Below are positions 1-64,000 of a DNA stretch of 64,000 nucleotides, one piece after another. The notes under the pieces are model-generated. The model did not search any database and was not told where the DNA came from. It was given only the letters and a program-made list of their open reading frames with translations. Source of the stretch: an uncultured delta proteobacterium (GTDB lineage: Bacteria; Desulfobacterota; Binatia; UBA9968); NCBI GenBank assembly GCA_963728565.1, contig CAVSLC010000010.1, positions 1 through 64,000 on the forward strand, given 5' to 3'. The first letter of the stretch is position 1; every line of letters starts with the position of its first letter. The translations under genes and the position numbers were made by a program.

Positions 1-278
1 CAGGCGGCTCCGCCGGGCTGTTCTCGTGATGCAGCAGAGCAGATTATCGATTACATGACCTGGTGGACATTTCTGGGCATAGCCTCCCATTGGTTTTCCT
101 CACATCCGCCGTTGGTGTTTAATCTCGCCCGTGAAGGCTTGCGTCGCTCCCCGCGATGCGGTGTCTGGCAGACCCGCGTCCGGCGGGAATATCCCTTTCT
201 CTACTGGCAGCCGGCGTGGCTGGCCTGGCGTTTGTGTCGCGTGGCGCGGCGATTCCGCCGTCTCCTGCCATTAGGACG

Positions 279-282
<4 letters not shown>
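1..282 (+). CDS. 3' end of an upstream gene of the polysaccharide cluster (partial, function unclear)
   Basis: Frame 1 is open from the window start to TGA at 282, which overlaps the next ATG (ATGA 279-282). Confidence 0.5.
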
Positions 283-2670
<2,388 letters not shown>

Positions 2671-2781
2671 ATAGTTATTCAAGATCAAAATTCACGACGC
2701 GTCAGCGTGCGACCGGAAGCGGACTTTAAGGAAGGGGCGCCTGGAGTCTGAAGATCGCAGAAGTATCAGAGATCTGAAAAA

Positions 2782-3715
<934 letters not shown>

Positions 3716-3957
3716 AGTTTTTTTAACCGAAACCGACGATCGCTTCGAACTTCGGCTTGTTAGTGGCAGCCATATTCACCGTCGCAAACGATTTACCGCT
3801 GCCGACATTCCTTCTTGTAAACGGATGCGGTCAGTATGACATCCAGCTGCTGAGTCTATTCCTCCTATTTCGTGGTTTCACCACTTTCATTACTTTCGTA
3901 AGGCAATCGTCATGGGCCGCAGAGCCAAGGGTCAAGACAGCACTTGAGGCAAATTAC

Positions 3958-5885
3958 ATGTTGAAAGAAATCATACTCAGATATCGCCGGATTCCGATTG
4001 TCGGGTTTCACATGGCAATGATTGTTCTGGCCAATTACCTGGCTTTCTGGATCAGATTCGACGGCTTGATTCCGGCTCATGAGAAGGAAGTCATGCTGCG
4101 GATGATCCCGTGGCTGATGTTGATCAGGGGGCTGACATTCGTTCCATTTCAGCTCTATAAAGGGCTGTGGCGCTATACGGGTATCTGGGACCTTCGCAAT
4201 GTGATCGGCGGGGTGCTCGCGAGCACCCTATTATTCTACATCACAGTTCATTGGATATTTGGAATCAGAAACTATCCTCTTTCGATTTTTATCATTGACT
4301 CTCTTCTGCTCATTTTCCTTATGGGCGGCAGCCGTTTGGCCCGCCGTTTGTTTTACGGCCTCGGGCAGACCAAGGAAGGGCGACGGCTGCTGATCTATGG
4401 TGCGGGAGACGCCGGGGAAATGATCGTTCGTGACATAAGGAACAACACTTCCTTTCATAGCTACCATCCCATCGGATTTGTCGATGACGATCAGAAAAAG
4501 ATCGGCCGCAGAATTCATGGTGTTCAAGTCTTCGGCAGGAGAGAAGACCTGCCGCGTATCATCACAGAGGAAAAGCCCGATGATCTTGTGATCGCCATCC
4601 CATCGGTCAAGCCGGCGATGGTCCGTGAAGTGGTCAAGATACTCGAACCTTTCAAGATCCCGATCAGGACCCTTCCCGGATTAGCGACTTGCGAAACGGC
4701 AACGTTGGGGTCAAGCAGATTCGCGATCTAGCCATTGAAGATTTGCTGGATCGGCTGCCGGTGGGTATGGATCTCGAACCGGTGCGGGCGTTGGTGAAAG
4801 GCAAACGGATTCTAATCACCGGCGCGGGCGGCTCGATCGGTTCCGAACTGAGCCGGCAGATTGCACGATATCAACCGGCGCATTTGGTGCTTTTAGATAA
4901 TAGAGAAAGCGCGCTTTACGATATCGACATGAGCTCAACGCTCGATCCCGAGCGTCGACCGGGTGGCGGTACTTGCCGATATCAGAGACGACGAGCCGAT
5001 CGAAGAAATTTTTGCATCCCATGCGCCGCAGATTGTTTTTCACGCGGCAGCCTACAAACACGTGCCGATGATGGAAACATCATCCTAACGAAGCGGTCCT
5101 CAATAATGTCGTCGCCACCAACCGGCTGATGCAGCTTGCCGATTCAAAACAAGTCGAAAGGTTCGTGCAGATTTCCACGGACAAGGCGGTCAATCCAACC
5201 AACGTCATGGGAGCTACTAAACGGGTCGCTGAAATGTGCATACAGGCTGATGGCAAAGAACGAACAAGGCGGCAAACGATTTTCTCAGCGGTGCGCTTTG
5301 GTAATGTGTTGGGCAGCAACGGCAGCGTGGTGCCGTTGTTTCTAAAACAAATCGAACAAGGCGGGCCCGATAACCGTCACGGATCCCGAGATCAGCCGCT
5401 ACTTCATGACCATTCCCGAAGCGGTATTGCTGGTGCTCCAAGCGGCGACGCTTGCTCAAGGCGGTGAGATTTTCGTCCTGGAAATGGGCGAGCAGATCAA
5501 ACTGATGGACATGGCGCGCCATCTCATTCGTCTGGCCGGATTCATTCCGGACGAGGACATCCCGATCCACGTCGTCGGCCTTCGCCCCGGTGAAAAACTC
5601 CGTGAAGAGTTGGTCGGCATGGACGAGATGCTGATCCCTGCAGAGGTTCAAAAAATATTTCGGGTGCAATCTGCGTGGCTTGCGGATCTGCAGTTTCTCA
5701 CAGCCAAAATCGACGAAATGGAAGAGATGGCGCTTAAAGGCCAGTCCCGGCGAGCTTTAGCTTTGCTGTACGAGACCGTACCGACATTCCGGCCGATGGA
5801 TCCCAAGACTGCAAAGCAAATCCGTCAACTAGGAACAAACAAAGAACCGACCCGCGCTTGGAAATTGGCGAGCCGCTCCGCTTGA
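3958..5885 (+). CDS. CapD/PglF/WbpM-type nucleoside-diphosphate sugar dehydratase with N-terminal membrane domain (frameshifts ~4690, ~4935, ~5080, ~5370)
   Basis: Four TM segments, [91 protein letters not shown]. Confidence 0.9.
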
Positions 5886-6270
5886 TGGATTCAACCAAGG
5901 CAATGATCATTGGAATCGGAGTGTGCTTAGCCGATCACGGAAAGCGATAAAGACCAGGTCATTAGAATCCTTGTACTTGCATTTGGGCTGCCTGCTTAGG
6001 GATGGAAAGAGCAACAAGCTGGAATAGCGTATCTTAGTTTGCATCGCCGGGCCACCAATCCGCATGATCGATGACTACCTCGTGAAAGCAACAGAATTCG
6101 GGCCATTGTTGAGCGAACGGTCGGTAGGCATCATTTGGAAAACCTTGCTGCTGCCCGGGCCAACTCTGCCGAAGCTCGTGTTGATTCCGCTAAATATTTC
6201 ACTGCCTCAATATTGCCGCATTCAATAATTTCTCGTTGATATTAAAAAATCGTGTCGAAAGGGGAGTTCT

Positions 6271-7635
6271 ATGAATTATGATGCAGAGGCTGCGATATCT
6301 TCCAGGGAGCAGCCCATCACTCATCGATCGCAAATGGGCCGGGAGCTCAAGAAGAAGATTCGCGATCGTTCTGCTAAAGTGGGTGTCGTCGGTCTTGGAT
6401 ATGTCGGATTGCCTCTGGCTTTGGAGATGGCTCGGGCCGGGTTCGAAGTGACCGGTATCGATCTCGTTCGTGACAGAGTCGATTCGATTAATTCCGGTAT
6501 CTCCTATATTCCTGATGTGACTGGCGAGGCTTTGCTCTCGGCTGTTTCGGCCAACAGGCTGCGAGCAACTCAGTCGCTTTCGGCGGCGGAGAAAGTCGAT
6601 ACTCTAAATATTTGTGTGCCCACCCCGTTGCGAAAGAACAAGGATCCGGATCTTTCCTACGTCATCGCGGCAGTCGAGGCGATCCGGACTCACATACGGC
6701 CCGGCCAACTGATCATACTTGAGAGTACGACTTATCCCGGTACAACTCGGGAGGTGGTGTTGCCGATCCTCGAAGAATCGGGCCTCAACGTCGGTCGTGA
6801 CTTCTTTCTCGCTTATTCTCCTGAACGCGTCGATCCCGGCAATCAGAATTATACTACCCGTAACATTCCCAAAGTAGTCGGCGGCGTAACTCCGAGATGC
6901 GCCGAGATAGCGGTTCTACTTTATGAGCAATTCGTGGAAAAGGCGTTGCCGGTATCCTCCACCGATTGCGCTGAAATGGTAAAGCTGTTGGAAAACACCT
7001 TTCGAAGCGTGAATATCGCTCTGGCCAATGAAATGGCTTTGACGTGCCATTCGTTGGGCATCGATGTTTGGGAAGTTATCGAAGCGGCCAAGACCAAACC
7101 TTTCGGGTTCATGCCGTTTTACCCGGGCCCAGGATTAGGTGGCCATTGCATTCCGGTGGATCCCTACTATTTGACATGGCGAGCCAAGATGAATGGCTGC
7201 GAGCCACGGCTGATTGAGTTGGCCGGACACATCAACAGCCAGATGCCGGGATTCACTGTATTAAGCATCGCCGATGCGTTGAATGAGAGGCGTAAGTGTT
7301 TGCGGGGCGCCAATATTCTCGGCTTGGGAATCACCTACAAGCGTGATACCAACGATGTCCGGGAATCACCGGCCGTTCATGTGCTTGAAGCGCTGCGTAA
7401 AAAGGGCGCTTCGATCTATTATTCTGATCCCCACGTGTCGTCGATATCGATTGCTGGTCAAACGATCAACTCGGTAGAACTGACCGCTGAACTCCTGCAG
7501 TCAATGGACTGTGTTGCTGTTCTCACCGATCATTCCTCTTTCGATTACTCGCTGATTGCGCAACACAGTTCACTCATTTTCGACACCCGTAACGCGCTTA
7601 AAGATTTCCCCAGCGCTAACTCAGTTCTCTTGTAG
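6271..7635 (+). CDS. UDP-N-acetylhexosamine/nucleotide-sugar dehydrogenase (WbpA/WecC family)
   Basis: VGLGYVGLPLA, ICVPTP, ESTTYPGTT, YSPERVDPG, KLLENTFRSVNIA, GGHCIPVDP, DVRESP. Confidence 0.92.
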   Translation: MNYDAEAAISSREQPITHRSQMGRELKKKIRDRSAKVGVVGLGYVGLPLALEMARAGFEVTGIDLVRDRVDSINSGISYIPDVTGEALLSAVSANRLRATQSLSAAEKVDTLNICVPTPLRKNKDPDLSYVIAAVEAIRTHIRPGQLIILESTTYPGTTREVVLPILEESGLNVGRDFFLAYSPERVDPGNQNYTTRNIPKVVGGVTPRCAEIAVLLYEQFVEKALPVSSTDCAEMVKLLENTFRSVNIALANEMALTCHSLGIDVWEVIEAAKTKPFGFMPFYPGPGLGGHCIPVDPYYLTWRAKMNGCEPRLIELAGHINSQMPGFTVLSIADALNERRKCLRGANILGLGITYKRDTNDVRESPAVHVLEALRKKGASIYYSDPHVSSISIAGQTINSVELTAELLQSMDCVAVLTDHSSFDYSLIAQHSSLIFDTRNALKDFPSANSVLL

Positions 7636-7732
7636 CATTCATCCTCCTGGATTTGTACAAGTCCCTCCGCTCGTGAACCAAACTTTCTTCCTCGCCATAT
7701 AGAATGGCGGCTACTGTAACACGAGGCCAATC

Positions 7733-8208
7733 ATGAGAGAGCCATCGATCGAAGAATTAACGGATGAGGCTATGCAGCTCCTGCCAATGGGGCTTGAGGA
7801 GCTATACATGATATTGGGGGCTCAGCTGTTAATTTCGGCCAAGCCCACCCGAGTGGCGGGAATCATGACCTATCTATCTGCTGCCAGGAAGGCAAAGGAA
7901 GCCAAGGAGCTTTATGCTAGCTCGCCAGTGACGCCGACGGCAGCTGATTGGAGCGCCGGACTGGAATCCATTTACAACGAGCTGATCACGATGGCGTCCA
8001 ATACATCGAGGAGGTGAAAGGACAACTTCGCAGGGGTGTTTGCAACGAAGACATCTTCGCGCTTTCGGAGAAAATAGACAGCTCAGGTATGCAGATAGTG
8101 GTAATGGTAATCGGCGCGGTTTTGAAGATGCCGCCGCAGTTTGAAAATATATCCGCTGTGCTGGCAGCGATTCTCTACAAAATAGGTTTACGCGAATTCT
8201 GCAGGTAA
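7733..8208 (+). CDS. Hypothetical protein, probably one gene split by a frameshift near 7990
   Basis: Two overlapping ORFs join as ..IYNEL-x-HDGVQYIEEVKGQL..; GAGG upstream of the ATG. Confidence 0.5.
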
Positions 8209-8252
8209 TCTCCTTCAGGATCCTGATCAGCCCTACAACGCTTTACCCGATG

Positions 8253-8302
8253 TGTGCCGCATATGGCACATCGCCATCGATCGATGTCCCGAACTTACGA
8301 CA
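8253..8302. promoter_or_regulatory. Tandem TGT-N12-ACA palindromes (candidate bEBP upstream activator sequences)
   Basis: TGTGCCGCATATGGCACA (8253-8270) and TGTCCCGAACTTACGACA (8285-8302), 32 bp apart, 68-100 bp upstream of a sigma54 site. Confidence 0.65.
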
Positions 8303-8351
8303 AATCCTGCCGTTCGGAACAACAGCCGTGCCCGTACGAATCACAAGCTTG

Positions 8352-8367
8352 AGGCATATAGTTTGCT
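8352..8367 (+). promoter_or_regulatory. sigma54 -24/-12 promoter
   Basis: AGGCATATAGTTTGCT = GG-N10-GC. Confidence 0.65.
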
Positions 8368-8382
8368 GTTAGGTGTTAGTCA

Positions 8383-8571
8383 ATGAATGCAAGCGGTCCA
8401 ATCTGTGAGCATTGTGGTGAATTGTACGAAGGCAGAGCTTATCGTGTGACGAGCGAAGAGGATGGCATCCTCTTGCTGGACATGATTGTCTGTCATTCGT
8501 GTTCTATTGAGGCGCGTAGGTTAGGCCTCGATACCAGAAAACACGACATTCGTCACATCGCTTTCAACTAG
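8383..8571 (+). CDS. Small CxxC...CxxC zinc-binding protein (62 aa)
   Basis: CEHCG ... CHSC; lies just downstream of a sigma54 motif. Confidence 0.65.
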   Translation: MNASGPICEHCGELYEGRAYRVTSEEDGILLLDMIVCHSCSIEARRLGLDTRKHDIRHIAFN

Positions 8572-8637
8572 TTTTACTTTTGAGCTCCTATTCAGATAAA
8601 CCCCTAATCGTCAGAGCGGATTAGGAGATGGTTTCTC

Positions 8638-9804
8638 TTGCCGTTCATTATGCCTATGAGCAAACCAAGGACCTTGTCGCGTAATAAAATGAAGCAAACT
8701 GTGGCGTTAAACGCTGCGGAGTATCCGGACAAGGTCAAGGACCTAAGAGCTGGACTGATCGAAGCAGGTACTGCGATTGAATTCTTGCCTTATCCCGCGG
8801 CGCTCTGGAGCTTAGATCGCCATTCATGTTTTTTTAACGACGATGCCCGCGAGTTGTTGGGTTTTTGCGAACATGACTTCAAGCAGGATGCGGCGCTTTG
8901 GTTGGAGCGTATTCATCCCGAAGACCGTAAGGAGTTTTTGCGCGCGTGGCAGAGTCTGCAGGCGGGCGAAACCAGAGTTTCCTCGCGCTACCGGTTCCAA
9001 CCCAAAAACCGAAATCAGGTGCTTCGGTTAAGAGAGGCTTCTTTTCTTTATACGAGCAGCGGAGCGGAAAAGCCCACTGTTTGGACGGTTTACCTCGAAG
9101 AGCTGGCCTCGGAGAGCTTGTTTCGCGGCACCGGCCAAGTCCGCAACTTTGTGCGCGGCTTGACCCACGAGATGGGTAATAATCTTCAGGCGATCCGCGG
9201 CGAGCTGGACATCCTTCGATTTTCTCATGCAATTCCGAAAGACGGCGCGGAGACAATTTATCGGGGAATAAACCAAGTTCGAAGGTTAGTCCACGAGATC
9301 GAGGAGTATCTCTTTCCGTCATCAGTCGAGCCTAAGACGGAGGATCCGGCGTCCGTGTTAGCCGAAGTCATTCAGAGCCGCGAAAAAGAGATGGCAGCGC
9401 ACGGGATTCGCACCGGGATAAAGCTCAAGCAGTCTCTTCCTAAGGTGCCGCTGGACTTACACTTCGGCAGAGCTCTCACCAACGTCATTGATTTTTCGCA
9501 AGCGCTTCTTTCCAAAGGCGGCGAACTTAATATCGAAGCCGGCGTGTGCCGGCAGAACGGGGAAAACTACATCGAGTTGAACATCGTTAGCTCGTCGGAT
9601 ACGTCACTGCAGGTGGAGGAAGGCGACGTATTTCGACCCTTTGCTAATGTTAATGGCCATCGCGCCGGCCTCAGTATGGCGGTGGCGCAACAGATTCTGA
9701 AGCGCCATTTTGGGAAGATCGTGTTTCGCAAAGAACAATCGAATCGCGGCGTATTCTCTCTGTTGATCCGTGTGCCCAACACTGCGCTCCCTGGTAAGAA
9801 TTAG
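8638..9804 (+). CDS. PAS + HisKA protein with a degenerate HATPase domain
   Basis: PAS_3-like WLERIHPEDR; H-box THEMGNNLQAIRG; N/G1/G2 boxes are degenerate. Confidence 0.8.
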   Translation: MPFIMPMSKPRTLSRNKMKQTVALNAAEYPDKVKDLRAGLIEAGTAIEFLPYPAALWSLDRHSCFFNDDARELLGFCEHDFKQDAALWLERIHPEDRKEFLRAWQSLQAGETRVSSRYRFQPKNRNQVLRLREASFLYTSSGAEKPTVWTVYLEELASESLFRGTGQVRNFVRGLTHEMGNNLQAIRGELDILRFSHAIPKDGAETIYRGINQVRRLVHEIEEYLFPSSVEPKTEDPASVLAEVIQSREKEMAAHGIRTGIKLKQSLPKVPLDLHFGRALTNVIDFSQALLSKGGELNIEAGVCRQNGENYIELNIVSSSDTSLQVEEGDVFRPFANVNGHRAGLSMAVAQQILKRHFGKIVFRKEQSNRGVFSLLIRVPNTALPGKN

Positions 9805-9806
9805 AT

Positions 9807-11333
9807 ATGCCATTAGCAGAAATCGACAAATCTCGAACTGCCGGGTGGGCAGCTGGCTCGGGCAAGTCGCTGGCCGGCAACTCACCAGTCCAGCCAAGCA
9901 GCGCCATCAGCTCTTTGATTCCCAACGTGCTGGTCGTTGACGATGATGCGACGATCCGCAGTCAGCTGGTTCGTCTGTATAGTCATAGCGGATATACGGT
10001 GGTGCCGGTCTCCTCGGCTGAGGAAGCGCTGACACAGCTTGCGCAAGGCAATATTGATTTCGTTATAACCGACATCAAGCTGCCCGGGTTGAGCGGCATT
10101 GACCTGATCGCCAACATGCAAGAGAACTTTCCCGATGTGCCGGTGATTGCGATTACCGGGTTTAAAGACATCGATACCGCGGTAAACGTGCTGAAGCATG
10201 GCGCGGCCGATTTTGTGGTCAAGCCGTTCGATCTGGGCACGGTACAGGAATCGACGCGTTTAGCTCTGGAGAAGACCCGGGTCTACATGGAGATTCGCCA
10301 TCTGCGTCGGGGTCTTAAGAACGGCTCTGAGTTTGGCGGCATGCTCAGCAAAACGGCCGAGATGCATCGGATGTTCGAAATCATCCGCATGGTAGCGCCC
10401 ACCGAGATGACGGTCTCCATCGAAGGAGAAACCGGCACCGGTAAGGAGTTAGTGGCCAGCGCGGTTCATTATCATAGCGGGCGGCGCGACAAACCGTTTG
10501 TCACGATTAACTGCGCCGGCTTTCCCGAATCCCTGCTCGAGAGCGAGCTTTTTGGATACGAACGCGGCGCCTTTACCGGCGCGGTACAAGCCAAAGCAGG
10601 AAAGATTGAGCTAGCCCACGGCGGCACCTTGTTTCTCGATGAGATCGAGAGCATCTCAGTGGTCATGCAGGGCAAATTGCTCCGGGTGCTGGAAGATCAG
10701 AAGGTTCAGCGGCTCGGTGGCAGCGCCGATATCCACGTTGACATGCGCGTGATCACGGCCACCAATGTGCCGCTCAAGCAGCTTGTCGCCGAAGGCAAAA
10801 TGCGCTCGGATTTTTATTATCGGGTAAATGTCATCCCGATCCACCTGATCCCGTTACAGCAGAGAAAGGTGGATATTCCCCTATTGGTTCAGGATTTTCT
10901 CCATCGCCATCCGGTGGCCGCGGGCAAGGGGATCACCTCGATTTCCAAGCAAGCGATGCGTCGGCTGCTAGACTACTCCTGGCCGGGCAACATTCGCGAA
11001 CTGCAAAATGTTCTCGAGCGCGCCATCGTTCTCAACACCGGCCGAACCATCGAACATGTCGATCTGCCGGAAGTCAGCTTTGAGGCGCATCCAAGCAGCG
11101 GCGGCAACGCCTTTAACGCCCCGCTCAACCAATGGCTGCAGGAAAAAGAAAAGGAGTATCTGGCGCAAAAACTCGATGATTTCGGCGGCAACGTCGGACT
11201 CACCGCAAAGAGCTGCCGGATCGGCGTGCGCACCCTTTCTCGTAAGATGCGCGCTTACGGCCTCGATAAAAAGCTGTTCAAACAAAAAAGCGACGTTGCA
11301 AAAGCTATCCTACCCAAGACAGGCCAGGCCTGA
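9807..11333 (+). CDS. NtrC/AtoC-family sigma54-dependent response regulator (REC-AAA+-Fis HTH)
   Basis: REC VLVVDDD/ITDIKLPG/VKPF; GETGTGKE; ESELFGYERGAFTGA; GTLFLDEI; WPGNIREL; C-terminal HTH. Confidence 0.95.
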   Translation: MPLAEIDKSRTAGWAAGSGKSLAGNSPVQPSSAISSLIPNVLVVDDDATIRSQLVRLYSHSGYTVVPVSSAEEALTQLAQGNIDFVITDIKLPGLSGIDLIANMQENFPDVPVIAITGFKDIDTAVNVLKHGAADFVVKPFDLGTVQESTRLALEKTRVYMEIRHLRRGLKNGSEFGGMLSKTAEMHRMFEIIRMVAPTEMTVSIEGETGTGKELVASAVHYHSGRRDKPFVTINCAGFPESLLESELFGYERGAFTGAVQAKAGKIELAHGGTLFLDEIESISVVMQGKLLRVLEDQKVQRLGGSADIHVDMRVITATNVPLKQLVAEGKMRSDFYYRVNVIPIHLIPLQQRKVDIPLLVQDFLHRHPVAAGKGITSISKQAMRRLLDYSWPGNIRELQNVLERAIVLNTGRTIEHVDLPEVSFEAHPSSGGNAFNAPLNQWLQEKEKEYLAQKLDDFGGNVGLTAKSCRIGVRTLSRKMRAYGLDKKLFKQKSDVAKAILPKTGQA

Positions 11334-11743
11334 ACCATCCCGCAGATTTAGCTCACCGTTTCCGGCATCCCTTCTCTACTCTTCCTACGAGATCTTGTTC
11401 CATCGACGTTTGAATCCGTGCCGGAGGTGCGCGGGCTGAGAGTCTCAACTTGCTTCCATAATATATTAGTATTGTATATCGCCGCTCTAATTTGCTAGAC
11501 ATACGGCCAAGGTTCTTCTGTTACATGCCGGATTGCTGCACTCAAACACAGAAGCCTTCGCTAAAGCATTTCCCCCGCTGGTTGGCCGGCGCCAAGCAAC
11601 CATGAGAGAGAAGACCGATTCAGGTGCCGAGCGGCGGGTTGAAGGGCTATTGCGAACTAATTCAATGCAGTTTGTTCGAGATGTTTGATCATTCTGCGCA
11701 ATAAACTTCACAATCAACATCAAGACGGACGAAGAGAGGAACG

Positions 11744-12604
11744 ATGACAGAACAGCAGTCGAAAGTGGCTCACCTTTTAAGAAAAAACGAACGAGATGTT
11801 TTACAGCAGTGGTTGTCGTACCAGATCTCCGCGACAACAATGCGAGCCGATTTGATCAAGGAGAGCGATTTGCGCGAGGAATCGCGTCGCTTTCTGCAAC
11901 TCTTTACCGCGGTTATGCAACAGAACGGGGATGACGAAAATGCCGGCTCCTGGAAATCGGTCAAAGACATGCTCGGCGAAATATCGCGCAGCCGGGTTGC
12001 CCAGGGTTTCAGTCCGTCTGAAACCGCCACGTTCGTTTTTTCGCTCAAGCAGCCGATCTTCGATATGTTGCGGCGCGAGATACGCGACGTTGAAGAACTG
12101 TGCCGCGAGATCTGGGCGACCACGGCTCTGCTCGACAAGCTCGGACTGTACACCACGGAAGCCTACCTGCAGAGCCGCGAGTCGATCATCTCGCGCCAGC
12201 AGCAAGAATTGATGGAGCTATCCACTCCGGTGGTCCAACTCTGGGACAATGTCCTCGCGCTGCCACTAATCGGTACGCTCGACAGCGAACGCACTCAAGT
12301 GGTGATGGAGAACTTGCTCGAGAAAGTGGTCGAAACCGGCGCCTCCATAGCGATCATCGATATCACAGGCGTTCCCACGGTGGACACGCTGGTTGCGCAA
12401 CATCTGTTAAAGACCGTGGCCGCCGCTCGGCTCATGGGAGCCGATTGCATCATCAGCGGCATTCGTCCGCAGATCGCTCAAACCATCGTTCACCTGGGCA
12501 TCAACCTAGCCGATATCATCACTAAAGCGACCTTAGCCGATGCATTCGCCATTGCCCTGCAGCGAACTGGAGCCAAGGTGACGCGCCTGAGCGGCAAACA
12601 GTGA
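11744..12604 (+). CDS. rsbR: Stressosome sensor RsbR (N-terminal RsbRD_N-like domain + STAS)
   Basis: ELSTPVVQLWD..LPLIGTLDSERT..IIDITGVPTVDTLVAQHL..ISGIRPQIAQTIVHLG. Confidence 0.93.
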   Translation: MTEQQSKVAHLLRKNERDVLQQWLSYQISATTMRADLIKESDLREESRRFLQLFTAVMQQNGDDENAGSWKSVKDMLGEISRSRVAQGFSPSETATFVFSLKQPIFDMLRREIRDVEELCREIWATTALLDKLGLYTTEAYLQSRESIISRQQQELMELSTPVVQLWDNVLALPLIGTLDSERTQVVMENLLEKVVETGASIAIIDITGVPTVDTLVAQHLLKTVAAARLMGADCIISGIRPQIAQTIVHLGINLADIITKATLADAFAIALQRTGAKVTRLSGKQ

Positions 12605-12609
12605 GGTGA

Positions 12610-13002
12610 TTGATGGAACGGATTCCAATCCTGAAAATGGGCGGCTTTCTACTCGTGACTATTCAGGTGGACATGCACGATCGCTTGGCAATGACGCTTC
12701 AAGAGGATTTGACCGAGCGTATCGTCAAAGACCACGCGCACGGCGTGTTGCTTGATATTTCCTCGTTGGAAATCGTCGATTCGTTTATCGGCCGTATGAT
12801 CGGCCACATTGCCGGCGTCTCCCGCGTGCTCGATGCCAAAACCGTGGTGGTGGGAATGAGACCTGCCGTCGCCATTACGCTGGTAGAGTTGGGCATGACG
12901 CTCGATGGAGTGAGCACGGCATTGAATGTCGATACCGGTATGGCGATGTTGAACGCCTCGCTGGAAGAGAGGGCACAACTTAATGGTGGTTCTCAAAGAT
13001 GA
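12610..13002 (+). CDS. rsbS: Stressosome scaffold RsbS (STAS)
   Basis: IPILK..DISSLEIVDSF..VVGMRPAVAITLVELG. Confidence 0.93.
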   Translation: MMERIPILKMGGFLLVTIQVDMHDRLAMTLQEDLTERIVKDHAHGVLLDISSLEIVDSFIGRMIGHIAGVSRVLDAKTVVVGMRPAVAITLVELGMTLDGVSTALNVDTGMAMLNASLEERAQLNGGSQR

Positions 13003-13393
13003 GACTGCTTCAATTCGGAGTTCTGACGACATCGTCAAGGTACGCCGGATTGTCCGAGAGTGGGCGGTATCGCTGGGGTTCAGCTTAGTGGATCAGACCA
13101 AGGTTGTCACCGCAGCCAGCGAGTTGGCGCGTAATGTCATCGATTACGGTGGCGGTGGCGACTTCCGGATCGAGGCGCTCAACAATGATGCCCGGCGCGG
13201 GCTGCGGCTGACGTTTTCCGATGAGGGACCGGGTATTGTTGATCTGGAACAGGCAATGAAGGACGGGTATACCACCGGCGGCGGATTGGGTCTCGGGCTC
13301 GGCGGCGCCAAGCGGTTGGTAAACGAGTTCCTGATCGATTCGAAACCGGGGCGAGGCACTACTGTGGTGATTGTCCGCTGGAAGAATCTATGA
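12983..13393 (+). CDS. rsbT: Ser/Thr kinase RsbT
   Basis: DIVKVR..GFSLVDQTKVVTAASELARN..DEGPGI..DGYTTGGGLGLGL. Confidence 0.93.
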   Translation: MVVLKDETASIRSSDDIVKVRRIVREWAVSLGFSLVDQTKVVTAASELARNVIDYGGGGDFRIEALNNDARRGLRLTFSDEGPGIVDLEQAMKDGYTTGGGLGLGLGGAKRLVNEFLIDSKPGRGTTVVIVRWKNL

Positions 13394-14418
13394 TCCCTGT
13401 TTGGGAAAGGCAAAAGACTTTCGAAATAAGTGAACCAAGCCACGTCGCCGAGGCGCGGCGCTTTACCAGGGAGTTGGCCGAAGACGCGGGGTTTAACGAA
13501 TCTCAAGCCGGCGGCGTCGCGCTCGTTACCACGGAATTGGCAACCAACCTGCTGAAGCACGCCAGCAGCGGTGAGATCGTCGTCCGACCCATCGTTGAAC
13601 GGGGCATCGCGGGGGTGGAACTATTAGCTCTCGACAGAGGCTCGGGAATCGGGAATGTTGCTGAATCTTTGCGCGATGGCTATTCGACTGCGGGGAGTGC
13701 AGGCACGGGTCTTGGCGCCATCGCGCGGCTGGCTGCCGAATTCGACATTCAAACTCAGCCGGGTAAGGGTACCGCCGTGATGGCCCGGCTCTGGGGTGGC
13801 AAGATTCACGAGGCGTCTGAAGATCACATTGCGATCGGGGCGATTTGTAAGCCGATGCCCGGCGAGACGCGTTGCGGTGATGGATGGGGCTGCGAGCTCC
13901 TCGCAGATCGGTGCATTTTGGTGCTGGTCGACGGCCTGGGCCACGGAACGGCTGCTGCGGCCGCAGCCGAACTCGCCATTGCCAGCGTGCGCCAGCACCG
14001 CGCCAAAGGTCCGGCGGCAATCGTTCAATACGCTCACGACGCGCTACGCGCCACGCGCGGCGCGGCTCTCGCCGTGGCGGAGGTCGATTCGGCTCAGCAA
14101 TCGCTGCGTTTTTGCGGCATAGGAAACATCTCCGCCACTATCATTTCGGGAGACAGCCTGCGCCACCTGGTTTCTTACAACGGCACTGCCGGTCATGAAG
14201 CGCGCAAGATTGTCGAGTTCACCTATCCGTGGAGCGCAAACGCGCTCTTGATCATGCATTCTGACGGACTGATGACGCGCTGGAATCTGCAGGCCTATCC
14301 TGGGCTGCTTAAGCGTCATCCTAGCCTTATCGCCGGTGTCCTTTATCGTGATTTTGTCCGCGGCCGCGATGACGTCACTGTCCTAACCGCCAAATGCCCT
14401 GGTGTGAGTACTGAGTAG
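13390..14418 (+). CDS. RsbT-like HATPase fused to a SpoIIE/PP2C phosphatase (RsbX-like)
   Basis: TELATNLLKHA, DRGSGI, GTGLGAI, then CGDGW, VDGLGHG, HSDGL, RDDVTV. Confidence 0.9.
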   Translation: MIPVWERQKTFEISEPSHVAEARRFTRELAEDAGFNESQAGGVALVTTELATNLLKHASSGEIVVRPIVERGIAGVELLALDRGSGIGNVAESLRDGYSTAGSAGTGLGAIARLAAEFDIQTQPGKGTAVMARLWGGKIHEASEDHIAIGAICKPMPGETRCGDGWGCELLADRCILVLVDGLGHGTAAAAAAELAIASVRQHRAKGPAAIVQYAHDALRATRGAALAVAEVDSAQQSLRFCGIGNISATIISGDSLRHLVSYNGTAGHEARKIVEFTYPWSANALLIMHSDGLMTRWNLQAYPGLLKRHPSLIAGVLYRDFVRGRDDVTVLTAKCPGVSTE

Positions 14419-14552
14419 ATCAGCCAAAAGCTGGGCAATGGATCAGCCGCGATTCCGGCGGATAAATGTTTGAACACAAAGATGTGTTTACTTGAGGTCT
14501 TGTTTAGGATTTGCGCTGAGAGCCGCATCAGAACGACAAACCAGGACCGCCT

Positions 14553-16787
14553 ATGAGTTATTCGATCACCCATGTTAGCATCGACTATGAGCACGATGTC
14601 GTCTTAGCGCGCCAACGGGCGCGCGAGATCGCCGCATTGCTTGGCTTCGATAATCAAGATCAGACGCGCGTTGCCACGGCAGTCTCCGAGCTGGCGCGCA
14701 ACGCTTTTGTTTATGCCGGCCGTGGCAGGGTGGATTTCGAGATTGAAGGCCGTACGGTGCCGCAGCTTTTAGTTATCCGGATTGGCGACAACGGTCCCGG
14801 TATCGCAAATCTTCACGAAATTCTGGAAGGGCGTTATGTGTCGCGCACCGGAATGGGGATTGGGCTGATTGGCGCCCGGCGGCTGGTCGATCAATGCGAG
14901 ATCCACAGCGATCCCAAACAAGGAACCAAGATCGCTCTCCGAAAAATTATGCCGCGTCATGCGCCGCTGGTCACAACCGCGTCTCTGCGCAGTTTGGTCG
15001 ATCACTTGGCGCAGCGGCGGCCGCAGGGTCCGATGGAGGAAGTCCAACAGCAAAATCGGGAGCTGGTGCGCGCTTTAGCAGAGTTGCGAGAGCGGCAAGA
15101 TGAGTTGGCGCGGATCAATCGGGAACTTGAAGACACAAACCGCGGCGTGGTGGCGCTTTATGCCGAGTTAGATGAAAAGGCCAGTCACTTGCGTCGCGCG
15201 GACGAAATGAAGTCACGCTTTCTTTCCAACATGAGTCACGAATTTCGCACGCCGCTCAATTCGATTTTGGCATTATCGGGATTGTTGCTGGAGCGCGCCG
15301 ACGGAGAATTAACGAGCGAGCAAGACAAACAAGTTGGCTTCATCCGAAAGGGCGCGGAGACTCTGCTGGAATTGGTAAACGATCTATTGGATTTGGCAAG
15401 AATCGAGGCCGGCAAGGTCGAGGTCCAGCCGGTCGACTTCGAAGTGTCCAATCTTTTCAGCGCGCTCCGCGGCATGCTGCGTCCGCTCCTGGTGGCTCAG
15501 AGCGTTGGCCTGGTTTTCGAAGATCCCCGGGAGATTCCTTGTTTATACTCTGATGAAGGCAAGCTGTCGCAAATCTTGCGCAATTTTATTTCAAACGCGC
15601 TGAAGTTTACGGAACAGGGTTTGATCTCGGTTGCAGCAACTTTTAATAAAACTGATCAGACGGTGACATTTGCGGTCTCGGATACCGGTATGGGTATTCC
15701 GGCTGAAGACCAGTCGAAGATCTTTGAGGAATTTGTCCAGCTCGAAAATCCGGCACAACGAAAAATCAAGGGCACGGGTCTCGGCCTTCCCCTGTGCCGC
15801 AAACTGGCCACACTGCTGAATGGAAAAATCGATTTGGTGAGTCAGATAGGGATCGGTTCAACGTTTTCAGTGACGATTCCGCTTTATCATTCGCAGGTGC
15901 CGGAGAGCCGGACAGTTGGGGAAGCGAAACCGGCGGCTTTATGGGAAATCGATGAAACACGCATTCCCGTTTTGGTTCTGGAGGACGCTCCGGAGACTCG
16001 CCTCCTCTATGAAAAGTTTCTTCGTCAATCTGCGTTTCAACAGATTTCGGCGAACAACCTGGGCGAGGCCCGCCGAATACTACAGCAGGTCCGGCCGCGC
16101 GCCATTGTTATGGATATTCTACTACGCGGTGAAGACTCGTGGACCTGGTTGGCCGAGCTCAAGGCGGAGAGCGCGACGCGGGACATCCCGGTGCTGGTTA
16201 TCACCAGTGTCGACGACGAACGCAAGGGCCTATCCCTGGGAGCCGATGCTTATTGCCTGAAGCCGATCGGGCGCGAAACCTTGATCAGGCAGCTTCAGGC
16301 TCTTACCGGTCTAAATGCTGAAATCTCGGGAGCAGAGCAACCCCTTCAAAACGGCAACGCGCAGCCCTGCGTATTGATCATCGACGACGAACCGGTGGAC
16401 CGCTACATACTGGTGCGCTTACTCGAGCAACAGCCATGCATCATTGAGCAGGCGGCAAGCGGGTTGGAAGGTCTAAAAATCTTGCAAGAAATCAAACCGG
16501 ATCTTATTTTTCTGGATCTCAATATGCCGGGTCTCTCCGGCTACGATGTGTTGAATAAGATCAAGGCCCATCCGTCTACGCGCAATATTCCGGTGGCGGT
16601 GGTGACATCGGCCGAGCTTGACGGGCATCAGCGTCAAGAACTCAAAGAAAAGGCCTATGCGCTAATAAATAAGGTTGACCTCTCGGCCAAAGCCGTTGAT
16701 GATTTGCTTGCGGCAGCGATGGCGCCGGCGGCCCTGCAGGCACGATTGGTCGAGTCGCACAATTGCGAGGCTAGCGGCAGCGGCTGA
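14553..16787 (+). CDS. Hybrid histidine kinase: RsbT-like N-domain, HisKA-HATPase, two REC domains
   Basis: DQTRVATAVSELARN; NMSHEFRTPLN; NFISNALKFT; GTGLGL; REC domains IVMDI and IFLDL. Confidence 0.92.
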   Translation: MSYSITHVSIDYEHDVVLARQRAREIAALLGFDNQDQTRVATAVSELARNAFVYAGRGRVDFEIEGRTVPQLLVIRIGDNGPGIANLHEILEGRYVSRTGMGIGLIGARRLVDQCEIHSDPKQGTKIALRKIMPRHAPLVTTASLRSLVDHLAQRRPQGPMEEVQQQNRELVRALAELRERQDELARINRELEDTNRGVVALYAELDEKASHLRRADEMKSRFLSNMSHEFRTPLNSILALSGLLLERADGELTSEQDKQVGFIRKGAETLLELVNDLLDLARIEAGKVEVQPVDFEVSNLFSALRGMLRPLLVAQSVGLVFEDPREIPCLYSDEGKLSQILRNFISNALKFTEQGLISVAATFNKTDQTVTFAVSDTGMGIPAEDQSKIFEEFVQLENPAQRKIKGTGLGLPLCRKLATLLNGKIDLVSQIGIGSTFSVTIPLYHSQVPESRTVGEAKPAALWEIDETRIPVLVLEDAPETRLLYEKFLRQSAFQQISANNLGEARRILQQVRPRAIVMDILLRGEDSWTWLAELKAESATRDIPVLVITSVDDERKGLSLGADAYCLKPIGRETLIRQLQALTGLNAEISGAEQPLQNGNAQPCVLIIDDEPVDRYILVRLLEQQPCIIEQAASGLEGLKILQEIKPDLIFLDLNMPGLSGYDVLNKIKAHPSTRNIPVAVVTSAELDGHQRQELKEKAYALINKVDLSAKAVDDLLAAAMAPAALQARLVESHNCEASGSG

Positions 16788-16834
16788 AATCGCATCGACC
16801 GGCAGAGTCGGCTGGATTCGCATGAGAGACGCTC

Positions 16835-19800
16835 ATGACTGAACCGTTGGCCCATACTATTGTCAATGTAGACGACGATGATGCCGGCCGTTATGCCAAG
16901 AGCCGAATCCTTCGCCGCGCCGGTTATCGGGTGTTCGAAGCTTCAACCGGCGCGGACGGTCTTGGTTTGGTGGCCGAGGTAAAACCGCAGCTGCTCCTTC
17001 TGGAAGTGAACCTGCCGGATATGAGCGGGCTGGAGGTTTGCCGCATGCTCAAAGCCAACCCTTCGACGTCCGACACTCTCGTTTTGCAGATTTCAGCTTC
17101 GCAGACTACGGCAGAAGACCGTGTGTTTGGCTTGGAAGGCGAAGCGGATGCTTACCTGACTGATCCGGTGCAAGCAAACGAGCTGGTTGCAACCTCGCGC
17201 GCGCTGCTGCGCCTTTACCGCCGTGAACAAGAAAACCGAGAATTGCTGGCTGCCTTGCGCCGCAGCGAATCGCAGTTTCGCGCCAGCTTCGAGCTGGCCG
17301 GCGTCGGCAAGACACAAATCGACGCCTCAACGGGAAAATTCATTGGCATCAATAAATGTTTCTGTGAGCTGGTCGGTTATACCGAGTCAGAGCTGTTGGG
17401 CTTGGCGCCATCCGATCTGACTCACCCAGACGATCGCTGCCGTGAAGCCGAGTTAGTTGCCGCGTTATTGCGAGGTGAAACCGAGGATCTGGTCGAAGAA
17501 AAACGTCTGGTGCGCAAAGACGGGCGAATTCTCTGGGTCTCGATCAACGTCAAATTGATCCGCGATGCCACGGGCGCGCCGGAGCGGACAATCTCTGTCG
17601 TCGTCGATATCAGCGAGGGCAAGCGCGCTGAAGAGCGAGCGCGCCGGCAGAACGAACGACTGGCCTTGCTTGCGCAAGTCTCGGAGCGACTGCTTACCGC
17701 GGATGATCCCGCTGTGATGATCAGAGAAGTTTTCGAGACCGTGCGGCAGCACCTCGCATTGGATACCTACTTCAATTACCGGGTGGACAGCTCCGGTTCC
17801 GCCCTCGTGCTGGAGTCCCGCGGCGATGCAGACTCTGACGCGTTGCCCGCCTCACAGCCACTCCATATCAGCAAATCGCTCCATGAGGTTCCCGCGCATT
17901 TACGCCAGGAGGTCATCCGGAAAGCACTCAAGAAGGTCGATGATCAACAGGCGAAGTCTGCCCAGTCGCGGGGCTTTTCGGCCTATGCCGGTCATCCTCT
18001 GCTGCTTGCCGAGCGCTTGATCGGCACACTATGTTTCGCGAGCAAGAGGCGCGACGATTTCGACAACGACGAAATCGACTTCATGCGGACGATTTGCCAT
18101 TACGTGGCGATGGCGCAAGAGCGTTTGCGCCTGCTGGCGGAATCGCGCCAGCAGGTGGAGCGGCTTGAGCAAAGTGAAAGCAGGCTCCGGCTGGCGGTGG
18201 ACGGCGCCGGCATGGGGATCTGGGATGTGGATTTGCGAACCGACACTTTAGTCTGGAATCGCGAGCTGTACTCACTGTTGGGATACGTTTCGGATGCCGG
18301 ACCCGTCACCCGCCAGATGTGGCGCTCGCGTATTTACCCTGAGGATTTCACCGGTGTCGCGCAAGCGATGGAGCGGGCCAAGTCGTCTCGATCCCTCTAC
18401 TGTCTGGAACACCGGATCATACGCGCCGACAATGGCGAGATTCGCTGGCTGGCGCCGTTCGGCCGGTTTCTCTACGATGACGCGGGCACGGCGGTTCGGT
18501 TTCTTGGCATCGTGTTTGACTTCACCGAGCGGAAACGCGCTGAGGATGCCTTCCATGAGACTGCTGAGCGGCTTCGTTTAGCGCAGGTCAGCGCTCATCT
18601 TGGTATCTTCGACTGGAACGCGCGAACCAACGAGTTAGCATGGACGCCCGAGCAAGAGATGGTCTATGGAGTGCCCGCCCGGGGCATGACCCGTTACGAG
18701 CACTGGCAAAAGCTCGTTCACCCGGAGGACCTTGCGCGCGTGGAGGCTGAGCGGGCTAAGGCCATTGGACAGCGGCAGCCGTTCACTTTGGAATATCGCA
18801 TTCTGCATCCTTCCGGAAAGACTCACTGGATAGCTTCCAAAGGCCAGGGTTGGTACGACGCCGCCGGCCAGTTAACCCGCGTTCTTGGCGTCAACATCGA
18901 CATCACTGAGACCAAGCGAGCCGAAGAAGAGCTGCGCCACCAAAAGCAACTGCTTGAGACAATTACCGATAATGCGCCATCGATGTTGTTTATGACCGAT
19001 CCGATGGGACGCGTAACCTTTGCCAATCCGGCGGCACGGCATTTGACCGGTTATGATGAGCAAGAGCTGATCGGCCAGATTCTGCATGAAAAAATTCATC
19101 ACAGCCGGCCCGACGGCTCGCCTTACCCGATCAGCGATTGTCGACTTCATAATGTGCTGCCGTTCGAGGAACGAATTACAGGTCACGAAGAGATGTTCGT
19201 GCGCAAGGACGGAACCTTTTTCTCTGTGCGTTGCGCCGCCAGCCCGATAATTCAAGACGGCATGCCCGTCGGCACCGTGATCGAAGGCCAGGACATCACC
19301 AAAGAGAAGAAAGCGGAGCGCGCGCTACGGGACAGTGAAGAACGGCTGCGCATGCTGTCCAACTATGTGCCCGTGTTCGTCTGGGCTTGCCGCGCCGACG
19401 GGTGGTGCTATTCGCTCAATGATCGCTGGTACGAGTATACCGGTCTTAAGCCGGAGCAGGCGCTCGGTGTCGGTTGGTTGGACGCGCTACATCCGGAAGA
19501 TCGGGAGCAGGCGCTCTCGAAATGGGATCAGGCTGTCGCTCGCGGGGATGGTTACGAGATGGAGTTGCGTTGCCGGCGTCACGATGGCGAATATCGCTGG
19601 TTTATCGCGAAAGCTCTTCCGGTCAAGGATGCGGGCGGCCTGATTACCGACTGGTTCGGCACTAGCTTGGATATCCATGACCGTAAATCAGGGGAACAGA
19701 GTCTCGCTCATCTCGCCGCCATCGTCACCTCATCGCAGGACGCCGTCATCTCGTTCTCACGAGATTTCAAGATTGTCACGTGGAATCGGGCGGCAGAGAA

Positions 19801-22436
19801 ACTCTTCGGCTGGTCGGCGGCGGAAGCGTTAGGTCAAACCGCTGAGATTTATGTGCCCCCGGAATGTTCGGATGAATCGGCGCAGATAACAGAAACCTTG
19901 AGACGTGGCGAAGCCATTGATCAGCTGGAGACGGTACGCCGGCGTAAGGACGGCAGCCGGGTTGACGTGTCTTTGACCATCTCACCGATCAAGGTCGATC
20001 AAGAAGTCATCGGCGTGTCTGTGACTGCGCGGGATATCACCGAGCGCAAGAGAATCGAGCAACAGCGCGAACAGCAATCGCGGCTTTTGGATCTGTCATT
20101 GGATGCGATCAGCGTCTGGAGCGTAGCTCATGGTATCGAGTACTGGAATGAAGGCGCTGAAAAGCTCTACGGCTATTCCGCCGAGGAGGCCACTGGTCGG
20201 TCGATGCAGGATCTACTAAAAACTAGCCAGTCGGTGTCTCTGCAGGAGATCGAAGATCAGATTCGCCGTGAAGGCGAATGGGAAGGGCGGATCAGCCTTA
20301 TCAACAAACGCAGCGGCCAGGTGGCGGTTCTCAGCCGGCAGCAGCGGATCGCGCGGCCCGACGGCGAAGTCATTCTCGAGGTCAATCGAGACATCACCAT
20401 TCTTGAGGAAGCGGAGCAGGCGGTGGCTGAGGCGGCCGCTCATCTAAAAGCCATCGTTGAGACTGCGGTAGACGGAATCATCACCATCGATGAGAATGGC
20501 ATCATTGCCTCCGTCAATCCAGCGGTCGAGAAGATGTTCGGTTATTCAGCGCGCGAACTGATCGGGCGCAATCTCTCAATGCTCATGGCCGAACCGTACC
20601 GGTCCGAACACGACGACTACTTGAATCACTATCGCCGGACCGGAGAACGCAAGGTGATCGGCGTTGGCCGCGAGGTGCGGGGCCGGCGCAAGGACGGCAG
20701 CGAGTTCCCGGTGGATTTAGGGGTTAGCGAGACCATGATCGGCGCGCGCCGGTTCTTCACCGGTCTGGTGCGTGACGCCACGGGCCGCAAGCAGGTGGAG
20801 CAGGCCTTAATAGATGCCAAAGACGCGGCCGATACCGCGAGCTATGCCAAGAGTGAATTCCTCGCCAACATGAGTCATGAGATTCGCAGTCCCCTAACCG
20901 GAGTCTTAGGGTACGCTGAAATCTTATCGAACCGCCTGAAGGATCCCAACGATCTCGATTGCGTGCGCACAATTAAGCAAAGCGGCCAGTATCTGTTGCA
21001 GATCATCAATGACATTCTAGACCTGGCCAAAATTGAGGCACAGGGTGTCGAGCTTGATCGAGAGATTATTTATCTGCCGGCTTTTTTAACCGAAGTTTAC
21101 GCGCTCATGGAAGTGAGCGCGAAAGAAAAGGCATTGCCGCTGTTTTTAAAGTACGACGGGTTTATCCCGCAAAAAATCGAGAGCGATTCGAAAAGATTGC
21201 GCCAGATTCTGATCAACTTATTGAGCAACGCAATCAAGTTTACCGATCACGGCAAGGTCGAGTTTGCCGTGCGGTTTCTACGAGCGGAGTCGCAGCTGCA
21301 GTTTGAAGTTAGCGACTCGGGTATCGGTATGACCGAAGAGCAGCAGCAAAACTTATTTCGCCCGTTTACACAAGGCGATAGTTCGGTAACAAAAGTTTAT
21401 GGCGGCACGGGCCTCGGATTGGCGATTTCGAGGCGTTTGGTTGGCGCTCTCGGCGGTGCTATCGCGGTCGAGAGTTTATCCGGTCGCGGCAGCACCTTCC
21501 GGGTGACGATTCCAGTCCAAGTGCTCTCCAATGCCTCCTACGGTGCTTCGATGACCCAGAAGAACGCCGGCGCGGCAGCGATTGTTTGCCGAAAAGATGG
21601 CTGCGCGGGTATTGATCTGCGAAGACCAACCGGAGATCCGCCGCCTCCTGGGCTGTTTTATCGAAGATGCCGGCGGTCGAGTGACCTTGGCCGATAGCGG
21701 CGAGGCGGCGCTTGAGGTGGTTCAGCAAACCGGTGATGACTTGGATGTGGTTCTTTTGGACATTCAAATGCCGCGGCTCGATGGGTATGAGGTTGCTCGC
21801 CGAATCCGACAGTTGGGATTTCGCAAACCAGTGATTGCTGTAACTGCGGCGGCCATGCCCAGTGACCGAGACAAGTGCTTAAAGGCCGGTTGCGATGACT
21901 ACCTACCGAAGCCTATCGAATTCGAAACACTGCTAACTATGATCGCGCGCTACACCGCCAAGCCAGCCCCTGATCAAGCTTCGTTGAACTTAGTCGAGCG
22001 GCAACCGGACGCGGATACTGCGCCTGCTGAGGATTCTTCGGCGGCGTCCTCGACGCCAAAGCACTGCCGCATTTTGGTGGTCGATGATCGTCCCGTGGCA
22101 CTGAACGCGACCAGCCGTCTGCTTGAACTGGAGGGTCATACGGTCCGCAGCGCTTCGACGGGACATGCCGCGCTTCGTATTGCACGAGAGTTTGCGCCGG
22201 ATCTTGTGCTGTTGGATATCAGCCTGCCGGACATCAGCGGGTATGAGGTGTTCCGCCGGCTAAAAGCGAGCGAGTCACTCGCGGGAACTGTATTTGTGGC
22301 CTTGTCAGGCCATGGTTACGAAGAGCGTCTACGCGCGCGCCAAGTCGGCTTTGACGATTATCTGATGAAGCCTTTCGATATCAAAGAGGTCGACAGGCTG
22401 ATTGCGGTTAACTTAGCTCAGGACAGACGTTTGTAA
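16835..22436 (+). CDS. Large multi-sensor hybrid kinase: REC-PAS-GAF-7xPAS-HisKA-HATPase-REC-REC (one frameshift ~21585)
   Basis: Repeated PAS/PAC motifs (HPED, DITERKR), NMSHEIRSPL, NLLSNAIKFT, GGTGLGL; ORF 21582-22436 supplies the two REC domains. Confidence 0.92.
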
Positions 22437-22694
22437 GGGCTCTCTACCCTAAATTTCGTGTGATCTCGGCAGCACTCGGCCCTTCACCTGTCGTTCTCGT
22501 GTTCCCTCAACCTAGAACCAGGCAATTTGGTCTACTCTTCTAAAATCGATCCTGCACGGGGAATAATCCGTTGCTCAGGTAAAAAACCGTCGGTGAATCG
22601 CCAAGTCATCTTTGGGACATCTATATCTGAAGCTGATTCCGATCAGTTGCGGCGGTGAAAGAGCTCCGCTGCCCAGTCGACGAAATTCATAAAC

Positions 22695-22710
22695 CGGCAT
22701 ATTTTTTGCC
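22695..22710 (+). promoter_or_regulatory. sigma54 -24/-12 promoter
   Basis: CGGCATATTTTTTGCC upstream of the YihY gene. Confidence 0.6.
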
Positions 22711-22785
22711 GCTTCTCCCTCTCATGTTCTATTTAAGGCATAGCTTCGCCGCGCGTCGATTGCCTAATCCGCACCCGGGAGAAGC

Positions 22786-24051
22786 TTGAAAGTGCGCTCG
22801 TTCTTGCGGGTGCTCAAGCCGCTGCGAATTCGTTCCGCGCAATTTTTCCACCTGCTCTTTCTCAAGTACTACGAGAATATGCTGGGCTTGCGGGCGGCAA
22901 GCTTAACCTACGCGACATTGCTGTCGCTGGTGCCGCTTCTCGCGGTGACGTTTTCTGTGCTCAAAGCTTTCGGCGTTCAGCAGTTGATCGAGCCATTCTT
23001 GACGCAAGCTCTGGCTCCTCTCGGGCCGGAGCGGATTGAGATCACTCGCCGTTTGATCGGGTTCGTCGATAATACTCGGGTCGATGTTCTCGGCGCCGTT
23101 GGTGTCGCAGGGCTATTTTATTCGGTGATTTATCTCGTAAGCACGGTTGAGGAAGCGTTGAACCAGATCTGGCGAGCCCAGCCTTCCCGCACCTGGACCC
23201 GACGCTACGGTGAATACATGGGGCTGCTGTTGGTCGGCCCGGTTCTGATCTTCGCCGCTTTTGCCGTGATTGCGTCGGCCCAGAGTTACTGGCTCGTGCA
23301 ACGGCTGGTGGACACGACTGTATTTGGTCTCAGGTTCGCGCTGCTAACGCGCTTTCTGCCATTCTTATTTCTATGGGCGGCATTCGCTTTTCTCTATAAG
23401 TTTATGCCTAGCACGCACGTGCCTCTGAGTTCGTCGTTGATCGGCGCCGCTGTGGCGGCAATTCTGTGGCAGTTGATGAGTATCGTTTTCACCGCGTTCA
23501 TCGTTAATTCGGTGAGCTATGCCGCGATCTATTCGGGCTTCGCTATTCTAGTGGTCTTTTTGGTGTGGCTGTACGCGGCCTGGCTGGTAATCCTGATCGG
23601 CGCCGAGGTCGGCTATCTGCATCAACACTCCTCGGTTTACCTGCCGGGCGCTGCTGCGGTGAAGCAGGGTCACCTGTTTGAAGAACAACTAGCCTTATCG
23701 TTGATGTGTGAGATTGGCCAGCGATTCATTACCGGCAAGCCTCCGGCAACGGAAAAAAATTTAAGCCGCACGCTCGGAGTGCCGCCCGACCAACTCGACA
23801 GTTTGCTGGAGAAATACATTGGCCGCGGCTTGGTGCTGAGGTCCGCCGAGCCCGCCGGCGTCAGTTTAGCCAGACCCCCCGAACAGATACCGGCAACGGA
23901 AATTCTCGACATCCTGCATGGCCCCGCGGACTCCAGCAGCGATGCCAGGGATCCAATAACAGAATTTCTGCGAAGGCGCGAGGCAATCATTCACGAAAAC
24001 TTGGCAGCGGTCACTCTTAAGGATTTGGCGAGTCCAGATCGGTCAGCGTAA
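22786..24051 (+). CDS. YihY/BrkB-family membrane protein with a C-terminal Rrf2-like wHTH
   Basis: AASLTYATLLSLVP, LNQIW, YKFMP, IYSGFA, LIGAEV; C-terminal LARPPEQI..EIL. Confidence 0.88.
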   Translation: MKVRSFLRVLKPLRIRSAQFFHLLFLKYYENMLGLRAASLTYATLLSLVPLLAVTFSVLKAFGVQQLIEPFLTQALAPLGPERIEITRRLIGFVDNTRVDVLGAVGVAGLFYSVIYLVSTVEEALNQIWRAQPSRTWTRRYGEYMGLLLVGPVLIFAAFAVIASAQSYWLVQRLVDTTVFGLRFALLTRFLPFLFLWAAFAFLYKFMPSTHVPLSSSLIGAAVAAILWQLMSIVFTAFIVNSVSYAAIYSGFAILVVFLVWLYAAWLVILIGAEVGYLHQHSSVYLPGAAAVKQGHLFEEQLALSLMCEIGQRFITGKPPATEKNLSRTLGVPPDQLDSLLEKYIGRGLVLRSAEPAGVSLARPPEQIPATEILDILHGPADSSSDARDPITEFLRRREAIIHENLAAVTLKDLASPDRSA

Positions 24052-24064
24052 CTGTTCCAGTTAT

Positions 24065-24080
24065 TGGCATGTCCTGTGCG
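24065..24080 (+). promoter_or_regulatory. sigma54 -24/-12 promoter (variant -12)
   Basis: TGGCATGTCCTGTGCG. Confidence 0.5.
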
Positions 24081-24124
24081 ATGCAGATGCTGGATACAAC
24101 GAGGTTACAACCAAGGAGGCGATC

Positions 24125-24274
24125 ATGCTTTGGACTATATTCGTGGTACTTCTCGTCTTGTGGGCCCTAGGTTTTGTCAGCGGCTACGCCATTGGTGGAT
24201 TCATTCATCTGCTTTTGGTAATCGCCGTGGTAGTATTGCTGATTCAGTTGATTCAAGGGCGTAGGTCGATCTGA
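24125..24274 (+). CDS. lmo0937-family small membrane protein (49 aa, absent from ORF track)
   Basis: AAGGAGG RBS; MLWTIFVVLLVLWALGFVSGYAIGGFIHLLLVIAVVVLLIQLIQGRRSI. Confidence 0.9.
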   Translation: MLWTIFVVLLVLWALGFVSGYAIGGFIHLLLVIAVVVLLIQLIQGRRSI

Positions 24275-24426
24275 GCCGACACCTCAGTTTAGGATTGACT
24301 TTGAGTAATTACGATAGTATGCCTTGTGACAACATTCGTGTCCCAACGACAGTCGATAAGATTCGCAATCATTGATGCTGGCTTGTGGCGCTCCAGTATG
24401 GTTTGAGCGCAGCGGTTAAGATCAGG

Positions 24427-24476
24427 TGTAGCGTTCGCAGTACAGGCGAAGGAATACACGTAGCGTTTGCCGGACA
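24427..24476. promoter_or_regulatory. Tandem YGT-N12-ACA elements
   Basis: TGTAGCGTTCGCAGTACA (24427) and CGTAGCGTTTGCCGGACA (24459), 32 bp apart. Confidence 0.6.
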
Positions 24477-24538
24477 CCGTTAAGGCATCTACATTGTAAT
24501 AGTTGTGTATTTACAAGGCGCTAGTGTTTTCGCGGAGT

Positions 24539-24554
24539 TGGCATCTTCATTGCT
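24539..24554 (+). promoter_or_regulatory. sigma54 -24/-12 promoter
   Basis: TGGCATCTTCATTGCT, 38 bp before the ATG at 24592. Confidence 0.8.
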
Positions 24555-24591
24555 CACAAAAGCTTCAAATTTTATCAGTGGAGGTATTTCT

Positions 24592-25149
24592 ATGAAAAAA
24601 GTTTTCCTATCTCTAGTGGGTTGGGCGTTGATCAGTTCGCTCGCTGGAGTTGCGACTGTCGCTGCCGCACCTCGACAGGGCGCAAGTGAGGTTCAGGTAT
24701 CGGGCGGATTGTTTCATGCAGAAGATTCTGACTTCGGCAATTTGAATCTCGATTTGAGCTATGGGTGGTATCTGAGCCCAGGTTGGCAAGTAGGCTTTCG
24801 CCAGGCGCTCAATTACCTCTTCGTAGACGATGCCAGCGATCAATGGATCGCCACTACCGCTCCTTTTGTTAATTACCATTTTCGGGTTACCGACATCATC
24901 GTTCCCTATCTCGGCGCTTTCATCGGCGCAGCGTGGAACGATGATGACGTGACTGGAACCCTTGGCCCTCAGCTTGGTGTCAAACTTTTCGTTCATGAGC
25001 AGACTTTCGTGAATCTTGGTTATCGATACGAGTGGTTTTGGGATAAGTTCGAGCGAATCAATAACGAATCCGATAATGGCAATCATGTGTTCAACATCGG
25101 TGTTGGCTTCACGTGGGGCGGTTCCGGAGCCGGCACAAGAAGACCGTAA
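24592..25149 (+). CDS. Outer-membrane beta-barrel protein (8-stranded type)
   Basis: GGAGG RBS, signal peptide, alternating aromatic beta strands (PFVNYHF, VPYLG, LGYRYEW, IGVGFTW). Confidence 0.8.
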   Translation: MKKVFLSLVGWALISSLAGVATVAAAPRQGASEVQVSGGLFHAEDSDFGNLNLDLSYGWYLSPGWQVGFRQALNYLFVDDASDQWIATTAPFVNYHFRVTDIIVPYLGAFIGAAWNDDDVTGTLGPQLGVKLFVHEQTFVNLGYRYEWFWDKFERINNESDNGNHVFNIGVGFTWGGSGAGTRRP

Positions 25150-25189
25150 CCGTTCTTTCGAATATCTAACGATACAGAACGTTAATTCC

Positions 25190-25228
25190 AAAAAGGCTTC
25201 TCACCGGTCAACGGTGAGAAGCCTTTTT
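25190..25228. terminator. Rho-independent (bidirectional-type) terminator
   Basis: AAAAAGGCTTCTCACCG-gtcaa-CGGTGAGAAGCCTTTTT. Confidence 0.9.
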
Positions 25229-25527
25229 GCGTTGCGTTAACCGATAAGCTCTAATCAAGGGTCGACTAAGCCTAATTCGGCTACGTTCCCTTCCTCTCTC
25301 TCCGACCTTGTGAGGCTTGAATCAAGAATGATTCGGCGAACTAATGGCTCGAATCGTCTCAGGTATGATGCAAAATCCTGATGTAGGGAGCGCAACATCG
25401 GAACCGTCCCACATATGCATTAGGTCGCTTTTTATTTGTTCTACTTTCAAGACGAGCGACAATCCGCCGCTTTAGTTCTCCTCTTCCGACCGAGGCTTCA
25501 TTGAATCTCGGAGTTGAGTCGCAGGCA

Positions 25528-25543
25528 TGGCACATCCATTGCT
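25528..25543 (+). promoter_or_regulatory. sigma54 -24/-12 promoter
   Basis: TGGCACATCCATTGCT. Confidence 0.85.
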
Positions 25544-25586
25544 GTTTGTACCTTTCGACATCGGGTGCAAACGAAAGGAAGGTTAG

Positions 25587-25811
25587 ATGAAAACTTATTT
25601 GCTGTTGCTGGCGTTAGTGATGCTGACTCAATCTAGTTGTGCCTTTCTCGGTGGAGCTGCGACAGGAGCAGTGGCCGCCGGCGCGGGTTACGAGATACAG
25701 GCGAAAAGACAAATGGATCGGTTGGACGAAGATTTTAAAAATAGAAGGATATCCCGCGAGGAGTATGAAGATCGTCGAAAGCAAATAGAAAAAGGATCGA
25801 TCATCTACTAG
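25587..25811 (+). CDS. Small lipoprotein with a glycine-zipper and SHOCT-like C-terminus
   Basis: Lipobox-like QSSC; GGAATGAVAAGAG; ISREEYEDRRKQI. Confidence 0.8.
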   Translation: MKTYLLLLALVMLTQSSCAFLGGAATGAVAAGAGYEIQAKRQMDRLDEDFKNRRISREEYEDRRKQIEKGSIIY

Positions 25812-25817
25812 GGATCG

Positions 25818-26510
25818 ATGTTGAAGTCGATGAAGCAGTTTTATCTAACTCCGGTAGCCATCCTAGCGACCGTGCTGTCGGCGTGCGTGATCGCCGATGG
25901 CGCGGCGCCGCGGCCGGAGAGCAGGAACGATGATCGGCGTCAGCCGGCGAATACACGCCAAATAGATTCTCGGCAAGCCGAGCGGTTTTATCGCATCATG
26001 ACACCGCTGCTAAAGAATATGGACCGTCCGAAATCGCCGAAAGATGTGAGGATCGGCATTATCGATGAAGCCGACATCAATGCAGCGAATGCCGGCGGTG
26101 GGGAGTTCTACGTGACCACCGGTCTGTTGGAGAAGGCCAGCGACGAACAGTTGCGCGGCATCATGGCCCATGAAATCGCTCACGATGATCTAGGCCATGT
26201 CGCCAAGGCTCAGGGTCTTGGCGTCGGCTTGAATTTAGGAGTGATACTTCTCGAGCAGCTTATACCTGGCAGCAGCGCGGTGACGCCGATCGCTGGCAGT
26301 CTCATCGCCCGTGGCTATAGCCGGAACGAAGAATATGCTGCGGATCGCCATGGTGTCGAAATCTTACGGCGCGCCGGGTATTCCAAAGATGTTTTGATCA
26401 ATGCGCTAAATTGGGTTTCTCGAAGTTCGGGAGGCGGAGGAGGCGGAGGCTTTCTATCTACCCATCCAGCCACGGAAGATCGTATCGCGCAGTTAGAAAA
26501 ATTGCGTTAG
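25818..26510 (+). CDS. M48-family metallopeptidase lipoprotein
   Basis: LSAC lipobox; INAAN; HEIAH; YSRNEEYAAD; FLSTHP. Confidence 0.9.
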   Translation: MLKSMKQFYLTPVAILATVLSACVIADGAAPRPESRNDDRRQPANTRQIDSRQAERFYRIMTPLLKNMDRPKSPKDVRIGIIDEADINAANAGGGEFYVTTGLLEKASDEQLRGIMAHEIAHDDLGHVAKAQGLGVGLNLGVILLEQLIPGSSAVTPIAGSLIARGYSRNEEYAADRHGVEILRRAGYSKDVLINALNWVSRSSGGGGGGGFLSTHPATEDRIAQLEKLR

Positions 26511-26524
26511 CAAAGGACGCGCGC

Positions 26525-27136
26525 GTGAAACCACAACCCGTGCTAACGACGCCTCGCGCGATTTTTACTATAGCCGCGGTTTCGGCAGTGCCCATGATCC
26601 ATTGGGGCTGTGAAGAGCTTGCCTTGCTGGGGCGACCAGCACTGGACGCACACTCCCGCCGCGAGAACGTCGAGTTTATCGGCACGATTGAGGAGTCGGA
26701 CCATAGCCGTCGCGAGCTTTACCTACGCACCCAAGGAGGGCAGAGCCAGATCGTCACGTATACAAACCGCACACGGGCCGCCTTTGAGGGAAAGGAAATT
26801 TCCCCCAGCGAACTCGGTCGCGGCGACATGATCGAGGTTCGGATGCATGCAACAGCCGACGGGCGCGCGGTGGCGGACTCGATTGACCTGCGTGAACGCG
26901 GATACGGCGACTCCATCGTTGAAGGGATCATTGAGCGGGTGCTCAGTGATCGCCGGATCATCGAGCTGCGTACTGCCTCGGGCGCTTTAACCAGCGTGTA
27001 TTTGCCGCAGAATTCTCCTGAAGTCGCTGAGGCAGAGTTGAGCCCATTGCGCTCCGGCGATTTTGTTCGCTTTCAAGGCGTCTTCTTAGGCGAGAATCGA
27101 TTCGAATTAACGCGAATTCTTAAGCAGTCCGAATGA
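26525..27136 (+). CDS. Putative lipoprotein with two OB-fold-like (DUF5666-like) repeats
   Basis: WGC; two repeats G.IE..../L..GD.V; start uncertain. Confidence 0.6.
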   Translation: MKPQPVLTTPRAIFTIAAVSAVPMIHWGCEELALLGRPALDAHSRRENVEFIGTIEESDHSRRELYLRTQGGQSQIVTYTNRTRAAFEGKEISPSELGRGDMIEVRMHATADGRAVADSIDLRERGYGDSIVEGIIERVLSDRRIIELRTASGALTSVYLPQNSPEVAEAELSPLRSGDFVRFQGVFLGENRFELTRILKQSE

Positions 27137-27152
27137 CGAAGGAGAGTCTTCG

Positions 27153-27290
27153 ATGCAGTTTTACATTTCCTTGCAGCCGCTGATCGCCTTGATTGCCGGA
27201 ATCCTTATTTTGCTGGTGCCCAGATTGCTGAATTATGTCGTAGCTATTTACTTGATCGTCACCGGGATTCTCGGGCTGACGAGAATGTAG
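27153..27290 (+). CDS. DUF3096-family small membrane protein (45 aa, absent from ORF track)
   Basis: AAGGAG RBS; QPLIALIAGILILLVPRLLNYVVAIYLIVTG. Confidence 0.88.
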   Translation: MQFYISLQPLIALIAGILILLVPRLLNYVVAIYLIVTGILGLTRM

Positions 27291-27383
27291 AAGGGATCGG
27301 TGAAAGCACCCGACAAATTCGAAACGAGAACGGTTGAATATTGTGTTCTCTAAACCCGCGTACACGCGGAGGAGGATAAAGCC

Positions 27384-27548
27384 ATGCTCAGTTGGGCAAT
27401 CACTTTTCTGATTATCGGATTAATCGCAGGGGTTCTGGGACTCACCGGGATCGCCGGAGCGGCTACACAAATTGCCTGGATCCTGTTTGTAGTATTCCTG
27501 GTTTTGTTCGTCGTCAGTCTGGTAATGGGTCGCCGCTCAGGGGTTTAA
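27384..27548 (+). CDS. DUF1328 (YtjA/UPF0391) small membrane protein (54 aa, absent from ORF track)
   Basis: GGAGGAGG RBS; [35 protein letters not shown]. Confidence 0.9.
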
Positions 27549-27623
27549 GGCAGGCATACATCAAAGTCGCGAATAGCAATATGTTTGCGCAGCATCCGGA
27601 GCTTTGGAGTGCTGAGGTGAATC

Positions 27624-28025
27624 GTGAAATCTTTTCGCATCCTCGTCGTCGATGAAAATCAGGATCTTCTCGAACTGATCGCGAAGTACTTGGAGCTATG
27701 CGGTTGGCGCGCGTTGGCAGCAAACAGCCAGCAGGATTTTTGGCTACAGCTCGAGCGGCAAAGGCCCGATTTGATATTGCTCGACGTAACGATTTCAGGC
27801 AGGGAAGCTTCTTCGTTGCTTAGCGAGCTCAAGAGCGGTTCGCGCTTCACCGATATTCCGGTGATAGCCATGGCGGCGATGGGCTCCATTCGGGAGAAAA
27901 ATCTCTGGATCGCTGCGGGATGTGACCGAGTTCTAGGCAAGCCATTTCACTTGGACGAGTTGCGCCGGCTGATCGAGTGTTTTGCTAATCACCAAAAAAA
28001 CGAACGAAGAGCAGGAGGAATCACA
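27624..28025 (+). CDS. Receiver (REC) domain reading in frame into the downstream BON gene
   Basis: ILVVDEN, LILLDV, IPVIAM, LGKPF; no stop codon before 28026. Confidence 0.7.
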
Positions 28026-28337
28026 ATGAAGAAACCGACGAGACATTTTGCCGCAGTAGCGCTCTTAGCTGTCGCGCTTTCCGGGTGCCAAACGATGACC
28101 GGTCGAACGGCGGGGCAGAATGTTGACGACGCGCGTATCTCGACCGCGGTACAGGCCACCTTGACGTCGGACAAGGCGTCGAATTTTACCCGTATCGATG
28201 TCGATACCACAAACGGCGTGGTTTACTTGAACGGCACGGTACAAAGCGCCGAACAGAAGGCGCGAGCCGAGCAGTTAGCGGGTCGTGTCGATGGTGTCAA
28301 GAAGGTTGTCAATAACCTTCAAGTGGGTAAATCCTAG
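28026..28337 (+). CDS. BON-domain (OsmY-like) lipoprotein
   Basis: AGGAGG RBS, LSGC lipobox, DDARIS..IDVDTTNGVVYLNG..GVKKVVNNL. Confidence 0.9.
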   Translation: MKKPTRHFAAVALLAVALSGCQTMTGRTAGQNVDDARISTAVQATLTSDKASNFTRIDVDTTNGVVYLNGTVQSAEQKARAEQLAGRVDGVKKVVNNLQVGKS

Positions 28338-28702
28338 AAGCGCCCGGGTGAACCGCATTTCGTCCTGATCTTCAGTGTGGGCGGCTGCTGTTTCGCCGGA
28401 AGATAGATGGACAACGAACTTGATTCGAGATGGCAGGCAACCCGTCCGCGCCAACTCGTGCTCCATGGCATGCCGGGGAAGAGACCGCCCGCGCCCAGGC
28501 GAGAACCTCCAAGCCGGCGAAAGAAGCCGCCGGTCGATGAGCCACCCTCACGTGAACCGAATATATCGGATCCGCGAGACCCGCCTCCCGCTGGCGATCC
28601 GCCGCCCAAGCAGCCCCCTAAGAAGCTCAGCGCAAGTGCTATGCTTGTTTGTCCCGTGGTCTGTGCATCTGTTAACAGGTGGAGCGATAACCGGGCTGTG
28701 CC

Positions 28703-29848
28703 ATGAAGCCGGCCCGGCACGAAGCGCCCGAGCCTCGGCAGGATGAAGGCAAGGCCGATCTCCAGGATTTGCTGCCCACTCAGCGAGCTCTGGATATTCG
28801 CTCGGTTTCGCTCACCGGTCTTTTCGTACTAGCGAGTTTTTATACCCTCTATTTTGCGCGCGATTTTATTTTGCCGATACTGCTGGCGTGGATTTTGAGC
28901 TCTCTCTTGGCGCCAATCGTTCGCCTCTTCAAACGTGTGCGTATTCCCGAGCCGTTAAGCGCCTTGTTTATCATCCTGGCTCTTTTAGGAACGCTATCCT
29001 CGGGCGCCTACAGTTTGTCTGATCCGGCCGCGCAATGGATTCAACGGGCGCCACAAAGCTTGAGCGGAGTGCGCGCGAAACTGCAAAGCATCCTGGGGCC
29101 GGTGCAAGGAGTTCAGGAGACTACCAAAGAACTGGAAAAGATGACGAGCTTGGGCAAGGGCGAGGAAACCACCGCAGTGGAAATAAAAAAACCCGGCTTG
29201 GGTGAAGTCGTCCTCAGCGGGGCGAAAAATTTTCTTCTTGCAGGCAGTGTGACCCTGGTGTTGCTTTACTTCCTGCTTGCTTCCGGAGATATGTTTCTGT
29301 TGAAGCTGGTGAAGATTCTGCCGACGTTGGAAAACAAGAAGCGCGCCGTCGAGATTTACCGCCAAATCGAAGCCGATGTATCGACCTATCTTTCTGTGGT
29401 GACTCTCATCAACCTCGGCTTTGGCTGCATCATCGGCTCTTCAATGTATCTGCTCGGTATGCCAAATCCACTGCTATGGGGAGTCATGGCCGCCGTTCTC
29501 GCGTATATTCCATATCTCGGCTCTCTGATCGGCATCAGCACGGTGACCGTGGTGGCGATTTTAACCTTTGACGATATCTTCCGCATCATTATGGTCCCGT
29601 CTATTTATTTCGCCCTCGATACGGTTGAAGCCAACTTGGTGACGCCGATGATTTTAGGCCGGAGACTTGCTTTGAATCCGGTAGTTATTTTTATCTGGCT
29701 CATCTTCTGCGGCTGGATTTGGGGTATCACCGGTGCTTTACTGGCGGTGCCGCTCCTGGCGATTATCAAAATCATCTCCGATAAAGTCGAGCAACTTGCG
29801 CCAATTGGCGAATTCCTCGGCAGCGAGAGCAAGGCCGCCTCGCCCTGA
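28703..29848 (+). CDS. AI-2E family transporter
   Basis: Multi-TM; LGMPNPLLWG, YIPYLG, EANLVTPMILGRRLALNP, WGITGALLAVP. Confidence 0.9.
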   Translation: MKPARHEAPEPRQDEGKADLQDLLPTQRALDIRSVSLTGLFVLASFYTLYFARDFILPILLAWILSSLLAPIVRLFKRVRIPEPLSALFIILALLGTLSSGAYSLSDPAAQWIQRAPQSLSGVRAKLQSILGPVQGVQETTKELEKMTSLGKGEETTAVEIKKPGLGEVVLSGAKNFLLAGSVTLVLLYFLLASGDMFLLKLVKILPTLENKKRAVEIYRQIEADVSTYLSVVTLINLGFGCIIGSSMYLLGMPNPLLWGVMAAVLAYIPYLGSLIGISTVTVVAILTFDDIFRIIMVPSIYFALDTVEANLVTPMILGRRLALNPVVIFIWLIFCGWIWGITGALLAVPLLAIIKIISDKVEQLAPIGEFLGSESKAASP

Positions 29849-29877
29849 CGCTGCACGCCAAGGCAATGAAGAAGGGG

Positions 29878-32800
29878 TTAATACCGTTTGTGCCACAGAA
29901 TGCCGACACCGCTTGTACCAGTGGTGGACGTCGAGCTGGTGATCTTCCAATCGGGTCCGATCTGGTATTCTATCGCGACTTCCCGTCCCGCTTCTCCCGC
30001 CAATTCCTGAGAGATGGAAATATAGGTGCGGTTACCTATGTAACGGCCGAAGCCGATCTGACCGCCGGTAATATCGATTTCTCCAAGGTCGAGTCCAAGT
30101 CTATCCAATCCCAGGGCGTCGGACACAGCGCTTGCAACCTTCGCTGCCGCTAAACCCCCGGCCATCTCCATTGCGCTTTGCTGCAAAGTGCTCTGTTCAG
30201 TTCGACTGAGCGCATTGAGCGGCTTGCCGAAGATGAGGAGAGCCAAAATATCGGCCTGCTCCAAGGGCGGTTCGCTGCGCATGGTCAGAGCAGGCTTAGC
30301 TAGAGTTCCGTTTATGGTTACGTCGACTTGGTATTGCTGTAGGCGGTATTGCGCCAGGATGTCGAGCCCCGGGTTGATCGTTTCGCCACCTGTGAATTCG
30401 ATGGTGCCGCGGATTATATTGAAGCGCCTACCTTGAAATCCAATCCAGCCTCGCACGGCTGCGATTTGTCCGGTCAGCGCAATGTCTTTTCCGGTCTGTT
30501 TGACGGCACGCAATTTGCCGCTGAGCTCCACATTGGCATCAGGATGCCTGATCCAGACCTGATTCGGCATCACGACAGTTAAGTCCAGTCTGGCGTTTTT
30601 CAACAGCTCACTGTCCGGCGATTGTTTTTCAGCTCGGAGCGGTCGAGTCTCTGAGGTTTGGCTCTGATTTCGGCTCCCCATAACGACGATGGTTTCATCC
30701 CGCGTTAACCGTCTCTTGCCACTACCCAGAAAAGCCAAGTCGGGGCGCAGCTCGGCATTGAGGACCTCGAGCTGGCCCTTCAAGGAAGGTTTACCCAAAG
30801 GTCCCTGCGCTTCGATATTTCCCGCCACCATTGCTCGATATCGTTGTGTTTCGATAGCTGGCCAGCGCGAAAGGGAGAGAGAAACTTTGAAATCCTCCGG
30901 GCTATAATCTTTCAGAGACAGGATACCACTGCCGTTTAAACGGCCGTCTTTGGCGCGGGCGGAAATCTGGCGCAGCGAAACAGTTTGTCCGTCGAATTTT
31001 CCGTCTGCGTTGATGGCGGCGATCTGCACGCCAAGCGGCTTAATCGTCACGCCTCCGTCTTGCAGCTTGAATGTGCCGCGAAGTATCGGTTTGGCGATCG
31101 GGCCTTGGGCAGTGACATCCAATGTGATGATGCCCGCTATGCTCTGCGCCGCGTCTCCACTGAACGCATTTAAAAAAGCGATGCTCAAACCGCTCGATTG
31201 AACTCGCAGGTTCATATCTCCGGTGGCTTGCGCTTGCCAAAGAGGGCTCCATCTCAGAATGAGCGGAATCGTGCCGTTTGCGGTCAAGACATGATCGGCG
31301 TCCTGGCGCACGGTCAACTTTACATCTGCGCTGCCAGACCTGTATGTGATATCACCTATAAGGCCGCCGTAGCTTTGTCCTCCGATGCTACCATCTGTTA
31401 GATTTGCTGATGCGCTGATTTCCGGCGCCGCCGCCGTTCCGGTAACCTGAGCACGCACTGCCAAAGTTCCAGTCATGGGAAGCGGTTGCGCTAAAAATGC
31501 CGAGACTGTGCTGATCGGGAAACCTTCTACCCTGACCGCGAGATCCTGTTTACCGCTGGTTGCGAATCGGCCGTTGATCGCCACCTGTTGGACGCGATTT
31601 CTTAGCAGCAAACCATCGATGTCGAAGTTATCGCCGCGTACCGTGATCGTTGCCGGTCGGGAGAGCTGCCAAACTCCATCATCGAGGCTCAAGCCGACCC
31701 GATCGAGCCGAGCGACCACCAGTTGCGGCTGATAGTCCACTTGCCCCGCGAGAATATGCGTGCGCTTGGCCTGATCCACGGCTTTCAAATCGATCCCGAT
31801 CTCATAATTCTCTTTAATGGAGAGTCCTATGGCGCCCTCGAGTCTTTGCAGCGGGATTCCTGCTTGGATTTCAGCGAGTCTAACCTTCATGGTTCCTTGC
31901 GGCAGGGACTGCGTACCAGCGAGGCGGAGGTCAAAATCGATGCTGCCGCTCTTGATTGTCGTATCCTGCAGCCGTAATCCCGCAAGCTTCATCGTGCCTT
32001 GTGACCGGAGGTCGGCGATATTGCCGCTGGCGAGTCCGGATAGTTCGAGGGAACCCGAACCTTGCTGATTTGCTAAAGCGAGCCAGGGCGTCAGATTCGC
32101 TGACCGCACAACATAATCGAGCCTGCCGCTTTGTTTTGTCTCCAGACCGACGTCGCCCTTCACTGTAAGAATCGAATCCTCCGTTCTGGCAGTTGCGAGG
32201 ATAATCTGAAGCCGCTGCTGCGCCAGACTGGCTACGAGAGAACCTTGTTGCACCTTCACCGGCCCAATCGTAGACGGCAAAATTTTCAGCTCGGTGCGGA
32301 CGATGACGTCATGCTGGGTGAGTCCGGCCCCTTTGAGGGTGCCTTTAAAATTGAGGTTTCCCTCGAGGCCAGCTGCACCGCTCACGGTTTTTTGGATATC
32401 AAGGTTATCTACCGATAGCGCCAGATCGTACGCCGGTTTATCTTTGAAAGAGATCTCGCCGTTCCATGAGGCGCCGCCGATCTTGCTCTTGAGTCTTCCG
32501 GCGATGGTGGCCACGTTTTCGCGCAGGCGGCCGTCGATCGAAATATCTCCCAAGGTCCATCCACCAACCACCGCAGATTGCATCTTGATCACGCCTTTGG
32601 CATCGACACCGGAAAGCTCAAGACCACTGGCTTGGCCTTCGATGCTGGCGTTCAGAACCCCCGCCACATCGTTCCTGCCGAGTAACGTCCTTACATCAAA
32701 GCCGGTTAAGGTTATCGTTCCACGATAGCGCGGCGTCTCCTGCGCGGTTTCGATCTGGAGGCTCGCCGCCAACCTGGCGCTCGCCGCGGCTAGATTGAGA

Positions 32801-33681
32801 TCGACGACCAGCGCATCGAGCGGTCCGTTGATGCTGATGGCCCCAGCGACATCTCGTCTAAGCGGCCAGTCGGCAAAGAAACGGCCAATGTCGTGCGGGG
32901 CAAGCCTTTCCACGGCGATTTTCGCGTCCACGTTAACGGCCTGGAGATCGGTGAGTTTGCCGCTCACTCTCGCGTGCGACTCTCCCGTGCTTACCAGAAG
33001 ATTCGCTACTTCAAACGTGTCGGTACCGGCGGTCTCATGGTAGACCATCGCTCCATTTACGCTGAGTTCCGGCAGGCCCGGCGTACTAAGGCGCGATGCA
33101 ACGCGGCTGAGGTCGATGGTGACGTTTTTGGGTTGAACATGGATCCGGCCTTCGAGACTCAGGTCATCGAGAGAATAGTTTTGTGGTTTTGGACCCGCAA
33201 GGCTCAGATCGACATGTCCCTCGCGCAAGGCAATTGAATTCAACAGCACCACGAGCCCGGAATCTTCCTCGCTCTGTGGCTGTCTTGGGGAAAAAGCTTG
33301 CACGATGTTCAGCTGATTATCTTCATCACGTCTCAAACGAAGCGTCGGCCGGCTGCCTGTGAGTTGAAAAATGTGCAAGCGACCCCATATCAGTGGGAAT
33401 AGTGAGTAGGAAATCGTCAGTTCGTGCACCTCGAGAATCTCAGCGCCCTCGTGACGTACGACGACATCATGCAGAATAACATTGCCCCAGATAGAGCCGT
33501 CGATTCCGCCTAAACTTATGGAGCCCACGATCGTATCGTTGATCGCCGTCACCAGTTTATCGCGGACAAATTCACGAAACCGATCGGTGTGAGAAATGGC
33601 TGCTACCGCAATGACGAGGATGAGCAGCAAAAACGCGAGCCCAAGACCGATTCGACGGATGATGGCCAGTACCCTTCTCAT
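29878..33681 (-). CDS. tamB: Translocation/assembly module TamB (AsmA-like, C-terminal DUF490)
   Basis: N-terminal anchor, long beta-taco repeats, SEPPLEQADILALLIFG, GRYIGNRTYISI, terminal KRY; follows a TamA-like gene. Confidence 0.88.
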   Translation of the reverse strand: MRRVLAIIRRIGLGLAFLLLILVIAVAAISHTDRFREFVRDKLVTAINDTIVGSISLGGIDGSIWGNVILHDVVVRHEGAEILEVHELTISYSLFPLIWGRLHIFQLTGSRPTLRLRRDEDNQLNIVQAFSPRQPQSEEDSGLVVLLNSIALREGHVDLSLAGPKPQNYSLDDLSLEGRIHVQPKNVTIDLSRVASRLSTPGLPELSVNGAMVYHETAGTDTFEVANLLVSTGESHARVSGKLTDLQAVNVDAKIAVERLAPHDIGRFFADWPLRRDVAGAISINGPLDALVVDLNLAAASARLAASLQIETAQETPRYRGTITLTGFDVRTLLGRNDVAGVLNASIEGQASGLELSGVDAKGVIKMQSAVVGGWTLGDISIDGRLRENVATIAGRLKSKIGGASWNGEISFKDKPAYDLALSVDNLDIQKTVSGAAGLEGNLNFKGTLKGAGLTQHDVIVRTELKILPSTIGPVKVQQGSLVASLAQQRLQIILATARTEDSILTVKGDVGLETKQSGRLDYVVRSANLTPWLALANQQGSGSLELSGLASGNIADLRSQGTMKLAGLRLQDTTIKSGSIDFDLRLAGTQSLPQGTMKVRLAEIQAGIPLQRLEGAIGLSIKENYEIGIDLKAVDQAKRTHILAGQVDYQPQLVVARLDRVGLSLDDGVWQLSRPATITVRGDNFDIDGLLLRNRVQQVAINGRFATSGKQDLAVRVEGFPISTVSAFLAQPLPMTGTLAVRAQVTGTAAAPEISASANLTDGSIGGQSYGGLIGDITYRSGSADVKLTVRQDADHVLTANGTIPLILRWSPLWQAQATGDMNLRVQSSGLSIAFLNAFSGDAAQSIAGIITLDVTAQGPIAKPILRGTFKLQDGGVTIKPLGVQIAAINADGKFDGQTVSLRQISARAKDGRLNGSGILSLKDYSPEDFKVSLSLSRWPAIETQRYRAMVAGNIEAQGPLGKPSLKGQLEVLNAELRPDLAFLGSGKRRLTRDETIVVMGSRNQSQTSETRPLRAEKQSPDSELLKNARLDLTVVMPNQVWIRHPDANVELSGKLRAVKQTGKDIALTGQIAAVRGWIGFQGRRFNIIRGTIEFTGGETINPGLDILAQYRLQQYQVDVTINGTLAKPALTMRSEPPLEQADILALLIFGKPLNALSRTEQSTLQQSAMEMAGGLAAAKVASAVSDALGLDRLGLDLGEIDITGGQIGFGRYIGNRTYISISQELAGEAGREVAIEYQIGPDWKITSSTSTTGTSGVGILWHKRY

Positions 33682-33683
33682 GG

Positions 33684-35516
33684 TTAGAAGGCAGCTCCTA
33701 CACTGAAGTGAATTTGCCAAGGGCGATCGCCGCGCGGGGGATCGAAAGGAAAACCTATATCTAGCCGCAACGGTCCTATAGGAGTGGTATAACTCAGGCC
33801 GAAGCCGGTTGAGAACCGTAGATCATTGACGGGAATGTCAAAGGTTTTCAACGACACCTGCCCAAAGTCGACAAATACGGCCCCGCCTAGCTCTCGCCAC
33901 ACTGGACGACGTAGCTCCAGCGAACCCTCAATCAGGCTGAGGCCGCCGAGCGGTTCATCGGCGCTGTTGAGCGGGCCGAGCCGGCGTCTTTCAAAACCGC
34001 GGACACTGCTCTGGCCGCCGGCGAAAAAGCGTTCGAACAAAGGATAGTTCTTTTTTGAACCGATCGCATCGGCAACTCCGAGCTTTAAACGTCCGGCCAG
34101 GATCGTTTCCCACCCGATCGCAAGATACTTTTTTGCCTCGCTTCTCAACTTGAAGAATCCATATTGGCCACCCCAGATGGCGCCCCCTTGATCCGCACTT
34201 ATCGACACTATCTCGCCTCGGGTGGGCTGGAACAGGTCATCCGTGCTGTTCCAAACCAGGCCCAAGCTGGGACCCGTCAAAATCCCTTTGGTTCTGATTT
34301 CACCGAGTGCCTGGGACGTCGCTGCTGACACCTCGGTAAGTTTATTATTCTCGATGCGATAGTCCGCAAAACCGAGAAGCCTGCGGGAGAAGCGATGCTC
34401 AAGCCGTCCCGAAAAACGAGTCGCGGTGCGATGGAAGGTTTCTTCTTCTTCATATTCGTGGCGCAGGTTGAGCCCGCCTTGGGTGCGCCGTGTGAGAAAG
34501 TGAGGCTGGATAAAATCGATCGCGCCGCTGGCGATTATCGAAGAGTATTTTCCTCGGATCGACAAACGCCTTCCGTCGCCGAGCCAATTTTGGTGGCGCC
34601 AATCCAGAGAGACTCGGAATTCCTCCTCGGTGCTGTAGCCGATTCCGAAACTGAGTTCCCGGGGCGGTTTTTCACTAACTTGAACTTCCATGGGAACCAC
34701 TGTCGAGGTTCCGGCGCCTTCCTGAGGGTTTATTCGCAGCGCGCTGAACAGGTCCAGTGCCAAGATTTGCTGCCGTGATTCACTGATTTTTGTCAGTGAA
34801 AAGGTTTCTCCGGGCCGGTAGGCGAGTTCTCTTAGAATCAGATACGGCTCGATTTCTTGGATTCCTTTGACTTCGGTTTCACCAAACACCGCCTTGGGTC
34901 CGGGCTGCGCCGAGTAGCGGATACGAACTTGATGTTGATCGAGGTCAACCTCGGCGCGGCGTTGTGTTTGGGCGTGTGCGTGGCCGTTGTCCATTAGATA
35001 ATTGCGCAGCAGTAGTTCCCCATCCTGATATTCCTGCTCCTTGAAAATTTCGCCGAGCGTGACGGGAAGTTTCTCCGGCAAACGCGGATTATCTTGCTCC
35101 GTCGGCCCAGTCTCGATCCTTACCACGACCTGCGAGATGACCACCGGACGATTTTCTTCCACGAAAACCCGCGGGCTGACGAGACCCCGGGTCTCATCCA
35201 CCGCGAGATCGTGAGTAATACGGCTTCGGTAATATCCCTCTGCTTCATAGAACCGGCCCAATCGGGCCAGGTCGGTCGCGAACGTGACAGGGTCGAAGAG
35301 CGGCCGCTCTTCCCAAAATCGATACCAGGGACGTGATTGCGTGATCATTTCCGCCATAAGTTGGCTGTCGGAAAAATGGTCGTTGCCTGAAATCTCGATT
35401 TTATCGACCCGCCATTCGCGGCTCGGGTCGAGCGCTTCGACTTGAATGGCGGAAGCGCGGCACGTCAACAGCAGCCACATCGATATCGCAGAGAACAAAC
35501 AGGGTATGAATTTCAT
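33684..35516 (-). CDS. tamA: TamA/BamA-family Omp85 protein (3 POTRA + barrel)
   Basis: Signal peptide, POTRA repeats, RFFAGGQSSVRGF, TPIGPLRLD, terminal F. Confidence 0.88.
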   Translation of the reverse strand: MKFIPCLFSAISMWLLLTCRASAIQVEALDPSREWRVDKIEISGNDHFSDSQLMAEMITQSRPWYRFWEERPLFDPVTFATDLARLGRFYEAEGYYRSRITHDLAVDETRGLVSPRVFVEENRPVVISQVVVRIETGPTEQDNPRLPEKLPVTLGEIFKEQEYQDGELLLRNYLMDNGHAHAQTQRRAEVDLDQHQVRIRYSAQPGPKAVFGETEVKGIQEIEPYLILRELAYRPGETFSLTKISESRQQILALDLFSALRINPQEGAGTSTVVPMEVQVSEKPPRELSFGIGYSTEEEFRVSLDWRHQNWLGDGRRLSIRGKYSSIIASGAIDFIQPHFLTRRTQGGLNLRHEYEEEETFHRTATRFSGRLEHRFSRRLLGFADYRIENNKLTEVSAATSQALGEIRTKGILTGPSLGLVWNSTDDLFQPTRGEIVSISADQGGAIWGGQYGFFKLRSEAKKYLAIGWETILAGRLKLGVADAIGSKKNYPLFERFFAGGQSSVRGFERRRLGPLNSADEPLGGLSLIEGSLELRRPVWRELGGAVFVDFGQVSLKTFDIPVNDLRFSTGFGLSYTTPIGPLRLDIGFPFDPPRGDRPWQIHFSVGAAF

Positions 35517-35916
35517 TTCCAGCTAATCTCGAAGCCCAGTTCTCAACAAACACCGTGATCAACCCAGGTGAATTGTTCGCTTTCTTGCCTTGGCTGCTGC
35601 GCGGTTATCGCTCCATCGTTTACAAGCGTTCTCCACGGGCAGATTCGGTTCATTTAAGTTTCCACCCTTTTTTCCCGTGCTCAATAGGCTCGCAGCCGGC
35701 GCACCATGCGCATCCCGACAGAATTGATCCGGCCGTGCCTTTCTCGATCGAGGCTCCGCTGATCATTCCAGTGTGTCCGAATGATTGGAGCTCGAAGCCG
35801 GGTGGGCTGTGAAAGTGCTGACAAAAGGCCGGCAAGGCTGCTGAGAACGCGGTCGTGTGTTCTGACTCTATCGATGCGATCGAGGAATCGGCTTAATCGC
35901 CATCCATGGACATGGC

Positions 35917-36288
35917 CTATTCCCGATAAGCGATCGTGCTGAGTAAAGCGTTTTCTGCTTGACGAGAATCGAGGCGTGTGTGCTGTACCACGATCGGCAC
36001 GTCGGATTCGATGACGCTGGCAAAATCGGTAGCCGGCGGAATGTTTTCCGGATCCCTCAAATCGTTAAATCGCACGTGCTTCGTCCGGCGCGCCGCTACT
36101 GTAATCGCATAGGGGCCGGCAGGTTCGCGATCAGAGAAGAAGACGGTAATGAGGACGTGAGCATCCTGATCCGCGGTGTTGAGCAAGCAGACGGTCTCAT
36201 GGCTGGTGAATTCAGGCTCGGGACCGTTGCTCCAGCCGGGAATATAGCCCTCCGGGATTGCCCAAAGCCTCGCTCCGATTGCCTTCAT
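35917..36288 (-). CDS. Anabaena sensory rhodopsin transducer (ASRT/DUF1362) family protein
   Basis: IG..WAIPEGYIP..SHETVCLLN..RRTKHVRFNDL..SDVPIVVQHTRLDSRQAENALLST. Confidence 0.92.
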   Translation of the reverse strand: MKAIGARLWAIPEGYIPGWSNGPEPEFTSHETVCLLNTADQDAHVLITVFFSDREPAGPYAITVAARRTKHVRFNDLRDPENIPPATDFASVIESDVPIVVQHTRLDSRQAENALLSTIAYRE

Positions 36289-36312
36289 GTGTCTCTCCTA
36301 AACAGCGCAAAA

Positions 36313-36328
36313 CGCAACCAGCATGCCA
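36313..36328 (-). promoter_or_regulatory. sigma54 -24/-12 promoter
   Basis: TGGCATGCTGGTTGCG on the minus strand, just upstream of the ASRT RBS. Confidence 0.8.
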
Positions 36329-36530
36329 GTACGAGTTGCGATTCGTCTTCAAAAAAGTGCTTTGTCCCAGGCGGTATTCACCCTCGCGCGAGACGGCAGC
36401 CCCGTCGTGTGCTAAGCTGAAGTGTCGTATCTTGATTTATCAATAAGATAGTTAAATGATGACCCAGATTAAAGAGATCTAATCGAAATTTGCATCAACC
36501 CGGTGAGTTGACTGCAAAGATAAGGGCGCA

Positions 36531-38141
36531 ATGTCTGCGAACAAACCAGCGATTCAAAGCCACACTTGTCCGCCGCCGCTCGATGAGAAAGTCCTGGTGT
36601 CACTGTACCAAGGGATTCCTGAGGCGATCATCGTTATCGAGTTTAAGTCGCGCTGTATCGTTTATTGGAATGAGGGAGCAACCTTGTTGTTTGGCTATTC
36701 GGCTCAGGAGGTCTTGCAGCAGACCACCGAACGGCTGTATCTCGACAAAAATTGGTTCGATCGTGTCTATCAAACCTCGATTCCCGACCTTGAGCAAAGC
36801 GGCTGCTGGCGCGGTGAATGGCAGTATCGCCGCCGTGACGGATCGCTTTTTGCCGCGGAAGCAACGTGCACGCTTCTGCAAACTGATAAAGGCGTCTACG
36901 TCGTTAAAGTGATTCGAGAAGTTACCGAACGCAACGAGGCTGAGAAGATTATTCTCCAATTGAATCAGCGTTTGGCGCAGCGCGTGATCGAACAAACATC
37001 CGAGTTGATGTCGAAAACAGAGGAGCTTCAGCACGAGGAGGCGCAACGCAAGCAGGTCGAGCAAATCCTCGGGAATTTGCTCCGCAACATCACCAACTAT
37101 GCGGTACTGATATCCGATGCCGATGGCCGCATCGTTGACTGGAACCGCACCGCAACCCGCATTCTGGGCCGCGAGAGTGACGATATGACCGACCAGCGGT
37201 TGTCGGTTTTTTTTGCCGATCAGGAAGGAAGACAGGCGTTAATAAAAAAGGCGCTTGATGAGGCTAGTGATCAAGGAACATTTCGCGACTACCAACTGTT
37301 GGTGCGCAAAGACGGCTCACAGTTTTATGCCAGAGTCATTGTCTTTGCGCTACGTGACGATGCCGACGGTTTGCAGGGCTTCTTGATTTTGTTGCGCGAT
37401 GACTCGCAGGAACGAAATTTGAGGGAGAAATTACGGGAAAAGGAACATCTGGCGGCGATTGGAACCGCGGCATCCATGCTGGCGCATGAGATTGGCAATC
37501 CGCTGAACGGCATTTCCACCACAGTCCAACTGCTGGAGCGATTTATTAGTCGAGAGGGCACCAAAGCTCCGCCGCACATGCTCGCCACGTTGAAGGATTT
37601 GAAGAGTGAGATCGACCGGCTTACTTCTCTGCTGAACGAATTCAAAACCATTGCCCGACCTCAGAAACTTAGTCTTCAGCCGGTGCAACTCGCCAGCGTC
37701 GTTCAAGAAACGATCTCGGGGTTGGATATGGACGGCAAAGAGGACGTTCAGATTGTGTGGGAGTGCTCGCCGGATCTGCCGCCAATACGCGGCGACGGGG
37801 CAAAACTCAAACAGGCGTTACTCAATCTTTTTAAAAATGCCGTAGAGGCGATGCCATACGGCGGTACTTTGTCTGTAAAAGGATACTTGAGCGGCGGCTC
37901 GATCTGCATCGATGTCAGTGACACCGGTATGGGTATTCCCGATGATCTTAAGGTTTTTGATCTGTTCAGCTCGACCAAGCCGCACGGCACCGGGTTAGGG
38001 TTGTTCATTGTGCAGCAAATTATCCTTGCCCACGATGGCGTAGTTTCTTACGCCAGCACAGTAGGCAAGGGCACCACCTTCCACCTGACCTTACCAGCCA
38101 ACGTGACAGCGGAAGCCGCTGCGGACATTCGCCGCAACTAG
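36531..38141 (+). CDS. Cytoplasmic two-PAS NtrB-like histidine kinase
   Basis: AHEIGNPLNGI, NLFKNAVEA, DTGMGI, FSSTKPHGTGLGL. Confidence 0.92.
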   Translation: MSANKPAIQSHTCPPPLDEKVLVSLYQGIPEAIIVIEFKSRCIVYWNEGATLLFGYSAQEVLQQTTERLYLDKNWFDRVYQTSIPDLEQSGCWRGEWQYRRRDGSLFAAEATCTLLQTDKGVYVVKVIREVTERNEAEKIILQLNQRLAQRVIEQTSELMSKTEELQHEEAQRKQVEQILGNLLRNITNYAVLISDADGRIVDWNRTATRILGRESDDMTDQRLSVFFADQEGRQALIKKALDEASDQGTFRDYQLLVRKDGSQFYARVIVFALRDDADGLQGFLILLRDDSQERNLREKLREKEHLAAIGTAASMLAHEIGNPLNGISTTVQLLERFISREGTKAPPHMLATLKDLKSEIDRLTSLLNEFKTIARPQKLSLQPVQLASVVQETISGLDMDGKEDVQIVWECSPDLPPIRGDGAKLKQALLNLFKNAVEAMPYGGTLSVKGYLSGGSICIDVSDTGMGIPDDLKVFDLFSSTKPHGTGLGLFIVQQIILAHDGVVSYASTVGKGTTFHLTLPANVTAEAAADIRRN

Positions 38142-38172
38142 CTTCCGCCGACACGCTGCCAAAATCCTTGGA

Positions 38173-38604
38173 TTACTCGGAGCCGAGGCGACCTTCAAGC
38201 TCTTCGTCTTTGAATGGCAGTCGCTCGACATCTCCATTTGTCCCTAGCATTCGCTGTCTCTTCTCCACGGCGGTGGCGCAATCGATGCAGAGCGCTGCTG
38301 TCGGCATCGCCTTAAGCCGACCGGTACCGATATCATTGCCGCATCGTTCACATTCGCCGAAAGTTCCCGCATCGATTCGTTCAAGAGCATCGTCGATCTG
38401 GCGCAGCAGGGTCTGGCCCCGCTCCGTCAGGCGACTCTCCAAGCGAGTCATGCGATCCTTTTGCGCGCTCTCTTCGAGCTCGCTCTCACGATCTTCTAAC
38501 GATGGTTCGACTTCGTTCTGGCTGCCGACAATTTCTTGCAGCAGCAGAGATGATCGTTTGCGCCGCAAAGTCGCGCCGAGTTCCTTGGCCAATCGGTTGT
38601 TCAT
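38173..38604 (-). CDS. TraR/DksA C4-zinc-finger protein
   Basis: IDDALERIDAGTFGECERCGNDI..RLKAMP.A.LCIDC; AAGGGAG RBS. Confidence 0.9.
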   Translation of the reverse strand: MNNRLAKELGATLRRKRSSLLLQEIVGSQNEVEPSLEDRESELEESAQKDRMTRLESRLTERGQTLLRQIDDALERIDAGTFGECERCGNDIGTGRLKAMPTAALCIDCATAVEKRQRMLGTNGDVERLPFKDEELEGRLGSE

Positions 38605-38808
38605 GGAAGTTCTCCCTTGGTTCGCATGATGAAGGATGAGCGCCGAGATGGTAACTGCGACAACGTCACGAGTCATCCTTCTTAGTTATTTTTGCCTCGT
38701 GTCGCCGCTCTCACCGCAAGCCTGATTGCGCGCGCAACGTTAGGCTGCTTCGAGTGCGCGTTACTTGGTTTCAAACGTAAAGCTTCCTCTAAAAGAGGGA
38801 GGTTCGTG

Positions 38809-38824
38809 TGCAAAGCGAGGGCCA
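38809..38824 (-). promoter_or_regulatory. sigma54 -24/-12 promoter
   Basis: TGGCCCTCGCTTTGCA on the minus strand, upstream of the DksA-like gene. Confidence 0.6.
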
Positions 38825-39079
38825 AGGATAGGCAGGCGCGCCTTGAAGCTCGTGGTTCATCACTGATGATACAGAAGCACGAAGTGCAGCGCTTAGGGAA
38901 TCAGGCTTACGTGTTTCAACGTCCTAGAGTTGGCATACTAGTCGAGTTCGTCGTCCCACGAGTGGGAAGAGAACATCCGGCGCAGTAATTTGTTTGAGTT
39001 CTCCGTTCTTGTGAAGCTCAACAGAACACAACTGCCTCTAGGCATCAAATGCCTCCACGAAAAAAAATTTTACTCATCG

Positions 39080-39095
39080 TGGCATTTCAATTGCG
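39080..39095 (+). promoter_or_regulatory. sigma54 -24/-12 promoter
   Basis: TGGCATTTCAATTGCG. Confidence 0.8.
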
Positions 39096-39144
39096 TTTGT
39101 CTATGCCGCAGTACGGTAAAGATAATCAGACAAGGGGCAAACAG

Positions 39145-39906
39145 ATGGGAACGATCGCCGGAATTTTCAATTCGAGTAAGGAAGCCGAACGGGCCTTTTC
39201 GGCGCTGCAAACTGAGGCGGGCTTTAGCAATGAAGAAATTGTGCTGCTGGCTCCCGGAAGCTCCGCAAAAGAGCTCGATGCGGTCCCGACCGATGAAGGT
39301 GAGCAGCCCGGTATGGGACGGGCAATCGGTGGCGTGGTTGGCGGCGCGGTTGGGCTCGCCGCCGGAAGTGTTGTCGCGAACCTGGTTTTGCCGGGTGTCG
39401 GTACCATACTGGCGATTGGGTTAGGTGCCGGAGCGTTTGGAATCGGCGGCGCAGTGGCTGGCGCGGCAACCGGCGGCGCGCTTGAGAACCAGCTTTCATC
39501 GGGGCTGCCCAAGGATGAGCTGTTCTTTTATGAAGATGCTTTGAGGCAGGGCCGCACCGTACTGATTGGCACGTCCACAGACGACGAGGCGATTGAAAAA
39601 GGGCGGTCTGCGATCGAACGAAATGGCGCTGAGAGCATCGATGCTGCGCGTGACAAGTGGTGGATCGGACTGCGTGATGCAGAAGCAGCGCAGTTTGATG
39701 CACCGGACGCCTTTCGAGAAAACGAAGGTCTCTATCGCAGTGGCTTTGAAACAGCTCTCCATCCTGATTACCGCGGTAAAGCCTATGAAGCTGCGGTACC
39801 GAAGCTGCGCGAGTTGCGGCCGGATATTTGTGAGGACGAAACGTTTCGCCGCGGTTACGAGCGCGGTCGCGCCTATTACGCCGCCCGAGAAAAGACTACC
39901 CCATAA
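39145..39906 (+). CDS. General-stress membrane protein (YflT/GsiB-like fold with glycine-zipper hairpin)
   Basis: TIAGIF..EAERA..L; GGVVGGAVG..LPGVG..GGAVAG; GLPKDE..YEDALRQG. Confidence 0.75.
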   Translation: MGTIAGIFNSSKEAERAFSALQTEAGFSNEEIVLLAPGSSAKELDAVPTDEGEQPGMGRAIGGVVGGAVGLAAGSVVANLVLPGVGTILAIGLGAGAFGIGGAVAGAATGGALENQLSSGLPKDELFFYEDALRQGRTVLIGTSTDDEAIEKGRSAIERNGAESIDAARDKWWIGLRDAEAAQFDAPDAFRENEGLYRSGFETALHPDYRGKAYEAAVPKLRELRPDICEDETFRRGYERGRAYYAAREKTTP

Positions 39907-40153
39907 TACTCGCCGCACGACGATATCGCCAGGAAGTGCGCTGGAAGCCAGTCGTCTCATACATCATCCGATGATCCGCCTTTCTTTGCCGCGTAGAAGC
40001 GCGCTCAGGCCCTGCATGTAGCTGATCTGAGAAAATGTCTCGTTCGCTGTGTCGCAATCGCTACAGCTCGACCGCTATCGTGTCCGTTAGCTGAACTCAG
40101 CGCCCTAAGGTGTTCAATAGGTGAGTCGCCGGAATGCGCTACCTCGGCGGTGC

Positions 40154-40169
40154 TGGCATATCGATTGCT
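40154..40169 (+). promoter_or_regulatory. sigma54 -24/-12 promoter
   Basis: TGGCATATCGATTGCT; TGT-N12-ACA at 40048-40065. Confidence 0.85.
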
Positions 40170-40214
40170 CTACTTACCTCGGTGCGATCGAACACAACCC
40201 GAGGAGGAATCAAT

Positions 40215-40988
40215 ATGAAAGTGCGCTATCTGATGTTAACAGCTGCTGTGCTAATCGCCCCTGCGCCGGTACTGGCCGCAGACGGCGCCGCCAAAAAAGG
40301 CGCTAGCGATCAAAGCCGTTACAGTGATCGTGACATGAGAAAAAATTATGACGATGAAGAGCAGAAACTGGAGCAGGCGCTGAAGGCCGGACAGGACAAG
40401 AACTTTTACCGCCGCGAGCTGGAGAAGATGGGTTATCAAATTACCTCAATTAATTATGACAAACCGGATTATGTCGAATACGAGATCGTCAAAGGCAACA
40501 ATTCCTATGAGGCACAGCTCGATTTTGACAAAAGCGGTAAAGCCACAAAAGTCGACATTGCTCCGAATTTGTGGCGCACGGATTCTACCAAGGCCGCTTT
40601 GCGAGGAAAAAAGGTTTCCGCGCCAAAGGGCGCGATAGCTAACCCTGAACGTTACAGCGACCGGGATCGGCGCAAGGCTTACGACAGCGAGGAGGAGAAG
40701 CTGGAGAAGACACTGAAGACCGGCGAAACCAAGCAGAGCTATCGGAGCCAGCTCGAGAAGATGGGTTACAAGATCACGTCCGTCAATGCTGACAAGCCCG
40801 ATTACGTAGAGTACGAGATCGTCAAAGGCAACGACACCTACGAGGTGCAGATCGATTTTGACAAGAACAGCGGCAAGGCCACCAAAGTCGACGTGACTTC
40901 GAATTTGTGGCAAGCGGAGGCAACGGACAAAGCGCTGAGCCAGAGACGAGAAAAAAGTGACAACCGGCAGGCGAAGCCGGAGAAATAA
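40215..40988 (+). CDS. Secreted protein with two PepSY-like repeats
   Basis: GAGGAGG RBS, signal peptide VLA-A, duplicated LEKMGY.ITS.N.DKPDYVEYEIVKG..YE..DFDK..GKATKVD. Confidence 0.8.
   Translation: MKVRYLMLTAAVLIAPAPVLAADGAAKKGASDQSRYSDRDMRKNYDDEEQKLEQALKAGQDKNFYRRELEKMGYQITSINYDKPDYVEYEIVKGNNSYEAQLDFDKSGKATKVDIAPNLWRTDSTKAALRGKKVSAPKGAIANPERYSDRDRRKAYDSEEEKLEKTLKTGETKQSYRSQLEKMGYKITSVNADKPDYVEYEIVKGNDTYEVQIDFDKNSGKATKVDVTSNLWQAEATDKALSQRREKSDNRQAKPEK
40317..40940 (+). repeat. Intragenic tandem duplication, period 333 bp
   Basis: CGTTACAG.GA.CG at 40317 and 40650, with near-identical downstream codons. Confidence 0.9.
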
Positions 40989-41158
40989 CAAGCTAAGCGG
41001 TGACCAATTGCCAGTCGCGGACGAACGGTTCTGAAAGCGGGAGAGTTGCGCGGCGGGACTTTAACAGAGCGCGCAACGGCGGGTCCGAATTGACGATGGC
41101 ATGAACAGCTATGCCGAAGCGATAGGAGCGTCTGAATCAGCAACCATGGAGGACGAAC

Positions 41159-41311
41159 ATGAGCACTCTTCTAGTCATCATTCTTATACTCTTGCTTATC
41201 GGCGCTCTCCCGACATGGCCGTACAGCGGCGGTTGGGGATATTATCCTAGCGGCGGTCTTGGCCTTATATTATTGATTATCATCATCCTAGCGTTGATGG
41301 GCCGCCTATGA
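41159..41311 (+). CDS. DUF3309-family small membrane protein (50 aa, absent from ORF track)
   Basis: GGAGG RBS; LLIGALPTWPYSGGWGYYPSGGLG. Confidence 0.92.
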   Translation: MSTLLVIILILLLIGALPTWPYSGGWGYYPSGGLGLILLIIIILALMGRL

Positions 41312-41356
41312 TCGCTAACTGAATGCCGCTGGCGACGGTGACGCCATTTTCTGATT

Positions 41357-42934
41357 ATGAAGAGGGTTCTAGTTTGGCTCGTAGCCATTCTCGGTTCGCT
41401 TGTCGTAGTGGTAGTTATCGCCGCCTTCTTCCTTGATGAACCGTTACGCCGCCGGACAGAAGCCAAGATCAATGCGGCATTAAAAGGCTATACCGTCCGA
41501 ATCGAAAAGCTGGATTTTCACCCGATCGGATTTAGTCTGGATCTCGAAAATTCAGTGATTACGCAGGATGCAAACCCCGAGCCCGCCGTTGCCGAAATCC
41601 CGAATTTGACCGCCAGCGTTAACTGGAGAGCTTTGCTCTCCGGCCACGTGGTGGCGGATTTCGAAATAAACAACCCGAAGCTGTTTCTCAACTTCAAGCA
41701 ATCCCAGAACGAAATAAAAGACGAAACTCCGATCAACGAGCGAGGCTGGCAGGATGCCGTGCAGGCTATCTACCCGCTCAAGATCAACGAGTTCGTCATC
41801 ACTGGTGGCGAGCTTACCTATGTCGATCAAGGCCAGTACCGTCCGCTCGAACTCACCAATGTTAACCTCACGGCCTATAATATTCGCAACGTCAGATCTC
41901 AAGAAGGCGAATATCCATCGGAGGTTTATATCGACGGAACCGTATTTAAGAACGGCAAAATTGTTCTGCAGGGAAACGCGGACTTCCTTGCGGAACCGCA
42001 CATTGCCATCAAAGCAGAAATCCAGGCGGAGCAAATCGAGCTGGATTATTTCAGGCCGATAACGGAACGTTACAATTTCTCAGTCCGCCGCGGCGTGCTC
42101 AGCACCGCTGGTACTATCGAATACGCGAAGAACAAAAAAATTCTCAGTGTGCCAACGCTCAACGTCCGGAATCTGTTGGCGGATTACGTGCATACCAAGC
42201 CTGCCACCTCTCCGACCAAGGAACTGTCGAAAAAGGCAGATAAGGTCATCCGAGAGCACAGCAACGAGCCTTCCTTTGAATTGGATGTCAACGACGTCAA
42301 TATCAGCGACAGCGAGTTGGGGATCATCAATAAGGCAAGCGAGCCCCAGTACCGTTTGTTTGTCACTGGCGCCCAGGTCAAAGTTCAAAACCTCAGTAAT
42401 CAAGGAGAGGATGGCGCCGCGACGATCACGGCAAGCGGCAGATTTATGAATTCGGGAAAAACCCGTCTGGTGGCGCGCTTGAGACCCAAAGGGAAGAGTC
42501 CCAACTTCGACCTGCAATTAGCCATCGATCAGTCGGAGCTCAAAGCCCTCAATCCTTTGCTCAGAGCCTATGTTGGCGCCGACGTTGTCGCCGGCCAGTT
42601 CTCCTTTTACTCGGAGATCGCGGTGAGTAATGGATCGATCAACGGCTACGTGAAACCATTGTTCAAGGAAGTCGACGTTTACGATCCGAAACAAGATCGT
42701 AAGAAGGGGATCTTCACCAAACTCTACGAAGGCATTTTAGGCGGGCTCTCATGGATTTTGGAGAATCGCCCGCGCGAGGAGGTCGCTACTACCACCAAAA
42801 TTTCCGGCAAACTTTCAGATCCGCAAACCAGCGTGGCCGACATGATCCTGGGTCTTGTGCAGAACGCTTTCTTCAGAGCGATACTTCCCGGGTTGGAACG
42901 GGAGATCGAAATCGGCGGCAGGAAAGGGCGCTAA
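41357..42934 (+). CDS. DUF748 / AsmA-like protein
   Basis: N-terminal TM, ASVNWRALLSG, G.FSFYSE, GYVKPLF, NAFFRAI.PG. Confidence 0.82.
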   Translation: MKRVLVWLVAILGSLVVVVVIAAFFLDEPLRRRTEAKINAALKGYTVRIEKLDFHPIGFSLDLENSVITQDANPEPAVAEIPNLTASVNWRALLSGHVVADFEINNPKLFLNFKQSQNEIKDETPINERGWQDAVQAIYPLKINEFVITGGELTYVDQGQYRPLELTNVNLTAYNIRNVRSQEGEYPSEVYIDGTVFKNGKIVLQGNADFLAEPHIAIKAEIQAEQIELDYFRPITERYNFSVRRGVLSTAGTIEYAKNKKILSVPTLNVRNLLADYVHTKPATSPTKELSKKADKVIREHSNEPSFELDVNDVNISDSELGIINKASEPQYRLFVTGAQVKVQNLSNQGEDGAATITASGRFMNSGKTRLVARLRPKGKSPNFDLQLAIDQSELKALNPLLRAYVGADVVAGQFSFYSEIAVSNGSINGYVKPLFKEVDVYDPKQDRKKGIFTKLYEGILGGLSWILENRPREEVATTTKISGKLSDPQTSVADMILGLVQNAFFRAILPGLEREIEIGGRKGR

Positions 42935-42965
42935 AACAGCTTGGTTACTGAATGAACACCGGTGA

Positions 42966-43763
42966 TTAAGGCTTTTCTTTTTCCTCCGCAGCTTCCGTCC
43001 ATTGCGCTACCTCTTCCGCTGACATGATGTTCAAACGGGCGTCTTTATAGCCCCAATTCTCTGTGTCGACGCGGAATTGTGAACGGGAAAGTAGCGGTCC
43101 CTGGCATATCTGTTCGTCGGCGAACGATTCATCGAACTCCCTTTGAAGCAGAGCGACGAGCCTCTGTTTCACCCAGCGAGGAATTTTTCCCCGTTCGGTG
43201 GGATAGATGAACTCAAACAGGATCACGTGACTCAGAAGCACTCGCCAATGATCGCCAAACAAGCCGATTAACCGTTCCCAGTCTATCGCATCGCTTTGCG
43301 TTCGAATCAGGTGGGCGACATCGGCGCCGTCATAGCGTTCCCGCTCCATGATGAAGGCTTTCTGCCAGATCATTTCTTCGGGAGCGCACAGGAACACCGG
43401 CATGTCGAACACTTCACTGGGGACGGCGCGGTCGAACCAGCTCTCCGTGACTTTGCACAGCCCGTTTCCCGAGCTAAATATCAGATCGACGTACTCGGTC
43501 CGACCGTGGTTGTAAACTTTGCCGAGCCAATGCGAGAATGTCAGCTCGGTGGGATAGCCAGGCTGGGCTAGCGCCTCGAGCGCCGCATGGATGTGTTTTT
43601 CGAGTACAAAGATATCCAGGTCTCTGACTTCTCTCAGGATCCCCGTAAATCGTTGCAGTGCGAACCCGCCGCTGATTAGAAACGGTATTTCCGCCTGCCG
43701 CAGGACATCCAAAACGTCTCGATAAAAGATGTGATTTGATTTCTGTTCAGGCGCGGTTTGCAC
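42966..43763 (-). CDS. Uncharacterised Pol-beta-superfamily nucleotidyltransferase
   Basis: PFLISGGFAL..G..R...DLDIFV; WLGK; VDLIF; PEEMIWQKAF..ERERYDGAD. Confidence 0.85.
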   Translation of the reverse strand: MQTAPEQKSNHIFYRDVLDVLRQAEIPFLISGGFALQRFTGILREVRDLDIFVLEKHIHAALEALAQPGYPTELTFSHWLGKVYNHGRTEYVDLIFSSGNGLCKVTESWFDRAVPSEVFDMPVFLCAPEEMIWQKAFIMERERYDGADVAHLIRTQSDAIDWERLIGLFGDHWRVLLSHVILFEFIYPTERGKIPRWVKQRLVALLQREFDESFADEQICQGPLLSRSQFRVDTENWGYKDARLNIMSAEEVAQWTEAAEEKEKP

Positions 43764-43767
43764 AATA

Positions 43768-44532
43768 TCAACCTTTCATTTGGGGCGAGCCGTTAACCCG
43801 GGGTAAATTCAAAATGCGGTAGGGAAGTTGGCCGGGAAAAGTGTATTCAAGAAGTTTCATTGCAACGTTATAAACCGGCACGCCGGTTTTAGTTTTTCCT
43901 TCAGGAGCGCCATGATGCGCGTGACCGTGAAAGGCAGCGGTCACGGAAAATCGATTTAACGGCTCCTCCAGCCTACTCGACCCTAAAAAGGGATAAATCT
44001 CCAGCGGTTCTCCCACAACCGTCGCGGCAATCGGCGAGTAGTGCAGCAAAGCGATTCGATGCGTCGTGCGCAGCTTGGCCAAAGCCGATTCGAGCTTTAG
44101 AGCCTCGTCCACAGCCTCATGCACAAATCTCTTCATTATGGCCTCGCCCCAGGGCGCAAGCAGCCGTTCGCCAAAGCCACCAGCGAAACCCTTGACTCCA
44201 GCAAACCCGATCCCCTCTATCTCGCATGCCTCGCCATCAAGCAGCAGAACGCCGCCGTCGGTCAGTATCTTTCGCACCTCGTCGATCTTGCCGGACTCGT
44301 ATTCGTGATTACCCATTACAGCGATGACGGGGATCCGTTTAGTGAGCTCGCTTAATTCTTTTACCAGCACGTGCGCTTCTTCAGGCAGGCCGTAATCCAC
44401 CAAATCACCACACAGCAACAGTATGTTGGCGTTCTCGCTGATCTGGGAAAACAGCGCCCTGAATTTGCCGGAGAAATTACTTTTACAATGGAGGTCGGCG
44501 ATAGCGGCGATGTGAATCAAGTTCTCGGCCAT
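43768..44532 (-). CDS. Calcineurin-like metallophosphoesterase
   Basis: ADLH, GDLVD, GNHE, LLHY, HGHAH. Confidence 0.92.
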   Translation of the reverse strand: MAENLIHIAAIADLHCKSNFSGKFRALFSQISENANILLLCGDLVDYGLPEEAHVLVKELSELTKRIPVIAVMGNHEYESGKIDEVRKILTDGGVLLLDGEACEIEGIGFAGVKGFAGGFGERLLAPWGEAIMKRFVHEAVDEALKLESALAKLRTTHRIALLHYSPIAATVVGEPLEIYPFLGSSRLEEPLNRFSVTAAFHGHAHHGAPEGKTKTGVPVYNVAMKLLEYTFPGQLPYRILNLPRVNGSPQMKG

Positions 44533-44663
44533 GCATGCGCCCTTCGTTTACTCGATCGCAGTTGTCTCTGGATCTGATCGCGACAGAACAGCGGCCATCG
44601 AGCTATACCGCCGATGACCGCCGGGGTAGGGGATAACCAAAGAGCCTCTCTGCGCCAGCTTGA

Positions 44664-44861
44664 TTATAGCGTGCGTTCCCAATCGCCGACTTGACGCTCA
44701 GCTTCTTCCTTGCTCAGACCGTATTGCTTCTGAATCTTACCGACCAGCTGGTCGCGCTTGCCCTCCACCTGATCTAACTCGTCATCGGTAAGTTTGCCCC
44801 ACTGTTCTTTAGCCTTTCCTTTGAATTGCTTCCAGTTGCCTTTCAATTGATCCCAGTTCAT
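44664..44861 (-). CDS. csbD: CsbD/YjbJ-family general stress protein
   Basis: MNWDQLKGNWKQFKGKAKEQWGKLTDD..GKRDQLVGKIQ..YG; AGGAGG RBS. Confidence 0.95.
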   Translation of the reverse strand: MNWDQLKGNWKQFKGKAKEQWGKLTDDELDQVEGKRDQLVGKIQKQYGLSKEEAERQVGDWERTL

Positions 44862-44904
44862 AGCAGGCCTCCTGTGTAGGTTGATTTCCAATAGGGGCCA
44901 AGTA

Positions 44905-44920
44905 GGCAATCGACATACCA
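44905..44920 (-). promoter_or_regulatory. sigma54 -24/-12 promoter
   Basis: TGGTATGTCGATTGCC on the minus strand; TGT-N12-ACA at 44994-45011. Confidence 0.7.
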
Positions 44921-45071
44921 GGAGCATTTGAGACGATCCGTAAACGGCTGACACAATTTCCCGTCCCGGAAGTGCCGCCGGGAAGTAATTGTATGTCTTG
45001 GAATCGGCACATAGTGTCTCGGAGCCGAATAGAGCAGCGCCGTACCACGCTGTCTTGGAGCCCAGAAAAAC

Positions 45072-45236
45072 TTACTCTGGCGCCGAGGGTTTAGCTCCCG
45101 ACGTTTTTCGGTTGCGACAATCCTTTTCATGCTGCTCTGCTTCCGCCAATGAATTGAATTTCTCGCCGCATGAACGACATGGAAACTCTTTATCCTCGAT
45201 GTCTTTGCGCTCGGGTACACGTGGATCATTTTTCAT
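45072..45236 (-). CDS. 54-aa single C2HC/C2H2-type zinc-finger protein (absent from ORF track)
   Basis: GGAG RBS; MKNDPRVPERKDIEDKEFPCRSCGEKFNSLAEAEQHEKDCRNRKTSGAKPSAPE. Confidence 0.75.
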   Translation of the reverse strand: MKNDPRVPERKDIEDKEFPCRSCGEKFNSLAEAEQHEKDCRNRKTSGAKPSAPE

Positions 45237-45260
45237 ATTAATCTCCGCGGCTACGTGACG

Positions 45261-45276
45261 TGCAACCGATATGCCA
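45261..45276 (-). promoter_or_regulatory. sigma54 -24/-12 promoter
   Basis: TGGCATATCGGTTGCA on the minus strand. Confidence 0.85.
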
Positions 45277-45310
45277 CGACCGAGGACCGATCCTGCGCTG
45301 GTGCTCGCAT

Positions 45311-45326
45311 TGGAATGGCTTTTGCG
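45311..45326 (+). promoter_or_regulatory. sigma54 -24/-12 promoter (variant), divergent from 45261
   Basis: TGGAATGGCTTTTGCG. Confidence 0.5.
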
Positions 45327-45495
45327 GCGTGTTTATTGAGCCGCTCTCACGACGTGATGTACTACGTAGCCTGTGCTCCTAGGACGGCAGGCCTATGAAG
45401 ACGGCTAGAGGTATGTAATGGTGTGCGCTGGTGATTCCAGTCGAGAGTTTGATAGAAGACATTTAAATGTTTTGAAGTGAAAGGCGGAGGCTAAC

Positions 45496-45864
45496 ATGGA
45501 ACACAACGGCTCAGACAGAGTATCGGACAAAGTAAGAGATCTTGCATCTCAGGTCGGCGAGCGTGCTGGGTCTGCGAAGGAGCAGGCCTCCGAGGCTGCT
45601 CGTCGGACGGCGGCGAAGGTCGGTGATCAGATGAAGACCGCGGCGGAACGAGTAAGGCAAACAGGGCCCCGAGTGGAGGCAGTCGTGCACAGCACGGCAG
45701 AGACTATCGCCGAGAAGCTGGATAGGGGTGGAGCTTATTTTAGAGAGAGGCAGTACGAACAACTTATCGATAAGGCGACAAGGTACATACGTCAAAATCC
45801 GGTAACATCGCTGATCGTCGGCGTAGTCAGTGGTTTATTGCTCGCCCGCAAAGTACGACGATAG
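45496..45864 (+). CDS. YqjD/ElaB (DUF883)-like tail-anchored protein
   Basis: Helical repeats and C-terminal YIRQNPVTSLIVGVVSGLLL. Confidence 0.8.
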   Translation: MEHNGSDRVSDKVRDLASQVGERAGSAKEQASEAARRTAAKVGDQMKTAAERVRQTGPRVEAVVHSTAETIAEKLDRGGAYFRERQYEQLIDKATRYIRQNPVTSLIVGVVSGLLLARKVRR

Positions 45865-45951
45865 TTGCTACTGTCGCTAGTTCCAGTTTTTGGTTGATGA
45901 TGTTCCGAACAGTGAGAAAGAACGACGAGATCAAAGCGCAAAGGATGTCAG

Positions 45952-46398
45952 ATGGAACCATCGAAGAACGAGATTAGACGAGAAATCGAAGCCACCCGCG
46001 CCGCGATGGCGGAGAAAATCGAGACCCTTGAAGCACGTGTCGGCGATGCCATACAGGAAGCTAAACGCACGGTCGACCCCAAGTACCAGACGCAAAAGCG
46101 ACCGTGGCTGATGGTCGGCCTGGCAGTAGCAACCGGCTATTTGTTTGAAGGCATCATTTTCGGCAAAGCTCCGCCACGGGGACGAGGGCGCAAGTTTGCG
46201 ATCGATCCCGAACGGCGCGCCTACCTGGAAGGCAAACAGAAAGCCGCCGGTGGCGGAATCCTTCGAAGCATAGCGACAGCGGCCGGGGTCGCCCTGGCGC
46301 GAGACTATGCCAACAAAATAATTTCTGGACGCGGTCTGCCTTCGCGCTCTAATCCGAATGACGATCGATCCAAGGTAAGATCGCCGTACGAACTATAA
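45952..46398 (+). CDS. DUF3618-like protein
   Basis: EIRREIEATRAAMAEKIETLEARV..RPWLMVGLAVATG. Confidence 0.78.
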   Translation: MEPSKNEIRREIEATRAAMAEKIETLEARVGDAIQEAKRTVDPKYQTQKRPWLMVGLAVATGYLFEGIIFGKAPPRGRGRKFAIDPERRAYLEGKQKAAGGGILRSIATAAGVALARDYANKIISGRGLPSRSNPNDDRSKVRSPYEL

Positions 46399-46545
46399 TC
46401 CTGGTTTAGGTACCTCATCCACGGTGTCTCGAATTTGGCACATCAAGTGACGTTAGTCAGGCGAACCGTGCCAACAATAGTACAGCACTCATTCGAGGAT
46501 GCTCGGTTAGCCAATGTATTTGGTATATTGAAAAAGCGTGTTGTC

Positions 46546-46561
46546 TGGAATATCTTTTGCC
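46546..46561 (+). promoter_or_regulatory. sigma54 -24/-12 promoter (variant) with two upstream YGT-N12-ACA sites
   Basis: TGGAATATCTTTTGCC; TGTCTCGAATTTGGCACA (46425) and CGTGCCAACAATAGTACA (46467). Confidence 0.65.
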
Positions 46562-46624
46562 TTTGTTAGCTCATGAGTGACAGTTGCGCAGCTTTAATCT
46601 TGTCGGTGCACAGGAGGTGCGGTC

Positions 46625-46909
46625 ATGAAGTCGCAACGCGTTCGGTGGGAAGAACAGAGTTTTTGGCAACTAGTGTTCGGCCAAAGTAAAGTTAATGGAG
46701 CCCGTTATGATGGCGAGAATTTGACGACATCCCCTTGGCGCTGGCCTACGAACACTTATTTGCAACGGCGTCGGCAATTGTTGAAAAACAGCCAAGCGTT
46801 CAATCAGGCCGACCGAGATGAGAGCGGCGTTTTTTATGACACCCTCTACGATAACGGCAACCAGGCTCTTGCCGATTTTCGCGAATCGAGTTCGTTGCGA
46901 AATAATTGA
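46625..46909 (+). CDS. Hypothetical protein
   Basis: AGGAGGT RBS and an upstream sigma54 motif. Confidence 0.55.
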   Translation: MKSQRVRWEEQSFWQLVFGQSKVNGARYDGENLTTSPWRWPTNTYLQRRRQLLKNSQAFNQADRDESGVFYDTLYDNGNQALADFRESSSLRNN

Positions 46910-47127
46910 GACTTTATCGATTTTCTTTTCTGCCTCTGCTGCAATCTTGCGCTGTTTAGGGATCCTTAGACGGATCAAAACACTCGGCCAGAGTTTCTTT
47001 TTGCTTGTCAATGCGAGCAGCACTCAGAGCACGGCGGCGCTGAGATAGCGGCCTTTTTTTATTGAAACCTGCTTAGGGAATCGTCCTGCGACGCGTCAGT
47101 TGGATGCGGCGCAGGGATGGAACGTCG

Positions 47128-48687
47128 ATGTCGGTCAGACAAATACTACAGCCGGAGAAGAACTGCTGGACCATCAGCGAAGTCACCGAATCGGGCCTAC
47201 TCATTGACGGCAGGGATTATTACCGCGCGTTTTATCAGGCGGCCCGAATTGCCGAGGATTATATTCTCATCTCTGGTTGGCAGTTCGACAGCGACGTGGC
47301 GCTGCTTCGCGGCAGGGATGTCGACGCGGCTGAAGAATCCGTTCAGTTCCTCACGTTCTTGAATAATCTCTGCGAGCAAAACCGGCGTCTGCACATTTAC
47401 ATCCTCGCTTGGGACTTTACAGTGCTCTACAGCCTGGATCGCGAGTGGTTTCAGGATTGGTATTTCAATTGGACTACGAACGAGAGGTTCACGTTTTCCT
47501 TTGACTGCTGCGACTGTTTCGGCGCCGCGCACCATCAGAAATTTGTCGTGATTGACGGCAAGCTAGCCTTTGTCGGTGGCCTGGATATTTGTTCAGGCCG
47601 GTGGGACGATCGCGACCATCCGGTCGACAGTCCGGCTCGTGTGAATTCCGACCAAAACGGCTATGGCCCGTTTCACGACATCCAATCTTACCATGTCGGC
47701 CCGGCGGCTCAGAAGCTGGCCGAGCTGTTTGTCGCCCGCTGGAACTGCGTCACCACGGGGGCTCTTCAGTTGCCGAAATCATCGTCGAATTACCAACTCC
47801 CGTTCCGACCGACCGTGGCGATTCCGGCAGAGTCCATTGCGATAAGCCGAACCCAAGCCGGAACTGCGGCGGAGCAAAAGCCAATTCAGGAAATCCGCAG
47901 TTTATTTCTCGATGCGATCGATGCCGCAGAGGAGTTGATCTATGTCGAGAATCAGTATTTCAGCTCCAACGCGCTGTACAAAGCTCTGGTCGAACGTATG
48001 ATGAATTCGCGGCGCTCTCATTTGGAAATCGTTCTAGTCATCGCCAAAGATGCCGAAGCTTTTGTTGAGCAGCTTTCGATCGGCGTCGTACAGGAAAAAC
48101 TGCTGCGAGAACTGCAGAGCGTCGCAGCCGAGACAGGGCACTCCTTCGGCATTTATTATCCAGCTTCGGTTCGAGGCGACGGTAAGGAAAGCGCCACGTA
48201 TATTCACTCGAAGCTTTTCCTGGTCGATGATCGTTTCCTGAGTGTCGGCTCGGCCAATATGAACAATCGCAGCCTGGGACTCGACACCGAATTGAACGTC
48301 GCATGGGAAGCGCCTGCGGTGGAGAGTGAAGTTGGCCGCGCGATTCGAGCTGTTCGCGTTGACCTTCTGGCCGAACACGTAGGAGCGCGTGAAGCTCAGG
48401 TACTCGAAAATCTAAGCCGAAGCCGCGGTCTGGTAAAATATCTGAACAGCTTGGCAGACAGCGGATCTTACCGGCTCCGGCACCACCCGCTGGATATTGT
48501 CTCTGAAGATTATCTCTGGGTGACCTCTGTGCTCCCGGAGGGGTTGCCGTTCGATCCCGAAGGTCCCTTTTATCAGGAAGACCGCTATGAAGGAATTTCA
48601 GCCACTGAGGATTCGTTTTTTAGTCGTGGCGTGAGCAATTTGAAAAACTGGTTGCTGAGTCTAGGACAGACGTTATCTCCACGTTGA
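47128..48687 (+). CDS. Phospholipase D family protein
   Basis: Two HKD motifs, HHQKFVVIDG and HSKLFLVDD; YVENQYF; GSANMNNRS. Confidence 0.92.
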   Translation: MSVRQILQPEKNCWTISEVTESGLLIDGRDYYRAFYQAARIAEDYILISGWQFDSDVALLRGRDVDAAEESVQFLTFLNNLCEQNRRLHIYILAWDFTVLYSLDREWFQDWYFNWTTNERFTFSFDCCDCFGAAHHQKFVVIDGKLAFVGGLDICSGRWDDRDHPVDSPARVNSDQNGYGPFHDIQSYHVGPAAQKLAELFVARWNCVTTGALQLPKSSSNYQLPFRPTVAIPAESIAISRTQAGTAAEQKPIQEIRSLFLDAIDAAEELIYVENQYFSSNALYKALVERMMNSRRSHLEIVLVIAKDAEAFVEQLSIGVVQEKLLRELQSVAAETGHSFGIYYPASVRGDGKESATYIHSKLFLVDDRFLSVGSANMNNRSLGLDTELNVAWEAPAVESEVGRAIRAVRVDLLAEHVGAREAQVLENLSRSRGLVKYLNSLADSGSYRLRHHPLDIVSEDYLWVTSVLPEGLPFDPEGPFYQEDRYEGISATEDSFFSRGVSNLKNWLLSLGQTLSPR

Positions 48688-48760
48688 CTGGTTGGTCTAG
48701 TCAGGTTCTAAACCTGAACCGTCCAGCAAAGTCAGGGTAAGCTGCCCAGCAGAAAAGATT

Positions 48761-50320
48761 TCAAGAATTCGCCGCCATAGCGGCGCCGACCCCGCACGAT
48801 GACGATGCTGGTTTGATTGCGCCGGAAGCGGTGTCTGTGAATCCGTTTTCCGCGGCTTCCTGGCCCGCGCGGCAGTTATCACAGCGAGTGCAATCGCCGT
48901 CGACCTCCTCGCCAAAATAGTCGAGCAGATAACGCATTCGGCAGGTGGTGATCTGGCCAAAAAGCATCATTGCGTCTAGGCGCTGCCGGTCGCCGTTGTG
49001 GCGCTGCTCGTACTCTTCGAGAAATGAGGCGAACTCCTGATCGGTGTTGAAGTCGCGGATTTTGCTCAAATGAGGTTTGCGCTGTATTATTCCCGTGCTT
49101 TCCAAGAGCGCGAGAATAACCTTGACTCGTTTACCCGTCAGGCCGGTGACCTCGGCCAGCCATTGCTCGGCAGTTCGGTCCCCCAAATCTTCTGGTTGCG
49201 GCATTTGGTCCAATGTCCGATACAGCGCCAAGGACTCGTCTCGACGCGGATATTTGCCGCCGAGAAAGTAGGACTGAACGCGGCGATCCTCAAGCCGATA
49301 AAAAAGGAACGCCCGGGCCGGCTTGCCGTCGCGCCCCGCGCGTCCGGTCTCCTGCACATAAGTTTCGATGGAGTCCGGAACCGCATAGTGAATGACAAAC
49401 CGAATATCCTGCTTATCAATGCCCAAACCGAACGCCTTGGTTGCGACCATCACATCGATCTCGTTGGCCATGAACGCCTGTTGGTTGGTTTCGCGCATGG
49501 GCGTCTTCATCCGGCCATGATACTGGCCAGCGCGAAATCCTTCCTCGATCAACCATTGGCATAGAGCATCGACCTGTTTCACGGTGGGCACATAAATAAT
49601 CCCGGCGCCGCCGGACTGTTCCTGTAGAATTTCTTTGAGCCGATCTCTTTTGACGTCCTCGTTGACGGTACGAACGACCTCGAAAGCGAGATTCTTTCGT
49701 TCGATACCGATGCTGATCACCTCTGCGTCGGCTAACTCAAGCTGCTTTGATATATCGGCGGCGACTTCGTCGGTGGCCGTCGCTGTCAAAGCCAGCACCG
49801 GCGGACGCCCGAGCTCTCGGATCGCATTACGCAGTGACAAATAAGCCGGGCGAAAGTCATGGCCCCATTGCGAAACGCAATGGGCTTCATCGACGACCAC
49901 CAGTGACACACCACTCTTTTTTAGAATCTTGAGATATCCTGCATTCTCCAAACGTTCCGGAGTGACGTAGATCAGCTCTGCTTGTCGGCTTTGAATGGTA
50001 TCGATGTTTTCCTGTTCTTCGTCTGAGCTTAACGTAGAGTTCAACTCAACGGCAGGGATGCTTCGCTCCAAGAGTTTCTCCTGCTGATCCTGCATCAATG
50101 CGATCAGCGGAGATACAACCAAAACGGCACGCGGAAGAAATAGCGCTGGCAACTGATAGCAAAGCGATTTGCCGCCGCCGGTAGGTAATACGCCTAACGC
50201 GTCCCTTCCCTCCAGGACCGCCTGAATAAGCTTGCGCTGGCCGGCGCGATAACGTTTGATGCCAAAACGCCTTTTAGCCTTTTGCTCATTGATATCGTTC
50301 CACTCCCATGCTGCGTTCAT
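48761..50320 (-). CDS. recQ: RecQ-family helicase (short form, no HRDC domain)
   Basis: LPTGGGKSLCYQ, DEAHCVSQWGHDFRP, TATA, QETGRAGRDG, Zn CR..YFG..C..CDNC. Confidence 0.92.
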   Translation of the reverse strand: MNAAWEWNDINEQKAKRRFGIKRYRAGQRKLIQAVLEGRDALGVLPTGGGKSLCYQLPALFLPRAVLVVSPLIALMQDQQEKLLERSIPAVELNSTLSSDEEQENIDTIQSRQAELIYVTPERLENAGYLKILKKSGVSLVVVDEAHCVSQWGHDFRPAYLSLRNAIRELGRPPVLALTATATDEVAADISKQLELADAEVISIGIERKNLAFEVVRTVNEDVKRDRLKEILQEQSGGAGIIYVPTVKQVDALCQWLIEEGFRAGQYHGRMKTPMRETNQQAFMANEIDVMVATKAFGLGIDKQDIRFVIHYAVPDSIETYVQETGRAGRDGKPARAFLFYRLEDRRVQSYFLGGKYPRRDESLALYRTLDQMPQPEDLGDRTAEQWLAEVTGLTGKRVKVILALLESTGIIQRKPHLSKIRDFNTDQEFASFLEEYEQRHNGDRQRLDAMMLFGQITTCRMRYLLDYFGEEVDGDCTRCDNCRAGQEAAENGFTDTASGAIKPASSSCGVGAAMAANS

Positions 50321-50391
50321 ACGTGCTTCTCCTGCTTTGAATCCACTCTGATTGATGCTTTTGGCGTTGCGATGGGCGGCCGGAGGTACTT

Positions 50392-51153
50392 TTAGTCGCT
50401 CCAATACCGCGAGCGGCCGTAATGTTGGTAGAGACGCGACTCGTAGTCACGATCGAGAACCGTTGTCTCATCGTACTGCGGACTGGTTTTTATCTGTTCC
50501 TGGCTCAGATCGACGTAGACTCTGGAATCGGTCTCAACCATGTCGTTGACCCATTCCGGCGAGATCAGAACTGTCTTGCCTGGCCACCAATTTGTTGTAT
50601 CAATCAGCAGATAACGGATTACCCAGGTTTGATCATCGATGATGAAATCCTCCAAATGGCCGAGGTCGCCATCGGTGGTTTCAATATAAGATCCGATTAT
50701 GTCCTTGGTGCTACGCAAATGAATGTCTTCGGAAGCAGATTGCTGGCCCATCGCCGCGGCCTCCGGACCGCTTGGGACCGGTGTAGCTGCGTTAGGACCA
50801 AGCGCCGCTGGACTTGTCAGCCCCGCGCCCAACCAATAGTAGGGAAAGTTGTAGTAGTCATAAAAACTGCTCTCCTGTTGGCGCGACACCGGTTTATCGG
50901 TGTCGATGCTCGGGCTATTTTCGATTTGTTGTCGGGTAAGGTTGACGTTGAAAACGTTGCTGCCCCAATCCACCGGCCCGAAGAAGATCGGCGAGATCAG
51001 CACTTTCCTGCCGTTCAGCCAACCTCCGGTGTCGGCAACCAGATATCTGATCGTCCACTTGTCATCATCGAAGTAAAATTCTACCACCCCACCGATCTCG
51101 CCATCCTTAGCGCCGATCGAAAAATTTTTCAGGCTCTCTACCCGTCTCAACAT
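50392..51153 (-). CDS. Tandem PRC-barrel protein
   Basis: DGEIG.V..FYFDD..W.IRYLVADTG.W..GRKVLISP occurs twice. Confidence 0.9.
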   Translation of the reverse strand: MLRRVESLKNFSIGAKDGEIGGVVEFYFDDDKWTIRYLVADTGGWLNGRKVLISPIFFGPVDWGSNVFNVNLTRQQIENSPSIDTDKPVSRQQESSFYDYYNFPYYWLGAGLTSPAALGPNAATPVPSGPEAAAMGQQSASEDIHLRSTKDIIGSYIETTDGDLGHLEDFIIDDQTWVIRYLLIDTTNWWPGKTVLISPEWVNDMVETDSRVYVDLSQEQIKTSPQYDETTVLDRDYESRLYQHYGRSRYWSD

Positions 51154-51193
51154 GCTTCACTTTGTGTAACGTTGCTCGGCGTAACCAGGCTTG

Positions 51194-51209
51194 TGCAACG
51201 AAGATGCCA
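51194..51209 (-). promoter_or_regulatory. sigma54 -24/-12 promoter
   Basis: TGGCATCTTCGTTGCA on the minus strand; TGT-N12-ACG at 51296-51313. Confidence 0.85.
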
Positions 51210-51508
51210 GGATAGCCATAGCCTTCTTACGGGCTGGAGTGTGCATCCGCTGTTGGCAATATGGCTCTCGGGTGGGGCACGCATGGCATTGCCCGTGTGT
51301 CGAAAATGCGACGGACTGAAGAGGCTGTATCTCGCATTCCAACCGCTGTTCTGACCTTTTTTCGGATGCGTCTATTTTAATCACAGCAGAAATACGGAAA
51401 GGCTGTAATCGAACATCAAACGGCACCTTTTGGCGCACGAACCCTGATGTCCGAAACTGCAGCTCATGAATGGAGCGGGTGGAATCATTTTTGCGGTGAC
51501 TAGGTCCT

Positions 51509-51886
51509 ATGGTCGGCAAAATCCTCATCGTCGAAGATGATGCCATCACCCGACGAAACCTCTCGCTGCTGCTCAGCGATGAGGGCTATGACGTAGATCA
51601 GGCAAGCGACGGAGTTCACGCGCTTGAAAAACTAGCCGGGCGAGCGTTTGACTTGGTGTTGTCGGATATCGTCATGCCCCGGATGGACGGCTTGAAGCTG
51701 CTGCAGCAGCTTCAGCTCAGGGCGCCACAGATTCCGGTTATGATCATGACGAGCTATGTATCCGATTCGCTTTCGGCCGTCCCGGCGGGAGCGACCGAGT
51801 TCATTCGAAAGCCGTTCGTGTTGGACGATCTTCTGTTCAAGGTACAGCGGGCGTTGGACAAAGCACCCCAAGCCCCGAGTTTGTGA
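51509..51886 (+). CDS. Single-domain response regulator
   Basis: ILIVEDD, LSDIVMPRMDG, MTS, RKPF. Confidence 0.9.
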   Translation: MVGKILIVEDDAITRRNLSLLLSDEGYDVDQASDGVHALEKLAGRAFDLVLSDIVMPRMDGLKLLQQLQLRAPQIPVMIMTSYVSDSLSAVPAGATEFIRKPFVLDDLLFKVQRALDKAPQAPSL

Positions 51887-52084
51887 ATCAATCTGTACGG
51901 AGCTCCCCCCAACACAGTTTTCATCTCGCCGCTGCCGTTACCCGGATGGAGCGTCAGTAACGTCTACTTCACGCCGCACACTTACAACATGGAAGCTGGC
52001 AACCGCGGGGAGACGCGAGTGAACCGCGCATCGACTCATTCAGGAACGTCAACAACGTGAGGAAAAAAACAAACAGGAGATTCC

Positions 52085-52255
52085 ATGTCAAAAGCAAAGA
52101 AAAGAGGCAAACAGGCAGGCCCCCAGAAGAAAACGTCAAAACGTAAAAGACAGCGCGAGATTAGTCCTCAAACGGAGCAACCATTTGAGCAGGATTCCAA
52201 GCGCCGCATCGGGCAGTATGGCGGAGCGGGCGAGCCGCCGATCATGAAAAAGTAG
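52085..52255 (+). CDS. Small basic hydrophilic protein (56 aa, absent from ORF track)
   Basis: AGGAG RBS; MSKAKKRGKQ...FEQDSKRRIGQYGGAGEPPIMKK. Confidence 0.7.
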   Translation: MSKAKKRGKQAGPQKKTSKRKRQREISPQTEQPFEQDSKRRIGQYGGAGEPPIMKK

Positions 52256-52768
52256 CCTATTTGTTCTGTCTCGATTCCGAGGGTGGTTGGAAAGGGTCAT
52301 GCATGCTTGTGGCTTGAACCAGTGGAGCATGTTTCCTCCGCGCAGGATTTTCTAAATACAATGGCATCTCGGTCAGTCGGGCGCTGACGGGATGGTTTGC
52401 GATATTGATAGCTCCTCACCACCGATGCTCGCTGGAAATTGATCCATGTTATTTGTCAGCTGCATGTTTTTCAATCCTCCTTTGCTTCTACTGAAAACAG
52501 CGTCTCAGGCTTTCTCGAACAAGAATGATACTGAGTTTTCTTTAGCCATCACTGCCTCCTTTCCGCAATTGACGAGCTTGTGGCACCATTCAGAAGGTAA
52601 ATAATGTGACCCTCAAAAACCCGACGAGAAGGTGGCTGCCGTTACTGTGCCCTGATAGACGGGGTCGCCGCTAGAAGAGTTGGGTTCCGAGACAGCGCTC
52701 TTCGGTCGCTGCACGGTCAACGCGCAAAACATCATAACTCGACGGTTTAACACTTGCTTGGTTTCTGG

Positions 52769-53470
52769 TCACATAGGTTGTGTAGAGTCCCGCGACATAT
52801 TAGCGATTCCGTCAAGCAACTCGCGGACCTCCTGATCGCTTGTCTGCTCAAAATCCGAATACCACGCCCCGACAGCCATGAAGGGCTCAGGGGTTGCGCC
52901 GCAAATCACCTCATCGACTTCGCCGCGCAAATCGTCGCAAGTTTCGGCAGCAGCAACAGGAACCGCAACGATGATCTTAGACGGCTGCATCTTTCGCAGC
53001 GCGGTAGCAGCGGCGCGCATCGTCGATCCGGTTGCCAGGCCGTCATCAATGAGAATCACCGTGCGGCCTTGTACACTGGGTGGCGCCCGATCTCCACGGT
53101 ACAGCCGTTCGCGGCGTTTCAACTCTTCCTCCTCGCGATGGGCTACATCGTCAATTGCCGAACTCGAAACAGGAATTCGGCTAGTGACTTCCTCATTGAG
53201 GACACGAACTCCACCTGTGGCGATCGCGCCCATGGCTAATTCTTCTTGCCCTGGGACGCCAAGCTTACGCACCGAGAAAACATCCAAGGGAGCACGAAGC
53301 GCGCGGGCAACCTCAAAAGCAACCGGCACCCCGCCACGCGGCAGCGCCAGTACCAGAACATCCGAACGATTAGCATAGGGGGCTAGTTGAGTCGCGAGCT
53401 GCTTGCCTGCCTGACGCCGATTGGCAAAAGGAATAATGATCGGTTCGCCCGATCGAGACTTCCTAAGCAC
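52769..53470 (-). CDS. Phosphoribosyltransferase-family protein (Rv0571c-like)
   Basis: [54 protein letters not shown]; GGAGG before the GTG at 53470. Confidence 0.9.
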
Positions 53471-53546
53471 GCGGACACCCTCCGTTAACGGCCTGTCCCG
53501 AAAAGGATCCGGACGTTCGTTGTTTGCGGCGGTCAAATCACAGTGC

Positions 53547-53562
53547 CGCAAAGCCGATGCCA
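53547..53562 (-). promoter_or_regulatory. sigma54 -24/-12 promoter
   Basis: TGGCATCGGCTTTGCG on the minus strand. Confidence 0.8.
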
Positions 53563-53736
53563 GAGAAAAATGGCGTGGTCTTCCTTGCCAGCTTGAGAAA
53601 ACTGGGACACCCGACCGAGCGGCAGCCGGACGGTTGCAAATGCCCCACTCTGAGAGCAGCTCGGAGGATGCCGAGACGTTTGCCGGAAATGATCAGCGCG
53701 CGCGCTTGCCGATCGATGAGTTTAGATGGGGGTTGC

Positions 53737-55362
53737 TCAAGCATTTGGATGTTCTACTTCGACGATGACTCCCTCATCAGGGCGCAGTAGAAACTTTTCG
53801 GCAACGGCTTCACCAGCGCGATCAACAGCGGTGGTTAAACTGATACTGCCGCGAAGGGCGACGTGCTCAAATGTTCTAGGCTCGTCGCTGAAATTTAGCG
53901 CGATCAAAAAACTTTCCGACCCGGAGTGGCGGCTGTAACTCAGGACATGATCTTCGCACAAGACTTCGCCATAGCAACCGCTGTGCAGTGCCGTTTTTGC
54001 GGCCCGCAGCGCGATCAAGCGGCGATATAAAGTGAGCACTGAGTCGGGTTCATGGCTCTCACACGCAACATTGAAGCGATTGAAATCACTGGCCACCGGC
54101 AACCACGGAATGGCGGTGCTGAAGCCGGCGTGATTGGTCGAATCCCATTGCATCGGTGAGCGCTCGGGATCTCGCCCCAGGCCGAGGGAGGGAACGTTTA
54201 ACTCCCAGGGATCCTTGACCAGCTCAGCCGGTATCGGAACATCCAGCATCGCAATTTCATCACCGTAATAAAGCGTAGGTGTGCCACGCAAGGTGAGCAG
54301 AAGCATTGCCGCTACGCGCGCCTGTGCCCTGCCGATCCGACTGGCGACCCGGTGACGGTCATGATTTCCCAGCACCCAATTGGGCCACTGATCAGGTCCG
54401 AGCAGTGACTCGTAAGTTGTGATTATGCGATGCACCTCGGGAGCGGTCCAGGGACTGGTGATCAGGGCAAAGTTAAAAGGCAGATGGACTCCGGACTTGT
54501 AATAGGCAACGGTGCGCTCCATGGATAGGTAGGCCTCACCGATGATCACGCAATCCTCGTATTCATCGATGACTTGCCGTATCTGGCGGATGACGTTCGC
54601 GCTGTCCGGATGATCCCGCGAGTGCACCGGCAGATAGCGAAAATACGGACCAGTGGCGGGGTCCCAATCGGGATTCAAGGGGTTGTCTCGAAACTGAGTA
54701 TCTTTCATCAAGTGAGCGATCGAATCTACTCGGAAACCGCTGACGCCTCGATCAAGCCAGAATCTCAGCACGTCGATCATCGCCTGTCGTACGGCAGGAT
54801 TGCGCCAGTTTAGATCGGGCTGCTCTTTAAGGTAGGAGTGCAGGTAGTATTGTCCGGCGTTTTCATCCCACTCCCAAGCGCTGCCGCCGAATGCGCTCAA
54901 CCAATTGTTGGGCGGCCCACCTCCGGGCGCTGGATCGCGCCAAATGTACCAGTCTCGGTAGGGATTGTTCCGGGACGATCTCGACTGAAGAAACCAGAAG
55001 TGTTGGTCCGAGCTGTGATTCGGCACGTAATCCAAAAGGATTTTTAGATTTAAACGCCGCGCCTCGCTGATCAGCGCGTCGAAATCACTGAGGGTGCCAA
55101 ACAGCGGATGAATATCGGTGAAATTTGATATGTCATAGCCGAAATCAATCATCGGCGAAGGATAGATCGGCGATAGCCAGACCGCATTGATCCCGAGCCA
55201 GCGGCAGTAATCAAGCCGACTGATAATTCCCCGCAGGTCACCGCTGCCGTCACCATTGCTGTCTTTGAATGACAGCGGATAAATTTGATAGATCGAACCC
55301 TTTTGCCACCAGGTGGCTTGGGTGGGGTGTGCTGTTGAAACAATCGGTGCGGACGGAATCAT
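53737..55362 (-). CDS. GH13 alpha-glucosidase / oligo-1,6-glucosidase family
   Basis: WWQ..IYQIYP.SF.DSNGDG.GDL, DYVPNHSS, QPDLNW, GFRVD, GEA, GNHD, RDPERSPMQW. Confidence 0.93.
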   Translation of the reverse strand: MIPSAPIVSTAHPTQATWWQKGSIYQIYPLSFKDSNGDGSGDLRGIISRLDYCRWLGINAVWLSPIYPSPMIDFGYDISNFTDIHPLFGTLSDFDALISEARRLNLKILLDYVPNHSSDQHFWFLQSRSSRNNPYRDWYIWRDPAPGGGPPNNWLSAFGGSAWEWDENAGQYYLHSYLKEQPDLNWRNPAVRQAMIDVLRFWLDRGVSGFRVDSIAHLMKDTQFRDNPLNPDWDPATGPYFRYLPVHSRDHPDSANVIRQIRQVIDEYEDCVIIGEAYLSMERTVAYYKSGVHLPFNFALITSPWTAPEVHRIITTYESLLGPDQWPNWVLGNHDRHRVASRIGRAQARVAAMLLLTLRGTPTLYYGDEIAMLDVPIPAELVKDPWELNVPSLGLGRDPERSPMQWDSTNHAGFSTAIPWLPVASDFNRFNVACESHEPDSVLTLYRRLIALRAAKTALHSGCYGEVLCEDHVLSYSRHSGSESFLIALNFSDEPRTFEHVALRGSISLTTAVDRAGEAVAEKFLLRPDEGVIVEVEHPNA

Positions 55363-56504
55363 CTCATGCGGTTATCTATCATTACTTTGCATGCGCATGC
55401 GCAATCGAGCGCTAGCCTCTCGCTCCATTGCCTCGAGGCTTTTGGCGCTGCTTTACTATCCAAGGTAACTCCGGCTTTCAGCAGCCTCAGCACAGCGGCC
55501 TCTTCCGGTTCGAGGTCATGCGCGTCGTTGATTTCCTTCTTGAGCCGCCGACGCAGAGCGCGCAACAGAGTCCCGTCGGTATAGGACTGAATCACCGCCG
55601 GGTGAATATAGCATTTCCGGCACACCGCTTTGGTATTGCCCAATTTCTTGGCGACGGATTCAATTGCTTGAACTATATTGCGTTTGCTTTCCGCATCAGA
55701 CGCAGCGCTTTGGAACTCCTGCAATGCTCGTGCGGCCAACACCGTTCCTGCCCAGGTGCGGAAATCCTTAGTGCTGAATTCTTCACCGGCAATCTGGCGG
55801 ATGTACTCGTTAACATCAGTGGAGTCGATGGTGCGACGCTCGCCATCATCGTCGATGTACTGAAACAGCTCATAACCCGGCAGATCCTGGCAGCGTTTGA
55901 TGATCTTTGCCAAGCGACGATCATTGATATCCAACGCATGCTCGACGCCGCTCTTGCCGCGAAACTCGAAACTGATCGTCGAACCGGAAACATTGACGTG
56001 GCGATTCCTCAGGGTTGCCAGGCCGAAGGATTTATTTTGCCGAGCGTACTCCTCGTTGCCGACACGAATGTGGCTGGTTTCAAGCAGCCTTACTACCGTT
56101 GCGAGGATTTTATCGCGCGGTAACCCGGGCCGCCGAAGGTCGTTGTCGACTCTTTGACGAATCAGCGGCAGAGCTTTCGCGAAGGCCAGAATACGACCAT
56201 ATTTGTTTTCATCTCTGACCTCGCGCCATCGGGGGTGATAACGATGCTGTTTTCTGCCCTTGGCATCGCGCCCGGTCGCTTGCAGGTGGCCATTGCGTAT
56301 CGGACAGATCCAAACCTCACGCCAGGCCGGCGGTATCGCCAAAGATTTGATGCGTTGCAATTCTTCCGGATCACGGATGACTTTGCCGGAGGGATCAATG
56401 TATTGGAACGCTGCGCCGCTCCTTCGGCGGGAAATACCTGGCTGATCATCCGTCACGTAACGGAGGCTCGCAGCCTTGGCTGATTCGACTGGATCCGGAG
56501 ACAC
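55359..56504 (-). CDS. Bacterial type IB DNA topoisomerase
   Basis: LAIPPAW, GHLQATGRDAKGRKQ, IRVGNEEY, FRGKSG, KDFRTW, LGNT.AVCRKCYIHP. Confidence 0.95.
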   Translation of the reverse strand: MSPDPVESAKAASLRYVTDDQPGISRRRSGAAFQYIDPSGKVIRDPEELQRIKSLAIPPAWREVWICPIRNGHLQATGRDAKGRKQHRYHPRWREVRDENKYGRILAFAKALPLIRQRVDNDLRRPGLPRDKILATVVRLLETSHIRVGNEEYARQNKSFGLATLRNRHVNVSGSTISFEFRGKSGVEHALDINDRRLAKIIKRCQDLPGYELFQYIDDDGERRTIDSTDVNEYIRQIAGEEFSTKDFRTWAGTVLAARALQEFQSAASDAESKRNIVQAIESVAKKLGNTKAVCRKCYIHPAVIQSYTDGTLLRALRRRLKKEINDAHDLEPEEAAVLRLLKAGVTLDSKAAPKASRQWSERLALDCACACKVMIDNRMR

Positions 56505-56718
56505 GACCGCGCCGAGCGCTTTGCTGGCCGCTTCCGGATCAAAGCGACATCAGCCTTCATTGTGATAAAGGCTCTGGCAGAGAACTCGTGCAATCGGCCC
56601 TATGAGAGGAGGACGCGTAATCACCGATGCAAAGTTTATCGTGCAGGTCAGCGTTGTACTCGAGTGTTTACGGCCCGGCCCCTGCGAGGGGGCCGAGCCG
56701 CTGGATATCAGTAGCGGC

Positions 56719-57024
56719 TTAGCTGCTGTAGCGCGAATAGCCATCACCTCGATCGCTCTGATCATGACCCTCAAGCTTCACCAGCTTGTTATAGAGTCCG
56801 ATGATCAACCAGGTGGGGACCCACTGTCCGATGAAGTTCCCCCACTTGCCCCGACCGCCGATCTGCATCGCCAGTGAAAGCGCCATCGCCCCGAGCGCGA
56901 CTCCTAAGAACGCGGAGGATGGTATCGCGCCGGTATATTTTTCAATCGATTTTGTAAACTGATCCTCAGTCCTGCTGGGCTGTTGCGATTGCCCCGTTCC
57001 AAAAGCTCCCTCATAATTTTCCAT
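56719..57024 (-). CDS. Conserved small membrane protein
   Basis: AAGGAGG RBS; IPSSAFL..A.GAM..SL..GNFIGQWVPT.LI.GLYNKLVKLEGHD. Confidence 0.8.
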   Translation of the reverse strand: MENYEGAFGTGQSQQPSRTEDQFTKSIEKYTGAIPSSAFLGVALGAMALSLAMQIGGRGKWGNFIGQWVPTWLIIGLYNKLVKLEGHDQSDRGDGYSRYSS

Positions 57025-57341
57025 GATAACCTCCTTCAGTTTGCTGACGGTTAGTGAATGCGGACGCGAATCTACGTTACGTGTTTTTAGCAGCCCGGGG
57101 GGTACGCTTATACGGAGAGCAAAACACGTACCAGCACTTAAAGCACAGGGCATGTCGTGAATGGCTTGAAGATTTTTCGGAACGCCTGCAAGGGCTGATC
57201 TTACGAACGAAGCAGAGCGGCGGATTTAAGTCTTAACTCTGAGACGACCAGGGTTAAATCTACAGCGTGTGGGTAATCGTGAGTTTCAGAATACGTCGAC
57301 GCCGAACCAGCCAGATGATAACACTTGCATGCGACATGCAA

Positions 57342-58778
57342 TCAACTAATGCGCTGGGGCATCCTGGCAGTGCCGGAGGGCGAACTGTGGCTGCGATCTT
57401 TCCCCGACCCTAATCTGATTCTAAAGGGAGCGCCTGCATCACGTAACCAGATGATCGCCTCACCGGCGTTGATCGGGATGGCGGGAGTCTCGAACATTTC
57501 ATCAGGCGACAACCCCGGGAGTTGACTGAAAGCAGCCGCGCCGGAAGGATCGAGCGCCAATACAATATTCACAGATGACCGGATGGAGCGGGCGACGGCG
57601 TTGGGATTACCGGTCGCGCACATCATTCCTTCAAACTGAGAAGGAATATCCAGCGGCGCGGGTTGCCACGATCTGGAAAGGACATCCTGCGCTTCATCGA
57701 CAACGATCCAATGAGGATGGCCGGTCCTGGCGCGAAGTTGTTGAAGCCGGGCGAACAGCTCCTGAATGAAGGAGCTTCGTTGGCGCATGCTCACGCCGCT
57801 CAAGTTAATAATCGCATTCTCCGCCGGATCCTTCAGAAGACGGATGATTTCATCCACCGTGGGCGCTCGTTTAGGACGCCCGAGACCAATTGCGTTGGAC
57901 ACCTCCTCGAAAGCGCCGCGCGGATCAAGCAGGCAGTACTGATAGCGTTGCTTGCAAAGATTCTCGATAAACGCGCTGGCGACGTTTCGTCTCTGATCAT
58001 CAGATGAACCGGCGAGTAAAATGTTTGACGCGAACGGCGAAACGCGAATTTCCCTGCCATCAGCCGCAGTGCCCAGCAGCAGATGATGCCTGGTCAGGCT
58101 GGTGTCACGATCACGAAGATCGCTAACGATGATTTCGTTGATTAGTTCTGCGGCGCCTTCGCCATTGGCAGCCGTGGTAACAAAATCCGCCTTTTCCTGC
58201 AACATCGGCAATGCATTGGCGACCGCGACAGAACATTCGCAAAGCGCCAGAAGAGCATGGTCGTTTTCGGCGTCACCGACCGCCGCGACGTTGTGCGGCG
58301 ACAAATTCATTTCTTTCAGAGCGGCCGCAAGTCCGGTAGCCTTGCTCGTGCCCGAAGGCAGGATCATCACCGCCCCTTTATTGAAAATCAACTGCAGCTC
58401 CAGCCCAAGCTCGCGAATAGTATCGAGGACCAACGTCTCATGGGGATGATGCGTCGAAACAATGACATCGCCTACGGAAATCGGTACGCCTCGTTCCCGA
58501 AGACGGGCCACGAACTTTGCCGGTGGCGGACTCGCTAGAATTTTTTTCTCGCCGGTTGCCGGGTGATACAGCAAAACACCATTTTCCGCGACAACCCGTT
58601 CAAAAATAGTATAATGAGGAAATACCGAGATAAGATCTTCTAACTCACGCCCAGTGACGAGGATCAGCTTCCGGCCCGATGCTATGAAACGTTGCAGGGC
58701 TGCTAATGTGCGGCTCGAGACTTGACCATCGCTAGCCAGAGTTCCATCGTAATCGCAGGCCAAAGCGAGGTAGCGCAT
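57342..58778 (-). CDS. HAD-IIB (Cof/SPP-like) hydrolase fused to a degenerate P-loop domain
   Basis: DYDGT, LVTGR, AENG, KATG, GDAEND, VANA; C-terminal WIVVDEAQ without Walker A. Confidence 0.88.
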   Translation of the reverse strand: MRYLALACDYDGTLASDGQVSSRTLAALQRFIASGRKLILVTGRELEDLISVFPHYTIFERVVAENGVLLYHPATGEKKILASPPPAKFVARLRERGVPISVGDVIVSTHHPHETLVLDTIRELGLELQLIFNKGAVMILPSGTSKATGLAAALKEMNLSPHNVAAVGDAENDHALLALCECSVAVANALPMLQEKADFVTTAANGEGAAELINEIIVSDLRDRDTSLTRHHLLLGTAADGREIRVSPFASNILLAGSSDDQRRNVASAFIENLCKQRYQYCLLDPRGAFEEVSNAIGLGRPKRAPTVDEIIRLLKDPAENAIINLSGVSMRQRSSFIQELFARLQQLRARTGHPHWIVVDEAQDVLSRSWQPAPLDIPSQFEGMMCATGNPNAVARSIRSSVNIVLALDPSGAAAFSQLPGLSPDEMFETPAIPINAGEAIIWLRDAGAPFRIRLGSGKDRSHSSPSGTARMPQRIS

Positions 58779-58888
58779 GTTTCCGTTTCCTCCGAGCATC
58801 TGGGTTGCATACTTCTAGAATAGGGGATGAACGGGAGCATTTCAAACGTCTTTGCCGCCGACCATTGGTGTATGAAGGATCTGAGATT

Positions 58889-61041
58889 ATGAACGAAATT
58901 ATTCGCTTGCCCGATGAATTCTACATCCTTGCGACAGCATCCGCTGCAGAGGAGTCCCGAGTCCTAAAGATGGGCGAGAGCTTTGGAATTTTCGACCGCT
59001 ACGGCGATATTCTTCAGTATGGCTTAGGCGAACAAGGAATCTATCACGAGGGAACACGGTTCCTCTCTTATCTTGAACTTCGCATGGGAAACATCCGCCC
59101 TTTTCTACTGAGCTCGATGATCAAAGAAGACAACATTCTCTTCACCGTCGATTCGACCAACCCCGATGTTTACGTCGACGGCACGATCGCGCTGCGCCGC
59201 GGTGATGTGCATCTATATCGCTCAAAATTCATCTGGCAGGCAGTCTGTTATGAACGGCTGCAACTGGTCAACTATAGCCTGTTGCCCATCGAAATTTCTT
59301 TTGCGATTCGCTTCGACGCCGATTTTGCCGACATTTTCGAAGTGCGCGGCGTCAAAAGAGAAAAGCGAGGGACGCGCCTGGTGGATGAGACTCGACAAGG
59401 ATCGCGCGATGCTGAGCTATCTTGGCCTGGACGACATCGTTCGCCAAACAATCATCGAGTTTTCTCCAGCCCCGGAGAAGCTGGCGCCTGGTGAAGCGAC
59501 CTTTCACAGAATTCTCGATCCTAAAAAACCCGAGGCGTTTTTAGTCTCGTACGCGTGCAAATCGAAACGCTCTGTTCCGGTTCGCCGCCCCGTAGAGCTG
59601 GCGCTGAAACAAGCCGAACAAGCGCTAGCTGCCTACAAAGCGGAGGAGTGCCAAGTCCGCACGTCGAATCATGAGTTCAACGGCTGGCTCGACCGCTCCT
59701 ACGCCGATATTCATATGATGATTACCGACGGCCAAGATCTTTATCCGTACGCGGGAGTGCCGTGGTTCAGCACGGTGTTCGGCCGGGATGGGATTATTAC
59801 GTCGTGGGAGCTTTTATGGATTTTCCCCCGGGTCGCGCGCGGCGTGCTGCGTTACTTGGCGGAGACGCAAGCGACGGAAGTTATCTCCGAGCGCGACGCC
59901 GAACCCGGAAAGATTCTGCACGAGATGCGCCTGGGAGAAATGGCCAGCTTGGGTGAAATTCCTTTTGACCGCTACTACGGCAGCACCGACAGTACGCCTT
60001 TGTTCGTTATGCTGGCGGGTGCTTACGTCACTCGCACGAACGATGTTGAATTCGCTCGCTGGATCTGGCCGCACGTGAGGCGCGCGCTGCACTGGATTGA
60101 AGAGTACGGTGACGTCGACGGCGATGGCTTTGTCGAAACGTTGCGCCGCTCATCGCATGGGTTGGTGCAGCAAGGCTGGAAAGATTCGTGGGACTCCGTT
60201 TTTCATCAAGACGGAACTCTCACCGAGGCGCCACTGGCGCTGTGTGAGGTTCAGGGTTACGTGTACGCCGCCAAACTTGCGGCGGCAGGAATCGCGACGC
60301 TCCTCGGCCATAGCGACGAAGCCGTGAGGCTTGTCAGTGAGGCCGAGCGACTCAAAGAGCAATTTCAACCAAGTGTTTTGGTGTGACGAGCTTTCGATCT
60401 ACGCGTTGGCGCTCGATCAAGCAAAGCGTCCTTGCAAGGTGCGAGCATCGAACGCCGGCCATTGCCTGTTTGCCGGTATTGCTACGGATGAGTATGCGTT
60501 GCGTACTGCAAGCACGTTGATGAGCGAAGATTTTTTTTCCGGCTGGGGAATCCGGACATTATCGACCAACGAAGTGCGTTACAACCCGATGTCCTACCAT
60601 AATGGATCGATTTGGCCGCACGATAATGCCGTGATCGCAGCCGGCTTTGCTCGTTATGGTTTGAAAGAACCGATATCCACGGTGATCACCGGACTGTTCG
60701 AGGCCAGCCTCTACTTTGAAATGCATCGTTTGCCCGAGCTTTTCTGCGGTTTTCCGAGACGCGAAGGTGAAGGGCCGACCCTGTATCCGGTTGCCTGCGC
60801 GCCGCAAGCGTGGGCGGCCGGCTCGGTCTTTTTAATGCTGCAAGCGTGTTTGGGACTCTCGGTCCATGCGAGCGATGCGAAGATTTACTTCGACTCGCCT
60901 GTGCTGCCCGAGTGCATCAATGAGATATACTTGAAGAACCTGCGGGTCGATTCGTCACTACTCGACTTAGTAGTCGATCGTTCCTTTCAAGGCATTGGAA
61001 TTGAGCGCCGCCAGGGCGACGCCAGCATTGTGATCAGTTGA
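58889..61041 (+). CDS. Amylo-alpha-1,6-glucosidase / GDE-like (alpha/alpha)6 glycoside hydrolase (frameshifts ~59385, ~60370)
   Basis: ADFADIFEVRG, AGVPWFSTVFGRD, EPGKILHE, YYGSTDSTPLF, QGWKDS, YHNGSIWPHD, RLPELFCG, ACAPQAW. Confidence 0.9.
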
Positions 61042-62061
61042 AGCTTTGATCACGCGGCGGTAGACGCTGAGGTAATCTTGCGCCATACGAGAGGCGCTAA
61101 AACGTTCTTCGAAAACCCGGCGACAGCGCCGGCGGTCAAAAGCCGGAATCTTACGAAGCGCCTGAAGGGCGCCTTCGATGTCGTCGACGATGTAACCTGT
61201 GATGCCCTCCTGGATCAACTCCGGTACCGAGCCACGCCGAAACGCAATAATCGGAGTGCCGCATGCCATCGCTTCGATAATCACCAGGCCGAAAGGTTCC
61301 GGCCAATCGATCGGAAACAGCAAGGCATAAGCGTTCGCGAGAAATTCTTTTTTGTCCTTGTCGCCGATCTCGCCGATAAATTCCGCCGACGAATTGCTCA
61401 AGATGGGTCTGATCACCTGTTCCATGTAATTACGATCGGCGGCATCGGTCTTGGCGGCAATGCGAAGTCTCATGCCCGAACGAGCGGCGATTTCGATTGC
61501 GCGATCTAGCCGTTTTTCCGGTGAGATTCGTCCAACGAACGCGAGATAATTCCCGGGTTTCTCACCGCAATCATAAAGCTCCAGAGGCAAGCCATGATAG
61601 ATCGTCTGTTGCCAGTTGGCGCGGGGCAGAGGTGTGCGTTGCGCATTCGAGATCGATACAACTGGCATTTCGCTGAATTTTTTGTACACGGGCATCAGGT
61701 CGGCAAGATCAAGCCGGCCATGCAGGGTGGTCACGTGCGGAACCGAGTATCGACGCGCTAGCGGGAAATGAAGGTAATCGGTATGAAAGTGGATGATGTC
61801 AAAACGGGACGCTCTCTCGAAAACCTCTTCGAGCATAACATAGTGATGAGCAAGCGGGTCGAACACATTGTCGAGACGCAGGGCTCGCTTGCGCGCCGCT
61901 ATGAGTTGCGCCGCAGTGACCGAATCGCCGCTGGCGAAGAGCGTGACCTCGTGTCCCTGCGCCACCAACTCCTCGGTCAGGTAAGAAACGATCCGTTCAG
62001 TGCCGCCATAAGTTCGCGGCGGCACACTTTCATAAAGAGGCGAGACCTGCGCGATTTTCAT
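60967..62061 (-). CDS. GT4-family glycosyltransferase
   Basis: MKIAQVSPLYESVPP..YGGTER, TTLHGRLD, GRISPEK, WPEPFGLVIIEAMACGTP. Confidence 0.93.
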   Translation of the reverse strand: MKIAQVSPLYESVPPRTYGGTERIVSYLTEELVAQGHEVTLFASGDSVTAAQLIAARKRALRLDNVFDPLAHHYVMLEEVFERASRFDIIHFHTDYLHFPLARRYSVPHVTTLHGRLDLADLMPVYKKFSEMPVVSISNAQRTPLPRANWQQTIYHGLPLELYDCGEKPGNYLAFVGRISPEKRLDRAIEIAARSGMRLRIAAKTDAADRNYMEQVIRPILSNSSAEFIGEIGDKDKKEFLANAYALLFPIDWPEPFGLVIIEAMACGTPIIAFRRGSVPELIQEGITGYIVDDIEGALQALRKIPAFDRRRCRRVFEERFSASRMAQDYLSVYRRVIKASTDHNAGVALAALNSNALKGTIDY

Positions 62062-62164
62062 TCGGGATCCTTAAAAAAAGCGCCGACAACGATGCTAGGG
62101 GCAGATTTGATTGCGGCGGAAACTTTAAATCAAGTAAATCGAAGACGCGGATAATTTGTTATTA

Positions 62165-62180
62165 CGCAATGGCGATGCCA
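62165..62180 (-). promoter_or_regulatory. sigma54 -24/-12 promoter
   Basis: TGGCATCGCCATTGCG on the minus strand; TGT-N12-ACG at 62297-62314. Confidence 0.8.
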
Positions 62181-62502
62181 TTTAGAATGCCGAAACTGAA
62201 GAGATGAAAAAAGCAGCAGAGTCGATGCTTAAAGTCTTCAGCAGCAACGATAGTTGCTATCGCATTGCGCGGAACGGAACATTATAACTCCGCTCTTGTA
62301 TCTATTTTGAGACGAAGGCGGTCTTGTGAAGCGAGGCCACATGTCAGAGAATTCAACGCGCCGCTAGGACAGGGAACGGTAAACTTTCGTAAATCAGATG
62401 ACCATCCGGTCTTTTTCTCGGCGACCAAAATGTTAAGCTCAATCCTCTAGCCGGATCGCGTACGGATCCGCGCAGCCGAACTATCTGCGAAGGAGAGGGG
62501 CC

Positions 62503-62974
62503 ATGCGAAAGCGCATTATTAACCGTGAGAGAAACTCCTTACCTCTCGATCAATCCGTGGCTGGACCTGGAATCCCTGGCGCACGTCGAAGTATCCTCTG
62601 AAGAAGCGCAGCACCCGATCGAAGCGGCGTTGGTTCCGGGCGCTTCGCCCGGTTGGCGCGCGGCAGCGCCGGGGCAGCAGATTGTTCGCCTGATGTTCGA
62701 TGACCCGCAGAATCTCCGGCTGATTCATCTGGTGTTCGATGAGCATGAGCAGGAACGGCTGCAGGAGTATACACTGCGATGGTGCTCGGGTGTCGGCCAG
62801 CCTTATCGCGAGATTGTGCGACAGCAATACAACTTTAGCCCGCCAACCACCAGCAGAGAGGTTGAAGATTTCAATGTCAATCTCGACAGCTGCGCCGAAT
62901 TGGAGCTCAGTATTATTCCCGATCTCAAAGGATCGGCAGCTCATGCCTCGATCGCGGAGTTTCGCCTGGCTTGA
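62503..62974 (+). CDS. Galactose-binding-like/discoidin-fold protein (probable frameshift ~62555; start MRKRII)
   Basis: GGAG RBS before the ATG at 62503; WLDLE..A.VEVSSE...HPIE.AL..GWRAA.PG.Q..REIVRQQYNFSP. Confidence 0.75.
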
Positions 62975-63040
62975 CCAACGATGCTGATCCGCTGGACGTA
63001 TCGAAATCATACTAAGTTAATCTAAAGGGAGATCTTGCAG

Positions 63041-63208
63041 ATGATTGAAGCCAATACCAATTGCCCAAAATGCGGCGACGGCACGATGGAAATAGTTCCT
63101 GAGCAGAGAGCCCTTGCGCCGGATTTACCCGAGGATAACGAACTTAAGGCGAGGTGCGACAAATGCGGCTATGAGGATCGAGTCGAGGTGGTAGCGACTG
63201 ATGAGTAA
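63041..63208 (+). CDS. 55-aa zinc-ribbon protein (absent from ORF track)
   Basis: AGGGAG RBS; CPKCG ... CDKCGY. Confidence 0.72.
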   Translation: MIEANTNCPKCGDGTMEIVPEQRALAPDLPEDNELKARCDKCGYEDRVEVVATDE

Positions 63209-63420
63209 ACACGAGTCGAAAATGCTTTCGCACAGCGCCGTCCATCATCGTTTGTGAATTAGCACGTCTTTCTCTTCGCGCTTCATAATCTTCGTCACTA
63301 CTCGGACGGTCTGATCTATCCCAGACCGCGCCGGCAAATCCATTATCTCGCGGCCAAAAGCCCGACCGCAGAAACCGATTGACGAATCTCAGCGGATTCG
63401 TATACGATCCCTTACCTCTC

Positions 63421-64000
63421 ATGAATGGCTTAGAACTTCCCACGGTTCTCAACGTCGATGACAACGAAGCGCGGCGCTACGCCAAGAGCCGCATCCTCAA
63501 ACGCGGCGGATATCAGGTGATCGAGTCGGAGACCAGCGCCGAGGCATTGCGGGTTGTCAAGGAGTTTCAACCGAGTCTTGTACTGCTCGATGTCAAGTTG
63601 CCCGATACCAGCGGCTTTGCAGTCTGCGAAGCGATTAAAGCAGACCCGGCAACCGCGCACATTATGGTTCTGCAAATTTCGGCTATGTACCTTAGCCCGG
63701 AGGATCGGGCTATTGGCTTGGAGCGCGGCGCTGACACGTATTTGACCGAGCCGGTTGAACCCGCGGAACTTCTAGGCGCGACAAAGGCGTTGTTGCGTCT
63801 CTACGTACGCGATCAAGAGAAACGCTTTCTCCTTGATCAACTTCGCGAGGCTAATCGTCAAAATGCGGCGCAGCTGGCGGAACTCAATTCTATCTATGCA
63901 ACAGCTCCGGTGGGTCTCGCCGTACTAGATACCGAGTTGCGTTATATCCGGGTAAACGATTTGCTCGCGGAGAAGAATGGTATACCGGCCGACCAACACG
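63421..64000 (+). CDS. 5' part of a REC-PAS hybrid sensor (runs off the window), paralogous to 16835
   Basis: MNGLELPTVLNVDDNEARRYAKSRILKRGGY..LVLLDVKLPD..LQISA..YLTEPVE..PAS IYATAPVGLAVLD. Confidence 0.88.
   Translation, partial: MNGLELPTVLNVDDNEARRYAKSRILKRGGYQVIESETSAEALRVVKEFQPSLVLLDVKLPDTSGFAVCEAIKADPATAHIMVLQISAMYLSPEDRAIGLERGADTYLTEPVEPAELLGATKALLRLYVRDQEKRFLLDQLREANRQNAAQLAELNSIYATAPVGLAVLDTELRYIRVNDLLAEKNGIPADQH

Follow-up and report, generated by a model that had tools for sequence, protein, structure and literature searches.

Putative sigma-54-type promoters, kept among relatives, precede general-stress-type genes in an uncultured member of the Binatia from soil

Genes for CsbD, Hsp20, BON/OsmY-like, YihY, DksA-like, PRC-barrel, and YflT-like proteins are of the kind that SigB, RpoS, or EcfG controls in other bacteria. 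Several of these families occur in a 64,000-nt stretch of contig CAVSLC010000010.1 (assembly GCA_963728565.1; hereafter 'the window'), close to a stressosome-type gene module and behind motifs resembling the -24/-12 element of sigma-54 (RpoN). Which sigma factor and which activators would serve these genes? The original prediction, made from the letters of the window, was a single sigma-54-driven general stress regulon, in which a stressosome would signal through hybrid kinases to an NtrC-type activator (bEBP) and RpoN, possibly replacing SigB.

Putative promoters of the window

All sixteen GG-N10-GC (-24/-12) motifs of the original prediction are present, each 5' of a plausible start codon and oriented toward it; at 24539, 39080, 40154, and 53548, this placement depends on a later, RBS-supported start codon, as had been stated. 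The plus-strand positions first given were right, and those on the minus strand, each one base too low, are corrected here. Nine sites (24539+, 25528+, 36314-, 39080+, 40154+, 45262-, 51195-, 53548-, and 62166-) match TGGCA-N6-TTGC exactly, and a one-mismatch search of the window adds the other seven (8352+, 22695+, 24065+, 38810-, 44906-, 45311+, and 46546+). The expectation had been put at about 0.5 exact matches; 100 dinucleotide shuffles of the window gave a mean of 0.81 and a maximum of 3, so that none reached nine. From the genome background (114 exact matches in 4.53 Mb), 1.6 would be expected in the window (Poisson P(>=9) = 4.8e-5). The claimed preference for TGGCAT over canonical TGGCAC is also seen: eight of the nine exact window sites end in T, and the base after TGGCA in the 114 genomic matches is T in 69, C in 26, A in 13, and G in 6. 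Two further members of the class were found, at 51480+ and 57119-.

A shared candidate activator site accompanies part of these promoters: tandem TGTSYC-N6-GRSACA dyads, spaced by about 31-32 nt and placed roughly 60-140 nt 5' of the -24 element. The features are given below, all promoters being putative sigma-54 promoters, with the relatives in which they are kept.

8253..8302, +: tandem dyads TGTGCCGCATATGGCACA (8253-8270, at -99) and TGTCCCGAACTTACGACA (8285-8302, at -67), 5' of the bEBP operon promoter; 32 nt apart, the top tandem score; related dyad at the corresponding position of G003 and L017
8352..8366, +: promoter AGGCATATAGTTTGC (one-mismatch match) of the Zn-ribbon/PAS kinase/bEBP operon; conserved as TGGCATAYTNCTTGC in G002, G003, G007, G008, and L017
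8383-8571, 8638-9804, and 9807-11333, +: operon genes for Zn-ribbon protein, PAS histidine kinase, and bEBP
9807..11333, +: the NtrC-type response-regulator bEBP ('bEBP 9807'; Pfam: REC, sigma-54 AAA+, HTH_8; GAFTGA present)
11744..22436, +: stressosome-type module (Pfam), namely RsbR 11744-12604, RsbS 12610-13002, RsbT 12983-13393, RsbT-like kinase fused to PP2C 13390-14418, hybrid kinase HATPase_c_2-HisKA-HATPase_c-REC-REC 14553-16787, REC-PAS/GAF-kinase 16835-21697, and REC-REC 21582-22436
22695..22709, +: promoter CGGCATATTTTTTGC of YihY/BrkB (22786-24051); no letter changed in G002, G006, and G007 (coding identity 76-89%); strong dyads upstream in G002 and G007
24065..24079, +: sigma-54-like promoter TGGCATGTCCTGTGC of a 49-aa membrane protein; kept in G006 as TGGCATGTCGTGTGC; no dyad seen
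24427-24444 and 24459-24476, +: tandem dyads 32 nt apart, 5' of promoter 24539; at equal offsets in G002, G006, and G007
24539-24553, +: promoter (exact match) of an outer-membrane beta-barrel protein (OMP_b-brl)
25528..25542, +: promoter (exact match) of lipoprotein 25587-25811 and M48 peptidase 25818-26510; conserved in G002 and G007; weak dyad at -92, position conserved
36314..36328, -: promoter (exact match) of ASRT-family protein 35917-36288; kept in G005 and G006, absent in G002 and G007; no dyad seen
38810-38824, -: promoter of DksA/TraR-type protein 38173-38676, divergent from 39080; conserved in G005 and G006, canonical version in G010; weak, conserved tandem dyads between the two promoters
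39080-39094, +: promoter (exact match) of a 253-aa YflT-like protein (start near 39145); conserved in G002, G003, G005, G007, and G010
40017-40034 and 40048-40065, +: tandem dyads 5' of promoter 40154; dyad conserved in G006, G002, and G007
40154-40168, +: promoter (exact match) of a secreted 257-aa protein; conserved in G003, G005, G006, and G008
44906-44920, -: promoter (one-mismatch match) of CsbD (about 44667-44861)
44994-45011 (-91) and 44962-44979 (-59), -: dyads 5' of CsbD promoter 44906
45262-45276, -: promoter of a 54-aa zinc-finger-like protein, divergent from 45311; conserved in G005 and G006; no dyad seen
45311-45325, +: promoter of YtxH-like 45496-45864 and 45952-46398; conserved in G005, G006, and additionally G002 and G007; no dyad seen
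46425-46442 and 46467-46484, +: dyads 5' of promoter 46546; highest single-dyad score
46546-46560, +: promoter of 94-aa protein 46625-46909, then PLD-family gene 47104-48687; conserved with both dyads in 5/5 aligned genomes
51195-51209, -: promoter of PRC-barrel protein 50392-51153, divergent from 51480; conserved in G003, G005, and G006
51296-51313: dyad common to divergent promoters 51195(-) and 51480(+); conserved in G005 and G006
51480-51494, +: added promoter TGGAATCATTTTTGC of single REC 51509-51886; kept in 5/5 relatives
53548..53562, -: promoter of a phosphoribosyltransferase-family protein (about 52772-53470); kept in G006; no dyad seen
57119-57133, -: added promoter TGGTACGTGTTTTGC of 101-aa protein 56722-57024; kept in G006 and G003; dyad 57229-57246 (-113 in G000 and G003, -110 in G006)
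62166-62180, -: promoter (exact match) of GT4 glycosyltransferase 60967-62061; kept in G006
62297-62314, -: dyad (CGTCTCAAAATAGATACA, -134) 5' of promoter 62166

Pfam agrees with the target families named originally as regards CsbD, BrkB/YihY, the DksA/TraR zinc finger, and PRC; 'lmo0937-like' had no hit, and 'YqjD-like' drew only sub-threshold YtxH/MT0933 matches. OMP_b-brl, ASRT, PRTase, and GT4 are likewise confirmed by Pfam among the window targets, which also include the M48 protease operon and a compatible-solute-like cluster. The YflT-like protein behind promoter 39080 is 30% identical to a DUF2382/YflT protein on C2. The label 'general stress' derives from such family names and from the regulons of other bacteria.

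Conservation and genome-wide extent

Orthologous upstream regions, a comparison proposed originally, keep all sixteen motifs in at least one relative; with the two added sites, 18/18 are kept in at least one relative whose coding DNA is about 85% identical or less. In the alignments, the -24/-12 block has stayed identical while the sequence around it has diverged. Several window promoters are also kept in other genera (G008 and G010); in G010, one 12-kb contig carries a 59-60% identical bEBP together with DksA-like, p39080, p40154, and CsbD, which have sigma-54 promoters. For CsbD, a sigma-54 promoter also lies upstream in G007, G041, G008, G022, and G052, and a strict motif precedes the gene in 8/28 family loci versus about 0.1 expected; CsbD loci of genera g13, g15, and g17 carry the motif in 0/16 cases, so sigma-54 wiring covers only part of the family. 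This conservation supports reading the window motifs as true sigma-54-type promoters that stand 5' of genes of the general-stress type, and we consider it very probable that they are real and RpoN-dependent. Stress-type genes behind -24/-12 promoters would need RpoN and an ATP-dependent activator. A search of the assembly (80.55% complete) did not find rpoN; one copy occurs in each of 20/20 relatives (a tally that takes in the unpublished G012), with no sign of the second paralogue raised originally. The RNA-library contigs examined are short coding fragments, uninformative on transcription starts.

About 100 sigma-54 promoters were found in the assembled 80% of the metagenome-assembled genome (MAG), with position weight matrix (PWM) matches of >=12 bits numbering 115 in non-coding DNA versus 100 within the coding 86% of the genome. 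A second island, C23:197-261 kb, is as dense as the window (13 PWM hits per 64 kb versus a mean of 1.6). First genes behind the 40 top-scoring promoters outside the window include HSP20 (2), BON (3), BrkB/YihY, DUF2382/YflT, Gly-zipper_Omp, and DUF4142, and stress-type families are over-represented among the strongest sigma-54 promoters. An RpoD-like sigma factor is another target outside the window.

As predicted, the window holds no sigB, rsbV, or rsbW (no sigma-70-family gene, and no RsbV- or RsbW-like gene beyond the stressosome kinases), and the assembly has no SigB/F/G-type sigma (best TIGR02980 score 120 bits versus a cut-off of 234). Two sigma-70-family factors exist, a 270-aa group-2 sigma (C5) and a 531-aa RpoD-like sigma (C10:127666), both nearest the RpoD/RpoS models and under all cut-offs; 'replacing SigB' is a functional analogy. 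The 531-aa sigma itself lies behind a sigma-54 promoter (24.3 bits) that is kept in G005, G006, and G002, and a TGT-N12-ACA dyad upstream of it is likewise conserved, so a sigma-70 paralogue is likely to act under sigma-54 in a cascade.

Candidate activator site and activators

The TGT-N12-ACA dyad occurs in 14/123 sigma-54 upstream regions versus 28/1102 controls (p = 2e-5), and tandem dyads at 29-34 nt spacing in 8/123 versus 1/1102 (p = 7e-8); the spacing ranges 18-23, 40-45, and 50-55 nt yielded 1, 1, and 0 tandem pairs. Window sites were among those used to train the dyad PWM, which makes the scores of eight promoters circular. Among promoters outside the training set, tandem dyads occur in 4/115 (p = 3.5e-4), and this training-independent enrichment (4-5 of 115) is modest. 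Initial unbiased searches for k-mers and dyads came up empty, with no dyad common to all promoters, and the palindrome, with up to three mismatches allowed, shows no window enrichment (29 versus 24.6); its one exact copy in the genome lies 5' of the bEBP operon.

Within the window, strict tandem dyads precede promoters 8352, 24539, and 40154; single or positionally conserved dyads precede 44906, 46546, 51195/51480, 57119, and 62166; and weaker dyads, or dyads seen mainly in relatives, belong to 25528, 38810/39080, and 22695. Five window promoters (24065, 36314, 45262, 45311, and 53548) lack a dyad, as does every promoter of the C23 island. A twin of bEBP 9807, at C18:41523-43082, is identical to it over aa 139-482 (AAA+ and HTH); these 344 codons differ twice, both times synonymously, and the two promoters on the flanks of the twin each carry the same tandem pair. 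Since dyads flank both the bEBP 9807 operon and a twin with identical AAA+/HTH, a bEBP-9807 regulon is supported, and the distribution of sites supports its extending over part of the window: three strict-tandem promoters and roughly nine with weaker or relatives-only sites. The dyads are thus probably the binding site of bEBP 9807 and its twin. The two receiver domains differ, which would let two phospho-inputs meet in a single regulon. Most genera of the family have homologues of bEBP 9807, at 57-88% identity.

The single island regulon of the original prediction does not hold: the genome has about 18 bEBPs, at least three of them in stress contexts, and neither the C23 island nor the five window promoters have dyads. 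Our preferred reading, to which we give a probability of about 0.6, is that a large sigma-54 sigmulon has two dense islands, of which the window is one, and that the dyad-bearing subset of its promoters is run by bEBP 9807 and its twin. These would bind the dyads and activate that subset, and the Zn-ribbon/PAS-kinase/bEBP operon would be autoregulated through its own dyads and sigma-54 promoter. The remaining stress promoters, the whole C23 island included, are probably served by other two-component bEBPs. Pairs of bEBP and kinase lie inside both other dense regions (C23:200181-204239 and C10:132847). The bEBP at C10:132847 is near three dyad-bearing promoters and so another candidate for binding the dyads.

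The stressosome module and competing explanations

Pfam bears out the presence of rsbR, rsbS, and rsbT and of a REC-AAA+-HTH_8 activator with GAFTGA; the predicted step from the stressosome to this activator fares less well, its basis being adjacency in genus g1. The five-gene core (RsbR, RsbS, RsbT, PP2C, and hybrid kinase) is found at 64/80 rsbR loci in many phyla, and a 9807-type bEBP adjoins rsbR at only two of the 80 (L016 and L017, both of this lineage); the bEBPs at L032 and L038 are unrelated (36-39% identity). The whole module is syntenic in G007, and its order next to the bEBP operon recurs within g1 (G007 contiguous, G003 partial, and G005). A search of 41 family genomes for canonical RsbR (about 107 bits) recovered it from g1 and a single g27 genome only, and not from sister genera that have the bEBP operon and sigma-54 stress promoters. 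In one of these, G008 (g2), sigma-54 promoters are present at the Zn-ribbon/kinase/bEBP operon, at p40154, and at CsbD. That one linear pathway, from stressosome through hybrid kinases and bEBP 9807 to RpoN, runs essentially all promoters in SigB's stead is therefore rather unlikely. It would account for rsbRST, kinase-PP2C, and hybrid kinases lying directly 3' of the bEBP operon in an order syntenic in g1, for the RsbT/RsbW-like HATPase_c_2 ahead of the HisKA core of the hybrid kinase, and for the lack of a SigB-type sigma in the assembled genome; in Vibrio vulnificus, stressosome signalling into a two-component system has been proposed (PMC9237108). Against it also stand the bEBP operon's own PAS kinase (8638), the promoters without dyads, and the absence of any Hpt domain (Pfam) that would complete the relay. 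From its adjacency, the module may nonetheless add input to the bEBP operon by phosphorelay, a connection we propose tentatively.

Another account holds that there is no 'general' response and that the stress genes are split among stimulus-specific two-component bEBP regulons, merely clustered in the window amid some 100 promoters of all kinds. The many bEBPs, the kinase pairs in the other dense regions, the lack of a dyad common to all promoters, and classical targets (PII with a porin, Flp-like pilins, SucA, EAL-GGDEF, HlyD, and bactofilin) fit this account, as does the sigma-54 regulome of Desulfovibrio vulgaris, described as many small regulons, one labelled general stress response (DVU3305; PMC4641369). 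We consider it possible though doubtful, as the tandem dyad is common to at least eight promoters, and in weaker form to several others, whose stress genes have unrelated functions, a breadth that points to more than a single-stimulus operon pair; the over-representation of stress-type families among the strongest promoters likewise speaks against it. Alternatively, the true general-stress sigma could be one of the two sigma-70-family factors, with sigma-54 adding a second promoter or acting upstream. Both factors exist and score nearest RpoD/RpoS models, and the 531-aa one has its own dyad-bearing sigma-54 promoter; the stress genes themselves, however, have conserved -24/-12 elements suitably spaced from their start codons and so appear to be direct sigma-54 targets, perhaps under dual control, which makes this an improbable alternative. 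Chance matches or non-functional relics are a possibility to which we give almost no weight: 59/114 genomic exact matches fall inside crude coding calls, so the bare 9-base motif does arise by chance, but the shuffles never reached the observed number, 16/16 motifs point the right way and lie either between genes or in N-termini called too long, and their conservation where flanks diverge contradicts such an origin.

In g1 and some sister genera, sequence and conservation place many genes of the SigB, RpoS, or EcfG type behind -24/-12 promoters, among them genes for compatible-solute enzymes and for envelope and small membrane proteins. In this uncultured soil bacterium, an activator-dependent sigma factor thus appears to fill the role usually held by SigB, RpoS, or EcfG.

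Sigma-54 promoters of the window and their conservation

All 16 GG-N10-GC motifs listed in the original prediction exist, each 5' of a plausible start and facing its gene, as read from the 200 nt downstream of each site; four (24539, 39080, 40154 and 53548) are upstream only if a later, RBS-supported start is used, as had been stated at the time. The motifs themselves hold, with positions on the minus strand having been placed one base too low. Nine are exact matches to TGGCA-N6-TTGC (over 100 dinucleotide shuffles the average was 0.81 and the highest count 3), and a search of the window recovered the remaining seven at one mismatch to this sequence. The GG and GC doublets are exactly 10 nt apart in all nine exact and all seven one-mismatch sites, as in sigma-54 promoters, and the TGGCAT form dominates as claimed (8/9 exact sites). 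The window is positions 1-64000 of contig C10 in the host assembly G000 (4.53 Mb, 28 contigs). Since this assembly has 114 exact matches, 1.6 would be expected in the window, compared with the nine found (Poisson P = 4.8e-5). The distance from motif to start is 25-104 nt at the ten sites with gene models. Two promoters, at 51480 and 57119, were added to the set.

Sigma-54 promoters of the window, with motif position, strand and the genes behind them (gene families assigned by Pfam)
8352, plus: operon of a 62-aa zinc-ribbon protein, a PAS histidine kinase and a REC-AAA+-HTH_8 bEBP
22695, plus: YihY/BrkB
24065, plus: 49-aa membrane protein
24539, plus: outer-membrane beta-barrel protein
25528, plus: lipoprotein and M48 peptidase
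36314, minus: ASRT-family protein
38810, minus: DksA/TraR-type protein
39080, plus: 253-aa protein, 30% identical to a DUF2382/YflT protein elsewhere in the genome
40154, plus: secreted protein
44906, minus: CsbD
45262, minus: 54-aa zinc-finger-like protein
45311, plus: weak YtxH-like and DUF3618-like proteins
46546, plus: 94-aa protein, then a PLD-family gene
51195, minus: PRC-barrel protein
51480, plus (added; TGGAATCATTTTTGC): single-domain response regulator (REC 51509)
53548, minus: phosphoribosyltransferase
57119, minus (added; TGGTACGTGTTTTGC): 101-aa protein
62166, minus: GT4 glycosyltransferase

The target families in the window are typical of SigB, RpoS or EcfG regulons; the labels 'lmo0937-like' and 'YqjD-like', used earlier for some of them, found no confirmation in Pfam. 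The GT4 gene has a HAD phosphatase, a GH13 enzyme and an MGH1-like hydrolase as neighbours, and the window further encodes a REC-BON protein, TamA/TamB, topoisomerase IB and a RecQ-like helicase.

Several of these genes have features of their own. The 62-aa zinc-ribbon protein (8383-8571) has a 44%-identical paralogue on contig C5 (35196-35387), also directly behind a sigma-54 promoter, and resembles Gin, an anti-sigma-G factor, at a sub-threshold Pfam score only; it may be a small regulator. YihY/BrkB (22786-24051) is extended at its C-terminus by about 120 aa, which match Rrf2-type regulators below threshold (23 bits, cut-off 30). Two overlapping ORFs (59166-60386 and 60331-61041) match different parts of the MGH1-like glycoside hydrolase model, which could mean that the gene is frameshifted or split, or that the assembly is wrong here.

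Genomes of the same genus are syntenic with the window at 71-91% DNA identity, and the conservation that had been proposed as a check was found: each of the 18 sites persists in one or more relatives whose DNA identity is about 85% or lower. In the divergent genomes G002, G003, G006 and G007, and in G008 and G010 from other genera, orthologues still have the -24/-12 element on their 5' side, and in alignments of orthologous upstream regions it forms an island of identity amid diverged sequence. For example, G002, G006 and G007 share every letter of CGGCATATTTTTTGC 5' of YihY, although their YihY proteins are only 76-89% identical. The ASRT and DksA-like promoters are kept only in G005 and G006. 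At promoter 51480, about 14 nt separate the GC from the ATG of REC 51509 (51480-51511), with the same spacing in 5/5 relatives, so that the predicted mRNA is nearly leaderless.

Among soil RNA libraries, 24 runs contain 7-11% of the sampled words of 38000-47000. Four runs were aligned and gave contigs of 97-341 nt, without read ends, at 95-99% identity to coding parts of several genes; these contigs do not locate transcription starts and are no proof of expression, and the uncovered parts are uninformative. Runs X1 and X2 gave identical pieces and may be one data set.

Extent of the programme and the sigma factors of the host

A PWM scan of the assembly (at least 12 bits) gave 115 matches outside coding calls vs 100 within the coding 86% of the genome, which suggests roughly 100 real sigma-54 sites; the crude gene model put several true window sites 'inside' genes, so these genome-wide counts are rough lower bounds. 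Outside the window, 47 promoters score at least 18.4 bits, and the first genes behind 40 of them were scanned with Pfam (the seven left out are a duplicate Flp-like gene, PII, a sigma gene and four 50-60-aa ORFs). Stress-type families among the 40 are HSP20 (2), BON (3, one fused to a DksA/TraR finger and one with three BON domains), BrkB/YihY, DUF2382/YflT, Gly-zipper_Omp and DUF4142. The others, of envelope, metabolic and signalling types, are PG_binding_1 (2), BBP2 porin, bactofilin, HTH_17 (2), cytochrome c, SucA, SGL, NusG-like, PaaA-like, HlyD, EAL-GGDEF, HAD-HerA, DUF6298 and adh_short, and 15 of the 40 matched no Pfam family. Lower-scoring sigma-54 promoters precede a second, confirmed CsbD gene and Usp-like, hemerythrin-like, SRPBCC-like and DUF2267-like genes (read by N-terminus only). 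PII/glnB has a sigma-54 promoter of its own at C3:52006.

Contig C23 is as dense as the window at 197-261 kb (13 PWM matches per 64 kb vs a genome mean of 1.6). The region (C23:195000-262000) is a second stress island with its own kinase/bEBP pair (200181-204239), and its sigma-54 promoters precede Hsp20 (2), DksA-BON, 3xBON, CBS-like and Usp-like genes. The genome encodes about 18 full bEBPs, three of which are response-regulator bEBPs in stress contexts: bEBP 9807, the NtrC-type sigma-54 activator of the window (9807-11333, plus strand), C23:202893 (after an 859-aa kinase) and C10:132847. The sigma-54 stress-gene programme proposed originally thus stands, and its confinement to one island regulon does not, given several bEBPs and a second dense island.

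The rpoN domains PF04552 and PF04963 were not found in the host assembly (80.55% complete, 5.84% contamination), and rpoN has one match in each of 20/20 relatives, a tally that includes the unpublished genome G012. Thirteen sigma-70-family genes are present: RpoD, RpoH, a 531-aa RpoD-like paralogue, a 270-aa group-2 sigma that scores below every curated cut-off, and ECF types. No SigB/F/G-type sigma was found, none of the assembly's sigmas reaching the TIGR02980 cut-off. In the window, no anti-sigma kinase, anti-anti-sigma or SigB/F/G sigma was found 3' of the stressosome, where an RsbU-RsbV-RsbW-SigB output would have them; two RsbV-like STAS proteins are encoded elsewhere, on C26 and C5.

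The 531-aa RpoD-like sigma (C10:127624-129258) has a 24-bit sigma-54 promoter that is conserved in G005, G006 and G002 (the protein is 53% identical in G002), and a cascade from sigma-54 to this sigma-70 paralogue is likely. A conserved TGT-N12-ACA dyad lies 5' of this promoter, and a divergent promoter drives SucA. Additionally, at C5:201554-202644 a 14.8-bit sigma-54 promoter is followed by an 89-aa protein (STAS-like by its N-terminus alone) and a 272-aa ECF-type sigma, which may form a partner-switching ECF unit under sigma-54 control.

The wiring varies within the family. A strict sigma-54 motif lies no more than 330 nt 5' of CsbD at 8/28 family loci, namely 4/4 in the host genus, 3/6 in genus g12 and 1/2 in g2, with 0/11 in g13, 0/4 in g15 and 0/1 in g17; CsbD was not found in the order's two other families (0/32 genomes). 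This gene, sigma-54-wired in some genera of one family and not in others, offers a natural case of regulon rewiring. In G002, G007 and G003 (loci L096, L097 and L099), the DksA/TraR-type gene lacks a sigma-54 promoter and lies directly 3' of a gene with a Fe/Mn superoxide dismutase-like C-terminus, an arrangement indicating that the same gene was re-wired within the genus.

A candidate activator site and the twin activators

Searches for k-mers and exact dyads in 17 upstream regions of the window gave no convincing common activator site, and among 4+4 dyads in 123 promoters vs 1102 controls the best (9/123 vs 4/1102) was non-significant after about 450,000 tests. The site surfaced only through alignment of orthologous regions, which revealed conserved TGTSYC-N6-GRSACA dyads at p46546 (two sites, 5/5 genomes), at p40154 and at the bEBP operon. 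The exact palindrome TGTGCC-N6-GGCACA was rejected as a common site, being unique in the genome, with copies at up to three mismatches at chance level (29 vs 24.6).

The looser form TGT-N12-ACA occurs in 14/123 sigma-54 upstream regions vs 28/1102 intergenic controls (p = 2e-5). A PWM built from the conserved dyads finds, at 12 bits or more, 13/123 vs 6/1102, eight of the 13 having been used in training. Dyad pairs 29-34 nt apart are found at 8/123 vs 1/1102 (p = 7e-8), and at 4/115 when promoters outside the training set are counted (p = 3.5e-4); other spacings give one pair (18-23 nt), one (40-45 nt) and none (50-55 nt).

Distribution of dyads among sigma-54 promoters
Strict tandem dyads: 8352, 40154, 24539, both promoters beside the twin activator on C18, C10:130912, C4:52769 and C19:26535
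Single or weaker dyads, position held in relatives: CsbD (-91, -59)
Single or weaker dyads, position held in relatives: 51195/51480 (-104)
Single or weaker dyads, position held in relatives: 57119 (-113)
Single or weaker dyads, position held in relatives: 25528 (-92, -124)
Single or weaker dyads, position held in relatives: the 38810/39080 pair
Single or weaker dyads, position held in relatives: YihY (strong in G002 and G007)
Strong single dyad: 62166 (-134)
No dyad: 24065, 36314, 45262, 45311, 53548 and the C23 island

The C23 island, lacking tandem dyads, is presumably a separate bEBP regulon.

bEBP 9807 matches Response_reg (1.3e-27), Sigma54_activat (1.4e-66) and HTH_8 (1e-5) in Pfam, and the GAFTGA of NtrC-type response-regulator bEBPs is visible in its alignment with a near-copy on contig C18 (C18:41523-43082). 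Residues 139-482 of the two proteins, comprising the AAA+ and HTH parts, are identical (2/344 codons differ, both synonymously), whereas in the receiver part 76/104 codons differ, 41 of them non-synonymously. Judged from the sequences, this mosaic points to recent gene conversion or domain swap. G005 carries both copies; G007 has one 9807-type match (88%) and a second that is 47% identical.

The twin lies between two identical sigma-54 promoters, each with a 61-aa gene that matches no Pfam family and that we take to be Flp-pilin-like from an N-terminal motif. An inverted duplication of about 460 nt, 95% identical, surrounds it (C18:40816-43654), each duplicate holding the promoter TGGCATTAGAGTTGC, tandem dyads and the 61-aa gene. 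A GTGCC half-site occurs about 99 nt 5' of the -24 element in all three promoters that adjoin bEBP 9807 or its twin. We infer that the dyads are the probable binding site of bEBP 9807 and its twin. Having one output half and two input halves, the twins show how a regulon could gain a second input.

The stressosome, known systems and the reading of the programme

The bEBP operon is followed by RsbR (RsbRD_N and STAS), RsbS (single STAS) and RsbT (HATPase_c_2), the Pfam make-up of a stressosome. Next come an RsbX-type phosphatase (13390-14418, SpoIIE/PP2C fused to an RsbT-like HATPase_c_2 kinase), a hybrid kinase with N-terminal HATPase_c_2, a 1620-aa REC-PAS/GAF kinase and a REC-REC protein. 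Relatives of rsbR (57-97% identity) are spread over records, both MAGs and isolates, that bear the labels Nitrospira, Acidobacteriota, Burkholderiales, Planctomycetota and others; in 80 such loci, RsbR-S-T is present in 74, with the kinase-PP2C in 66 and the hybrid kinase in 64. The core with these genes (11744-16787; loci L016-L095) is 57-80% identical in protein across very different phylum labels and patchy within the host's family, a pattern consistent with a putative horizontally mobile signalling cassette.

A 9807-type bEBP adjoins rsbR at two of the 80 loci, both of this lineage: L016, a fragment at a contig end, and L017. At L032 and L038 the bEBPs are unrelated (36-39% identical). A search of 41 family genomes detected canonical RsbR (about 107 bits) in the host genus and in one genome of genus g27. 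Most genera encode bEBPs that share 57-88% identity with 9807 (at most 49% for generic bEBPs). In G008 (genus g2), the zinc-ribbon/kinase/bEBP operon is present behind its sigma-54 promoter, p40154 and CsbD have theirs too, and a search for canonical RsbR found none. G010 (genus g4) carries, on one 12-kb contig, a 59-60% identical bEBP along with DksA-like, p39080, p40154 and CsbD and several sigma-54 motifs. These two genomes indicate that the bEBP/sigma-54 stress wiring does not need a stressosome; in the host genus, the stressosome beside the bEBP operon may add an input. Of the originally proposed pathway from stressosome through bEBP to RpoN, the sigma-54 stress programme holds, and the putative stressosome link is a genus-specific adjacency.

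The locus resembles the SigB/stressosome system of Bacillus subtilis and Listeria in encoding RsbR (N-terminal sensor and STAS), RsbS, RsbT and a PP2C phosphatase together, and in the overlapping families CsbD, YflT-like and small membrane proteins, which are SigB-dependent there. It differs in lacking the RsbU/RsbV/RsbW/SigB output, in the fusion of PP2C to an RsbT-like kinase domain, in the hybrid histidine kinases that follow, and in -24/-12 promoters, whose transcription would need an ATPase activator. CsbD, BON/OsmY, PRC-barrel, DksA-like, Hsp20, glycine-zipper lipoprotein and compatible-solute genes are shared with the EcfG/PhyR (Alphaproteobacteria) and RpoS (Gammaproteobacteria) regulons; those are run by dedicated sigma-70-family factors under partner switching or proteolysis, whereas the promoters here are sigma-54 promoters and control would be exerted through phosphorylation of a bEBP. 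Like NtrC/NifA enhancer systems, this one has a REC-AAA+-HTH_8 activator with GAFTGA, tandem dyad-symmetric sites about 60-140 nt 5' of -24 and a regulator operon that is apparently autoregulated. The NifA site is TGT-N10-ACA, and NtrC sites stand in tandem at glnA; here the dyad is TGT-N12-ACA, the targets are stress rather than nitrogen genes, and two paralogues have an identical output half.

The stressosome locus of V. vulnificus is likewise accompanied by two-component genes, not a sigma factor (PMC9237108), and RsbT was suggested to act on the downstream sensor kinase (PMC9237108, PMC10014275). Its RsbR is a globin-coupled sensor, whereas RsbR here has an RsbRD_N domain; the available parts of those papers describe no bEBP, sigma-54 promoter set or CsbD-type regulon, and the last regulator in the present locus may be a bEBP of the NtrC type. 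The sigma-54 regulome of D. vulgaris Hildenborough comprises many two-component bEBPs with small regulons, stress responses included; the DVU3305 regulon, of two adjacent operons, is labelled 'General stress response, transmembrane transport' (PMC4641369). The terms CsbD and RsbR are absent from the main text of that paper (its supplementary tables might list such genes), and compared with what it describes, the present case has dozens of promoters on classic stress-protein families and an adjoining stressosome. The main text of PMC12316311 lacks 'CsbD', 'general stress' and 'stressosome', which its supplementary tables might list. In our literature search, no paper linked a stressosome to sigma-54 or a bEBP, and none linked sigma-54 to a CsbD-type general stress regulon.

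What we describe is a sigma-54-based stress-gene programme with a partly common activator site, broader than originally held, and a variant of sigma-54/bEBP regulons and of stressosomes with two-component outputs, both already known. A more far-reaching reading, to which we give a probability of roughly 0.25 as a whole, is that the general stress response of a soil lineage has moved onto sigma-54. Under it, tandem-dyad specificity would reside in two paralogous activators with identical AAA+/DNA-binding halves and different receivers; a stressosome-fed phosphorelay and a second kinase input would be integrated; dozens of classic stress genes, including CsbD, YihY, PRC-barrel, DksA-like, YflT-like, envelope and compatible-solute genes, would be switched on; and so would a second RpoD-like sigma factor.

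In the textbook view, a general stress response is run by a dedicated factor of the sigma-70 family (SigB, RpoS or EcfG). If the response has indeed moved, it would be an all-or-none, ATP-gated general stress response without a dedicated stress sigma-70. Because a sigma-54 promoter gives no transcription until an ATPase is activated, genes of the CsbD/Hsp20/BON type placed behind one would be tightly off and switch-like, and the programme would be run by two-component signalling. Stressosomes without SigB are widespread, few of their outputs are known, and they would gain a testable candidate for their transcriptional endpoint.
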